From the NCBI GenBank assembly GCA_000934665.2, contig JYFJ02001710.1, positions 1-64,000 on the forward strand: a stretch of 64,000 nt of DNA. Reading direction: 5' to 3'. Positions 1 to 64,000 of the stretch are shown one piece after another (positions within the stretch are counted from its first letter, which is position 1; the number at the start of each line of letters is the position of its first letter). The position numbers and the translations under genes were made by a program. Origin of the DNA: Catajapyx aquilonaris. Taxonomy: Eukaryota. Below the pieces are notes generated by a model. The model searched no databases, was not told the origin of the DNA, and was given only the letters and a program-made list of their open reading frames with translations.

Positions 1-365
1 ATATTGAAGTTCCTAATATTTCATAAAACGCTAATATGGAGTGGCTCATGGAAAATTAATGGGTGGAATTTTGGTCGTACTACTATTACTATTAACTCTA
101 GGTCTGTAGTTACTGCTAACATAGCAGTACCATTGCACTACACTGGTACTGCTAAGTTAGAAGTAACTAGTAGTACGACAGAAATTCCACAAATTTGTTT
201 TCAGAAAGGAGATTTCATGAGTAGTAAATTGGAAATTGCTTGAGTAAGACCTATGGTACAGCTTAAATCAATTGGTGAAGGTCTTACGTGCGCCTGCCTT
301 GTTTCAGTACTTTTATTCCGCCGCGGAGGTCTTACTTCTCTTACTGAAGGGAAAGTTTTTGATCT
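1..365. mobile_element. Right part of a non-autonomous TIR element (same family as 2138-2928), truncated by the window start
   Basis: 1-365 is a close direct copy of about 2565-2928 and ends in the same TIR end (GGGAAAGTTTTTGATCT) followed by AATT. Confidence 0.75.
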
Positions 366-883
366 AATTAATAAAAAGACCGTAGCATAGCGTTTCAACA
401 ATGAATTTTTCCTGTTTCTTCTTGTTGTTGTTGTTACGTTTTTTCAATCGGCCTAACTCAGATTCTGCTATAGGTAGAGCTTCCAAATTTTGAACACAGA
501 TCCCCACCATCGTGAATTGATTTCCTACCATTTACACTTTTACTTAATTCCTCTTCAAAACGCCGCAAAAAATTTAAAACCACCAAAAAATACGTCTCTA
601 TTTTTTTGCTCAATAACTATTCGGAATTCGGTTTCTTCATCAAAGGACCGAAAATGCAGTGGGATGGTGCGGATCTATGTTCAAAATATCACAGTTCCCC
701 CTGCTACAGGATTGGAGCTGTGATTTTTTTACCTCTTATTTTTTCTGTCATTACTTCATTTGTTCCTGACGCCATCACCTAGAAACGACAATTCTTGTTT
801 ACCAACTAGCCATATTGTTATTAGCGAAATGTTATACCCTGCCGCTGCTATAAGGTGAACGCATTGTACTTATTACAGATTTA

Positions 884-1312
884 CAGTTGAATCCGGATAT
901 AACAGCCTCGGCTATAACAGAGCAGGTTATAAAGGCTGTCCCGGCATGCTTCCATTAGGCACTGTGTATTTTACTCCTGATATAACAGATTCATTTTCAC
1001 CTCACCTCGGGTATAACAGACCATTTCTTGGACCCTCGGTGGGAAAATATTGTTTTCCAGGTATAAAATTTGCAAAAAGGAGACGGCAGAAGGAAATTTC
1101 TAATGTTTTGGTCCTGCATAATTTTCGGGTGAGCCAATATTGCATTTGTGACAGATTTCATTAATCGGTATGTAGTCTAGTAGTGCATAGTACAGCCACA
1201 TTGAAAGCAGAAATTTATGTTTTCGTTGCGTGAAGATTCGGCTATAACAGACCTCGGTTATAACAGACTTTTCTCGCAGTCTCTTGAAGTTTGTTGTATC
1301 CGGATTCAACTG
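884..1312. mobile_element. Tc1/mariner (pogo/Tigger-like) MITE
   Basis: TIRs CAGTTGAATCCGGATATAAC ... GTTGTATCCGGATTCAACTG, TA on both sides (882-883, 1313-1314), internal CTCGG(C/G/T)TATAACAG subrepeats. Confidence 0.8.
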
Positions 1313-1430
1313 TACTATTAACCCCGTTCGCTCCCTGCTATATCGCCATCACCAGGTAATACCGGTCAACTCTTAAGCTGATTTAATTATGAAGTTATGT
1401 TACAGTATGCGGAATATCTACCTTGAGAAA

Positions 1431-1918
1431 TGTGCCAGACTAATATTTGCTGCAATCGTTGCATTTCGCGAAAATGAAATAGGTTTGGGAGTTTTCCGAT
1501 GTGATGGAGGCAAGCCACACATAGTATTGATTTAATTCTTGGAAAGTTCCACGATTTCAGTAAATTCGTCTGGTACGGATCTCAATGTAGATAATTGAAG
1601 GGTTCATTGGTGACAGACAGTTGTCTAGTTTTGGTTTCCGCGGGTCCGGGAATTGGAAAAGATACATGTCCTGGGCATTTCCATGCAAACACAGACATAC
1701 TGTCCGTTCGTTACGCAGGTTTTGCAGACATGTACTTGCGTATTTTATTGTAACGTGCCAGACGAACTGATTTGCTGAAATCGTCGCATTTCGCGAAAAT
1801 TAAGTACGGTTGGGAGTTTTCAGATGTGACGGAGGCAAGCCGCAGATAAGTATTGATTGAATTCTTGCAAAGTACCACGATTTCAGCAAATTCGTCTGGT
1901 ACAGCTCTCAATGTATAT
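1431..1918. repeat. Pair of diverged ~160-bp direct repeats (about 1431-1591 and 1755-1918)
   Basis: Both copies run GTGCCAGAC...GCATTTCGCGAAAAT...GGGAGTTTTC...GGAGGCAAGCC...CCACGATTTCAG...AATTCGTCTGGTAC...CTCAATGTA. Confidence 0.7.
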
Positions 1919-2137
1919 ATTCCGTATATTTTACCGTATAGGCTATTTCATATTAATTAAATCAGACTAACCGTTGGCTTGTAGCACTCGCCTTTCGTTT
2001 TTTTACGACTATCTCTGTGAAAATAATTTTAGGGACTTCTAAGCGACGAAAATCGTCTCCAATGCATTCATAGTGCAGATTGTAGGCCTATAGTGTAGAG
2101 CATAAGTTATGTGTACTGTCAAAAAAGAACTGAAATT

Positions 2138-2928
2138 AGATCAAAAACTTTCCCTTGTGAGCCTTCAGTAAAAAAAAGGTAGTAAGACCTCCGCGGTGGA
2201 ATGAAAGTAATGAAACAAGGCAGGCGCAGGTAAGACCTTCACCAACTGATTTAAGCTGTACCATAGGTCTTACTCAAGCAATTCTCAGGTACGGTATGGA
2301 ACGGCTCGTAAAATGACTGCTGCAAACTACTCAGAGCAGTAGGTAGGATTTTATTATGAAAAGGAAAAAAAATGGGGGAAAAACTAAGCCCATCCTAACA
2401 GACTTGGTCCAATCGAAAAAGACCCTGTAAAATTCACCAATTAACGTTTATATGTGAAAAATTAAACGTTAGAGTTAAAATCATCATCTAAAGGAGGTGA
2501 CGATTCTGCATGGATGTTTCATGGCAATAATTCGCACTAATCGCATAGAAATTCAATGTGCTTAATATTGAAGTTCCTAATTTCAGAAAACACTAATATG
2601 GAGTGGCTCATGGAAAATTAATGGGCGGAATTTTCGTCGTACTACTATTACTATTAACTATAGGTCTGTAGTTACAGCTAACTTAGCAGTATAATTCCAG
2701 TACACTAGTACTGCTAAGTTAGAAGTAACTAGTAGTACTACAGAAATTCCACAAATTTGTTTTCAGAGATTTCATGAGTAGTAAATTGGTAATTGCTTGA
2801 GTAAGACCTATGGTACAGCTTAAATCAATTGGTGAAGGTCTTACGTGCGCCTGCCTTGTTTCAGTACTTTCATTCCGCCGCGGAGGTCTTACTACCCTTT
2901 TATTTACTGAAGGGAAAGTTTTTGATCG
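2138..2928. mobile_element. Non-autonomous DNA transposon with ~145-bp TIRs and AATT target duplication (possibly Sola1-like)
   Basis: 2138-2283 is the reverse complement of about 2790-2928; AATT flanks both ends (2134-2137, 2929-2932). The superfamily is inferred only from the AWWT-type TSD. Confidence 0.7.
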
Positions 2929-3165
2929 AATTAAATTTATAACGCCGCCTTAAATATCATACGCCAGAGGTTATACTTTATGCGAGGTATTTAATTCCGA
3001 ATGGCTCAAATTCTGAAAATGAGCCTGAAAGTTACACTTGCACCTTGCACATCTCCCAATCACCCTATACTTGCGGACCCGGGCATTTCGTCTAGACGAG
3101 AAAAAACTTGATGAAAAAAAATAAAGGTGTGATGTGCGTGTGAGACGTATAGATACACTACACCC

Positions 3166-3392
3166 AATTAGAGGCACGGCCTTCAAAATTTAAGAATTAC
3201 AGGAAGCAAGATGGGCAAGATAAGTCTATCACGATATTTCTTTATATAAATGGGCTTCCTGGCCTAAAATTAATGTACTGTATACATTGAGTGGGAAAAC
3301 AACGTTGGTGCTGTGAGCCCCACGAAAAACACGCATAAGGCGTAACAGAAACAAATTATTGCAAAAATAAGCAGCGCCAGTGACGTGGGTAT
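3166..3392. repeat. Interspersed repeat, copy 1 (copy 2 at 7901-8131)
   Basis: Shared sequence AATTAGAGGCACGGCCTTC...ATTTAAGAATTACAG...AAATTATTGCAAAAATAAGCAGCGCCAGTGA. Confidence 0.7.
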
Positions 3393-3721
3393 AAAGAAGG
3401 TGTAGCCTGTAATGACATCAGTGACTGTTGATTAGGTGAGGAAAGGAAAGAGACGGAACATGGCACTTGCGGAATTCTCAAAGAAATGTTCAAAAGGATA
3501 TAATTATGTTCCCATGTTTTATTTTTTTGCTGGATTATACTCGTAAGATGACATGATTTGCATATAAAGTATAGGGATACATGCAAAAGCTTTTTATTCA
3601 CGGTATACATTGTGTCAATATGTTAATGTAACAAGAGTACGGTACTACATACTGATTATAGTGTAGCCTATAGCTAGTATAGCATCAAGTGCAATAGAAC
3701 AGTAGAAGAGTCCCAAAGACG

Positions 3722-6700
3722 TCACACGCAGTGCTTGAGGTTACTAATGTGTGACGTATATTTGTCGTCGAGATATTTCAAGAAATTGGCCACTCGTTGC
3801 CCCTTCTTTTCATCATATCTATAATTCTCTCTTTCGTCTTCTAATTTCTCCAGGTAAGGCTGGAAAGACATTGCATTAAATAATTGTGAGCGGTAGCCAC
3901 TGGTTGCACTAGAACCAATATGTCAATGTTAAATTAAGAATGTCAAAAAAGTTATCAACAAATGTATACTTGCGTTACAGTAAAAGCCATATTTAAGATG
4001 TGTCATGCTTGCTTATTGTATCATTGCTTTAGGTCTCCTACATTACTATAACTACCCGTTTATATGGCAAAGATGTGATGCATTGTTTTATGGATGGATA
4101 TACCTTCAGTTGATCAGCATGACGTTGAAACATCAACATTCCGCCGACAAAATTCCAGAAGTCGTAGTTTGGCCACAACACCTTGTCAAATGCAATGACA
4201 CTGTATGCACACTGGAACAAGAAGCTAATATTATGGGTAAATTTGCTAATAGCGCAATAATGAGCACCAAGCTTCACTGAAAAATGGACGTGTATACTGC
4301 ACATTTCAAACTGAACAAGAATTACCTGCCAGAGCATGAAGTTGGAGAACCTCATTTCTCCAGAGGTTCTGACGATCATGTCAACTGGAGGTAAGTCCGA
4401 AGTTTGAAGACACTGCTCCATCAGTGCCTCTGACACGTCATCTGGTTCGATCAGACCTTTCCTCACTCCTTCCTTCAGCTGGTTTATGGCGTAGGTTATG
4501 TCATCTCGGCCTAAGAAAGAAAGATAATTATTATTATTCTCTATTCCCTGAATAAAGTAGTATTCTGAATTCTGACTAATCCTCAAAAATACTTCGGAAT
4601 TTGGATATTATGATCGCGTTAATTACTCACCAGCATAAGGCATGGCCACAGTGTAGACATGCTTATTACAATGACGAGTTCTCTCAATCAGCTCCCCAGC
4701 CAAAACTCGTAGCTTCTGTGGAAATAATTCCAATCGTCCAATAACTCGAAATTGGATTCCATTCTTGATCATGAAATCTCTGTAAAGGTGAACAATATCT
4801 CAAAATTAAACTTGTGGCGGTGATGTACAGTGCCATAGCGGTCTTCTAATATTATTCATGAAATGCATAATATTATGAAGTCTATAAAAACATTGTTCTA
4901 TATAAAAAGCATTTTTTAAAATATGTGAATAGTGATTCTTATTGTACTACTCACTCTGACTCCATATTATCCGCACTTAGAATTGCGTTGTCAGGCACAG
5001 TTTGTATTGCACAGTGCCGATGCCGTGGGGAGGGGCAAAATAGGGAAATTTTGAAAAGTGCTGAAAATTAGGCCTTTTATGATATTTTTTCCGGTTCGGT
5101 TAGTCAAAACCAAATAAACATATATGTATCAAAATAACTATGGAAGAGAACAGCGAGGAGAATACGTATATGAAATTATATTTCCTAAAAAAATGTGCGC
5201 GGCATTCCATCAGTCACATGCTCAGAATCATGTCCCCAATAATTAGTGATCATGATCATTATATTTGCGTAACAAATTAACAAGAGTCATATTTAGTGAC
5301 AGCTCTTGGTGACAGGAGTTGTGACCCATACAAGGTTTAATATGTTCAGGTTCAAGCCTGGTTCATTCATGGATCACGAGAAAATAATAGATACCCGTAT
5401 ATTTTGGAAATATACCATTAATTTTCAAAGACCTTGGACATGTGACGGATGGAATACCACACACATTTTTCTGGTTACATTATAAGGAAATCTATAACTC
5501 CATAGGCGCATTCTCCTCGTGTTTTTCTGTCATCTGATATATACGAGTATGTTTTTGTCTACTCTATTCTGTTTTGACTACATCCACTAACCGAACAAAA
5601 ATTATCCAAAAGACGTCTCATAATAATTATGAGACGTCTTTTGGATAATTTTGGAAAAATTGCGATATTTTGAAAAGGGCTGAATAATTATTATTCAGCC
5701 CTTTTCAAAATATCGCAATTTTTCCCTCCCCACGTAATTGTGCAAAATGGGTGACACTTGATGTGCAGTGTTATGGCATACGTGTGTACAGATGTGATTT
5801 GTTTCATCAAGTTACGAGCAGTTCTAGCAACATTTCGGCCCACTTGATTCTGAATGACCCCTAGTCGACCGTTCCAAACCTTAAAACGATATATCTCAAG
5901 GGCTGTCCCTGACAGCACTATTCTAAGTGCTGATTTGAATCGGTTTTAGGAAAAAGGATGTAAGTCACAAAAATACAACTTTTAGAGAATGACAAAAAAC
6001 TGTCACTGACTTAGGGCTTTATTCCAAGAATCATGATATGAGAACATGCTGCTATTCGTGCATGGCTGGCCTGACTGACATCGTTCCTATGCCAAAAGAT
6101 GCCCCTTGCGCTGTACTATACCATGGACGAATAACCTGAAAATCGCAATTTTGTGACTTACATCCTTTTTCCTAAAACCGATTCATTTGGAATCAGCGGG
6201 GGGCGGGGGGAGACCTTATATAAACACATACGGTATCATTACATGAGAAATAATAGACTACCCTTGCCGAACAATGTAATTTACACCCCTCAAATATATT
6301 TATAGAAAGAATCTGTGCGAAAGAATTATTGTCACCTTCAATCACTGAATGATCGCTGCAGGTAATAAACTATTTAATTACAACAGTATACCGTATATAG
6401 TCCGCTTTCAACTATTTTTCCTATGAAATCCGACGCCAATGCAACAAGCTTACTCACATCTCTTCCAAATATTGCGTCATGGCATCTTCAAACACCTTAA
6501 TCAATCCTTCAACTTCCTCTTGAGCTCTTCCAAAATTATCCAGGCTGAATGCAAAAGTTGTCACAGCGTAAACACCTAAGAATCCGCACCATATTACCAC
6601 TTTTTTCATTTTCACACCACTGGAATTACAGTAGAAATAAGCAAATAACTCACTCAACATATAGGGTGTATTTAACTGTCCCCATCCACCTTTCCATATT

Positions 6701-7093
6701 GACATGCTGACATATAAAACCATTTATGCTTAGCTTAAAATGTGTAACGTATTTAGTATTATCGTATTTGCAGTTACATTATTTTCCACATTGTAACTCA
6801 CCCATCTGTGTGTCCTTGCATGATCGGAAGTCCTTTCGACTTGGCGTATCGTCTGTTTCCATCCATGATGTACCCAACATGACGAGGTACACTTCCTTGC
6901 TTTATTATGTCCAAGACATAGCGCTGCAGCCACGAGGGGTTGTAATACGACTTAGGTCGGTAGTCCTAAAATCATGTGTGTAAGTAAGACATAATTATGT
7001 GCAGTACAATATGATGGAAATGCTTCTGACCATCTGGCATGATATGAACAATGAGTCGGAAACTATCATCAAAGTAAGGTGTCACCTTACCAT
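3722..7093 (-). CDS. DHDDS: cis-prenyltransferase, dehydrodolichyl diphosphate synthase-like; coding exons 7091-7093, 6802-6965, 6458-6619, 4631-4779, 4326-4510, 4104-4211, 3722-3859
   Basis: The spliced reading gives [60 protein letters not shown] and a C-terminal [10 protein letters not shown]. All introns are GT-AG with compatible phases. Confidence 0.9.
4960..5932. mobile_element. Foldback/MITE-like element in the large DHDDS intron
   Basis: Imperfect inverted ends (GCACTTAGAATTGCGTTGTCAGGCACAG vs CTGTCCCTGACAGCACTATTCTAAGTGC) and internal inverted similarity between about 5030-5220 and 5440-5730. Boundaries are approximate. Confidence 0.5.
5937..6184. mobile_element. MITE with ~36-bp TIRs and ATTT target duplication
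   Basis: GAATCGGTTTTAGGAAAAAGGATGTAAGTCACAAAA ... TTTTGTGACTTACATCCTTTTTCCTAAAACCGATTC, with ATTT at 5933-5936 and 6185-6188. Confidence 0.8.
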
Positions 7094-7228
7094 CGTCTGT
7101 TATTACTAGCCGCACTTCCTAAGAGTCTGATGAAAGGAATGTGAATCAAGCTGAGACAATCATGCTGGCTCTTTATATAGGTACGCCTAGCCAAAGTGTA
7201 CAATACACCTGACAAAAGGTCCAGGAAG

Positions 7229-7527
7229 AGTGGAAACTTATGCGTCAGTATTATCTAACTTGACTTATAGAAGAAATAATATATTATTATTTGCATAGAA
7301 AAATATTATAATCGGGCACAGATTTCCCATGGGAACAAAAGGAGGAGGAAGTGTGGAAACTTATGCGTCAGTATTATCTAAACATTCTAAAGTGACTTTG
7401 GTAGTGCTCATTAACAGAAGAAATGATTATTTACAATAGACGCAAATTGAGAGAAAAATATAAACAGGCAGAGATTTCCCATGGGAAATGTCTGCCTGTT
7501 AGATAACACTTACGCATAAGTTTCCAC
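7229..7527. repeat. Small composite direct/inverted repeat upstream of DHDDS
   Basis: GTGGAAACTTATGCGTCAGTATTATCTA occurs twice (about 7230 and 7353), with an inverted copy at about 7500-7527 and a hairpin AACAGGCAGAGATTTCCCATGGGAAATGTCTGCCTGTT. Confidence 0.55.
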
Positions 7528-7900
7528 AGCGCCACACCAACTGTTTCTTGTCACAACAGCATGTTACAGTGCTATGAAACGTCTTTTCTCAGGTGGAATG
7601 CGATTTGAGAATACCCATATAAGGGCCATGATGTATACCCAACACTCCCTTGCTTTATTAAGTCCAGTACAAAGCGCTCCAACCAGCACTTGAAGTAATA
7701 CAGGCTGATGAGGACTGCTTCTGTGCAGTTGTCTGTGTGAGATTTACAGTGCGATCAAAGGTTTATCCATAATTTACTTTAAAGCTATGGCTCCAGTGAG
7801 ATTGGACACACTTTCATTTTACATCCTCTATTCACATGGTGACAAGCCTGAAACCAACTACTATATGAATAACATCTGAAAAGAAATTCATCCAACCAGG

Positions 7901-8131
7901 AATTAGAGGCACGGCCTTCCATTTAAGAATTACAGAAGGCAGGATGGGTAAGATAATCTATCACGATACTTCTTTACATAAATGGGTTTCCTGGCAAAAA
8001 TTAGGGTACTTTACATTGCGTGGTAAAACGTTAGTGCTGAGAGCCCCTCGAAAAACACACATAAGGCGGCAACAAAAACAAATTATTGCAAAAATAATTG
8101 CAAAAATAAGCAGCGCCAGTGATGTGGGTAT
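7901..8131. repeat. Interspersed repeat, copy 2 (copy 1 at 3166-3392)
   Basis: Direct similarity to 3166-3392. Confidence 0.7.
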
Positions 8132-8674
8132 CAAGGAACCTAAGTGTAGGCTATTTCTTTGCAGATAAACTGCCAGAGTGCTGATGTTTGTTGGGTACTT
8201 TCATTGTGAAATCAGTGGCGCCCTGATTTTGCAATCGTATAGCTGGTCTACTAATAACGGACTAATTTATACCAGAACCAAAATTATTGGCCGTATCACA
8301 GAATTTGTTGCTGTTAAGCTATGTACACGTTATTTTGTACAAATGAAATCCCTCATAGCAGAATCTTTGTGTGCATATTCAAAAATTACCTCATATTTTC
8401 GAACAATTAAAACTTGAACACAAATTCACCATGCACCTTGATTGACTTGCATAGTACGTCGTAATCATTCGACAAAATGTGCATAAAATTTATAGGCTAC
8501 AGTGTAAGGGGGAATTATTGTGGCACATGGGCGATGTTGAAGTTTTTATGACTGACCGAAGTAATCCTGAAATTCCAGTAGAAAGACAACAATGTCACAC
8601 ATAAGACATAACACAGAATTATTAATATTTGTTAATATATTTTTATAATAAAGTTACTATTTGTTAATATATTT

Positions 8675-9057
<383 letters not shown>

Positions 9058-9747
9058 AATGTATTTTAGTATAATAAAGTTAATATTTGTCTAACCTTGA
9101 TCTTTGCCTGCACATAAGTTATTACATAAGGAAATATTTAAAATTTTAACGTTTTAATTCGGAAAAAAACAGGTGTATAGTATGGCAAAATTACAATAAT
9201 ACCGTATTATTCCTGAAGTAGTTTGCCAACATCCGTGTTTCACGCTGCATAGACTCTATACGTAGAATTCGTCAGTATTATCATGGGGCATGGGCTCTAT
9301 TGGGATCTATTCTGTACAACTATATACGCGTACAGTACGGTATAATTACGCCCCCGCGGCAGGGTACTGAACACACTTTACAAGTAGTGTCTTCAGTACC
9401 CTGCCGGTGTAACCTTTTTCAGTGCAACCCGCAAGGCTGAAAACCCGTTCAATCAGGTTCAAATACCTTGACTCTTGCCAGCCCGCCCGACCGATTCAAA
9501 CTGATTGGACGTGACGTCACGCCGTAGACCGTAATAAATAAATTGATTACTGCCGTATTTCTAATTATTTTATAAAACCGACCGGGGTTGTCGCCACCTA
9601 CGATTTTTCCCCACCCCCTCGCACTCGCTTGACCCGTGACTCTGATACACCCAGATATAGCCCATGTGCAGAATAATGTATAGGTAAGACGTCTTGTTGC
9701 ATGAGCACCTGATGACAACAGGTCAGGAAGCGTGTCCCATTCAAGGC

Positions 9748-9819
9748 GCGATGGTGGTGTAGTGGTCAGCATAGTTGCCTTCCAAGCAGTTGATCCGGGT
9801 TCGATTCCCGGCCATCGCA
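9748..9819 (+). tRNA. tRNA-Gly-TCC: tRNA-Gly, anticodon TCC (copy 1)
   Basis: 72 nt, acceptor stem GCGATGG/CCATCGC, anticodon loop CT-TCC-AA (TCC at 9781-9783), GGTTCGATTCC T-arm, downstream T-run terminator. Confidence 0.96.
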
Positions 9820-10121
9820 CTTCCTTTTTTTTCCCGTTTAAAATAATTAGGAGAGATGGTACAGTACAATCAAACCAACATCTTGGTGCTGTGAACCATA
9901 ATTGCTATTTCATGTTTCATTCGGATTTACCTCATCATGGTCTATCCAAATGATTAGAGTAAACAAGGAATTAGCAGAAATAGGAGAAAATTATCCTACA
10001 TCAGGTAGTACACGTAAATGTCTACACAGAAGACCAATAGTCGGATTGTATTTTTAAACATTTTAGACGGCCACGGTGGGTGGCATCACTTTTCTTACAC
10101 TGCAATATTAATAAATAAACT

Positions 10122-10131
10122 GGGAAATTCC
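10122..10131 (+). promoter_or_regulatory. kappaB-like site GGGAAATTCC upstream of peptide gene 1
   Basis: Exact match to the Rel/NF-kappaB consensus GGGRNWYYCC, about 120 bp upstream of the TATA box at 10253. Confidence 0.45.
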
Positions 10132-10347
10132 GAAAGTTCATAATACTGCGTACCAGTCAAGTTCCAGTGTACAGCTGCAACCTATCGCTGCTATAGGACT
10201 TCAATGCACCAATAGTTCTGCAACTCTGAGCAGCAATTTGGCAAGAAAACAGTATAAAAGCTGCTTACTCCAAGGATCAGTATCAGTCGCTCAGGCGCAC
10301 TTCTTCACACAACACAAGAGCAATCGTCAAGTTCAATTGCAATCATC

Positions 10348-10686
10348 ATGGACGCAAAGGTAATTGAAGTAATAGATTGTTTAATGCCATAGCACTAACT
10401 CACTGTTTCATGTCAAGTGCAGATACTGCTGTTCCTCGTTGTGCTGGGAGTGGTGGCGTGTGTGTCAGAAGGAGGTCACACCCACTACAAGTACGGGTTT
10501 TCCACAAAGGGCAAGTACGGGGCAGCCCAGGTGGAGGCTGGTGCAGATGACCACAAGTGGGGTTTCTCAGTCAACAACCACCACAAGGATGGGGTCAGCT
10601 ACATCAAGCAGAGTGGGGACAACACTCACCACGGAGGATTCGGAGGTGGTGCTGGAGGGGCTGGAGGGTTCGGAGGAGGATTTTAA
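10348..10686 (+). CDS. Secreted Gly/His-rich peptide, copy 1 (exons 10348-10359, 10423-10686)
   Basis: MDAK micro-exon, GT-AG intron, signal peptide, conserved core, Gly tail; TATA at 10253, TCAGT Inr, AATAAA at 10723. Confidence 0.88.
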
Positions 10687-11986
10687 ATGCCCTTTTAGTG
10701 TCTTGTAATACAAGTGGTTTTTAATAAATGCATACAAAAATGTATTCTACGATTATCAACCTTCTTTACGTCAAATGGCGTGGTAATCCTCAAAGAGATA
10801 GTGGTCCCATTATTATGACACCCATAGCCTACTCTATTGCGTTTTTACAGCTACTATGTCGCTCAAAAACATAGAGACGATTTTGCATTTTAATCACGTG
10901 CAGCCTGCACTTGAATCAAATGCAAAATCGTCCAATATGTTTTTGAGCGATATACAAGTAGTACAGTAAAAATTGCCCGAAAATAGCCCCAACAGTGAAA
11001 AAATTGGTACCGTACCTTCCTGAAACTTTTGGTTATAACTCCTATTGATAATGCCGTGCAAGAATCTGAAGAGTCCCTAAAGAATGGGTGGGTGGAAAGT
11101 GGTTTTTGGGGGTGGATGAGGGGGGGAGATGTAGGGAAAAATGAGATCAGCCAAAGTATAAGTGTGGGATGTCCATTCATATGTTTTCTGGCATGCACAA
11201 GCGAATGAAACCATAATCAAGGCCATAAAACCAACAGTTGACGTGATAAAACAAGTTTCCATGAAATTGTTTCCAAGGAACCCAACCCCAGCCCTGCGTA
11301 TACTGTCCCGCATTACTTTTACCGACCTTTACAGACTTCGCCTTCCTGCTGCAAGTACAACGTGCAGGGTAAATTTCAAACAACCTGCGACTTGCAAGTG
11401 CCCCAAGTAGCTATTTTGATTAGCATTGATTAGCACATTGATGTTCGAGAGAGTAGGGTGAAAAGAGACGAACAAGACATGCAGAAACTGTACACTAGGT
11501 TGGAGGTGAACGATCCTTTTTCAAACAAAAGTGATTTTGTAATATCCCTCATAAGTGGAATTACTGGCAATGAATCCATCAACTGTCATTTTGCAAAAGA
11601 GATTGGTACACAAGGCAGGAAGATCTAGGCAACTTTTGCAAGCCATAATTCCTTTCCTGAATATTAATGTAGATGCCACAGGAAAATAGAGCAACCGCAT
11701 CAAAATCAAGAGCTATCTTTCAAAGGTGTTTTGAAACAGGGAACCAAAGTTTCAAGATATATACGATGTGATTTATTTTGGCGTACGACTCAATACATTA
11801 ATTAATTTATTAATCATGATTAGAACCACACACCTGTACTATTAATGACAAACTCAGCCTGAAACTGTGACTTGCCAGCTTGCATTTTCGTTCTCCATAC
11901 AAAACACATGGGCAGAATAATGTATGTAAGACGTCTGGTTGCATGAGCACCTGAGAGCAGGTCAGGAAGCGTGTCCCATCCAAGGC

Positions 11987-12058
11987 GCGATGGTGGTGTA
12001 GTGGTCAGCATAGTTGCCTTCCAAGCAGTTGATCCGGGTTCGATTCCCGGCCATCGCA
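11987..12058 (+). tRNA. tRNA-Gly-TCC: tRNA-Gly, anticodon TCC (copy 2)
   Basis: Identical to copy 1; T-run terminator follows. Confidence 0.96.
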
Positions 12059-13150
12059 CTCTCTTTTTTTAAATCTTATAAAAATCTTTCGGTAGAATTT
12101 AGAGAGATAAGTCAAACCGTGGATTATGGTGCGGGTAAGTTAATGTACTACGTATTTACGTTTTGAAAGGGTATAACGACTAACCAATCTCCCATGCGGA
12201 AACATTTGAACAAGACTGCCGATCCGTTCTAATTCATGGCGATTTACTGGGTTGCAATAATTAAATTTGAGACATTTCAGTGCGTCCGAGAATTCACAGG
12301 ACAAATAGGGTTACAGTATTAGGTTCTCTCCTTGACATGACAGACTCTCACGAACTTGACAAGATATCAGCATACGTACAACAATGTTGAGTTTGTTACA
12401 AAGAGTGAAGAAATCTACGATATTTTAAACTCCTGCATAGTTAATTTGATCCTGAACCGATCCTGTCACGATTTCAGATGTTTTTATCAGTAACTTCATC
12501 ATGGTATATCCACAATATAAGAATAAACCAACACTTAGCAAGTGTACCGGAATATCTCGTTCAGGTCAATCCCTACACAAACGAACAGGTACTCGCTTCG
12601 GCGGTACACACACGAATGAAACGGTAGTCGGATTAAATTTTTGAAGGACATTTCGGACCTATTTCTATGATATGGCTCAGTCTAATTTATATCATTTTAA
12701 CCAATAATAATTTATTGTCGACATCGTACGTGCTAACGTCCAGTAGGCCTACCAGTACCAGTATAATATTATACTTGGTCAGTTGGTCTCTCAAGACAGA
12801 TGCTACCCACAGAACATTTCCGAATGACACGTCCTCCGGATAACTCACCGCGATGACTGAGGGCGATAAAAAACTCGCCAAAATGCAAAGTTGTCTTGCC
12901 TTGCGGATTGTAACTTCTGCTGAGGCAATACTTGTGACATTAGGATAGTTCGTGCTGCATACCAGTCAAGTGACTGTGTACAGCTGTAATCATGTGCTAT
13001 ATAGGACTTTACTGCACCAATAGTTCTGCAACTCTGAGCAGCAATTTGGCAAGAAAACAGTATAAAAGCTGCTTACTCCAAGGATCAGTATCAGTCGCTC
13101 AAGCGCACTTCTTCATTCAGGCAAGAGCAACCATCAAGAATCGAATCATC

Positions 13151-13513
13151 ATGGACGCAAAGGTAATTGAAGTAATGGATTGTTTAATGCCATCGCACTT
13201 ACTCGCTGCTTCATGTCAAATGCAGATACTGCTGGTCCTCGTTGTGCTGGGAGTGGTGGCGTGTGTGTCAGGAGGAGGTCACACCAACTACAAGTACGGG
13301 TTTTCCACAAAGGGCAAGTACGGGGCAGCCCAGGTGGAGGCTGGTGCAGATGACCACAAGTGGGGTTTCTCAGTCAACAACCACCACAAGGATGGGGTCA
13401 GCTACATCAAGCAGAGTGGGGACAACACTCACCACGGAGGATTCGAGGGAGGGTTCGGAGGTGGGGCTGAAGGGGCTGGAGGAGTCGGGGGAGGGTTCGG
13501 AGGGGGATTCTAA
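13151..13513 (+). CDS. Secreted Gly/His-rich peptide, copy 2 (exons 13151-13162, 13226-13513)
   Basis: MDAK exon plus ILLVLVVLGVVACVSG-GGHTNYKYGF...; TATA at 13061, AATAAA downstream. Confidence 0.9.
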   Translation: MDAKVIEVMDCLMPSHLLAASCQMQILLVLVVLGVVACVSGGGHTNYKYGFSTKGKYGAAQVEAGADDHKWGFSVNNHHKDGVSYIKQSGDNTHHGGFEGGFGGGAEGAGGVGGGFGGGF

Positions 13514-15404
13514 TAATTGCCCTTTGCAAATTATAACACAGGTGTGATTTTTAATAAATGCATACAAATGAATAATTTGACAGTTGTTCAACCTTCTTTC
13601 GGTCAAATGGCTTGGAAATCCTCAAGGTAATATTGATCCCATTATTGTGACTCCAACTCTTACGTATTTAATCAGATGAGCCTCACTGATCAACGTTAAC
13701 TTTGTAGTTTCCTTTTATTAATACTAAAATGACCACATAAGTGGTGTATTTATGAATTACTCTGTCAGTCTTGAAATCAGCGTTACAATGTTTTCAGTTA
13801 TGTGTTGTAATAATTGTAACCTGGTTAATCTGAAAAACCTACCCCCACCTTGGTAATGGTGATACACCATCGGAAGAAAGGGAGGTGAGGTTGTGATCTG
13901 ATTGGTATAAATATAATAATATATTGTCGTTCTCATTTTTCGGCAATAACTGATTAAATGACACATTTGATGATCTGATTACCTGTCACTTCTTTTACGA
14001 TACAATGATTATTAGGACTCTACTGCATTTAATTTATAAATTTTTTTCTCATGTGGCATCCTCGACGACAGTATAGGCATGCAGTAGATGATCCTGTAAG
14101 TATGGTCATATGCAATATGACTATAAGCATGATGTAATATTTGGGCTTCCGACGATGAATTAAATCAAAGGCACTGGCTGTCCTTAACTGTTAATATTTA
14201 GCCCTAGCCCAATGCAGTTAATAGCTGTGATATGTGCATAACTTAATTCATTACAAACAGATAGGCAAAAACAGTCCATACAACAACCCCCACTGGGGGG
14301 GGGGGGGGACTGGACAAATGAAACTTTGCAATAGCAGGTTTGTTTCATGGATGAGGCGACTTTTTTATTTGAATCATCAAGGACAATATGTGTACCGTAA
14401 AAATTAGCTATTCACAGGTTTACATGTAGTGTACCACTGTATGATAGTGTATGATGATTTAACTAATAATAAAATTTCCCGTATATTTTTATTTTTCTTT
14501 CTAGAAAAAGTATGTTATATTTCTTTGTTAGCGAGATATATTGACATTTTTTCGAACTTTAATTTTTAATTGAATTTTTTCGCGATTCACGGATAACCTG
14601 GACCCAGATAATCGGGAGTAATGAGTACAATGTATGAACATACATGTATGAAAATATAATACATCTCAGTGTACATTACTTACATGTATGCAAGAAAAAA
14701 AGCTGCAAATTTTACTCACGTACAAGAAGTGTACCCAATTCAACTTTTTTCTTTGTCAAAAATTCCGCAACTGTTTCGCACTTTTCCACACAGAATAAGA
14801 GGTGTTGAGATATGAAAGTTGTTACGTATTGCTAGCAATACCACAATTGATATTAGAAGTTCTAAGACCCAGTATATTGCATGCAGTACAGTCCTCTAAC
14901 TCAACAATGGTGCGGAATCTTGAAAAAGGTGTAGAATGGTGTTTTGTTTCCAATGAGAAATTACAGCTGGACACAAAGTCTAACGTCTATGTTGAATAGA
15001 ACTCTTTCGGGTCTGAAAAGGCTATATCTTTGGGTATTTACTGCTATCAAATGAGCCATCTGGGGAATTTGGAGGTGTACTAGTATTGGCCTTGACCCAT
15101 AGAGCTCGTTAAGTGCATAATCTCAATTTTTTTCTTTTTGGCACTAACCCCCTTTATAATGTCTACTCTTCATTTTTATTAACAACAGTGAGGTGCGTCT
15201 ACCGGTGCAGCACATTCCATCAGGCCTCGTCATGGCAATCGCTTGATTGCACATTCTCAATTTCTTTTTTTGCTAGTCTCCGCCAACATTTTGAAACTCA
15301 TACAGGTATAAAAGCTGTTTCTCACAGACATTTTATATCACTTCCTTCAGCACCTCCAGCAGAAGACATCGCTCGAGGGTTCAAGCCAATCCAATCTATA
15401 CGCC

Positions 15405-15824
15405 ATGGATTCTAAGGCAATAGTCTGATTAAGTTCACTTCAACACAAGAAGGTATAGTTGTTCTCGATATTGACAACGAATTTTCTTAATTGCAACATG
15501 CATCAGATACTGCTGGTCCTCGTTGTGCTGGGAGTGGTGGCGTGTGTGTCAGGAGGAGGTCACACCAACTACAAGTACGGGTTTTCCACAAAGGGCAAGT
15601 ACGGGGCAGCCCAGGTGGAGGCTGGTGCAGATGACCACAAGTGGGGTTTCTCAGTCAACAACCACCACAAGGATGGGGTCAGCTACATCAAGCAGAGTGG
15701 GGACAACACTCACCCCGGAGGATTCGGAGGTGGGGCTGGAGGTGGTGCTGGAGGGGCCGGAGGGGCCGGAGGGGCCGGGGGAGTCGGGGGAGGGTTCGGA
15801 GGGGGATTTGGAGGGGGATTTTAA
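15405..15824 (+). CDS. Secreted Gly/His-rich peptide, copy 3 (exons 15405-15416, 15507-15824; GC donor)
   Basis: MDSK exon followed by GCAATA instead of GT; exon 2 intact; TATA at 15307. Confidence 0.75.
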
Positions 15825-16060
15825 ATGTCCTTTGTATATTATACTAATTGTACAAGGTGGTTTTTAATAAATGCATATAAAATAATTTCAGTTTCTTAAT
15901 AACTTTTGCAGTATATTTCACGAGGTACAGAAAATGCTTACGTCTCCATGCAATCTATAGGCAAGGAAACTCAATAACTGCTTTATCACAGGCATTTAAT
16001 AGTGTCGCAAATGTCAATTCTATAAGTTGTCATTTTGCTGTCATTGTTTTTGGACAATGA

Positions 16061-16129
16061 AGGTCCATTCACACAGGCCGTCGACGGTTTTGGTTTTAGT
16101 TCTCGTCGACGGCCTGTGTGAATGCGCCT
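16061..16129. mobile_element. 69-bp PIF/Harbinger-like MITE
   Basis: TIRs AGGTCCATTCACACAGGCCGTCGACG / CGTCGACGGCCTGTGTGAATGCGCCT with a 3-bp TGA duplication (16058-16060, 16130-16132). Confidence 0.7.
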
Positions 16130-16690
16130 TGATAGTGCAGTACAACATAATTCATACGACAAAATATGCTGCTTTTAGCAAGTAAATCCAATAGCAATCC
16201 CGACCTGAGCATACGTACTTTTCTTATGATGGGAAGTCAATGGGAATCTAGAGATTTGAGCATTTCATCTCTAGTAGATGTGACTGAAAAATCACAGCGG
16301 TTTATTGCCAGGGAGATATGAATATGCAACTTTTTCAGATTCTTGAATTAATGTTGAAGCCACGGGAAAATAGAGTAGCCTTATTAAAAATCAATTGCTT
16401 ATATATCTTTCCTAACCTACGAAACTGAAAACCAAAGTTTCAAGATATACGATGTAATTGCGTTCTTCGCGTAGGCCTACTAATTTACATAGTTTCGCAT
16501 TGTGCAGCGATATAGCCTATTGATCATTATAGTGCTATTCATTACAAACACAGCCTGAAAGTGTTACTTGCCAGCTTGCATTTTAGTTCTCCATGCATAG
16601 CACATGGGCAGAATAATATAGGCAAGACGGCATGTACTCATGTTCAATGAACACCTGAGAGCAGGTCAGGAAGCGTGTCCCATTCAAGGC

Positions 16691-16762
16691 GCGATGGTGG
16701 TGTAGTGGTCAGCATAGTTGCCTTCCAAGCAGTTGATCCGGGTTCGATTCCCGGCCATCGCA
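16691..16762 (+). tRNA. tRNA-Gly-TCC: tRNA-Gly, anticodon TCC (copy 3)
   Basis: Identical to copies 1 and 2; T-run terminator follows. Confidence 0.96.
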
Positions 16763-17457
16763 CTCTCTTTTTTTAATGTTAAAAAATCTTAAGGCAGAAT
16801 AATTGTGACAGATGGTCAAATCTGCATATTGTGGCGCGGGTGAAACAAAATCACGATTTCATGTTTCTATCAAGAATTACCTCATGGTCCATCCAAGACG
16901 GAAGCGTAAACGACTTAATTGGTATAGAAGTATCAGAAAATTACTCTACATCACGTAGGCCTACATGTCAATATTTACACGGAAGACCAATAGTCGGATT
17001 ATATTGTTAAAAGAACATATATAGATGGTGCGAAAAACTGTACACCTAATAATATATGATAGTACACTTACAAGTTAGTCAAGTTTAACATTTAAGCAAT
17101 AACTGTGACATACTGTATATCATGCAACTATCATGCATTTGGTCTTTTGTTACTTTTGTCAGAAGACAGATTCCACCCACAGTCCTATATTACCTATAGG
17201 ACCTCCTGAAAAACCCTTGCGATGACTGAGGTCGATGAGAAACTTGCCTCAGTGCAAAGATGTCATACCTTTCCAGTGATAATTTCTGAGACTGTTCCTT
17301 GTGACAAACGCATGGCAAACGTCACTTCTTGCGGAGGTTCATATTCTCAGTTATCGCAATGGGTGTGGATGGCATTCAAATGAGGAGGTGGGTGGAAGCT
17401 GCTGTTTAGCAGAAGACGCGTAGCTCTAGCTCAGAGTATAAAATTAATACGTAAACT

Positions 17458-17467
17458 GGGAAATTCC
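17458..17467 (+). promoter_or_regulatory. kappaB-like site GGGAAATTCC upstream of peptide gene 4
   Basis: Same motif and similar spacing to the TATA box (17591) as in gene 1. Confidence 0.45.
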
Positions 17468-17680
17468 GAAAGTTCGTATACTGCGTACCAGTCAAGTTCC
17501 AGTGTAATACAGCTGCAACCTATAGCTGCTATAGGACTTCAATCCACCAATAGTTCTGCAACTCTGAGCAGCAATTTGGCAAGAAAACAGTATAAAAGGG
17601 GTTTACTCCAATGATCAGTATCAGTCGCTCAAGCGCACTTCTTCATTCAGGCAAGAGCAACCATCAAGAATCGAATCATC

Positions 17681-18043
17681 ATGGACGCAAAGGTAATTGA
17701 AGTAATGGATTGTTTAATGCCATCGCACTTACTCGCTGCTTCATGTCAAATGCAGATACTGCTGGTCCTCGTTGTGCTGGGAGTGGTGGCGTGTGTGTCA
17801 GGAGGAGGTCACACCAACTACAAGTATGGGTTTTCCACAAAGGGCAAGTATGGGGCAGCCCAGGTGGAGGCTGGTGCAGATGACCACAAGTGGGGTTTCT
17901 CAGTCAACAACCACCACAAGGATGGGGTCAGCTACATCAAGCAGAGTGGGGACAACACTCACCACGGCGGATTCGAGGGAGGGTTCGGAGGTGGTGCTGG
18001 AGGGGCTGGAGGAGTCGGGGGAGGGTTCGGTGGGGGATTTTAA
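17681..18043 (+). CDS. Secreted Gly/His-rich peptide, copy 4 (exons 17681-17692, 17756-18043)
   Basis: MDAK exon, 63-nt intron, intact exon 2; TATA at 17591. Confidence 0.9.
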   Translation: MDAKVIEVMDCLMPSHLLAASCQMQILLVLVVLGVVACVSGGGHTNYKYGFSTKGKYGAAQVEAGADDHKWGFSVNNHHKDGVSYIKQSGDNTHHGGFEGGFGGGAGGAGGVGGGFGGGF

Positions 18044-19212
18044 ATACCCTTTTCAATAGTGTCTTGAATACAAGTGGTTTTTAATAAATGCATACAAAAA
18101 TGAATTCTACAGTTTTATCAACCTTCTATACGTCAAATGACGTGGTAATCCTCAAAGAGATAGTGGTCCCATTATTATGACACCCATAGCCTACGCAATT
18201 GCCTTTTTACATGTACTGTACACCAATTGAGTCTCACTGATCAGCATTAACTTTGTAATATCCTTTTATCCTTAAATTGGTCACACAGTTGGTACCTTTA
18301 CGTACACACATATACAAGCTTATCAGTCATGAAATCAACATTACCATGATTGTTTTGGCTAACTAGATATATTATTAATACTACCTTACTGTACCCATAA
18401 CTCCTCCCGAACCGTATGGCCTACAACTTGGGGAGTGCTCTCAAAATTTTCCCGTGTCATCTTCTATAATTATATGCCCACCACTTGTTATTTTTGCAAA
18501 AGGTGCCCAGGGAATTTGTAAATCGCAAATACCAAGAGGCTCAAGGTCATGAGGACACGAACAGCTCCACGAACTCCCTAACTCTGCCGCTCGGCTCTCT
18601 GGTCGGAGTTACCTGCGCCCCTACTTCTGAACGTCACCCCAGATGTCGTGACCGTCGCATGTCTTTTGCCAAAATTTGGCAACTGGCTACCTAGTGCATT
18701 ATTGTGACTTGGAGTGCGGAAGCTATCCCCGAACCATGGTATTATAGACTTGACTTTTATACCTGTGGTGGTAAAACGTAGGTACAATCTGGAGAAAGGG
18801 GAGTGGGAATGTGATATGTTTGGCTGCAATAAGTGTTTTTACTTTTCCTTAAATAATCATTTCGGGGATATCCGAATAAATGTGTGGTGCAATAGGATAA
18901 TCAGCACAATGTAATATTGTTTTAGATTTACAATTGGGAATTAAATCGAAGTCATTGGTTGCTCTTCTACGGTAATAATATTCAGCTCTAGTCAAATAAT
19001 AGCACAAAATAATATATTATGCACAATGTATTTATCGCAAATGTGCAAAAAACAGTCCATAACAAGTCGACATAGATGTGGGGAGATTCGAACACAGTAA
19101 TATATATGACTTCCTTTACTCTCTGAATTATATACCTTCCATCTGCAGACTCTCTTTTCTTCTGCATAGTGATGTCCAGCACCAAAGTTTATAGAATGAG
19201 ATAGACTTCTAT

Positions 19213-19620
19213 TTACCCTGGTGTCCACCATATGAACAGTGCTCCTTGCTCCTCGACTTCTTCGTCCTTCTCCTCCTTCTTTTCCTCTTTGACGAAGTAA
19301 GACACCTTCTGGATGATAGTGATTGGCACCTTCTTCCCAACCGGGACATTGTACACCACTGGCACCTTGTAGACCACTGGGGCATGCTTCACTTCTGGCA
19401 TCTTCACCACGTAGGGTCGAGGCTCTTAATGTGCACATTCGGAACCTTCACTATATTATATTATAATCATGTGCATAGATATTAAAGGCTAATATTTATG
19501 ATCACGTGCTTTATCTTCTTCTCCGTCTTTGGAGCTTCCTAATTTGACCTGCAGTCACAGATAAGGCCTCTCTTAATCTGCAAACTTGTGCACAATGTAC
19601 GGAACTATTACCTTTGTGTC
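19213..19620 (-). pseudogene. Degraded Val/Pro/Lys/Tyr-rich low-complexity (structural-type) protein fragment
   Basis: The minus strand reads IVKVPNVHIK, then after a 1-nt frameshift EPRPYVVKMPEVKHAPVVYKVPVVYNVPVGKKVP...KEEKKEEKDEEVEE. Upstream fragments KVIVPYIVHK and EAPKTEKKIKHV are separated by stops. Confidence 0.45.
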
Positions 19621-20353
19621 TATCAACAAAAATAAATATATTGTTGTTGTGTCGTCGTTGTTGTTACAAACCCGCGTCATCCGTCAATTATTATCTCTGA
19701 GACTGCTTAATGCAACTGACTTTATAATTTTACCAAAAAACTCCTTCTTAGAATTTTTATAAAACTGCAAAATGCCCAAGGGGGTAATCACTTCGGTACT
19801 CCGGTGTACACCTGGGAGTGGTACTCCCTGGTACTCCTCAGGCACCTCACTCTTTATTACTCCGTGGTACTCCTTGAATTTGGTACTCCAGTGTACACTT
19901 TTCAGTCGAGTGATTACCCCCTTGAAAATTCCTATTATAACTTTAAAGAACTGCTGCTTATTTAATCTAACACTGTATGTCGTACAGTGCTTTTTGTGGC
20001 ACACAGTTGAACTGTATACGACCTCCCCGGCTTTGCATGCACCTTTTAAACCCTGGCATATGACACAAATGCTAAGCCATGGAAGTAACATGAGGCCGAA
20101 TGAATGCTAGTCAGACACTATGTCAGTTATTTGTATTAATAACCGTGAGTTGCCCCTACCAGTGCACCACTTTCTATTCGGCCTCATGGCAATCGATTGA
20201 TTGCACATTATCAATTTCTTTTTCTGCCAGTCTCCGCCACATTTTGAAACAAATGCAGGTAGCCTATAAAAGCTGTTTCTCTCTTATATTTGATGATCAC
20301 TTCCTTCGACACCTCCAGCAGAAGACATCGCCCAGTCCAATCCAATCTACGCC

Positions 20354-20765
20354 ATGGATTCTAAGGTACCGTTCATTCCAACCCAAGAAGCCCCTTTTTA
20401 TTAACGTCAATTTTTTTGATTGCAACGTGCAGATACTGGTGGTCCTCGTTGTGCTGGGAGTGGTGGCGTGTGTGTCAGGAGGAGGCCACACCAACTACAA
20501 GTACGGGTTTTCCACAAAGGGCAAGTACGGGGCAGCCCAGGTGGAGGCTGGTGCAGATGACCACAAGTGGGGTTTCTCAGTCAACAACCACCACAAGGAT
20601 GGGGTCAGCTACATCAAGCAGAGTGGGGACAACACTCACCACGGAGGATTCGAGGGAGGGTTCGGAGGTGGTGCTGGGGGGGCTGGTGGTGGGGCTGGAG
20701 GAGCTGGAGGAGCTGGGGGAGCTGGGGGAATCGGGGGAGGATTCGGATTTGGAGGAGGCTTTTAA
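20354..20765 (+). CDS. Secreted Gly/His-rich peptide, copy 5 (exons 20354-20365, 20433-20765)
   Basis: MDSK exon, GT-AG intron, long Gly tail; TATA at 20265. Confidence 0.9.
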
Positions 20766-22119
20766 ATGATTGTACATGAAATTATTTATTCGCTGATTAG
20801 TAGCGAGAAATAAAGACACTGATATACAAATACATCCTATAGTGCGTATATTTCTGTGTTAACGTTCTAGGACAAGGGTAAGTCAGACCTGATAAATTTG
20901 AAACCGTACAATATTTCTTCCAATAATAATGTTAAAAATAGCAGCAATACCATGAAAATCCATTTTGGCCAGATGATAAACATATTTGCTTGTAAGAATG
21001 GAAGGTAAAGTATTTGTCACTAACATAACCAGTCTATCATCGGAAATGTCGATAAAATGAGTTAGCAATGTAATGGGATAGACCAGGATAAATATACCAC
21101 CGTTCCATATGAACTGAGCGATTTTAAATATCGACCTATTTGCCATTAAATAAAATGCTAAAATTGAATAGGCGTAACAAAATAAGGCTAGCTTGGACAA
21201 ATTATGGTTGCATGAAAATCAGATTGTCTGCCAGAATAGGACCCATCCCATCCAGCCCAATACTCACGAAACATGTCGGCCAAGACAACCAATTCATTCA
21301 CATTATTCCACCCACAACAGACACCCAGAGCGCCTGAACCTGCCTTTGGTAACTTATGAGAACCAGTTGATTTGAGGATAAAAAAAGAGATTGTTATATG
21401 GAAATAAACAACGTAATAAAGATGACTTTGGATGACAACTGATGGCTTTTAATGACTCTTATAATGACTTTCATAATGCACCACTTATGCTACAAAAACT
21501 TGTGTTTTGTGATGGGGCGTTTATCATTGACCTTCATTATTGTCAGCCTGGTTGGAGCAAAGTATAGGAAATCCTTCTTGGCAGATTATTCATAACCAGC
21601 CTCTCATTTTTAATTGATCATTGTAATTTTGTATTCGGATTATGATTTCCGTTCTCTGGATATGATAGGCGACATAACAAAGCATAAAATGCATATATAT
21701 GTTAATTTTCACCTGGGCCGTGAAAAAGGTTTCGCATTTCCTGACGATTTTGTTATGAAATATGTAGCCAGGTTTTGATAATGACCTTTTGTGGAGGTAG
21801 GCTACTGTACTCTGCAACTAAACAGCTTCAATAAACATCAGGCATGTGTATAAGAAAGTGATGCAGTCCATGACCTAGTCTGTCCGCTTCACATTGACAA
21901 CCTTTTTTTTTCATTCAAGGTAATGCTTTCTTGCTTTTATGTTATTGTCACACATAATGAATTCGCTGCTAACTTGCAAAATATTTTGATCAAGATAGTT
22001 GCGCATTTAGTAATTTTTAAAAATTACGCCCAACCGTACATAATACCTGCAATTTTTATTTTTTTAAAAAATATACCCAGTGCTAGAGCCATGGGCTCTC
22101 TTAGGGGAGTGGATTACCA

Positions 22120-22405
22120 CTATCGTGCAGGGACAGGGTAGGGACAGGAGGGGGGGGGACACTGGTGCATGTGCAATGTCTCAGGTTGGGGGTCGTGTGC
22201 AGTCCCTCAGGCCAAGATGACCCCCTAGATGCGAGTCCGAAACCTCCACTGACCCGCACGTCCTCCAGGGAAGGGAAAGGAAGGAAGCGGCTGTGGCCTA
22301 TTTTACGGTACGATTCTGGAAATTATTCCTGGGGCGACCTTGGGAAACCACAAAAAACCAAGGTCAGGATCGCCGGCCTCCGGGATTCGAAACCAGGACC
22401 TCCCG
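22120..22405 (-). mobile_element. Partial tRNA-derived SINE(s)
   Basis: Body GGAAGGAAGCGGCTGTGGCCTA...GGGAAACCAC.AAAACCA and B-box-like GGGATTCGAAACC, similar to 8870-9010; the left part resembles 26250-26335 inverted. Confidence 0.55.
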
Positions 22406-22782
22406 CTTATAATACCTGCAAATTGATGAAATTATAGTCAATATAATCCTAGTCGTACATACTGTAGAATTAGTTAGTAATTAATGCGAGTAGATTTCGT
22501 ATAGCAAAAATTATTTTTACTATATATCTGTCGTTGCTGACCCAAGTTCAAGCTTACTGAACCAGAAAAGAGCAGTGGATTACGTACTTTTTGAACAATC
22601 ATCAGTTTCTTCATCTGGTACTCCCCTCTCCCAGGCCATAATGCTCGCCTGAATGCACACTCTCAATTTCTTCCACCCCACCAATCATATAAAAAGACTC
22701 GATCTCTCAGAGGTCTGATATCACTTCACTCAAGCTCACTGTACAGCAGACAGACAGAGTTCCTCCTGGTCTAATCAACACC

Positions 22783-23181
22783 ATGGATTCCAAGGTAATC
22801 AATAATTTCATTGCAATCCGAGAAGTCAGTGATATTAACTAGGACATTGTTGATTGCAACATGCAGATATTGCTGGTCCTCGTTGTGCTGGGAGTAGTGA
22901 CGTGTGTGTCAGCCGGAGGTCACATCAACTACAAGTACGGGTTTTCCATCAAGGGCAAGCATGGGTCAGCCCAGGTGGAGGCTGGTGCAGATGACCACAA
23001 GTGGGGTTACTATGTGAACAACCAACATAAGGATGGGGTCAGCTACATCAAGCAGAGTGGGGACAACACTCACCACGGAGGATTCGAAGGAGGGTTCGGA
23101 GGTGGTGCTGGAGGGGCTGGTGGTGCCGGAGGTGGTTTCGGTGGGGGTTTCGGGCTGGGAGGAGGATTCGGAGGGTTTTAA
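22783..23181 (+). CDS. Secreted Gly/His-rich peptide, copy 6 (exons 22783-22794, 22867-23181)
   Basis: MDSK exon; core variant GGHINYKYGFSIKGKHGSAQ...HKWGYYVNNQHKD; TATA at 22688. Confidence 0.9.
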
Positions 23182-23773
23182 ATGCCATATATGTATATTA
23201 TAATGCAACTTGGTTTTTAATAAATGCATACAAATTAATTGTAATCTCATAATAACACCTTTGCAGTACAACACACCATACAGTACCAAGACATGAAAGC
23301 TTTTGATCTATTATGCAGCTCGCAATTTTCTAACAAATCACCTTATTACAGGACCATGTCCTAATACTACAGAAATTAAGCAGAGCACACGCCATAGCAG
23401 GATGTAAGCTTTCAATTTGCCATGCATCAAAGAGAGAACATATTACAGGACACAACCGGTAAAACATGATCCAGCTTATCATTATCAACAACACGATTCA
23501 ATTATTCGTGTTTTAGGGCCTATATCTCCGGTTGTCAGTGTGAAGCGCACACAGTATTAGTACAGCACACCTTGCATAGGTTTTTCTAAGTAACGGTTTC
23601 CGCCTATGTACTCTCTGATATTTAACTGTCTCATTTGAAGATGTAAGACAATTTTCCAATTACACTTCTTGAAATGTGGCTGATTTCAAGAAGATTATAA
23701 CTTTTAATCTGATTGGACCTATTGTTCCGAATTTCAGTTCTTTATTGTCCGTTCTCATCATCCGACCACCGTG

Positions 23774-25774
23774 ATGGAAGTGACGCGTTTCATACTGATG
23801 GCATGGCTGACAGTGGCACCGTACTTGCAAATACAGGTACTGACAAGTAACCTAACTCTATCTGGTGAGGACGAAGATTTGGTTAAGCAGCTGGTGGAAC
23901 ACCTATTGCAATCAGAATTCAGCAGGTGCTCTCTGGTAGTGTCCACTGACGAGCCACGGATTGGCAAGAATGGGCAAGATCTGATTGCCAGCCAAGCACA
24001 ACAATACCGTCAGTCATTGTTAATTCGGATGGATGCTTTCACACTCTCTTACAAAGATTACCCGGGCACGCTCAGGCAGAGTCAGCTTTATGATTTCCGC
24101 ACCATGCCTCCTGGGCTCAAGTCCACCTTGTGGCCAGGTGGTTCCTGTACCTTCCACCTCTTCTTGGTATCCACACCTAACGTTCTGTCCAACCTGATCA
24201 TTCACACAGCATCTTCGGTTAAGTTTAAGAACCTCTACGACACCTTCTTGTTTCACTTCAATGGTGGTGATCCAGGCAATGTCATGCTCAGCACCCTGGC
24301 CAATGGGATCAGATTCAAGCTGGCCACTACAATGACCCAGAGTGGACTTAGCATGTCCACAGTCTGCATGTTTTGCAATGGAGGCCAACATCAAAATATG
24401 AAACTGGGCTTGTTTGATAGGAATCGTGTCATGGGTGACCTTTACCCCGATTTTTCGACCAACTTAAACAAGGCATTAGTAAAAGTATTGTATTTCTTTC
24501 CCATGGATATGGAAGAGGTGCGCAGGCAGCGTGATGAGCATGGTGAGATTAGTTTAGACTTCGTTGCAAAAGCAGTTCTCCATGTAGAGCATGTGTGTAA
24601 CGCCACAGTAGAAATAGTAGAAATGACTATTGAAGACGATAAACTTGACACACCCAATCCAAATGGCAGCTGGAGTGGGGCAACTGCCGATGTTATGAAG
24701 GGAACTGTAGACGCATCTACATTCACCATGTTTCATGACACTGTTGGCAGATATGCATATCTTGCTTACCCAACTATGTTTGGAAGTATCATGTTTGTTA
24801 GCAGATTAGCTCGACCTGTAATTCGATGGGAAGTAATTGCTGAACCATTTACATTGAAGGCCTGGCTTTTTATTGCATTTATGATGATTATATCTACAGT
24901 TGCAATACACTTAATTAATCGGAAAAGAGCTGATTATGGCGAAGACTCTGAGACGATCACTATGATTAGTTCCCTGAACTACACTTTTCGCTTACTGATT
25001 TCACAACCAATGGAAATATCTCATTTTGCACCTCATTACTCTTTTGTGGCTTTTTTCTCCATGTTTTGTGTGATAGTGTCTACTGCTTACATCAGCAAAA
25101 TAGTCGCTTTCCTGACCTATCCTAGCAAAGAATTCGTACCTACAACATTTGAAGAGCTGATCAATTCTGATTGGAAATGGGGAATGCCAACGGAGGAGTT
25201 CATTGCAACAAAAGTTCTCTTTGCTGATTCACAGAATCCTTATCATAAAATTGTTATGGCCAATTCTCTCTTAATGGAAAGTATCGATATATGTTTCAAA
25301 AATGCAATATTTCAAAAGAAATTAGTGTGCATTGCCCTTAATGCCCGAATTGCTATGGAAGAGACGAAATATTTAGACACCACTGGTAAATCAACTATTG
25401 TAAAGTCCAAGGAAACTCTGAACAGTAGATATAACACTTTTGTTTTTAGTTATTCAGCAACATATGCTCCTTACTTAGACAAACTTAACGTGGTATGCTT
25501 TGAACAGGGCATTACAGATAAATTTATTAATGACAATTCGTTTTATAATTTTGTTTCCCACGTTTTGCGTCATAGAGATAAAATGATAAAAGCAGCATCT
25601 AATGATGATGTTCTGACTGTGGAAAAACTTTCCACCATGTTTCTTTTGTGGTCACTAGGGTTAGGTTGGTCTGTACTTGGATTCATCTTCGAAATATTTA
25701 GCCATAAAAAGAGCACATGGGTGGATAATACCAGTAGAAAAGTGTCGCCAACAGCATTCGAATTCTTGAGATAA
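23774..25774 (+). CDS. Divergent ionotropic receptor (IR / variant iGluR), intronless, copy A
   Basis: ~666-aa ORF with S1-like NGSWSG..ADV.KG.VD, EPFT..AW plus M1, M3-like TAYISKIVAFLTYP, PTTFEEL and a C-terminal M4 (LTVEKLSTMFLLWSLGLG). Confidence 0.88.
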   Translation: MEVTRFILMAWLTVAPYLQIQVLTSNLTLSGEDEDLVKQLVEHLLQSEFSRCSLVVSTDEPRIGKNGQDLIASQAQQYRQSLLIRMDAFTLSYKDYPGTLRQSQLYDFRTMPPGLKSTLWPGGSCTFHLFLVSTPNVLSNLIIHTASSVKFKNLYDTFLFHFNGGDPGNVMLSTLANGIRFKLATTMTQSGLSMSTVCMFCNGGQHQNMKLGLFDRNRVMGDLYPDFSTNLNKALVKVLYFFPMDMEEVRRQRDEHGEISLDFVAKAVLHVEHVCNATVEIVEMTIEDDKLDTPNPNGSWSGATADVMKGTVDASTFTMFHDTVGRYAYLAYPTMFGSIMFVSRLARPVIRWEVIAEPFTLKAWLFIAFMMIISTVAIHLINRKRADYGEDSETITMISSLNYTFRLLISQPMEISHFAPHYSFVAFFSMFCVIVSTAYISKIVAFLTYPSKEFVPTTFEELINSDWKWGMPTEEFIATKVLFADSQNPYHKIVMANSLLMESIDICFKNAIFQKKLVCIALNARIAMEETKYLDTTGKSTIVKSKETLNSRYNTFVFSYSATYAPYLDKLNVVCFEQGITDKFINDNSFYNFVSHVLRHRDKMIKAASNDDVLTVEKLSTMFLLWSLGLGWSVLGFIFEIFSHKKSTWVDNTSRKVSPTAFEFLR

Positions 25775-26149
25775 GGAGCAATTTCCGATACAGTAGGCCT
25801 ACTTGATTACTTTATCACACTAATAAAGTACCGGTATGAATTAAACTAAACTCTATTTAACTGTGTATAACTTTCAATCCTCAAGTGCGAAATGCTATTC
25901 ATTATTTTAAAATCCTAGTGAATTATTAATAACCATATTTTTGTGTATTGCACGTAGCCTATATCATGTATTGTACAATGTGTAAAAGTACATTCTTGCA
26001 TGAAAAGGGATTGTAATTGTGATGTCCAGTGTACTTAAGTGTAAATTGCACGATTATCAAGACAAAAAATAACACGAATAAAAATACAAAATCACATTTT
26101 CATCATTAATACTTAAGTCCCACATTTCAAATTGACACAGGAATTGGGG

Positions 26150-26370
26150 AGGTGTGGTGGCCGAGCTTGCTGATCGAAAGGTCCCGGGTTCGATCCCGGC
26201 CCGGGATTTCCATTTCGGCTGCATCAGGAGGGTCTCTAACCTGCACCAAGGAGGTGTCTGGCAACCTAACCTCCTGGGGGACTGCACATGACCCAGTTTG
26301 AGACATTGCACTTCCACCTGTGTCCCCCTCCCCAAAAATCCTTATCCTTACCCAATCTCCCTGATTTTCG
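26150..26370 (+). mobile_element. tRNA-derived SINE fragment
   Basis: A-box-like GTGGCCGAG and B-box GGTTCGATCCC without a complete cloverleaf. Confidence 0.5.
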
Positions 26371-27358
26371 TGCACGGGAGTTTGAAGAAAATAAACAAAG
26401 AAAATTGAATATATGGTGGTGTTCCACCCCCCTAATAGAGCGTTGATCTCTCAATTTAAAAAAAATTAAATTTGACGCATTAATCAGTGTTAAGATTTTT
26501 AAGTATCATTAAATTTTTCAGCAACAGTAAAAGTGCTCAAATTTTAAAAGCTTCATGCTGTGCAATAAAATAAAATTTCATAAAATAAATTATTGCGCAA
26601 CCTTGTTTTCACAGTGCGCCAACACTAATATAGTACTGTATACTGCATCCTACACAAGAATAAGCACGATTTATGAAAAATAAAGCAATCGGCTTCTTGT
26701 AATTTATTTAAAATAATTGAGAATACAGGCTCATTCATTCATTACAAATGTAATATTTCAGCATGGAATTTTATGTAATCGCAAGAAAATTCATCCGCTC
26801 TATTGGCTCGGAAACTACTTTCTAAATACTTTAGTTACATTTACATGAGACGATGTTTCCTTATTTATTGAAAAAATCAGTTGAAAGTTGGGAAATAAAA
26901 CATGCGTACTGCCCACATACAGGATAGTACACTGTCCAAGTCCAGACGATGACAATGGAGGTGAAATTAAAATTGCTTATTCTACGAAATTCTACGAAAT
27001 TCTACGAAATTCTAGGAAATTCGTAGAAGCCCAATTAGAGGGATACAATAATGATGACAAGGAGGATTGTGGCCGTCACTGTCCTTCCAATCTGATTCTA
27101 AGACACTCGTAACTTGTTAAAAATTATTTCAACAAGGAGTATCACGATGTACTAGGACATATCTGCACCAGTGCAGTGAACCAAATCAAGATTTTCTCGT
27201 AACCAACACCTGTAATATTCTGAAAAGAGCATTGGCACAAAGCCACTATAAAAGCCCACTGCTGTGGAGGGCTAAGTATCAGTTTTCTTCCAACCATCTG
27301 TGAACAGTAATCAAATATCAAGAGAAGCTAGTCCACCTAGTCACCAACGTGTAACAAC

Positions 27359-27830
27359 ATGGATTCTAAGGTAGGTATCCGAAATGCATTGTGATGTACT
27401 GTACAGTACTTTGTACAAGTATTTTTCAGCTGTTAATATGGCAGTTTAATGTAAGCTATGGCATATACTGCAATAACAATTTTGTCCATTACATATGCAG
27501 GTATTATTCCTCCTTGTGGTGGGAGTGCTGGTCTGTGTGTATGCTGGTGGTCACACCCAGCACAAGTATGGTTTCGCCATCAAGGGCAAGTACGGGTCAT
27601 CCCAGGTGGAAGCTGGTGCAGATGACCACCACTATGGGTACTCAGTCAACAACCACCATAAGGATGGGGTCAGCTACATCAAGCAGAGTGGGGACAACAC
27701 TCACCACGGAGGATTCGAGGGAGGGTTCGGAGGTGGAGTGGGTGGGGGCTCTGAAGGTGCTGGAGGTGCTGGAGGTGCTGGAGGTGCTGGAGGGGTCGGG
27801 GGAGGGTTCGGATTCGGAGGAGTCTTTTAA
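27359..27830 (+). CDS. Secreted Gly/His-rich peptide, copy 7 (exons 27359-27370, 27501-27830)
   Basis: MDSK exon; VLFLLVVGVLVCVYA-GGHTQHKYGFAIKGKYGSSQ...HHYGYSV; TATA at 27247. Confidence 0.9.
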
Positions 27831-28219
27831 AATTATGTAAATATAAGTGTCATTCTCACAGAAACAAATAAAGGTGACATGTCCAACGAAATTATTGCTT
27901 GTCTGTTTAATTCTCACAGCCTAAATATCTACTCGTATGACATTCCTGTGAACGTGAACTGAACCTAATGTTCATTTGACTATGACGTCATAAGGACTGT
28001 TGAGAGTAGCCTACGTACTTGCGAGAGGTGCTGTCAATAATATTGACAGTAACTTTTGCTATTTGCAATTTTACAGGAGACCCAAGAGAAGATCACATTT
28101 TGTAAGGTAAAAAGATATCTCAATTGATGGAAACTACATCGCCATATTTGGTCCAAATTTTACCATTCTTCTACTGGTGGATGCATCGCACACTGAGCTA
28201 GCCAGTGAAGGACATAACT

Positions 28220-28456
28220 CAGTGGTTTCCAACCTGGGGGTCGCCGTCCGGGTCGCGGGGGGTCGCGAGCCTTTGTTCAACTTTTTTGTTTTGCTATGAC
28301 TGTGTAAATTGAACAATTTTTGAGGTCGTACAGGGTGTATGTTTTCTGGAAATGGGTCAGTTGTAGAAGGAGCCGGGGGGTGGGAGGGAGGGGGGGTCGC
28401 ACATTTATGGAAACATGTTTAGGGGGTCGCAGTTGGTAAAAGGTTGGAAACCACTG
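28220..28456. mobile_element. hAT (Charlie-like) MITE
   Basis: TIRs CAGTGGTTTCCAACCT / AGGTTGGAAACCACTG, 8-bp flanks ACATAACT / ACATGACT, internal GGGGGTCGC repeats. Confidence 0.8.
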
Positions 28457-28696
28457 ACATGACTCATATTCTTGAAAATGTGGACATACAATACTTCTAC
28501 TGGTGGAGGGCGAGATCTTACTCAGCTCTGATGGTGCATTTTGAATATTACAACATAACATTCAATCAACAAGTATGACAGTAATGACACATTGGATGAT
28601 TGATATGAGTCAAAAGGAGCAAATTATTAAAATCAAGCTTATTTCCTGGGGCTGTGTGTTTTGGGAATACAATCGCTATTTTTCGTGGCTGTCAAT

Positions 28697-30235
28697 TTAA
28701 GAGTCACATTCGGCTTTCCAGTCAGATGGAATGAAAGGATTAGATATGGTTACAAACTTATCCAATGGACAGAGCTCTTCGCAATTGGGTATTGTCAGTA
28801 TCTCAAAGTCCTCTTTAGAGTCAGTTGAAAGAAGGATCTGGAAATAACACAACACCTTGTGTAAGTGATATCGTTCCTGCACCTGCACTCTGATAATAAT
28901 ATTATAAATATTTTAATGGCTGTGTCCCATTCATGCACATACCTTCACAAAGTAGTTATCTGATATTTCATGCAGTTCAAATGATAGCACTGTACCGTAT
29001 GGTGGTTGAAACGGTTCTGTTGCATTTAATGTCCTGGCGATCATTCCTGCAATGTTACCATCACTTACACTGTTCAGGTACAATACCCGTGATGAAGGTG
29101 TCAATGTTCCGTTCTTAAAGCCAGTAAATGTATCTACAATACTCTTAAGCATGGGTCCTGTGAATAAAGTGGCCTTGGATGAGTACCAATGGCCATTTTA
29201 CTTATATACGAACCAATTCTGAGCCTCTTCAGTTCAAACGTGTATGTTTGAATTGTTTGAGCGAAAAGCATTACTTGGTCCATTTGTTTTGGAAAATATT
29301 TCTCAGTCCAAGTAGGCAAAGTCAAGTTATTCTCCTTCTGAAATGGACAGCATGTAGATACACTTGAACAACAACGTTCCTATGTGAATAATATTGTTAT
29401 CTCAACTGACCTCAACTTTCAAAGTGTCGTACAGCTCGTAAAAGTCTCCAATATTTTTGACACTTTTTCCTGAATTTGTCTCCAGATATTTCCACATTTC
29501 TGTGCACTGTTGGAGAAACTTGACCACTTCTGGAAGGCCAGCCACAATCATCAGCTGCGACAGCGCTTGAGGGCAATAAGCGCTTAAATTTAGCTACGAA
29601 ATTAGAGAATAATCATCAAATTCTGGTATTTCTATAGGTGAGAGACACGTCCTTACAGGATCATCTTCTGTAGGCACGGTGTGTATCGGGATAGGCTGCC
29701 ATGGCATACCTTTCAGCCAAACCTGTCTATTCTCAGCTGGGTACAGACCGGCTAGAAATCCTTCACCACTCATTAAAGTTCTAGCTAGATCTAGACTCTG
29801 AATATGAACGAAATCATCCTTGAAGTACTCGGGGATAAATCCGTCGTATTTTGAGCGAAAAAGTTGGCCACGTTCGTACATCCTCAGTTTTCCAGCCTGT
29901 TTAACATCGAGTACTGTACTATTCGATGTGTTGCCTTATAAATATTAATAAATGAGCGAAACACTTACGTTGGTCAGTTGAGCCCAACCTTCCGGCCAGA
30001 GGGAAGGGTCATTATAAGGGTCATTAGGGTAGGAAGTCAAAGGTGCTCGATCTCCATGTCTGAAAAACTTTTCAACACAACCCATCACTTTTATTTATCT
30101 AACTACGCGTCTGTTAGATGCATTATGAACATAAAGTCAAAATATACTTACGGCATATATTAACCTTAATGAGGCGTCATTGCAGCAGATATATGAAACA
30201 TATCCAGTGAATAATAAAAACTTCAGGAATTGCAT
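28697..30235 (-). CDS. Secreted histidine acid phosphatase (prostatic/venom acid phosphatase-like), copy A, 7 exons
   Basis: Signal peptide exon 30152-30235, FFRHGDRAP exon 29969-30067, WQPIPIHT, TLPTW, PPYGTVLSFEL, CPLDKF...DWKAEC stop; no TM tail; the HD motif reads SD. Confidence 0.9.
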
Positions 30236-30916
30236 TCTGTTCACTAGCTGTTCCGCTTGAGCACTGACAAGTCCCTGAAGATGAACGTGAACGATTGTGA
30301 TAATAAGCTGTTAAAAAATTATCTGATTTTTAATCTGTTCAGACTTCAGTGGTCACGCCTGTAATTGCCTTTCACCTTGTATCATCTATCATTCTCATAT
30401 CTATTGATACCAGAATATAGGCCTCAATATTGATTCACTTCATGTTGTGTAATAGTAAGTAGACATGAATATTGCATAGCAGATCCTAATATTGACACTA
30501 TGTAATTCCTAATTCCTGTGCCGAATAAAAGGCATGTAGCCTATATGCCTTGTAATTTGCACAATGTTTGTGTTCCAAGGACACATCGATCCGATCTTAC
30601 TCAGCAGGTGGTGCCTTCTGGATTTTTCCAACATATTCAATAGCAAACATGTTACACGGGGTAATTGATATCACACCAAATAGTATTTGTATTATTTCAA
30701 CAACGTGTATCACGACGTACTAGGTCAACTAAGACATATCCGCGCCACTGAGGCAAATCCATATTTTCCCGCTGGCCAACACCTGTAATATATTTTGCAA
30801 GGAGCATTAACACACACTATACTATAAAAGCCCACTGCTGTTGAGGCTGAGTATCAGTTTTCCTCCAACCACTTGTCGACTGAAGCTAGTCCACCTAGTC
30901 ACCAACGTGAATCACC

Positions 30917-31366
30917 ATGGATTCTAAGGTATCCGAAACTCACTGTGATGCATTGCACTTATATTATTGAGTTGTTAATAATATTATGGCAACAGAATGT
31001 AGGCTACCTCTAATTATACTGCAGTAACAACTTTTTTCATTACATATGCAGGTATTATTCCTCCTTGTGGTGGGAGTGCTGGTCTGTGTGTATGCTGGTG
31101 GTCACACACAGCACAAGTATGGTTTCGCCATCAAGGGCAAGTACGGGTCATCCCAGGTGGAGGCTGGTGCAGATGACCACAAGTGGGGTTTCTCGGTCAA
31201 CACCCACCACAAGGATGGGGTCAGCTACATCAAGCAGAGTGGGGACAACACTCACCACGGAGGATTCGGAGGTGGAGCTGGAGGGGCTGGAGGGGCTGGA
31301 GGGGCTGGAGGAGCTGGAAGGGCTGGAGGAGTGGGAGGGGGATTTGGCTTCGGAGGAGGGTTTTAA
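30917..31366 (+). CDS. Secreted Gly/His-rich peptide, copy 8 (exons 30917-30928, 31052-31366)
   Basis: MDSK exon, intact exon 2; TATA at 30823. Confidence 0.9.
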
Positions 31367-31483
31367 GTTGCACAGAAACAAATAAAGGAATATGTCTGAC
31401 ATACTTATTGTGTGCTTGTCTGTTAAATTCTTACAGCCTTTATAATATTATTTACAGTATATATTACGTTCCTATGAGAGGCA

Positions 31484-32327
<844 letters not shown>

Positions 32328-32328
32328 T

Positions 32329-32710
32329 AAGGTAAAGTGGGGGAAGTTGCACCCCTGTTTTGTAATAGATCACTTTAAATCATCTATCGCATCCCACCTG
32401 TTCCTTGTATATGAATGAAATTTTGCCTGCAGTTACTCCTGTCCATTACTAAGACACTGTTAGGAGGAGAATGGTTCATAACGAAGTGCTTCCAAGGCAG
32501 CAACAATCATGCGGAACAATGCATGAGGTGTGCACTTCCCCCGGCACCCGGGGTAAGTGCATCCCCCCCATCCAATTCCTGCATGCAATTATATTTCTGC
32601 TGCGATGGGGGCAGTGCGTCATAATCAAAATCAGAGCTAAAACATGCCATTTACAGAATGATGATATCTCAATTTGTTCAGGAGATACGAACTTCATTGC
32701 GTATAACTGC

Positions 32711-32744
<34 letters not shown>

Positions 32745-32990
32745 CCTCCCCATTTTGACATTTGCTGCTTTGGAACACAGAAGGCTCAGAGTAAGCTAGT
32801 GCCAGTAAGTGTAACATGTAAAGTAAATATTGCGTAAGTGTAAAATGTAACATTCACACAGAAAATGAACTCAATTATTATGTGGTACATCATGAGTGCA
32901 CTTACCCCAAGCAGCAGAGGTGCATTTGCCCCAGCCGTACATTTTCCGGGAGGAAGTGCATACCCNGAAGTGCATACCCCCCCGCCACAT
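32329..32990. mobile_element. Probable non-autonomous DNA element truncating the phosphatase pseudogene
   Basis: Begins abruptly (AAGGTAAAGTGGGGGAAGTTGCA) where phosphatase homology stops; repeated GTGCA(C/T)..CCCC motifs in both orientations; right boundary uncertain. Confidence 0.4.
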
Positions 32991-33482
32991 TCAATGATTA
33001 CCCACTTCCATCACTCATACTGTACATACATATAATACTGTTGAACGCCACCACAACTGTGTAGTAGGGACACTGGGTTAGTTTACACTCGCTTTGAAAA
33101 GTTGTCTTTTTCACGTCCCCACACCTTAGTGAAAACAGCTCTGTGTGGGTGGGTGTGCAGAAAGTGAATTTATCCCTCACTAGTATGAGAGTAGAAAATA
33201 TGGTTTATTATTATTTACAGATATAGCTTAGAACAGCAAATAGGTTTTGTATTATTTCAGCAGGGGGTATCACGACTAGGACATATCCGCACCAGTGAGC
33301 CAAATCCTGATTTTCTCGTAACCAACACCTGTAATTTCGCAAGGAGCATTAACACAGCACTACTAATCTACTATAAAAGCCCACTGCAGTGGATGTTGAG
33401 TATCAGTTTTCTTCCACCCACCTGTGATCAGTGATCAGACATCGACTGAAGCTAGTCCACCTAGTCACCAACGTGAATCACC

Positions 33483-33910
33483 ATGGATTCTAAGGTATCT
33501 GGAACTCACTGTGATGCTCTGCATGTATTTATTCAGTAGTTGTTAATAGAGCAGTATAATGTAACCTACTGCTATGTCATATACTGTAACAGCAATTTTT
33601 CATCATTATACACATGCAGGTATTATTCCTCCTTGTGGTGGGAGTGCTGGTCTGTGTGTATGCTGGTGGTCACACTCAGCACAAGTATGGTTTCGCCATC
33701 AAGGGCAAGTACGGGTCATCCCAGGTGGAGGCTGGTGCAGATGACCACAAGTGGGGTTTCTCAGTCAACAACCACCACAAGGATGGGGTCAGCTACATCA
33801 AGCAGAGTGGGGACAACACTCACCACGGAGGATTCGAGGGAGGGTTCGGAGGTGATGCTGGAGGAGCTGGAGGGGCTGGAGGGGCTGGAGGAATCGGGGG
33901 AGGGCTTTAA
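33483..33910 (+). CDS. Secreted Gly/His-rich peptide, copy 9 (exons 33483-33494, 33620-33910)
   Basis: MDSK exon, intact exon 2 ending GGGL; TATA at 33372. Confidence 0.88.
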
Positions 33911-34124
33911 AAACCTTCTAATTTAAGTGTAATTCGCACAGAAATCAATAAAGGTGACCTGTTCGTCATAAACATTGCATGTCTATTTAATTCACACAGC
34001 CTCTATATTTACAATAAGTTATATATTACGTTCCAGTGAAGGTGAACTGAACCAAATTCATGTGACTATGACCAGTATGACGTCACAATAACTTTTGAGA
34101 GTACTTGAGAGGAATGCTGGGAAT

Positions 34125-35601
34125 TTAAGCATCACATTCTGCTTTCCAGTCAGATGGAATGAAAGGATAAGATATGGTTACAAACTTATCCAATGGACAG
34201 AGCTCTTCGCAACCTGGTATTGTCAATATCTCAAAGTCCTCTTCTGCGTCAGTTGCAAGAAGGATCTGGAAAAACACGTTTGCGTAAGTGACATTGTCCC
34301 TGTATAGTAAGAGAAATTCATGCACGTACCTTCACAAAGTAGTGCTCCTCTATTTCATGGAGTTCAAATGATAGCACGGTACCATATGGTGGTTGAAACG
34401 GTTTCGTTGCATTTAAGGTGGCAGCGATCAATCCTGCAATATTAACATCGTGTACGCTGTTAAGGTACAATCGCCGTGACGATGGTACCAATGTTCCGTT
34501 CTTGAACGTAGTAAATGTGTCTACAATACTCTTAAGCATGGGTCCTGTGAATAAAGTCCCTCGCATCAGTGTCAATGGTGTTGTAGTAAATCTGAAGAAC
34601 TCATATACAAACCCATTCTGAGCCTCTTCAGTTCGAATGTGTACGTAAGCAAAATTCGTCCGAACATGAAAACATCTTCCATTGGCTTTGGAAAACATTT
34701 TTCAGTCCAAGTAGGCAACGTCAAGTTACTCTCTTTCTGAAATGGACAGTATATAGACACATGATGTTAAATCAAGTTCTCTCAACTGACCTCAATCTTC
34801 AAAGTGTCGTACAACTCGGAAAAGTCGATAATATTTTTTAAGCGTTTTCCTGATTTAGTTTCCAAATATTTCCACATTTCTGAGTATTGTTGGAGATACT
34901 TGACCACTTCCGGAAGGCCAAACACACGCCTCAGTTCCGCAAATGCTCGTCGGCAATTAGATCCTTGATATACCTATATAAAATAAGAAAATAATTCTCA
35001 ATTTATATTTCCACGAATTATAAACATGTGTCTTACTGGATCCTCTGCTTTAGGCAATGTGTGTATAGGGATTGGCTGCCATGGCATACCCTTCAGCCAT
35101 ACTTGTCTATTATCAGCAGGGTATAGACCGGCCAGAAATCCTTCACCACTCATTAAGGTTCTGGCTATATCTGTACTCTGCACATGAAGGAAATCATCTC
35201 TGAAGTACTCAGGGATGAATTTTTCGTATTTTGAGCGAAAAACTTGGCCACGTTCGTACAACCTCAGTTTCCCAGCCTGTTTTGCATTCAATGTATTAAA
35301 CCAAAGGAAATAAACAATGAATAAATTAGTAATAAACTTACATTGGTCAGTTCACCCCAACCCTCAGGCCAGATGGAAGGGTCATTGTAGGGGTCATTAG
35401 GGTAGGATGCAAACGGCGTCCTCTCTCCGTGTCTGAAAAACTTATCAGGACATCAATACGTCATAACTCTAAGTAAGTGAACGAGCGTCTTGAATAAATA
35501 TGTCAAAATATACTTACGGCATATATTAACCTTAATGAAGAATTATTGCAGCAGACAAACGATATATATCCTGTGAATAATAATAATCGCAAGAATTGCA
35601 T
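34125..35601 (-). CDS. Secreted histidine acid phosphatase, copy B, 7 exons
   Basis: Signal exon 35518-35601, RHGERTP, WQPIPIHT, intact SVHDVNI motif, CPLDKF...DWKAECDA stop; same intron positions as copy A. Confidence 0.92.
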
Positions 35602-36569
35602 TTTGTTCAGTATCCGTTTAAGCACTGGGATGACAATCAATGTGAAAATGACTGCGATAAGATGTTGGTACAATTTATCAAATGTGTAATCTTATGACGT
35701 ATAGATGCTGTGAGTGACTCATAGGTGAAGAAGTTCAAAAAGACACTGAATGGAAGATATAAAACTATTGTAAAAAAACGCCTATAATTTTTAAATTATA
35801 TAAGCCCTATAATGTTTGGGATCGTTTGAAACCACCATATAATATTGATTAATTCTGTTATGTAACAGCATCTATATGAATATTGCAGAAAATTGGCACT
35901 GTATTGCCTCTATGTCGCGTAGGAGTAGCGCACATGCTTTGTAATTTGCACGACAATTTGAGTTTCTTGACAACAGGCGTGTGCTACCTTTTGAATGTTT
36001 CCGTTATACATTTCACTAATTTGAAAAGAAGGTTAGAGTGTTTGTACTTGCTCTGTACTTAGGCATCCTACACCAGCCTACTTATTACTCTCAATGCACT
36101 AAGTAGATTTAATACGCAATTGTTGCCATGACTTCCTTATAAAATTCCGATATTATGTAAAGGTGACCTTGACACCTTGTAGTCTTACAACTTTACATTA
36201 GCCCTCCGCGTTACGATATTATCAGTCAGGTTCTCCGCGACAAATTACAAGGCAAAACAGCACATAATTGCTAATTAATATTTCACACAGAAATGTATGC
36301 TCCATTCGTAATATCACAAGGCAGAAGGCACTCTTACCACCTATGCCAATTTATAATCATGAATTAGTCAGGATGACAACATTATCTCTAACAAGCAATA
36401 TTACTTAACCTGCTCACAAACTTCTGGATATCTGCAGTGCTACAAACTACTACAAGTAACTCAGTTCGGATCCCCAGAAACTGTAGAAAGCAGCAAGTAG
36501 TGCACTCAAGTCACTATAAAAATGACGCAAACAATTCACCTTGACACGGGCTGACACCTTCCAACAAAA

Positions 36570-38549
36570 ATGAACCGTATTTGGTTTTTAGTGATTCTGA
36601 TAGGAGAGTTGCAAGACATAGAAATGAGATCTAATTGGACCTTCTATGGTGTGGAAGATGGAGAAGAACTTCTGAGAGAGTTCGTGGAACATCTTGTGCA
36701 ATCCTCTGAATACAAGGAATGCTCTCTTGTGCTGTCCACGGATTCACGGATCAGCAGAAGCGTCGAAAAGTTATTAATGACAGAAGAGCAAACGTATCGC
36801 CAGATATATCTTGTTCATATGAACACATTTGAAATTTCGTTCAAAAATTATCAATCAGTGCTCAGGCAGGAACAACTGTTTGATTTCCGCACAATGCCTC
36901 CTGAGCTGAAATGCAGGCGATGGGCTGGTGGACCCTGTACTTTTCATCTCTTCATTGCATCCAACCCGAAGATTCTCTCCAAACTTTTCGTCCACGCAGT
37001 GTCCGTTGTCCGCGTGCATAACTTGAAGCACACCTTTCTGTTTCACATGCAGAGTGGAAATCCTGACAAAGTCCTAATCGGGAAACCATTCAGTGGTATT
37101 CGACTTAAGTTGGCTTCATCTATGATATCAGAAGGTCTTCGCTTGTCCAGTGTTTGCCTCTACTGCAACGAAGGAGAGGATATCAACATAGACATGGGTG
37201 TCTTTGACGGACATGACAACAAGATGGCAGAAGATCTGTACCCTGACTGGGCAGACAACATGCATCACCACGTAATAAATATGGTGTATTTCTATTCTCT
37301 AGACATGGGTGAGGTTAGAAAAAAGCAGGCAAAATTAGGTTCAGACGCATTAGATTTTCACGAGAGGGTTTCATTACACACTGAAAAGATGGGTAATTGC
37401 ACCTTAAATGTTTATGCTCTTGAAATCTCAGATGAAAATAGTGTTGACAAGAGATTTGACAATGGTAGCTGGGCTGGGTTTGTTGGAGATATTCTCAAAG
37501 GCAAAGCGGATATTTCGTTTTTTGGATTGCTAACTGAGCATCACAACAGGTATGTGACGCTGACCTATCCGACAATGTTTGCCAACTTTATGTTTGTCAC
37601 AGGGATCCCTCAAACCAAGCCTCAAACGGTCATTAGCTGGGAAGTGATATTCGAGCCATTCACAGATGGAGCTTGGAGTTTCATTTTGGGCATGCTGATT
37701 CTATCATCTATAACAATCTATTACATTCACAAGAAGCAAGCACATTTTGATCACACATCACAGCATGTGTCTGTAATCAAATGTCTGAACTTCACTTTCC
37801 GCCTTTTGATCGGACAACCAATTGAAATATCTGATTTTGCACCTCATTACTCATTTTCGTCTTTTTTGGCCATGTTTTGCGTGATAGTAGCCACTGCTTA
37901 CACAAGCAAAATAGTTGCTTTTCTAACCTATCCAGGCAAAGAATTCGTACCGACCACGTTCGACGAACTGGTCAACTCAGATTGGAATTGGGGCATGCCC
38001 GTGGAAGAACTTATAGCTCTGAAAATATTTGTTCCCAATTCTCAGAACCCTATACACAAAGCGATTGTAGAACAGGCTCTCATGATGCAAGACATAGTAA
38101 CATGCATAGAGAGTGTTACTGTAATACGCAAATTAGCCTGCATAGCTCTCGATATCAGAGTTTACATAGAAAGTGCCAGATTCTTAGATTCAAGTGGAAA
38201 TTCTATGATACTTAAATCTAAGGATAACATTGCTAGCAGGTACTCCAGTGTTCTCATTAGCGCTGGAGAACCTTATGCTATGAATGCAGAGAGAATAATG
38301 TCAGTCTTGGAGTTTTCACTAACGGACAAATGGCTTGCAGACAATGCGTTTATTAATTTTGTGTCACACGCGCTGCGTCACAGAGAAAAATTCATGAAAG
38401 AGACAGTCTGTGAAGATGTTCTGACTGTGGCCAAACTGTCTGCTATATTTTACATGTGGGCCATTGGGTTAGGGGCAGCTGTTCTTATATTTGCTTGGGA
38501 AATGTTTCCTCGCATCAAGATCCCACATTTGTTACGCACTCGTAAATGA
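36570..38549 (+). CDS. Divergent ionotropic receptor, intronless, copy B
   Basis: 659-aa ORF paralogous to copy A (DFRTMPP, NGSWAG, EPFT, TAYTSKIVAFLTYP, PTTFDEL, M4). Confidence 0.88.
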   Translation: MNRIWFLVILIGELQDIEMRSNWTFYGVEDGEELLREFVEHLVQSSEYKECSLVLSTDSRISRSVEKLLMTEEQTYRQIYLVHMNTFEISFKNYQSVLRQEQLFDFRTMPPELKCRRWAGGPCTFHLFIASNPKILSKLFVHAVSVVRVHNLKHTFLFHMQSGNPDKVLIGKPFSGIRLKLASSMISEGLRLSSVCLYCNEGEDINIDMGVFDGHDNKMAEDLYPDWADNMHHHVINMVYFYSLDMGEVRKKQAKLGSDALDFHERVSLHTEKMGNCTLNVYALEISDENSVDKRFDNGSWAGFVGDILKGKADISFFGLLTEHHNRYVTLTYPTMFANFMFVTGIPQTKPQTVISWEVIFEPFTDGAWSFILGMLILSSITIYYIHKKQAHFDHTSQHVSVIKCLNFTFRLLIGQPIEISDFAPHYSFSSFLAMFCVIVATAYTSKIVAFLTYPGKEFVPTTFDELVNSDWNWGMPVEELIALKIFVPNSQNPIHKAIVEQALMMQDIVTCIESVTVIRKLACIALDIRVYIESARFLDSSGNSMILKSKDNIASRYSSVLISAGEPYAMNAERIMSVLEFSLTDKWLADNAFINFVSHALRHREKFMKETVCEDVLTVAKLSAIFYMWAIGLGAAVLIFAWEMFPRIKIPHLLRTRK

Positions 38550-39069
38550 TCTTCACATACTTATTGTTGTTCTTCATGACTCAGCACTTGTCCAATATTA
38601 ATTACTGTTGTCGTCGTCGTTGCAGTCGTCTTGTTGTTGTTCTTGTTTCAAAGTATTAATCGTGTTGTGAGCATGTTCATATTGAAGAATATTAATTATG
38701 ATGAAAATGTATGTAATATTTACAGAGCTGAGGGTATAGTTAATCACTCATAACGTCAGGGCTAAAGAGCTTATATGTGCAATTATAAGCTCTTTGGTCA
38801 GGGCTGTCAGCCCCACAATATAATGTAACAGACTGTGCTAACCAAAGAAAAGAAACGCTGTATTGCGCCCAATCACTTCTCTTACGATAACATTGCACAA
38901 AATATTGTTCAACCTGCACGGCGATAAAAATTATTGCGGCACACCTGTAGTATAAAATAACCCCAGGTATTGGTGAGGTTATCATCAGTTGCCTTGCAGC
39001 TACCACTTCAGGAAGGTGCCATATTTCCCATAGCCAAGTTCGAACTTTTGGAAATCAAACACAATCGCC

Positions 39070-39498
39070 ATGGACATAAAGGTAAGGTAACCATGCATTC
39101 AGAGACCATATGTTTTATTATTTTCAAAAATTTCAATACTCAACTCTTATAGGTGAACCAATATGGAACAAATTCACATAATGTTTGCTGACAATTTTCC
39201 TGTACAGGTCATCCTGCTGCTGTTGTCTGGCGTCATTGCCTTGGCTAATGCTGGTGGTCACACCCAACATAAGTATGGTTTCGCCATCAAGGGCAAGTAC
39301 GGGTCATCCCAGGTAGAAGCTGGTGCAGATGACCACCACTATGGGTACTCAGTCAACAACCACCACAAGGATGGGGTCAGCTACATCAAGCAGAGTGGGG
39401 ACAATTCACACCACGGAGGATTCGGAAGTGGGGGTGCTGGAGGAGCTGGAGGCGCTGGTGGAGTGGGAGGGGGGTTCGGATTTGGAGGAGGGTTTTAG
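39070..39498 (+). CDS. Secreted Gly/His-rich peptide, copy 10 (exons 39070-39081, 39208-39498)
   Basis: MDIK exon; VILLLLSGVIALANA-GGHTQHK...; TATA at 38951. Confidence 0.9.
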
Positions 39499-40058
39499 AA
39501 GGTGTTGCCATCAAATATGTAACAAATCGCTAATATCAGCTTATGTTATGATTGCGAAATAAAGATTTCTGTTAGACCTACATTTTGTGTAACTTTTACT
39601 GGTCTGAGAGTGATGCAAGACAGTGCATATCGCGTTACTGCTTCACCGCTTATGTGGGAAATAAGTAGCCTATAGCTACATGGCTTATTGGGGCATATAA
39701 TCTACATCTACCCATTTGATACTAAACTTACTGAGGTGTAGGCTATATTAGATATACATTGAATGTAATGAGTCCACCACACTCAAGAGTACCCTATTAC
39801 AAGTTAATTAATGAAAATTTTGACCCACTGTTGAGAAAAGGCCATTGTCTGAGACTCTGAGTAAGTCTGTCGTACTGGCACCTACACTGTAGCCAAGCTA
39901 ATATATATACCGTAGCTCTGTTACTATGGAAGTAATAAGGTATTTTACTTCAGTTGCGATACCTGCGATCTTACCAGGTGAATGCCTTTGCAATGGCACA
40001 GACACAATACAATGCATTGTACAGTGAACTTTCATTACCCATTTACTCCTAAATTTAA

Positions 40059-40665
40059 CCCTTAACTATAGTATCATTGGGTCTTTTTTGACCCGAAACT
40101 TACGAGAATTAACATTAGTTGGCCCGTAATTAGCCGTGTAGTAAGCATGCCCGTTAATTAGGTTAATCGAAAGACAAATGCTATTGTGTATTTCTCAAAT
40201 ATATCTTTGTCTATTTGTTAATTTCCTTCAAATTTTGGAGAAAAAAAATCAGGGCACTCAAAAAACATTATATTATATAACCAAGGTGCATATTTTGTAG
40301 GGTGCACACCTATACTTCTATCTGTAGGCTACAGTAATCCTGAAAATATTAATTGAAAATCATTTTATGTAGCCGTCATATGCTCATCATTTGAAACTTT
40401 CTACATAGTAAGCATATTTGGAAATACTGTTAGTGCTGTAGGTTGCTGCTGTGATATCTATAATTATACATGTTCAAGTACGGTATATTTGCGTAGTCTT
40501 CAGTGCTCAATCACATTTTCTATGAGTCTTTTTCATTATTTACACAATAAGATTTATGCGAGCTTATTTGACATCCATACAAAATTTAATGGCATGAATT
40601 GGAGATTTAATATAATTAAATTACCGCAAGGTGGCACAAAAGACCCCATGATACTACGAGTAGGT
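40059..40665. mobile_element. piggyBac-like non-autonomous element, degenerate
   Basis: TTAA followed by CCCTTAACTATAGTATCATTGGGTCTTTTTTGACC at the left; partial inverted match AAAAGACCCCATGATACTA at about 40637-40657. Confidence 0.5.
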
Positions 40666-41466
40666 ACGTTGCTCATGGGAACTATTGGTTTGGTGCGAAC
40701 CAAAATAAAAATAAATTGTAGTGGTTTAGTGGAGATAAATAAGTGGAATAAGAACGTGATAACCTGGAGTTCTGACTCACCCTGTATTTTAAAAACAGTG
40801 CTTTAAATATTGATGCGGTAAACTATTAGTATTACAATTTCTGTAATTGGTTGTGTAAGAAGTAACTTTAATAATTTCCTTAAATTCTATTGCATGATAT
40901 TTGATTAGGTCAGAAGTCAATTGTCCCATAAGTGAGGAAGTGCGACTGATTATTGTTAAATGTTACATACAAGTACAATGCACAGCCTACATACAATAAT
41001 TAGTCAATGAATTGATCTCATTAAGAAGTCTCTATACACTCAGCGATGATCCGGTAAGCGCACCTGGCCATCTCATTAATTTTGAATCAGTGAAATGTTA
41101 CAAGTAAACTTAACACTCTAGGCTAGGGCTAGACTACTAGAAATTAGCTAAATAATAATAATTTTTGCAATTAGCGTTCCTTTCTAGTCGGACCACCCCG
41201 TATAAATGGCCAAATTCTTGGCAATCGTTGCAGTAAGAAAAAAGTAAAGCCGTCATGCTTCTTTGCACTATTATGATCGAATTATTGCGCCGTCATTTGG
41301 AAACTCGTCGGCGCCAACCAGATCCACCGAGTGTTTCGCCATGTTGGTACACATTGTTCACTATCATTTTGCTATAAAACCCCAAGCATCACCACCTCTC
41401 AATATCAGTTCTCGCACAACTACTACTACTCACACATCAGCTGAGGAAACCCATCAAACAATCGCC

Positions 41467-41874
41467 ATGGACCTCAAGGTAAGAAATAATAGTTATCAGC
41501 CCAATGAGGGTTTGTAGCAGTGTACGTACTTCTGAAATTAAATAATGTTGCACTATGATTTGATATTACTATTTTAGATTGCTTTGCTACTGATATCTTG
41601 CGTCGTCGCCTTGGCAAGTGCTGGTGGTCACACCAACTACAAGTACGGGTTTTCCACAAAGGGCAAGTACGGGGCAGCCCAGGTGGAGGCTGGTGCAGAT
41701 GACCACAAGTGGGGTTTCACAGTCAACAACCACCACAAGGATGGGGTCAGCTACATCAAGCAGAGTGGGGACAACACTCACCACGGAGGATTCGGAGGTG
41801 GGGCTGGAGGGGCTGGAGGAGCTGGAGGCATAGGTGGGGGATTAGGTTTTGGAGGAGGATTCGGAGGATTTTAG
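41467..41874 (+). CDS. Secreted Gly/His-rich peptide, copy 11 (exons 41467-41478, 41578-41874)
   Basis: MDLK exon; IALLLISCVVALASA-GGHTNYK...; TATA at 41373. Confidence 0.9.
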
Positions 41875-41988
41875 ACATTACAGGGCATTTATGTGGCGTT
41901 AAAGTTTTACTTTATGTAAAATACTTTATGTGCAATAAAAAACTTATGCGTAGAAACAACTATAAAATTTCGACCACCTGACACCATG

Positions 41989-43411
41989 CTACCCTTGCGG
42001 CATTTCGCAGATGACGCTGAACTGATGCTCGCATCGATCATCATTCCACTGAAAGTCCAACTTCCCGTACAATTCCAAGCAGTGTTCCTGTTTCCCTGAA
42101 TTGCTGGGTTCTCTGGATGCCCAACCCGACCACTGGATGGGCCGTGATGGTTTCAGCCAGTACCAGGACCCTTCCTGCCCACGGTCGCTACCCCCGATGA
42201 AGCTCCGGGGTTGAACTTTGGCTGGAATGTATGTCATATCAGTTACAATGTCGATTGTTGCGTTGGATCATCCTTACATGCTCGAAGATAATCCCTGATC
42301 AGAGTATTTTCTTCCGGGGTTTCCACTATGAGTAGGTGTCCTCCGAGTGACCTGCAGTAGGATAATCCGTCGTGCCAAGACATTCTAGACTCACCAGAGA
42401 AATGGTAGCATCCTCCTCCCATGATGATAAAAGGATACTGGCATTTTTTATCAGCTCTTCTCGACACTATTTCCGGAATTGCTAAATGCGGATGGAAATG
42501 ATGACTGTACTTCTTTTATTAAATTGATTTCATTTGACAATACTCACCCTTGATATGTTCATCAATATAATCCTTTTTGACACACTCTCTAGAAATCAAA
42601 TCAAGTCGATCAGCAAGAGCTGCAGCAGCTTGCTTAGACGATGACACCATGGAATCGGCAGATATTCTTATCGCCTCCATTATTACATCAGCGGAATTCT
42701 ATTGGAAACATTAGAAGTGCTGTAGTTTTGTTGTTCACATAGTCGTTGATCACATATTACCTTGACATAATTTAGGTCAGTTGCCAATGATGTCAAGACT
42801 TCACTGGTACGTTTCTGCTCATCCGCACAACTTGATATTGCCCTGGAAGTTGTAAGCATGTTGCAAAAGCAAGTCGTCTATATCAATCGATGACAATGTG
42901 TGGTCACACCTGTTGACAGACGATTCCGTGATTTTCCTGAAAGCTTCGCCGCACTTGGACACTTCTCTGGCTGGTGACAAGTTCTGCTCGACTTTTTCGA
43001 CGTGACTGTTGGCAATGCCATCCAGACACACCAAGTGACCACGTATCTTCATGATGTCATTCTCCTTCAACTCCTTTAACGCGTCTTTCAGCTCATTTAA
43101 CTGATCTCTCGTGTCCTCTTTGATGTTCTTTGCTGTAACATATAATGAAATCGAAATGATACTTGAGCAGTTGTAATTACACGCACATTTGAGTACTCAC
43201 TTGCTTGAATCAGACCGTTTTCTACTGCTTGTTGCACAACCGGTTCTACAGCTTGGACCACAGCGTTGATGATCCTTGCCAGCTCTTCATCGCCAACAAC
43301 GTTCGTCGTCGACCCCCCTAGATTTCTGGCTACATTATTGTCTCTCAAAAAATGTCCACTTACACCACTGTAAATCAGAATAGTAAGCAAGAGGCCTCCT
43401 AGGAACCCCAT
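41989..43411 (-). CDS. Secreted C-type lectin with long helical N-terminal region, 6 exons
   Basis: Signal peptide, helical/coiled-coil-like exons, then a CTLD: CQYPF..GGGCYHF, WHDG..YC..LGGHL, FIGGSD, EGSWYW, EPSN, EHC, WNDDRC, ICE. Splice phases are consistent. Confidence 0.9.
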
Positions 43412-43980
43412 CTCGGGCCGTTGCGATAAAGCCCACTGCTGCTATAATTATATGTAGCCACCAGATATATGTGACCGCAACCCTGCAGTCGCATATCAAG
43501 GGTTATCCAATAGCCTCATAATAGGGTCAAACATGCAACAGCAACGTTCATCTGATGCATATTCAGCAACTTACAAAAATATATACACGAAATTCCCATT
43601 TCAACTGTGCACTGCCATAATAAGTACCGGTACGTAACAATGTAAATATGTACAGTACAAATACACAACATTTGTTCCGCATTGTATAGCATCAATGCAA
43701 TCTAGTTTCTGCAAAGCTTTGAGAAACGAATTTTAAGTTAAAGTGTTCATACGTTACAGAGAAAGCAGTAGGTGCAATCAGTGAAATTGTGCAGCAAAAG
43801 TAAAAGCTGTTCAGTTGGTTGGGTTCAGAAACACACCATTGCCCACCATGATTTTGGAATCATTTACTGCCATTTCCTCACATTTTTTTCAGAACAATAT
43901 AAAAACCCAGAATCGTACAGGTAGAGTATCAGTCATCACCCAACAAGCACCTCAACATCAGCTCACCAAACAACATCGCC

Positions 43981-44271
43981 ATGGACCTTAAGGTAACTGC
44001 AATTTTGATCATAGGCTGATATGTTCTAACATTTTTCTCTCAGGTTATGCTGCTTCTTCTTTGCATCATGGTTGCCTTCACCCATGCTGGTCACACCCAG
44101 CACAAGTACGGGTTTTCCATCAAGGGCAAGTACGGGTCATCCCATGTGGAGGCCGGTGCAGACCACCACAAGTACGGCTACTCAGTCAGCAACCACCACA
44201 AGGACGGTGTCAGCTACATCAAGCTCAGCGGTGACAACACACACCACGGAGGATTCGGAGGCGGCTTCTAA
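43981..44271 (+). CDS. Secreted Gly/His-rich peptide, copy 12, most divergent and shortest (exons 43981-43992, 44044-44271)
   Basis: MDLK exon; VMLLLLCIMVAFTHA-GHTQHKYGFS...; tail only GGFGGGF; TATA at 43898. Confidence 0.88.
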
Positions 44272-44414
44272 CATGTCCGAACCTGAATAAAAACAGTGAT
44301 GTCCAATCACGTCTATTTTACTTCCGCGCGCATTATATTTGAAAAGTAGCGGCTACATGTAGCCGCTACCTGTGGCCGCTACTTTCGGCCATAATCAGCT
44401 GATGGGGGTCAACA

Positions 44415-46249
44415 ATGTTGAGGACCCTCTTGGACTTGTGGAGACTTTTGCTGGACGGGATCTACTGGATGCTGAGAGGAGGACGGGCCATGCCGCTTGG
44501 AGGGATGGATGGTCTGAGGGTGTATGTGAAGACAGTGGGTGGTCAGGTGATCCCGGTGGATCTGGGGATGGACTGGGACATTGGGAGGGTGAAGGAGGTG
44601 GTGGCAGGGAAGGTGGGACAGGGGAAGGGGGACATCAAGATCATCCTGGCTGGGAAAGAGCTGCAGGACTCCGTAGTCATTCAGGTCAGGTCAGGTTGGA
44701 TGTTGGGTACCAGGGGGTACATTGCGATGCATTTGCAGCAGTGCGATTTGGGCCAGCACAGCGTACTGCATGCGGTGCTGGTGGTGGGGAGGCCGGAGGT
44801 GCCAGCGGATGACATGGCCAGTGCGGAGCCGTTGTGCGAGTCGCTCTTGGATCTGCAGCTGACTGAGGAGGAAAGGCGGTTTATCGAACAAGGAGGTGGG
44901 TACACCCGTATGTCAACATGCCAACTATATTAATAAATGTCGCATTTCAGACACCGAGCGACGCAAAGCCCAATTTTATGTGTACTGCAACACTTGCCGT
45001 CGTATGCAGACTGGGAAGTTGCGGGTTTGCTGCGACCAGTGCAGGTCAGGTGCCTTTACCGTGTCACGTGATCCTGCCTGCTGGGAAGATGTCCTGACTC
45101 CAGGACGTGTCGCTGGCCGCTGCGAGACACCGGATTGTTCAGGAAGTGCCAACTTTTATTTCAAGTGCACCGTGCACATATCTGAGGGTGAGCAGGACCG
45201 CTCCGTTGCACTGGACTTAGTGCGCTCAAATGTACATGACGTCCCGTGCTTGTCATGTGCCGACGTGTCCGATCTAGTGATGGTGTTCCAGTGCGAGTCA
45301 GCTCATGCGATGTGCCTTGAATGCTTCCAGACATATTGCACCGTGAGACTGAATGAGCGTGGATTTGTGCAGGATAGGCAGTGCGGCTACACCCTTCCAT
45401 GTGCAGCTGGTTGTACAGACTCGCTCATAAAGGAGACCCACCATTTCCGCCTGATAGGAGACCATTTGTATGAGAGGTACCAACGATTTGGTGCGGAAGA
45501 GTGTGTTCTCCAGGAAGGAGGAGTGCTGTGTCCCCAGCCAGGCTGCGGGATGGGGCTGTTGCCTGATCCAGAGTGCAGGAGGATTGTGTGCGAGAGCGGA
45601 TGTGGGGTTAGTATCATGCATTGGTGCATGGTATGTGCCTAACACATACAGTGTCTGTTAACACCCCCTGGTATCTGGTCGATTTTATCCATGGACTTCC
45701 CTGTTAACCCTCGTGTTAAATGCCTCACAATTTCAGTGTTTGCACATGTCACTGTCGAGCTGTTGTGATATTGGTTTTTTGTTGCCTTATCTGATATATT
45801 GGATGCCATAAATACTACTGCTTGATGTTCGCTATTTTTGTTCCACAACCTAATTAGGATAATCTTCAGGCAAGAGTATTAGCTCATATTTTGTCAGCTG
45901 GTTTGATGATAATTATTGTTATTTCCAGTTTGTGTTCTGCCGCAACTGCCTCCAAGGGTACCATCTGGGGGACTGCATTGCAGCAGAGGACGCAAATGGA
46001 AATGCATCAGGCACTTCCAGAAACTACTCCATAAATCCAGACCGTGCAGCTCAGGCCAGCTGGGAAGAAGCAACTCGTGTTGCTATTCGGATCACAACGA
46101 AGCCGTGCCCAAAATGCCGTACACCCACAGAACGCGATGGAGGCTGCATGCACATGGTGTGCACCAGGTCGCAGTGTGGCTTTCACTGGTGTTGGATTTG
46201 CCAGACTGAGTGGTCCAGGGAATGTATGGGAAACCACTGGTTTGGCTGA
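44415..46249 (+). CDS. park: E3 ubiquitin ligase parkin (about 4 exons)
   Basis: Ubl (KIILAGKEL...CDLGQHSVLH), RING0 (FYVYC..C...GKLRV.C..C, P.CWEDVL, FYFKC), RING1 (HHFRL), IBR (GGVLCPQPGCGMGL), RING2 (KPCPKCRTPTERDGGCMHM.C...WCW.C..EW..ECMGNHWFG). Confidence 0.97.
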
Positions 46250-46626
46250 TTACATTCTTAGTCGCTACCATGCATTGCGTGAAACATGCTTTGGCATCTA
46301 TTAACTGAATCAGTTGTCATGTATATATCAAAGAGAGTTCCAGTGTGCTATATGAATAATAAAATGTGCAAAATGCATATCATATGAACAGTTTTTATCC
46401 TGACACTCAAAATCTCCCAAGGGATCAGGAAATTTTTTATATCAGCCAGATGAAGGTGGGCTCCGTCACTAGAATCTAAATGTGTTCAGTTTGCAAAAGG
46501 ATAGGTTCACGCTAATCTCTTGATCGCATTTCAACCAGGAAGCTCGAGATCCACTCCAAAATTTCCAATAACTGGTTAAGTGCTCTTACTTCAAATCATT
46601 TTTACAGTGAGGCTGAACGCATCCTG

Positions 46627-49600
46627 ATGGATCTCGTAATGAAGGAGCATTTTGTACTGTTTCTTATTTGCAGCACTACTGGTAAGACTGGCATTTTCAT
46701 AAATACTTGCTAAGATAATAATATCGGCACAAATTTGTTGTTCAACCTAGCACTTGTTGATGGTAGACCAACTTCTGGTTGGAAATGCAATATCATAAAG
46801 CGCCATATGCCTAGCCTGGAGATATCTGTCCCTAGCGGCAGTGTGGATTATTCCATAGCGATAGGAAAGGCTGATTCCATATGCATTATTGGTATGATCA
46901 CTTTTACAACAAATATTAGTGACATACTACAGTAATGTGTGGTATCAATGTGGCTTTCTTTCACAGGTGATAATTTCAGGAAATTAGAGCCGCTTTATTG
47001 TGATCCCAGTTGGCACCAAGATGAAATGGTGGATTTGACTCATTTCATGCGATGGCAGTAAGTATGTGCATGAGTCAGTGCATACTCCTACTGACACACT
47101 TCCCGCATTTCAGTTGTCAAGGTTTACGGAAATGCAGTCTTGATCCGAACTTGCTGGATTTTAAATTACCTACATTGTGCAAAAATAACAATGGCACTTG
47201 GATGATTCGCGTTATATATCGCTTTGATGTTGTTGATGACTGCCAGAATATCAACTGGCGTTTTTCAAAGACTACCAGAACCTGCGTCATACCACTGCCA
47301 GATATGAATTTTACAGAGACACCTCAGTGCATTGCCAAGTATGGTAATTCAGTCCAATGGATACATGATGACAATCTGATACACAGGATGTTGGGTCTTA
47401 CAAATGTGTCCAGCTTGATTGCAAATGTGTCGCTGTGGACATTGAAACATGATCTTCAACCACCAATGACTGGGCAAGATTTACGTGATTTGTGCGCAAC
47501 CATCGACTTTCCTTCTTGTAAGGATCACATGCCGAGATGGAACATACAGGGCTCATATTTATGTTGCTTCAAGAATGAGCCTACTGAAAAAGTGCCAATG
47601 TGCATGTCTTACCCTAATTGCAAGGTCTTGATTTCTACCCTGAAGGATCCAAATGCCATGGTCAGCAAGACAAGAAGAGGTGGATGCAACACTTGCTTGA
47701 TTTTATGTCCATAACATAAGCAATGCTCTTAAAATTCTTCTCTTCAGTTCCAGTGAAGTGCCCTAGCATTATGAAATTCGGACTTCAATGGCCAGTTACT
47801 GATCACAACAAAACTCAATCCCAACCTTGTCCGAACCTCCACAATAGAAATGCTACGTGGTACTGTTCAGCTGACGGCAAATGGATACAAAATCCAGACA
47901 TGAGGTATGGCACAGCTCACAAAAATGAATGCAAATATTGCCTGTCGCTTACCCTCATGTAATGTGATTTTACAGTAACTGCAGCAACTTTGACGAGTTT
48001 TGGAATGGATTTTTGAATAATTTCAATGAATCCAATCTTGTTGGGCTACTAAACACTCTTGTGAATAACATTATCCAATCTGGTCTGAGCTTTGAAGCAG
48101 GTGACGTAATAAGAGGTGTCAAAATACTACAAAATATTACATTATGCAACCCTAATGCCACCAAGACTCTGCGCCAAAATGATATTGACAATTTTATACA
48201 AGCGCTGATATACTTGATTGATGAAATTGTTCAAGTACCTTCTGCCTGGTGGACCCTTCCTAATTTATCGGCTACTGCTTCCACCCTATTTACTCTAATT
48301 GACTGCATTGGGCTCAGAGCTGCTTCATTAAATGTGTCGGACAACTTCATGGCAGATAATATAGGTAAGTGATCAACGAACTCTCTCAGCTTGCAAAATT
48401 GAGCACATGGTTATTAAATCACGATTACTCCCAACAGTGATAACTACAGAAGCATTTCCAATTGAGAAGGTCAGAAACTTAAGCATCCATCATGTGTATG
48501 GTCAGTCGAATGGATCTTACATTCAGCTTCCAAACTTAACGGAAGAAGTAACACTGGGAGAAGTCCTTCAGGTTACTCACGTTACATATGAAACGATGCA
48601 CATGATCTTGGACGAAAACTATTCTGCCATGTAAGGGAGATAAATGTGGCTTAAATTCCGCATCATCTAATGTATTTTGCTTCTTATCAGAAACAGCAGT
48701 GAAGATGTTGAGCACATGGTGCAAATTGTGAACAGCAGGATTGTTGGCACCAGCTTGGGATGTGTAAACCGCAGCACCTTCAGATTTTCTTACGGAAATG
48801 TCAGAATCATGCTCAGCCATTTGCTCGATACTGATGAGGTGTACAACTTGTCCAACCCGACATGTGTGTTCTGGGATTTGATGTCTGGGGAATGGAACCC
48901 CAATGGATGCTGGCTTATTGAATCCACAAACTCTTACACCATTTGTGGATCTGACCGCTTGGAATATATGGCCGTTCTGTTCGAGTATGCTGGAATGATG
49001 CATCCCAAAATAGAGGTACAGCATTACCCAATGTTACCAGTCAACTCAATTTATATTACGAGATGACCCTGCGATTAATGACATCTACTTGCAGCTGGTA
49101 ATTACACATGTGACTTCTTTCGGCTGCTGCATTTCTCTTGTGTGCATCTTGCTATCACTCATAATATTTATGACCCTGCGAAGGCTAGACAGCATAAGGG
49201 TCTTTGTTCACTGGAACTTGTGCTTCTCCATGATGCTTGCTGAAGTATCCCTGCTGGTTGGACTGGGTCTAACTGAACATCCATACATATGTAAACTGGC
49301 TGCAATGGCAATCCATTACACCTCACTGTCTTCTTTCCTTTGGTTGATGATCGAAGGTCATCAAGTATACGTCAACATTGTTCTGGTAAGTCCATGGCCA
49401 TTAGACGGAACCTCATTACGTCCTTACTGTAACTGTGGATATCATAACCGAATTATGGTATGCAAAAACCCAAATAATTTACTACCAAATGCAACATGTC
49501 TGCAGGAAACTGAAACATACAGGTACCCTCCAGGACGGTTGATCACAGCTATTTTTGGGTACGGAGCACCAGCACTGATAGTGTTCCTGTGTTCATACCT

Positions 49601-50391
49601 GCACTGGGATGGTTATGGTACACCACACTTGTAAGTACCAGATGCAATTTATGACAATTTATTTGTATTCCTCCATGGTATATGATATTTCCAGCTGCTG
49701 GCTTCGCAAGGGAACGGGATTTATTTGGGCATTCGTGGCACCTTCTGCATTTTCAATTCTGGTAAGTACACACTTATTAAAATGGCATTTTGTTTTAAAT
49801 TAAATGACAAGGCTTACAGTTTCCACTTATAAAAAGAGTGATATCAAAGGAGTTACATTTGAGGTGTCCTTTTTGCACTGTAGGTCACTATCGGCTTCTT
49901 ATTATTGGCACTTATCAAGTCCCGCCGAGTAGTCACTCCTATACCCACAGCGGACAAGGTTGATGTCAAGCCCCGAATGTGGATACTAGGAACAGCTTCT
50001 GTTGCTCTAGCTCTAGGTTTGACTTGGGAAGTGGGATTTATATACCTTCACCAAGGTTAGTGGAGTCTTTCTGCATTGCACAGCTGCACCAGCTTGTGAG
50101 TTACTGTATTATGAAAATTCATAAATTTGTGTTTCAGGGTTGGAAATGCTGTATGATATGCTGGAGTTGGCTTTTGCTGCCTGCAACTGTCTGCAAGGGG
50201 CAGCTTTGTTTCTGTTTCACTGCATGCTAAATGTGAAATTACGAGACCAACTTTTCATGAAGATGGAAGAAAACAATCCACCTAATAATGTGAAGGGTGG
50301 CAAAAAATCTGAGCCTGCCCGAGCAGTGGGTGCTCAAAACAAGAATGCTGCCAATGCCAATAATAAAAAGTTATTAAAAATATGGTCCTAA
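46627..50391 (+). CDS. Latrophilin/Cirl-like adhesion GPCR 1 (multi-exon; degenerate GPS)
   Basis: Signal exon, lectin-like Cys region, HRM-like (WPVT...QPCP...WYC..DGKW), GAIN/GPS (CVFWD...W...GC), 7TM (HWNLC, WLMIEG, CWL, WAFVAP, NCLQG..LFHC). The start codon is less certain. Confidence 0.82.
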
Positions 50392-50622
50392 TGACAGCAA
50401 GATTCACACGTAATAGGATACAGTAGTTTTAGTTGATAGAAAGTAGGTTACTGGTATCTTCCAGCTAGATGTATCACTAAAATGAATAAAAAAGAGTGCA
50501 TCGTCCTACCAGATTTTTATTCCATGAACAGTACACTGCGAAAGTGGCAGTGAATCCTTTGCATGTTCTGTACAGTTGGGGAAAACCACGTAATGTAACT
50601 ACTCACTTGCTGGATTAATTAT

Positions 50623-52038
50623 CTATTCGACTGCCTTCACGAGAGCCTCGGCCACTTCGACTGCAATCGCGGCTTCTGCTTTGGCCTCGTCTGTTGAGGC
50701 TGACGATAGTTCTGACTGCGCCTTGGACAGGGCTTCCCGGCATGCTGAAGAATCCAGCTGTTCCACAGTGACAGCCTCTTCTGCCAGGATTTGAACTGAA
50801 ATATGAATCAAGTTGGTGACACAAATAGACCAAAAAATTATATTAGCCCTTGGCGACACTGTCGCCGGAGCGTTCATGTATCCACGACGCGGTGCCCCCA
50901 GCGACGGAGTTCCAGTCCAGCAACCGTTTTGGTGCCCGTCGCCAGGATCTGCTAGATCCAGATACCTGCGACGTCAGACACACGGTCGCCGGCGACAAAA
51001 GTCATGTGTAGGTCACGTGTAGGCCATTTTGGCCAATAGAACTCATGTAGTGGGCTCATGTAGTTGCCAGGCCTTGCATGGGTCGGCTTGGGCTCAGTCT
51101 GCAGTTGGGTCATTGGACCGCCATCTTTGATAATGGCTCCATTAAAAACTTAAATTATTTTACAATTATTACAAACGTCCATGGAGTTGGCCACTGACCA
51201 TATCAGATGGCCGGTTGCAAATTTGTTTCGGAAATATGCCTTCCAAGCTTGTACTTCGAGGGATAAGGCCAGCGGAGCCGCCATGTTTCTTTTCGGGCAT
51301 GAGATCGTGGCGACGGCTTAGGTGAATGCTGTCACAACACCGTGCCTGAAACAGCGCTGCGACCGGGCCCCCAGCAGCTGGGCGACCCCATGCCCGCGAC
51401 GTCGACCAGCAATGTGAATGCACCTTAATGCTTTTCTGTAATGCTTTTCTGCTCAAATTTGCCTGCATGCCCCCTGATCCGATTTTAAAGACGTATCCAT
51501 GTCAAAAGCCTGCTGTAACAAATGGCATGATGGTTCAATCATGGAATCCATGCGGAATATAATGTACTAATTACACCAAAATTACAAGCGCCTTTTCATG
51601 CCTCACGGTCTTATTTTCTTCAGACTAAATAATAAAATCTTCCTTTTGCTGCAATAAGTGTATCGCACCTGAAGAATCATCATTGATGGTGATGGACCCA
51701 CTCGAGACGAAAAATTTCTTTGCTGCGCCATCGTCTTCAAACACGGTGACGATGCCAGGCTTCAAAACGGCTAGTGACGGTACGTGATTAGGCAGGATAC
51801 CAAAACTGCCGCTGAAGCTGGGGACATCCACTTGGCGCACACTCGCATTGTTGTAGTGTACCTGAAATACGCATTGCAGGGAGTCAAGGAGCCAAACAAT
51901 GGTGACGGCAATACTCACATGTGAAGGGGAGGCGAAGGTGAAGGCCATGGGTGTCCCTTCAGCAGCGTAACCCCTGACCTGAGAGAGGAGGCCCGGCTGG
52001 TGGCGGAGCAGTCTCATCGTCGACCTGAGCAGAGCCAT
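50623..52038 (-). CDS. ATP5F1D: Mitochondrial ATP synthase F1 subunit delta (exons about 51921-52038, 51669-51861, 50623-50798)
   Basis: Transit peptide, FTFASP, VRQVDVPSFSGSFGILPNHVPSLAVLKPG, FFVSSGSITINDDSS, VQILAEEA, AEAAIAVEVAEALVKA. Confidence 0.97.
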
Positions 52039-52461
52039 GGCTGTGAGGGGAAACTCTAGTTAGACCAGGAGTCGAAGGGCCGGTTTCATAACACCTCGAA
52101 CCTGAAACCGATTCGATGAGAAGGAGCGACGAAGAGGAACAGGCCTGATTGGTTCCAGAAACAGCCGGAAGGGACGGGGGGCGCTGACTGTCTCACACAC
52201 TTGTATTCTAATGTCATTTAAACACTGGCTGATTATTTAATTATATCACGTTTAAATTAATAAAATAGATCATATCAATCTGATATTAATGATAGTTGAT
52301 AGCAGCGCCCCACTGCGGCTTCATACTGAAGTACAGGGATACGACACTAGATGGCCAAATGGAATGGGATTGCATGTAAGGCATGTTACTATTGTTACAA
52401 ACTTGTACTTTATTCACACTTAAACTACTTTACAATGTACCGTATAAGTTACTATGCTAGT

Positions 52462-55304
52462 TCAGATTTCAGTTGATGAATGCGTCAAATCCATTGAAAA
52501 ATGAACCTTGTTGGTATTGTCATGTGATGGGCCGTAATGGGCTGTTGCACCTTCTTCAAGCGCATTGAGGCTTTCTTCCTCTGGATTTACTTCCAGTGTG
52601 GTTCTTGTGGTTTTCTTGAACGAATCATTATTGGACATGCGAGACGAAATGGTGTCTCTCTGAAATGGCGGTGGCGATAGGTTTGGTTTTTGCGTGTGAA
52701 TAAATAGCCTCACCTTTATTAGCCTGTGTCGCAGGCATGGTATCTTCTTTGCGATTGCTTGCTGAATTTTTCTCTGGCAGAGGCAGTGAAACACGAATAT
52801 AAATAATCCTTGCAGAGAGTTGAGAATGGAGAATACAATTTCCATAGCCAGTTTAAAATGTGGATCCTCTGCAAAGACATGTTCTAAAGCAATTGTTGTC
52901 ACATAATGTAAAAAAAAAACTTACCGTCGTCAAATACAAAAAATCCGAATATCCAGGTTAATCCTAAAATTGTGCCTAATGATGCGACTCCTTTGACCCA
53001 GTGAAACCTCTGCTTTTTCCTAGCCTTGCTCATGTTCATGCTATTTTTGTAAGCTCCTTTCAGAGCCAGTATCAGTATTATGAAATTGCACTGAAAAAAC
53101 AACAAAATGTTAGCACAAATTAAAGCTACAAACATCTACTAACCATCAGAATAGCAGCTGCTGGGCCCAAAAAAGCCCAGACTAATCCACTGTGAGGGTC
53201 GAGCCAACAACTGCAATGAAAAACATTGTCGATGACATTGTTGATAAGCAAATTTCATAACCACTATTGATATTACTAGAGTCCAGCTCCATATTCGTTC
53301 CATTTGATTCCCAACGAAATTGAGACTATGATCATAGGTGTACCATATCCAACCACATAAAAGGGCCAGCGCTTGTAATGAACTCGTGGAAAAACCTGAA
53401 ATTAGTCCAAATAAATATTCACAGCACACATTGATGTACACCAGGTTACCATAATTATCATGCGGTACACTTGATAGCCTTCCAGCAACATCCAGAAGAA
53501 TGTCGACAGATAGAAGTAGTGCACACATACGGTGAAGAACTTGCAGAGTGCCCTAGGATTGGTTTGTCTAAAACCAACCACGACACTCAGCTGGGCACAC
53601 AGAAGCATGATGCACAAGTTCCTATGCACAATAATAGTACAATTGTCGTCCATGTTGCGAAACATGCAAAATGCGGTTATGGCGAAGAGGAGGCACACGA
53701 TGGATATGGTGCAGCCCACTAGAGTAATGTAGGTAATTACTAGAGGAATCTGAAAATACAAGCACTAATGAAAGCTGCCTATATATGGGGCATTAACACC
53801 CTTTAGGTCATACCTTTCCATGAACTCCGGTGTAGTCTGCTTTGACTGCCATGGTCCGGGTGTCATCGTACTCGCACAGGGTCCATTCATTTTCTGCTCT
53901 GATCAGTCTGACTCCTTCTGAGCTCCATTGTTGCACATCCTGGTCCCAGAAGACGCAAGTGATGTTGGCGAATATGAAGTCACTTAGAGAAAAAGTATTG
54001 TGGAAGAACACTTGTATTGGATGGCCGCTCAGTGGTATGGTCTTGACTAGTGGATCTTGAACAATGCTTATGACTTTTGAAATGAGCATTTGATAAATCG
54101 GTTGTCCTTCAGGTAGATCAGTCTGTTCGCTAATGAAATTGGTATGAATTAATGGGTCGTGGTTTCAGCCTTTCAGGGCAACTTACGTTTGGTTTTCTGA
54201 ACCGATGATGTCATGTAGATTGTCATATGACACTAATGCGACGTTCCACAAACCATTTATAGAACGTCTGTACATGTCCAGTTTGGGTACTGTGATGTTA
54301 GTACCTCCAGACATGGGACATCGGTAAAAAAAGTCTTCTGGATTACGTTTTATGGAGACAGTTTCAGTCTTGACAGCTACAAAAAAACATAATTAATAAA
54401 AGCAGTAAATGCATGATTATGCTGATAAGTACCAATATGATTTCCAACTATGTCCAAGTTGATTCCAGCATCAAAAGCCTGAAGTGCAACATTGTTAATA
54501 ATTTGCTGCAATTCATTAGCCAATTCCATCTTTTTCGGTTGAGTCCTCCATGATTTTGGATATCTCAGCACCTCATCAGTCAAATTCAGAACGCTTTTTG
54601 CATAAGATTCGGTCAGTCTAGACATGCACTCCCTGAAATAACATTAGCCTTAATGACATGCATTCTGTGCATAGAATATACTCTACCGTTTTTGAAACGT
54701 GTGACAATGGGCTGAAGTGTAGTTCTCCTGAGAATATAATGACACATCCAGAATTTTGACCATCTTTCCAATATTGTCGCCTTCAGTAAATATGGGACAT
54801 CGTTCGGCTTCAGAGCTGATATTCTGAAGCACACCTGAAGGATCCTCTCCATTGTGCAAGGCATGTAACCACACATCAAACAAGCCCAGATCTGCCAACG
54901 AACTGTCAGAACAATTACCTTTTGCATCACACAGTACATCCTATTCTCACCTGAAGTCATTGTATGGAAAAAACCAATCAAGCGGATTCACACTCTTTAA
55001 TGTGGCTGTGTGTAACGAGAAGTTTGAAACATCCGAGTGGCAATTCATTAGCTGCTTCCCAGAGGCCATATGTTTCACATCTCCTGAAGAGCAATGCAAA
55101 TATAATCAGTCGTAACATTATCTTCTCGATAAGTATCCGCACTTCCGAAGCTACCAAAACAGCAGAAACAAAAAGCTGTTGATTTACACTTCCGGCACTT
55201 ATCAGCAGGAAACTGACGTCATAACTTGCTAATTGTTTAAAAATGATGTACTCACCTGCTGAAGTGTGTAAGATCACAAAAATGGCCCATACCATCCGAT
55301 GCAT
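52462..55304 (-). CDS. Adhesion GPCR 2 (short ectodomain; degenerate GPS)
   Basis: Signal exon MHRMVWAIFVILHTSA, GAIN-like region, CVFWD...WSSEG, 7TM (HRNLC, WMLLEG, ILGLTWIFG, NSLQGLFIFVFHCL). Confidence 0.85.
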
Positions 55305-55848
55305 TGTATCCTCACCAACTGGATTCAGGAAATCACCGTAAAACCATGATGGTTTGACCTGCGCAAAATCACCAAACTACACCGTACGGAATCATTCACT
55401 CAGCCACTAGCAAAATAAATAAATGGGTGTCGAAGTTTCCGGTTGCGTAGCCAAAAGTAGACGCCTCCTCTAAGGCACGCACAATAAAAATGCTGCTATC
55501 ACTATGTACGATTAGCTGTTATCTAGATATTATACAGGTTATGAAACTATGAAACACCTGAGCTGTACACTAGATGGCTGTTGGTGAATACCAAAGGGAA
55601 TGGACTAAACATTTCCTGTCTCGGATTTTGAGGTTAAATATTGACATTGGCAAGTTTCTGCGGAGGAAGTTTGCGTGTTGACAGAATGACTCAGCTGTTC
55701 CTCACCTAATAAAATTAGCTGCACTTATCTGAGCAAGGACAGGGTCATAAATAATGGAAACTGTTAATCAATGTCGCTTGGAGTTATACATCACTGATTT
55801 GATGCATATGTTGTTTAATAAACATGATGTACATTTTTTGTACATAGA

Positions 55849-61347
<5,499 letters not shown>

Positions 61348-61937
61348 GTTTAGTATGTGAACGAATGTCCCTTGCAAAAAGTGGCTGTGTTGCAGTAACT
61401 AGGGCCGAACAATACTGTGAGATTGGCCGTTGATTGCTCATGTATTAATCACTACCTGTGCAGATAACGAGGCCATATGTGTTTGCAATTTGGATTCGCG
61501 AAGGTCTGATAGGCAGTTGAGTGTAATTAAAATTGTGTCAGTGCAGTTCAAGTAGGCGGCATTTTCCACTCATATCTCGCATACAAATTAAGCATGGCTG
61601 CTTTATTACGAGGTTTCATGCCATTTTAATTAGAATATTTGAACATATTGCTGAAGTACAATGTTTGTAATGCTCTTCGCGTGTTTGCTTGACCTTAAAA
61701 TGCAGGACGGTAGCCCCTATATATTTCCATGCGATAATCGTCGTCATGCTGCTTATCTCATGATGGTGGAAGCCTTAAGACTACATTGCAAAAACCCCAA
61801 ATATGCAATCTTAAAATCAATATTTTGCGAATATTCGTCGCTACTGATGGGGTATTAACCATTTGAAAATCATGCTCAATATGTTTAATTTTTATTTCTA
61901 AAAAAAATATTATAATTCCATATAATATAGTAGATGA

Positions 61938-64000
61938 TTACGTGGTTGATTCCGATGGACGATATCGAAAACTCAATATTATTGCAAACCTCTCGTTATG
62001 ATCATAGTAGAAATTGGCATCGGCAGGAGCGAAGTAAATCTTGATTGCTTTCCAACGTGTGTCCCAATCAATTTTTTTGAGAACTAAGTTGCGCATATTT
62101 TGCTTCATGACGCAATGGAATAGAAAAATGAAGCCACCTTGCAAAGAATTCAACAATGCAAACACCACTTCTACGACATCAACTAAATCGCCTGGCTCTG
62201 CAACGTTAAAATAATTCAAATTAGACAAATTATTAACTCATTAACATAAACTATAACCTTTTTTAAATAGCAGAAATCCAAATGCCCATGTCAGACCCAA
62301 TATGGACATCATGGACACAAATCCTTTAATCCATGTTCTAGATTCGTTAACAGTGTTCACTCTTCCAGGAACCGCTTGTGTTGCCCGATTGGCTGCTCTT
62401 AAAGCTGCCACCAACATACAAGTATTAAACTACAAGAAAGAAGAGAAAATTATTATCGAGCTGATTTTTGTGGGAAGAAGTTCCTTACACAAAGAATGGC
62501 AACTACCGGACCCAAGAAGGACCAGATGAATCCGTGGTCCAAACTCAACCAACAACTGCAGACAGAAAAGTCATTAAAAACACAGGTAACAAGTTGATTA
62601 ATTCACATTAACTTACTAGCGTTCGGTTCCATATCCATCAGAATGAAAAACAACACAAAATGACACAATGACCAATGGAATCACATAACCTGTAAATAAC
62701 TTCTTCCACTTTGAAATTCTGGCAACAAATACCTGAAAAATTTATTTACCATGAGTGCCTGTTATTGTTGCACTGTTGTATATTAGCATACCACAATAAT
62801 AAGAAGGTAGATCTGATATCCTTCGACCATCATCCAGAAGAATGCGGCCAGGAAGAAGTAGTAAATCAAAATCGCTGCTATTTTGCATCCTAGCGTACTA
62901 CTAGTGGCGTCTAATCCAATAACCATTGTTAGTTGGGCAATCAGGAGGCACAGGCACATATGGAAATGTATGAACACATGTGGATTTGGCATGGTCCTTG
63001 CCAATCGAAACACGACCAACGAAATTAGCAAGCAAACGACCGATATGGAGCAGCCGGTGATTGTTATAGCTGTTATGACTGACTGAAACTAAGAAGTGAT
63101 TATTAATTAAAGTCGCTTTAAAAGCACTTGCTCACTTACATAGGTTGGGAGAATGATGCCATTGTAGTCCATCAGCACAGCCAAGTTGGTCAAATGGTTA
63201 CATTCACAAATGGAATATTCTGATGTGAAATTGACCATTCGGCAACCTTCAATGCTCCAAGAGTTGTTCACAGTGTCCCAAAACGCGCATTTTGGGTTCA
63301 ACAATTTCTTCTTGATTTCTGACTTAAAAGGCAGGTGGTACAATATGACAGACACATTTTCATTGTCAAAATGCACTGAGCTGGAAAAGTTTCCCAGTGA
63401 TGTTCCGACCACTTTGCTATTGACAATTCCTGTGATATACTCGGGATCGTTCAGTTTCCTGTAAACAAAATGTTGTATGTTCATATCGCAGCAGTCCCAA
63501 CGACCGAAAGTTTGAACTTACGTAACTTGCAAATTATTTCCTAAAATATTTTCCATTGTCCCATAAGACACATGTATGGCCATCCATGTGACATTAACCA
63601 CTCCTATCTCCTTAGCCTCTTCAGGAAGATGTATACAAGCACCTTCACCCAGTGGGTAACAATAATACAGGTCTTCATCTGTGACCTTATCCTCAGGTGC
63701 TGCCTTGGATGCAAGAGCTGACGAAACGCAATTTAATAATCATATTTTCAAGTAATGCACTTTAATTCTTACCAAAATCAGACTGGGTAAAATTCTCCGA
63801 GATATTTGCTGATGTAGCCATTGAACCAATCCGATCTATGGTTTGAAAGAACTGAGTGGCTTTGACATATCTTTCATTCAGTGTTGTCCATGCTTCTGAG
63901 TTCTGTAGAGATTCACTGGTTAGGGCGACAACAGCCGATGTATAAGACGTGAGGTTCTTTTTGCATTCGTCCTGGGATATGTTCGACTTGATGCAATCGT
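61938..64000 (-). CDS. Adhesion GPCR 4, 5-prime part beyond the window; 3-prime end uncertain
   Basis: GAIN (VNSKVVGTSL), canonical GPS CAFWD...WS..GC...CECNHLTNLAVLM, 7TM (WMMVEG, CWL, LGLTWAFG, NSLQGGFIFLFHC). Confidence 0.85.

Follow-up and report, generated by a model that had tools for sequence, protein, structure and literature searches.

Glycine tRNA genes within the repeat unit of an array of glycine-rich peptide genes

The window, i.e. the whole 64-kb stretch of Catajapyx aquilonaris DNA that was analysed, holds an array of genes for glycine-rich peptides, and upstream of some of them lie genes for a glycine tRNA. Do these tRNA genes serve the translation of their neighbours, or were they carried along when the array grew? 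If the link is functional, the locus would be a compact animal case of gene order coupling the supply of a tRNA to the codons that a secreted, tissue-specific product calls for. Caution is needed, as the match between the isotype and the composition of the neighbouring product would trace to a single ancestral juxtaposition copied twice, and the codon bias to minisatellite expansion. We suggest that the tRNA genes were probably copied along with the repeat unit, by passive co-duplication, rather than feeding the peptide genes.

The peptide gene array

Twelve intact genes of the peptide family lie in the window, all on the plus strand and encoding 79-114 aa. Gene 1 (10348..10686, 91 aa) consists of exon 1 (10348-10359), a 63-bp intron and exon 2 (10423-10686). 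It is of the MDAK type, as are gene 2 (13151..13513, 99 aa) and gene 4 (17681..18043, 99 aa), and these three are linked to a tRNA gene. The remaining genes lack a tRNA. Gene 3 (15405..15824, 109 aa), with an intron donor that is GC and not GT, and gene 5 (20354..20765, 114 aa) are of the MDSK type. They are followed by gene 6 (22783..23181, 108 aa), the type C genes 7 (27359..27830, 113 aa), 8 (30917..31366, 108 aa) and 9 (33483..33910, 100 aa), gene 10 (MDIK, 39070..39498, 100 aa) and the MDLK genes 11 (41467..41874, 102 aa) and 12 (43981..44271, 79 aa), the last with a short Gly tail.

All 12 peptides have a hydrophobic N-terminal leader, a helix in the predicted structure. With the cleavage site placed by eye, the mature peptides contain 22-38% Gly, 6-15% His and no Cys, and 11 of the 12 have a predicted GGH N-terminus. 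The products are thus predicted to be secreted, Gly-rich and of low complexity.

A Pfam search with the family gave no families at E<=10, and the best score in the ESM Atlas was 0.84, which is under the lead threshold of 0.9. A search of 5.8 billion proteins gave one match. A profile search of 1.84 billion proteins at E<=0.001 gave three, namely two short fragments (P0001 and P0002) and one judged spurious. Homology to described Gly-rich antimicrobial or structural families was not detectable in Pfam, the ESM Atlas or the profile search. Judged by sequence comparison, the family is near-orphan and lineage-restricted, as the databases covered contain hardly any relative of it.

The head of exon 2 is 98-100% identical over 210 bp among genes 1-5, despite unrelated type A and type B promoters, which points to gene conversion visibly active in the array. 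An array of 12 intact near-orphan genes for Gly/His-rich, predicted secreted peptides, with such clear signs of gene conversion, is notable by itself.

The tRNA genes and the type A repeat unit

ARAGORN found a total of three tRNA-Gly(tcc) genes within the window, all on the plus strand, at 9748..9820, 11987..12059 and 16691..16763. The anticodon tcc is at position 34 in each. All three score 66.4 bits against Rfam RF00005, compared with a gathering score of 29, and thus belong to this family. No pair of copies differs at any of the 73 positions, which bears out the claim of three identical genes in an earlier note on this DNA. Each is preceded by a conserved 29-bp flank on the same strand (9719..9747, 11958-11986 and 16662-16690) that is identical at 28-29 of the 29 positions between copies. 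The 22-mer CAGGTCAGGAAGCGTGTCCCAT is confined to three sites, one directly 5' of each tRNA, while 100 shuffles gave no match to it, and the flank pattern described earlier, ACCTGA...CAGGTCAGGAAGCGTGTCCCAT.CAAGGC, was recovered at every copy.

Copy 1 is followed by a T8 run and copies 2 and 3 by a T7 run, resembling a Pol III terminator. The run begins 6-7 nt past the discriminator (last) base, which is position 9819 in copy 1. By eye, we take TGGTGTAGTGG to be an A-box-like motif in the tRNA and GGTTCGATTCC to be a B-box-like motif in every copy. On this by-eye reading the genes carry type-2 Pol III signals, i.e. A and B boxes with a nearby oligo-T.

Around the copies identity falls to 80-83% in the region -129..-30 and to 40-60% in the region +13..+112. 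At a divergence of at least 10%, the Poisson probability of zero changes within the tRNA is at most 7e-4 per pair. Because the copies are identical despite their diverged flanks, score well in Rfam, and have a B-box-like motif and a T7-T8 run, all three are probably functional. An intact tRNA with its upstream block amid decayed surrounding DNA shows that each copy, or the set of three, has been maintained. Rfam at E<=1 gave no further tRNA in 8000-46000, apart from a match to a SINE-like element at 8980-9047.

Between the tRNA 3' end and the start codon of the MDAK gene that follows on this strand lie 527, 1091 and 917 bp, in agreement with the 0.5-1.1 kb noted earlier. The tRNA is present at genes 1, 2 and 4, all of one subtype (type A, MDAK). 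The other nine paralogues have neither a tRNA nor a remnant of the tRNA or its flank, as searched by sensitive BLAST and by Rfam at E<=1 over 8000-46000. In that BLAST, the spacers that hold the three tRNAs matched nothing beyond their own units. With three of 12 genes linked and nine without a remnant, the linkage is not general to the family. The co-amplification of tRNA and Gly-rich genes proposed in the earlier note therefore holds for the subtype of genes 1, 2 and 4 and fails for the family, where 3/12 and not 3/4 of the genes are linked.

The three linked genes are parts of plus-strand repeat units made up of an upstream flank, the tRNA, a spacer, the peptide gene and a 3' flank. Unit 4 spans 16347..18269. 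In self-BLAST, unit 2 (11663..13718) aligns with it in three blocks (11663-12098/16347-16800, 12466-12939/16851-17306 and 12933-13718/17457-18269), the second of which is the spacer, at 60% identity. Units 2 and 4 are colinear throughout, from 324 bp 5' of the tRNA to approximately 200 bp past the stop codon. Unit 1 (9651..10855) has a shorter spacer and aligns with unit 4 at 9657-10058/16597-17011 and 10104-10855/17440-18217, starting approximately 90 bp 5' of the tRNA. The whole type A unit is thus approximately 1.2-2 kb long and colinear, with the tRNA in its interior, so any duplication of the unit also copies the tRNA.

The upstream 250 bp of genes 1, 2 and 4 are 85-91% identical and their introns 90-100%, whereas the same regions compared with other types give roughly 55-73% or no usable alignment. 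By their non-coding sequence, then, the linked genes appear as one clade, for which one tRNA origin and two duplications suffice.

Tandem arrays are hard to assemble, and there is one N in the window, at 32966. It is nevertheless extremely improbable that one tRNA-bearing unit was wrongly collapsed or expanded into three. The flanks of the units differ by 7-60% and the spacers by large indels; they are distinct loci and not one read set copied. In four DNA runs from one sample, 61-75% of the words sampled from 9600-18100 are present, but the assembly may have been built from these runs, which are thus no independent evidence.

We infer the following order of events. A functional nuclear tRNA-Gly(UCC) gene would have been located in the intergenic spacer 5' of the type A (MDAK) ancestor gene. 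Unequal crossing-over would then have duplicated the approximately 2 kb type A unit twice, copying the interior tRNA each time. The tRNA and approximately 29 bp upstream of it may have been kept identical by purifying selection on working Pol III genes, by gene conversion, or by both.

Could the tRNA have driven the amplification instead of following it? The tRNA-plus-flank blocks are three near-perfect 102-bp direct repeats, 2.2 and 4.7 kb apart, and might promote unequal recombination, either as its substrate or as a hot spot. We find this very improbable, since exon 2 offers a longer and equally identical substrate in every gene, as seen in genes 1-5, and the homology of the units runs well past the tRNA block on both sides, so that the breakpoints are not at the tRNA.

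Each tRNA also has the 3' end of one unit on its upstream side and the promoter of the following gene on the other. The tDNAs could be chromatin boundaries or insulators, or elements of Pol III/Pol II promoter interference, that separate the type A genes from their upstream neighbours, and the B-box, a TFIIIC site, is present in every copy. Van Bortle & Corces 2012 is said to be one example of a review on the insulator activity of tDNAs. Reviews of this activity are cited in PMC11346459, which also reports that rearrangement of tRNA genes in synthetic yeast barely changed the 3D organisation of the genome. Nine of the 12 genes of the array do without a tDNA, and nothing in the sequence separates an insulator role from mere presence. 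We regard such a role as highly doubtful.

Codon usage and tRNA supply

Glycine accounts for 349 of the 1222 codons of the peptide family (29%). GGA and GGG together make up 249 of the 349 Gly codons (71%), versus 116/211 (55%) in neighbouring genes (Fisher p=1e-4). GGA alone is the commonest Gly codon of the family, at 149/349 (43%) versus 75/211 (36%) in the background, and this difference is not significant (p=0.11). The hand count given earlier for copy 1, 22 Gly codons with 10 GGA, 6 GGG, 5 GGT and 1 GGC, was reproduced exactly. In eukaryotes, the decoding of GGG falls mainly to another tRNA, with the anticodon CCC.

The excess of GGR codons is confined to a period-9 minisatellite, (GCT GGA GGG)n, which makes up the Gly tail. 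TRF detected period-9 arrays in the tails with the consensus GCTGGAGGG or GCTGGAGGA and 2-7 copies. In the tail 186 of 228 Gly codons are GGR (82%), versus 63/121 (52%) in the conserved, non-repetitive head, which is the background level. The head is depleted in GGA (19/121), and none of the seven Gly columns of the mature head uses it. The tRNA-linked genes do not differ from the unlinked ones, with 58/77 (75%) and 191/272 (70%) GGR, respectively (p=0.48). Because the GGR excess is found only in the minisatellite tail and the head is at background, we read the codon bias as a repeat artefact of minisatellite expansion and not as translational selection. Slippage-driven expansion of the 9-bp repeat, which encodes an (A-G-G)n tail, would account for the richness in GGA and GGG, rather than codon-by-codon selection matching the tRNA. 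The earlier proposal that the genes favour the codons read by their tRNA is accordingly upheld for GGA plus GGG against neighbouring genes, and not for GGA alone, the excess lying only in the tail.

The supply of tRNA may nevertheless be what the linkage is for. Open chromatin at the type A promoters in the secretory cells that transcribe the array would co-activate the adjacent Pol III genes and yield more tRNA-Gly(UCC), at that time and in that tissue, for mRNAs whose mature products are 22-38% Gly. The isotype matches, with Gly at the above share and GGA its commonest codon; the tRNA is oriented as the gene and ends 527-1091 bp 5' of the ATG; and all three copies persist with their 29-bp upstream block, while the flanks around them have decayed. 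Precedents exist for tissue-specific use of tDNAs matched to a biased product, such as the Arabidopsis SYY cluster, and anticodon-specific upstream motifs are known in animal tDNAs (PMC3082873). Against such a supply stand the nine paralogues without a tRNA, whose Gly tails are as long or longer, the lack of GGA preference outside the minisatellite, and the equal codon usage of linked and unlinked genes. The co-amplification, moreover, amounts to only two duplication events, and three more genes would add little to the tRNA gene complement of an animal. Animal genomes typically have hundreds of tRNA genes. For mouse, human and C. elegans the numbers are 430-605 (PMC3082873). On balance we consider a role in supply unlikely.

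A more specific form is that the youngest, still-amplifying peptide subtype brings along a cognate Pol III gene of its own. Open chromatin at the neighbouring, highly active Pol II promoters would turn on the tRNA with its 29-bp block, and each added unit would increase the need for GGA decoding together with the tRNA supply that meets it. This we regard as distinctly unlikely, and full-text literature searches gave no description of a physically linked cassette of client and tRNA in animal nuclear genes.

Passive hitch-hiking, which the earlier note had set as its null, is favoured by each test run: nine of 12 genes are without a tRNA, the unit is colinear, the GGR excess is confined to the minisatellite, and linked genes equal unlinked ones. 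We infer from this that a functional link is probably absent. Some observations count against hitch-hiking. The amino acid of the tRNA is the very residue that fills 29% of the codons of the family. Gly-UCC makes up roughly a few percent of animal tRNA genes, and a single accidental event would thus bring in Gly-UCC only a few percent of the time. All three duplicates have kept an intact, identical tRNA and upstream block, which is equally the expectation for a functional cassette. However it arose, the GGR excess across the family is statistically real, and the demand for Gly-UCC should therefore be high in expressing cells.

Comparison with known systems

The closest likeness to passive co-duplication is the segmental or tandem duplication of tDNAs in animal birth-and-death evolution, with identical tRNA copies in colinear units with diverged flanks. 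An upstream motif common to tDNAs of the same anticodon is likewise described for animal genomes in PMC3082873. What sets the unit described here apart is a Pol II gene that is duplicated with the tRNA and encodes a product rich in its amino acid. Full-text literature searches gave no report of a duplicated tRNA together with a client gene rich in the cognate residue.

The concept is the same for the tRNAs of silk glands, where their supply is matched to a secreted product rich in Gly and Ala and tissue specificity is set by the tDNA's 5' flank; the counterpart here would be the conserved 29-bp block. The tDNAs of silk glands are not known to be interspersed among the fibroin genes. In the array, the conserved flank may simply reflect recent common descent or gene conversion.

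In Arabidopsis, deletion of the SYY tDNA cluster (tRNA-Ser/tRNA-Tyr) alters the accumulation of a Ser/Tyr/Pro-rich glycoprotein in root-cap cells (PMC12308677). As in the array, tandem tDNAs are there proposed to serve cognate-rich proteins in a specific cell type. SYY is, however, a large, heterochromatin-regulated cluster of tDNAs only, with its clients elsewhere, whereas here each of three tDNAs lies inside the repeat of its client gene. Insulator tDNAs and TFIIIC boundaries, as treated in reviews cited in PMC11346459, likewise lie between adjacent Pol II units, but nine of the 12 junctions of the array have no tDNA and a boundary role here is putative.

The peptides show no detected sequence relationship to the sea-urchin Sp185/333 (SpTransformer) family or to silk-like structural proteins (PMC4944945), and are much shorter. 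Those systems share with the array a small leader exon and a main exon, tight same-strand clusters, copy-variable Gly-rich repeats and His-rich parts.

The tRNA-Gly(UCC) genes and their flanks

By ARAGORN, the 64 kb window contains three tRNA genes, each a tRNA-Gly(tcc) on the plus strand: copy 1 at 9748-9820, copy 2 at 11987-12059 and copy 3 at 16691-16763. The Rfam tRNA model recognizes each of them as well (66.4 bits; gathering score 29), and no pair differs at any of the 73 positions. Every copy contains GGTTCGATTCC, which we take to match the B-box consensus perfectly, and has a T7-T8 run beginning 6-7 nt past the discriminator base (9819 in copy 1). The next downstream gene on the same strand is an MDAK-type peptide gene each time, with 527, 1091 and 917 bp between the tRNA end and the ATG. 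The 29 bp 5' of the tRNAs are identical at 28-29 positions between copies. There are exactly three occurrences of the 22-mer CAGGTCAGGAAGCGTGTCCCAT in the window, each abutting a tRNA 5' end, and no matches in 100 shuffles. The earlier note had described three identical tRNA-Gly(TCC) genes with a conserved 5' flank upstream of MDAK genes, and both parts of that description are borne out.

A conserved block upstream of tRNAs is not unusual in itself, and a survey of seven animal genomes describes motifs common to tRNA genes of the same codon, located upstream between about -40 and -10 (PMC3082873). Around the invariant tRNA and 29 bp block, identity is 80-83% at -129..-30 and 40-60% at +13..+112. 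At a neutral divergence of 10-22%, 7-16 substitutions per 73 bp would be expected for each pair and none is observed (Poisson P for no change in a tRNA pair between 7e-4 and 1e-7). This shortfall indicates that the tRNA copies are being maintained, by purifying selection on working tRNA genes, by gene conversion or by both. We consider it improbable that these genes serve as insulators, that is as chromatin boundaries, or take part in promoter interplay. That the tRNA block is a recombination substrate is very unlikely, and an assembly error behind the three copies is hardly credible.

On the minus strand, a tRNA-like element (8980-9047; 37.7 bits with the Rfam tRNA model, no ARAGORN call) closely precedes the first tRNA-Gly. 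It is probably a tRNA-derived SINE, since an overlapping stretch, 8887-9017, recurs at 22279-22409 with 80% identity in self-BLAST. Apart from this element, an Rfam search of 8000-46000 at E<=1 gave no further tRNA-like sequence.

The peptide genes and duplication of the tRNA-bearing units

Self-BLAST places 12 copies of the peptide exon in the interval 10.3-44.3 kb, all of them on the plus strand, and eight of the twelve are within 3 mismatches of one 41-mer. All twelve genes (numbered 1 to 12 along the array) are intact. In brief, exon 1 comprises four codons, MD(A/S/I/L)K, and the second exon follows a phase 0 intron of 51-130 bp. Each gene has a TATAAA 83-119 bp 5' of the ATG and an AATAAA 15-60 nt past the stop codon. 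Eleven introns are GT-AG. That of gene 3 is GC-AG: its donor (15417-15422) reads GCAATA, with GC for GT, and the reading frame of the gene is intact; gene 3 either has a GC-AG intron or is an inactivated copy.

The products are 79-114 aa long and consist of a hydrophobic leader, a well conserved head (some 55 residues, 37 columns invariant) and a tail. The tail is Gly-rich, is built from (A-G-G)n and GGGF units, and differs in length among the paralogues. With the leader cleavage site placed by eye, after a small residue at the leader end, the predicted mature peptides contain 22-38% Gly, 6-15% His and no Cys, with a pI of 6.4-9.1. Eleven of the 12 peptides are predicted to begin with Gly-Gly-His, and that of gene 12 with Gly-His. 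N-termini of the form X-X-His constitute the ATCUN motif, which binds Cu(II)/Ni(II) and occurs in several His-rich antimicrobial peptides, and the predicted GGH N-terminus suggests a metal-binding secreted peptide.

The family is nearly without relatives across the databases searched. Pfam has no family for the peptides at E<=10, and a search of 5.8 billion proteins gave a single match, a 66-aa fragment. A profile search of 1.84 billion proteins gave three matches at E<=0.001. Two of these are short fragments; the third, a 1350-aa repeat protein (E=6e-4), we judged spurious. In the ESM Atlas the closest clusters, arthropod cuticle or His-rich, reached 0.80-0.84, under the useful threshold. AlphaFold2, run on the 12-paralogue alignment, gave no confident fold (mean pLDDT 49, pTM 0.20), the leader helix alone being confident. 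Scanning metagenomes with the peptide profile yielded 437 pattern matches, of which not one was confirmed, and a scan with the 22-mer flank gave no matches. The sequencing runs listed with words from the locus were four DNA runs, all from one sample and study, and included no RNA run; one more run with the same species label contained next to none.

The non-coding sequence divides the genes into types. Type A comprises genes 1, 2 and 4, which encode MDAK, have a 63-bp intron and are 85-91% identical over the 250 bp upstream. Type B comprises genes 3 and 5, with upstream regions 85% identical and gene 6 more distant, and type C genes 7, 8 and 9 (upstream 85-89%). Genes 10, 11 and 12 are singletons. 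All three type-A genes have a tRNA partner and none of the nine others has one. When the three spacers that carry a tRNA were used in a permissive BLAST, nothing matched beyond the units of genes 1, 2 and 4. Between units 2 and 4, colinearity starts 324 bp 5' of the tRNA, continues across the tRNA and a spacer of 60% identity, and extends some 200 bp beyond the stop. Unit 1 is colinear with the others from about 90 bp 5' of the tRNA and has a shorter spacer. Because the units are colinear on both sides of the tRNA, the tRNA is interior to a repeat unit of approximately 1.2-2 kb. One ancestral juxtaposition followed by two unit duplications would explain all three tRNA copies. The proposed co-amplification of tRNA and peptide genes thus holds for type A; its scale is two events, and the other nine genes lack a tRNA. 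That these nine once had a tRNA and later lost it was considered and rejected, as no remnant of tRNA or flank is detectable, a very old loss being conceivable.

Over its first 210 bp, exon 2 is 98-100% identical among genes 1-5 (whose second exons lie within 10423-20640), and the promoters of types A and B do not align. The introns of these genes are 64-100% identical where alignable, those of genes 2 and 4 100%. The near identity of the exon-2 heads despite unrelated promoter types points to gene conversion or to very strong constraint that would include synonymous sites.

Glycine codon usage and the link between tRNA and peptide

The 12 peptide genes contain 349 Gly codons (29% of codons), which are far from independent: GGA 149, GGG 100, GGT 77 and GGC 23. 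As background we used 18 stop-to-stop ORF pieces of the window with Pfam hits (27 ORFs scanned, 9 hitless omitted), whose ends may take in some non-coding bases and which hold 211 Gly codons: GGA 75, GGG 41, GGT 55 and GGC 40. The share of GGA plus GGG (GGR) is 71% in the peptide genes vs 55% in the background (Fisher p=1e-4). This excess is wholly within the tail, where GGR accounts for 186 of 228 Gly codons (82%) and GGA for 130 of 228. The head has 63 GGR in 121 (52%, p=0.65 vs background) and 19 GGA in 121, significantly under background; the mature head has seven Gly columns, and GGA is absent from all of them. GGA is the Watson-Crick codon of the UCC anticodon. The hand count for copy 1 in the earlier note (GGA 10, GGG 6, GGT 5, GGC 1) was reproduced exactly. 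Its claim that the peptide genes favour the codons of the tRNA stands for GGR, in the tail only; for GGA alone, the excess over background was not significant with the window ORFs as reference (43% vs 36%, p=0.11). GGR usage does not differ between tRNA-linked genes (58/77) and unlinked genes (191/272, p=0.48). Gene 12, the last and most divergent member, has a short tail and only 38% GGR.

According to Tandem Repeats Finder, the tails are period-9 arrays with the consensus GCTGGAGGG or GCTGGAGGA, in 2-7 copies, the number differing among paralogues. The dominant codon pairs after a hydrophobic or Glu residue are GGA-GGG, GGA-GGA and GGA-GGT. Since the tails are such arrays, the GGR bias appears to descend from a single founder unit that multiplied by slippage.

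On the best-supported account, a functional tRNA-Gly(UCC) gene was probably co-duplicated passively with the type-A unit, and the codon bias is a minisatellite by-product. The tRNA would have come by chance to lie in the spacer 5' of that ancestor and then been copied with the unit, and minisatellite growth in the tail would have produced the GGA/GGG bias. A functional link, in which the tRNA supplies the synthesis of the Gly-rich peptides, is unlikely. It keeps some standing because an isotype match is improbable for a single random tRNA gene (presumably a few percent for Gly-UCC, by rough estimate), all three tRNA copies are kept intact, and Gly decoding demand must be high in expressing cells. 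A self-supplying cassette of client and tRNA is slightly less likely again. Silk-gland tRNA-Ala genes are reportedly a precedent for tissue-specific use of tRNA genes. Another is the Arabidopsis SYY cluster (PMC12308677). Full-text literature searches gave no report of a tRNA physically linked to a composition-matched client gene, which is weak evidence of absence. There is nothing unusual in tRNA genes being carried in tandem duplications. The coincidence of a Gly-tRNA with a Gly-rich client is a curiosity, attributable to one event on present evidence.

Other features of the window

Parkin is represented in Pfam by three ORF pieces, with the ubiquitin-like, RING0/RING1 and IBR domains. The best parkin matches are just 52-61% identical and scattered over arthropods, vertebrates, echinoderms and amphioxus, which places the window in an animal of bilaterian grade. 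Within 43981-44933, the end of gene 12 is 131 bp ahead of the ORF of the parkin ubiquitin-like domain, and the array adjoins the parkin 5' end. Other Pfam-supported genes encode several adhesion GPCRs (HRM, GPS, 7tm_2) and the mitochondrial ATP synthase delta subunit, and further matches include histidine-phosphatase fragments and a prenyltransferase exon.

Two long uninterrupted ORFs with a ligand-gated ion channel domain, of 688 and 664 aa, are located at 23708-25774 and 36555-38549 on the plus strand, and duplicated histidine-phosphatase fragments at 28688-30266 and 34116-35627 on the minus strand (Pfam and self-BLAST). Both pairs are interleaved with the peptide genes. Given this arrangement, a larger segmental duplication has shaped the array as well.

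Long perfect or near-perfect hairpin palindromes are found in intergenic positions within the array, at 10851-10961 and 16057-16133. Their matches to miRNA precursor families in Rfam are all sub-threshold, and they look like MITE-type foldback elements. The only N of the window is at 32966. Two perfect microsatellites, (GTA)19 and (TAA)19, lie back-to-back at 31852-31963 (Tandem Repeats Finder).

Follow-up and report, generated by a model that had tools for sequence, protein, structure and literature searches.

Catajapyx aquilonaris contig JYFJ02001710.1 carries, within the 64,000-nt stretch analysed here (the window), a tandem array of short genes for secreted Gly/His-rich proteins. The array products most likely serve in bulk as extracellular structural material, of the type that makes up arthropod cuticle, an assignment that, judged from sequence, we hold tentatively and at somewhat less than an even chance. 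The main rival to this reading, an immune peptide, is considered rather unlikely; a gland product, decayed duplicates and a new class of metal-handling protein are less probable still.

Extent of the array and gene model

A tblastn search of the whole window with the 57-aa core returned 12 matches (E 1e-23 to 1e-35, identity 78-100%), all on the plus strand and spanning 10348-44271; the same search found no family copy beyond these limits, and its remaining five rows, with E values of at least 1.3, are noise. The first-pass annotation had proposed 12 same-strand genes of one architecture, with a four-codon first exon (MDAK, MDSK, MDIK or MDLK), a phase-0 intron and uniformly intact exon-2 frames, and each of these claims was borne out (Table 1). 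Every copy has a 12-nt exon 1 encoding MDxK, a phase-0 intron of 51-130 nt that lies inside the signal peptide and has a pyrimidine-rich tract before its terminal AG, and an exon 2 that is open to a TAA or TAG stop codon. The sole irregular splice site among the 12 copies is the donor of copy 3, which reads GC instead of GT (AAG followed by GCAATA) and represents a GC-AG intron or a weakened donor. An in-frame ATG lies just 5' of the acceptor in seven copies (2, 3, 4, 6, 7, 8 and 9). A one-exon gene model is possible in these seven and impossible in the other five, whereas the 12-nt exon is found in all 12. Flanking signals are equally regular: TATAAA(A) is located 83-119 nt 5' of the ATG, an initiator ATCA[G/C]T about 25 nt 3' of the TATA box, and a poly(A) signal (AATAAA/ATTAAA) 15-60 nt past the stop codon, in 12 of 12 copies. 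Copy 12 is the most divergent and has the shortest tail.

Table 1. Positions in the window of the array genes and of the associated tRNA-Gly(UCC) genes.
Feature	Span	Strand	Exon 1	Intron (nt)	Exon 2	Product (aa)	Remarks
Copy 1	10348..10686	+	10348-10359 (MDAK)	63	10423-10686, incl. stop	91	TATAAA at -95; ATCAGT initiator; poly(A) signal 37 nt after stop
Copy 2	13151..13513	+	13151-13162 (MDAK)	63	13226-13513	99	
Copy 3	15405..15824	+	15405-15416 (MDSK)	90	15507-15824	109	ATG at 15405; GC donor
Copy 4	17681..18043	+	17681-17692 (MDAK)	63	17756-18043	99	
Copy 5	20354..20765	+	20354-20365 (MDSK)	67	20433-20765	114	
Copy 6	22783..23181	+	22783-22794 (MDSK)	72	22867-23181	108	
Copy 7	27359..27830	+	27359-27370 (MDSK)	130	27501-27830	113	
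Copy 8	30917..31366	+	30917-30928 (MDSK)	123	31052-31366	108	
Copy 9	33483..33910	+	33483-33494 (MDSK)	125	33620-33910	100	
Copy 10	39070..39498	+	39070-39081 (MDIK)	126	39208-39498	100	
Copy 11	41467..41874	+	41467-41478 (MDLK)	99	41578-41874	102	
Copy 12	43981..44271	+	43981-43992 (MDLK)	51	44044-44271	79	
tRNA-Gly(UCC) 1	9748..9820	+					0.5 kb upstream of copy 1
tRNA-Gly(UCC) 2	11987..12059	+					1.1 kb upstream of copy 2
tRNA-Gly(UCC) 3	16691..16763	+					0.9 kb upstream of copy 4

Protein composition and conservation

The mature proteins have 60-94 aa (6.4-9.0 kDa), with 22-38% Gly and 6-15% His, and contain no Cys in any of the 12 copies, this residue being confined to the signal peptides. 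Each consists of a conserved head and a variable tail. The head had been described earlier as a Cys-free core of about 52 aa; the absence of Cys stands, and the length is corrected to 53-54 aa. It is built of two related units of about 24 aa, each with an aromatic-K-aromatic-G-F-S motif, and this internal repeat scores 34 against 20.3 +/- 4.5 in 2000 shuffles, 1.2% of which equal it. Each mature protein has 5-9 His, and the head includes two HH pairs as well as several Lys and 3-5 Tyr. The tail is a Gly/Ala/Phe segment of the form (GGX)n, 7-40 aa long, whose length varies through slippage of tandem repeats of 9 and 18 nt. It ends in GF in 10 of 12 copies (VF in copy 7, GL in copy 9). AlphaFold2 gave pLDDT values below 50 across nearly all of residues 18-105, with neither an amphipathic helix nor any other structure predicted in the mature part; the family is thus predicted to comprise small, secreted, intrinsically disordered proteins. 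Calculated net charge of the mature proteins is -1 to +3 at pH 7.4 and +5 to +10 at pH 5.5.

By the -3/-1 rule, the mature N-terminus would be Gly-Gly-His in copies 6-11, which have Ala at -1, and probably also in copies 2-5 (VSG followed by GGH), which makes a minimum of 6 copies, and probably 10, of the 12. Copies 1 and 12 depart from this pattern, with Glu at -1 in the former and a predicted G-H start in the latter; residues G18 and H19 do not vary among the copies.

Selection on the mature head was evident from several comparisons. Invariant columns amount to 36 of 57 in the head versus 1 of 16 in the signal-peptide part, and head dN/dS is 0.04-0.41 among pairs with dS above 0, which indicates purifying selection. 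Values of dS are 0-0.07 among copies 1-5, and between subfamilies dS is 0.4-0.9 with dN/dS of 0.08-0.3. Sequence around the conserved gene parts has diverged to an unalignable 42-56% identity. The head of copy 11 is 99% identical to those of copies 1-3, whereas its signal peptide and flanks reach 42-54%; copies 7 and 10 similarly share 96% identity in the head versus about 50% in the flanks. From these alignments, the heads are evidently homogenized by gene conversion while signal peptides and flanks diverge, and the head of copy 11 is, by its sequence, one converted to the copy 1-3 type. The conserved mature head and the low dN/dS argue for a binding partner that stays fixed, not for an arms race. 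Codon usage in the array is of the kind associated with high expression: CAC outnumbers CAT by 76 to 6, AAG outnumbers AAA by 70 to 0, and TAC outnumbers TAT by 41 to 12, compared with 6/12, 13/22 and 11/13 for the same pairs in a neighboring IR gene; because they come from paralogues, these codon and conservation counts are not independent of one another.

Searches for relatives returned little. No Pfam-A model matched any of the nine copies scanned (of 12; hmmscan, E <= 1), no PDB match was found, and the only protein-database relatives, among 1.84 billion representatives, were two ORF fragments of one 558-nt ENA contig; the earlier statement that no named family could be assigned therefore holds. 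Another assembly contains a relative at 84-86% identity, and no relative of the head sequence was detected in annotated arthropod proteomes. By these searches, the family appears to be lineage-restricted and without described relatives. The nearest language-model cluster was the arthropod "pupal cuticle protein-like" cluster, at scores of 0.79 for the whole protein and 0.77 for the head alone, which lie below the 0.9 reliability line of the tool and serve as a lead only.

Cuticle-type material or immune peptide

Cuticle-type material fits best in view of the architecture, the composition, the conserved head, the variable GGX tail and the strong codon bias. In the extract of PMC2259329 used here, 86% of intron-containing Anopheles CPR genes are interrupted within the signal peptide, the first exon has a median and mode of 12 nt, 96% of RR-2 introns are in phase 0, and sequence clusters are under concerted evolution. 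The array has this modal CPR/RR-2 architecture, namely a 12-nt exon 1, a phase-0 intron that splits the signal peptide, and two exons (PMC2259329, in part). It also resembles the RR-2 "sequence clusters" of Anopheles gambiae in encoding His/Lys-rich proteins of about 100-120 aa with a Cys-free mature part, and in its compact tandem of near-identical genes with differing UTRs and introns under concerted evolution and purifying selection (same extract). His makes up 17-19% in some Anopheles CPR clusters, and His and Lys have been implicated in sclerotization (PMC2259329, in part). These traits (12-nt exon 1, phase-0 intron, tandem concerted arrays), found in 12 of 12 copies, are typical of CPR genes and do not define them, and the same extract of PMC2259329 states that short first exons within signal peptides are not unique to cuticle genes. 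Unlike CPR proteins, the array family lacks the R&R chitin-binding consensus: neither Chitin_bind_4 (about 64 aa) nor any other Pfam cuticle model matched in the nine of 12 copies scanned (hmmscan, E <= 1).

Gly-rich cuticular proteins of the honeybee offer a second comparison. Three of the four criteria given for them in an extract of PMC3766229, namely a high Gly content (here above 20%), a signal peptide and a mature part free of Cys, are seen in the array family, as in the GB12449/GB12811 type. GGY/GGYGG motifs, which are typical of Gly-rich cuticular proteins, are absent from the aligned array proteins; the tails use GGF, GGA and GGV instead, and the proteins are dominated by the 54-aa non-repetitive conserved head. 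No consistent ecdysone-type promoter motif was found, an FTZ-F1-like motif being present in 2 of 12 promoters. Array neighbors are chemoreceptor-type ion channels, acid phosphatases, a C-type lectin and parkin, with no cuticle gene among them.

As cuticle-type material, the products would act after removal of the signal peptide, when the head would dock on a fixed partner, for which chitin or another matrix protein is the leading candidate. Cross-links through quinones or metal could then form at His, Lys and Tyr, and the Gly tail, being flexible, may provide spacing or cohesion. With gene conversion holding so many copies nearly identical, the array would supply much product in a short period such as a moult.

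The first-pass annotation regarded the array as an effector family, serving as immune peptide, defensive secretion or metal-hardened material. Its amplified, secreted and Gly/His-rich nature was confirmed; the proposed function stays conjectural, and a conserved mature part and a charge of -1 to +3 lean away from the immune peptide. An antimicrobial or immune effector would gain positive charge at acidic pH or when loaded with metal, and would damage microbes directly or via copper redox at an X-X-His (ATCUN-type) N-terminus, and we regard this as doubtful. The form itself is familiar, since some arthropod antimicrobial peptides (AMPs) are likewise small, secreted, Cys-free and Gly-rich and are encoded in tandem arrays. 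A gene for a secreted C-type lectin lies between copies 11 and 12. The calculated charge does climb at pH 5.5, but most copies are near zero net charge at neutral pH, and neither an amphipathic helix nor other structure is predicted. The predicted Gly-Gly-His N-terminus recalls natural ATCUN AMPs such as histatin, hepcidin and piscidin (PMC7701195, in part), but its cleavage site is placed by rule only and copies 1 and 12 depart from it. A perfect kappaB-like site, GGGAAATTCC, is present at -226/-223 of copies 1 and 4, but these are the only 2 of 12 promoters that have it; copy 2, a close paralogue, has lost it. GATA sites are fewer than in background windows (5 versus 13.1 +/- 3.8). Fast-evolving AMP families often show the reverse of the arrangement found here, a conserved mature part beside a variable signal peptide. 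The conserved mature part, low charge, few kappaB-like sites and depleted GATA sites thus lean away from a classical immune peptide.

Known AMP families were also considered. Pfam holds models for attacin-, diptericin-, gloverin- and coleoptericin-type AMPs and for crustins, and no AMP model matched the nine of 12 copies scanned; these Gly-rich types were rejected on that ground, and crustins also because the mature part is without Cys in all 12 copies. Armadillidins are similar in form, being small, secreted and Cys-free, with Gly, Phe, His and GGGF motifs, and belong with other linear Gly-rich arthropod AMPs (PMC7017220, in part). Their consensus is RPYIGGGG followed by 3-7 G-rich tetrapeptides, with 5-6 copies of the GGGF repeat in Armadillidiidae, and in the extract of PMC7017220 they lack a 54-aa head and are reported from terrestrial isopods only. 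The near-neutral array proteins have no N-terminal RPYIGGGG, only 1-3 GGGF per tail and the extra 54-aa head, and identity with armadillidins was rejected.

Gland products, tRNA-Gly genes and metal

It is improbable that the array encodes a component of some other secreted material or of a gland product, for example an adhesive, a secretion resembling silk or cement, a coacervate triggered by pH, or a tool hardened by metal (mandible, claw or sting tip). Such a role would suit disordered proteins rich in Gly, His and aromatic residues whose charge switches with pH, and the many copies and the codon bias suggest bulk output, but the proteins are very short for fibers. The HH pairs of the head and the X-X-His N-terminus could hold metal, but His at 6-15% is well below the level in the His-rich proteins of jaws and beaks; matrix proteins of that group, fangs included, are marked by very high His plus Gly and by a location in metal-bearing or sclerotized tips. 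Three tRNA-Gly(UCC) genes have co-duplicated with the MDAK subfamily (copies 1, 2 and 4), and GGA/GGG account for 71% of array Gly codons versus 53% in nine other ORFs of the window. This recalls the silk gland, whose tRNA pool is adapted to fibroin (Garel, as cited in an extract of PMC2790905): in both, a Gly-rich product is accompanied by extra tRNA-Gly whose anticodon reads its commonest Gly codons, although the array shows genomic adjacency and co-duplication, and the silk gland an adapted tRNA pool. The linkage may also be a coincidence, explicable by one chance adjacency followed by co-duplication.

Decaying or never-expressed duplicates, with frames still open only because the copies are young, would accord with the GC donor of copy 3 and the close likeness of copies 1-5, but are very improbable, as all 12 frames are open despite the divergence and low dN/dS between subfamilies, each of the 12 copies retains its TATA box, initiator, ATG context, splice sites and poly(A) signal amid diverged surroundings, and a relative is present in another assembly.

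A metal-handling role stays as a lead through the predicted X-X-His N-terminus. In the related ENA fragment P0002 the corresponding start would be T-G-H. ATCUN peptides, which bind copper or nickel and include histatin, hepcidin, piscidin and the model peptide Gly-Gly-His, are defined by a free N-terminal amine and His at position 3 of the mature chain, which the array proteins would have only if cleaved as predicted; beyond this, the array sequence is unrelated to these peptides, as described in an extract of PMC7701195, and has more His pairs downstream. We consider it a long shot that the family represents a novel class of extracellular proteins that handle metal, in which Gly-Gly-His would load Cu(II) or Ni(II) for Tyr/His cross-linking in a secreted matrix or for microbe killing, with the three tRNA-Gly(UCC) genes as a co-amplified supply module. 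If true, the cross-linking would be nature's version of what the laboratory reagent Ni-GGH does to tyrosine, and the array would pair, within one genome, a codon-hungry gene that has GGA/GGG-rich mRNAs with the tRNA that serves it.

Architecture of the tandem gene array

Twelve copies of a 57-aa core, all on the + strand, were found by tblastn in the 64-kb window (E 1e-23 to 1e-35; 78-100% identity), and the same search gave no copy in the window outside 10348-44271, the five remaining rows having E >= 1.3. The first base of this interval belongs to the ATG of copy 1 and its last to the stop codon of copy 12, the copies being numbered in genomic order. Exon 1 is 12 nt long in every copy (ATG GAn nnn AAG) and encodes MDxK, where x is Ala in copies 1, 2 and 4, Ser in copies 3 and 5-9, Ile in copy 10 and Leu in the last two copies. 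The following intron (51-130 nt) has a GT donor except in copy 3, where the donor is GC, and its 3' end consists of a pyrimidine-rich tract and AG. Because exon 2 resumes in phase 0 with a hydrophobic stretch, the signal peptide is split by the intron; exon 2 then remains open to TAA or TAG in all 12 copies. The first-pass annotation had described 12 same-strand genes sharing a four-codon exon, a phase-0 intron, a signal peptide and intact exon-2 frames, and this description holds for the whole array.

An in-frame ATG lies directly 5' of the acceptor in only 7 of the 12 copies and is therefore not the start codon of the family. Only the two-exon model, which is predicted from conservation, gives a Met-initiated signal peptide to all 12. 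A search for sequencing runs that share words with the window gave four DNA runs of a single sample and study, possibly its source, one unclassified run with a word share of 0.03, and no RNA run. Alignment of the 260 nt upstream of the genes revealed TATAAA(A) 83-119 nt 5' of the ATG in each copy, followed about 25 nt downstream by ATCA[G/C]T, which fits the arthropod-type TCAGT initiator; a poly(A) signal is located 15-60 nt 3' of every stop codon.

The mature protein and its relatives

The precursors comprise 79-114 aa, and the predicted mature chains 60-94 aa (6.4-9.0 kDa), with 22-38% Gly, 6-15% His, no Cys, and a pI of 6.5-9.1. Each mature chain consists of a conserved head of 53-54 aa followed by 7-40 aa of (GGX)n tail, in which Gly, Ala and Phe are joined by some Val, Ile, Leu and Glu. 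The Cys-free nature of the core reported earlier was thus confirmed, with its length corrected from about 52 aa, and the Gly/Ala/Phe tail does usually end in GF, as had been noted (10 of 12 copies). Tail length varies because the tail DNA contains 9- and 18-nt tandem repeats. The head contains two units that are related to each other, both about 24 aa long and opening with aromatic-K-aromatic-G-F-S; their local alignment score was 34, against 20.3 +/- 4.5 in 2000 shuffles, 1.2% of which reached it. AlphaFold2, run on the 12-row alignment, predicted no structure beyond the signal-peptide helix (mean pLDDT 48, pTM 0.18).

The -3/-1 rule predicts cleavage of the signal peptide after Ala in copies 6-12, so that the predicted mature N-terminus is Gly-Gly-His in copies 6-11; copies 2-5 probably also start with Gly-Gly-His, with a predicted cut between VSG and GGH. 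The exceptions are copy 12, which would start with Gly-His, and copy 1, which carries Glu at -1. Gly18 and His19 are invariant in the 12-row alignment.

No Pfam model, whether of antimicrobial peptides, cuticle proteins or others, matched the nine of 12 copies scanned (a single row with E = 0.11 is noise), and a profile search of the PDB returned no relatives. In a protein language-model atlas, the highest scores, 0.79 for the whole protein and 0.77 for the head alone, fell short of the 0.9 line for reliability; the cluster concerned, arthropod 'pupal cuticle protein-like', serves as a lead only. A word-indexed search of 5.8 billion proteins gave one match for the whole protein and, for the head alone, two of two candidates; exhaustive phmmer against 1.84 billion representatives again recovered only these two, P0001 and P0002. 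Both are ORF fragments of one 558-nt ENA contig, 84-86% identical to the family over the C-terminal half, and, taken as a pair, they suggest a single gene from a related organism whose head is interrupted by an additional intron. The earlier statement that the family cannot be assigned to a named one therefore stands. The database contains annotated arthropod proteomes, as was evident from a search with the neighbouring parkin gene, whose best matches were arthropods (cockroach, mantis shrimp, locusts, mayfly and horseshoe crab; 57-59%, with vertebrates at 51-56%), yet no match to the array family was found there; current annotations therefore lack the family. This absence reflects either lineage restriction or the escape of low-complexity genes with mini-exons from gene calling; automatic annotation is likely to miss genes with a 12-nt first exon, short length and low complexity. 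None of 437 pattern matches from a JGI metagenome scan was confirmed by tblastn. Keyword literature searches found no description of the family, and a 12-residue stretch of the head appeared in no paper in a full-text search, which covers main text as distinct from figures and supplements.

Evolution, codon usage and genomic surroundings

The 12-row alignment has 36 invariant columns among the 57 of the head, compared with 1 among the 16 of the signal-peptide part. Pairwise dN/dS for the 53-codon head was 0.04-0.41 among pairs with dS > 0, and dS reached 0.9 between subfamilies. The heads are mosaic: that of copy 11 is 99% identical to those of copies 1-3, against 42-54% in the promoter, intron, signal peptide and 3' flank, and copies 7 and 10 are 96% identical in the head and about 50% in the remainder. 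Low head dN/dS and mosaic heads together indicate that purifying selection acts alongside gene conversion. Self-comparison showed that most duplicated units cover only 250-900 bp, that is, a gene with short flanks; one larger unit of about 1.5 kb, with acid-phosphatase exons, was duplicated once. We conclude that this is a genuine family of 12 genes, intact and under selection, that lacks annotation.

Nearly all codons of the peptide genes end in C or G (CAC 76 vs CAT 6; AAG 70 vs AAA 0), a preference that a neighbouring ionotropic-receptor (IR) gene lacks. Such a pattern would be expected for highly expressed genes, with the reservation that paralogues do not count as separate observations. 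Three tRNA-Gly(UCC) genes, identical in sequence with diverged flanks and each followed by a run of 7-8 T, lie 0.5-1.1 kb upstream of copies 1, 2 and 4 (the MDAK subfamily), with which they were duplicated according to self-comparison. A SINE reading of these tRNA-like stretches was rejected, as the three are canonical, identical tRNA genes with terminators. Anticodon UCC can read GGA and GGG, which make up 71% of the 349 Gly codons of the family vs 53% in nine other ORFs of the window (Fisher p = 1e-4, a value inflated by paralogy). The adjacency is most simply explained by one chance event followed by co-duplication; a link of supply and demand, by analogy with the silk-gland tRNA pool as treated in PMC2790905, is put forward solely as a possibility.

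Other features of the window are collected in the table, and none of the neighbouring genes indicates the function of the array. The parkin matches make an arthropod with no close annotated relative the likely origin of the window. The two histidine acid phosphatase copies, 76% identical, are sited between peptide copies. The weak tRNA-like match is probably a decayed tRNA or a tRNA-derived element, and the 70-aa ORF may be noise or may belong, as an exon, to a further low-complexity secreted protein.

Features accompanying the peptide gene array in the window
Feature	Position	Strand	Remarks
Dehydrodolichyl/undecaprenyl diphosphate synthase-type exon	4038-4607	-	
Weak tRNA-like match	8980-9047	-	37.7 bits; adjoins a long (ATT/AAT)-type simple repeat at ~8.7-8.8 kb
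tRNA-Gly(UCC) gene 1	9748-9820	+	Rfam tRNA, 66.4 bits
tRNA-Gly(UCC) gene 2	11987-12059	+	Rfam tRNA, 66.4 bits
tRNA-Gly(UCC) gene 3	16691-16763	+	Rfam tRNA, 66.4 bits
70-aa ORF	19213-19425	-	between copies 4 and 5; Pro-Val/Lys-Val-Pro-Val repeats, then an acidic Lys/Glu stretch; no Pfam match
Ionotropic-receptor-type gene	23708-25774	+	intronless, 688 aa, ligand-gated ion channel domain; variant type, interleaved with peptide copies
Histidine acid phosphatase, first copy	~28.7-30.3 kb (exons ~28.9-29.9 kb)	-	multi-exon gene or fragment
Perfect (GTA)19 and (TAA)19	31852-31963		back to back, between copies 8 and 9
Histidine acid phosphatase, second copy	~34.1-35.6 kb (exons ~34.1-35.4 kb)	-	multi-exon gene or fragment
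Ionotropic-receptor-type gene	36555-38549	+	intronless, 664 aa, ligand-gated ion channel domain; variant type, interleaved with peptide copies
Secreted C-type lectin gene	41989-43441	-	between copies 11 and 12; signal peptide, coiled-coil-like N-terminal/middle part, lectin domain over two ORFs
Parkin gene	44403-46249	+	after the array; ubiquitin-like domain, RING0/RING1, IBR; few long exons; GC 52%, richer than surroundings
Adhesion/secretin-type GPCR exons (several)	47-64 kb	both	7tm_2, GPS, HRM; some with lectin-like and Thr-rich mucin-like stretches
ATP synthase delta/epsilon-type gene	50.6-52.1 kb	-	

Candidate functions

In sequence the family is new; in general type it belongs to the secreted low-complexity proteins familiar from arthropods, and the functions considered here are candidates. 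Our tentative preference, drawn from sequence, is for a cuticle-type structural matrix protein; low-complexity Gly-rich cuticular proteins would be the family's closest likeness in way of working. The array genes reproduce the architecture documented for Anopheles CPR cuticular protein genes by Cornman et al. (PMC2259329), who describe two-exon genes with a first exon of 12 nt, a signal peptide split by a phase-0 intron and products of about 100 aa, lying in a compact array with concerted evolution; according to the same authors, His and Lys have a role in sclerotisation, and such clusters may be a response to demand for high output. Membership in the CPR family itself was ruled out, since the Pfam scan of nine of 12 copies detected no R&R domain. 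Three of the four features given for honeybee Gly-rich cuticular proteins in PMC3766229 are present in the array family, the GGY motif being the one that is lacking. As a structural protein, the product may dock to chitin or matrix through its head, its His, Lys and Tyr residues would become cross-linked, and the Gly tail would serve as a spacer.

An antimicrobial or immune peptide is the next most probable reading, less likely than the cuticle-type one. Armadillidin was ruled out by the absence of its consensus, and crustin by the lack of Cys in the mature part. Against a classical inducible cationic peptide speak the conserved mature head combined with variable signal peptides, the near-neutral charge (calculated as -1 to +3 at pH 7.4), and the inconsistency of kappaB or GATA motifs. 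In a comparison using consensus strings, none of kappaB, GATA, FTZ-F1, EcRE half-site, E74, BR-C, STAT and AP-1 was consistent across the 12 promoters. A perfect kappaB-like decamer, GGGAAATTCC, is confined to two promoters, those of copy 1 (at 10122) and copy 4 (at 17458), where it lies at about -226/-223 relative to the ATG, and copy 2, a close paralogue, has a mutated version of it; the STAT-like count of copy 7 stems from a 10-nt tandem repeat. These points leave room for a His-rich peptide dependent on pH or metal: the calculated charge rises to +5 to +10 at pH 5.5, and the predicted N-terminus is similar to that of the ATCUN peptides histatin, hepcidin and piscidin, as presented in PMC7701195, which also gives Ni-Gly-Gly-His as a known tyrosine cross-linking reagent. 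Another kind of secreted material is a still less probable identity for the product, and a non-functional array, given 12 intact and selected genes, is most improbable; a share of the probability is assigned to none of these readings.

A functional role for the predicted Gly-Gly-His N-terminus or for the tRNA-Gly genes duplicated alongside the peptide copies would be notable. Were the products immune peptides, they would constitute a new His-rich antimicrobial family switching with pH or metal. If the structural reading is correct, the array would bring in a further family of cuticle-type matrix proteins, one for which annotated arthropod proteomes contain no detectable relative, and it would offer a compact model for how gene conversion keeps uniform both a conserved head used for docking and a Gly tail prone to slippage.
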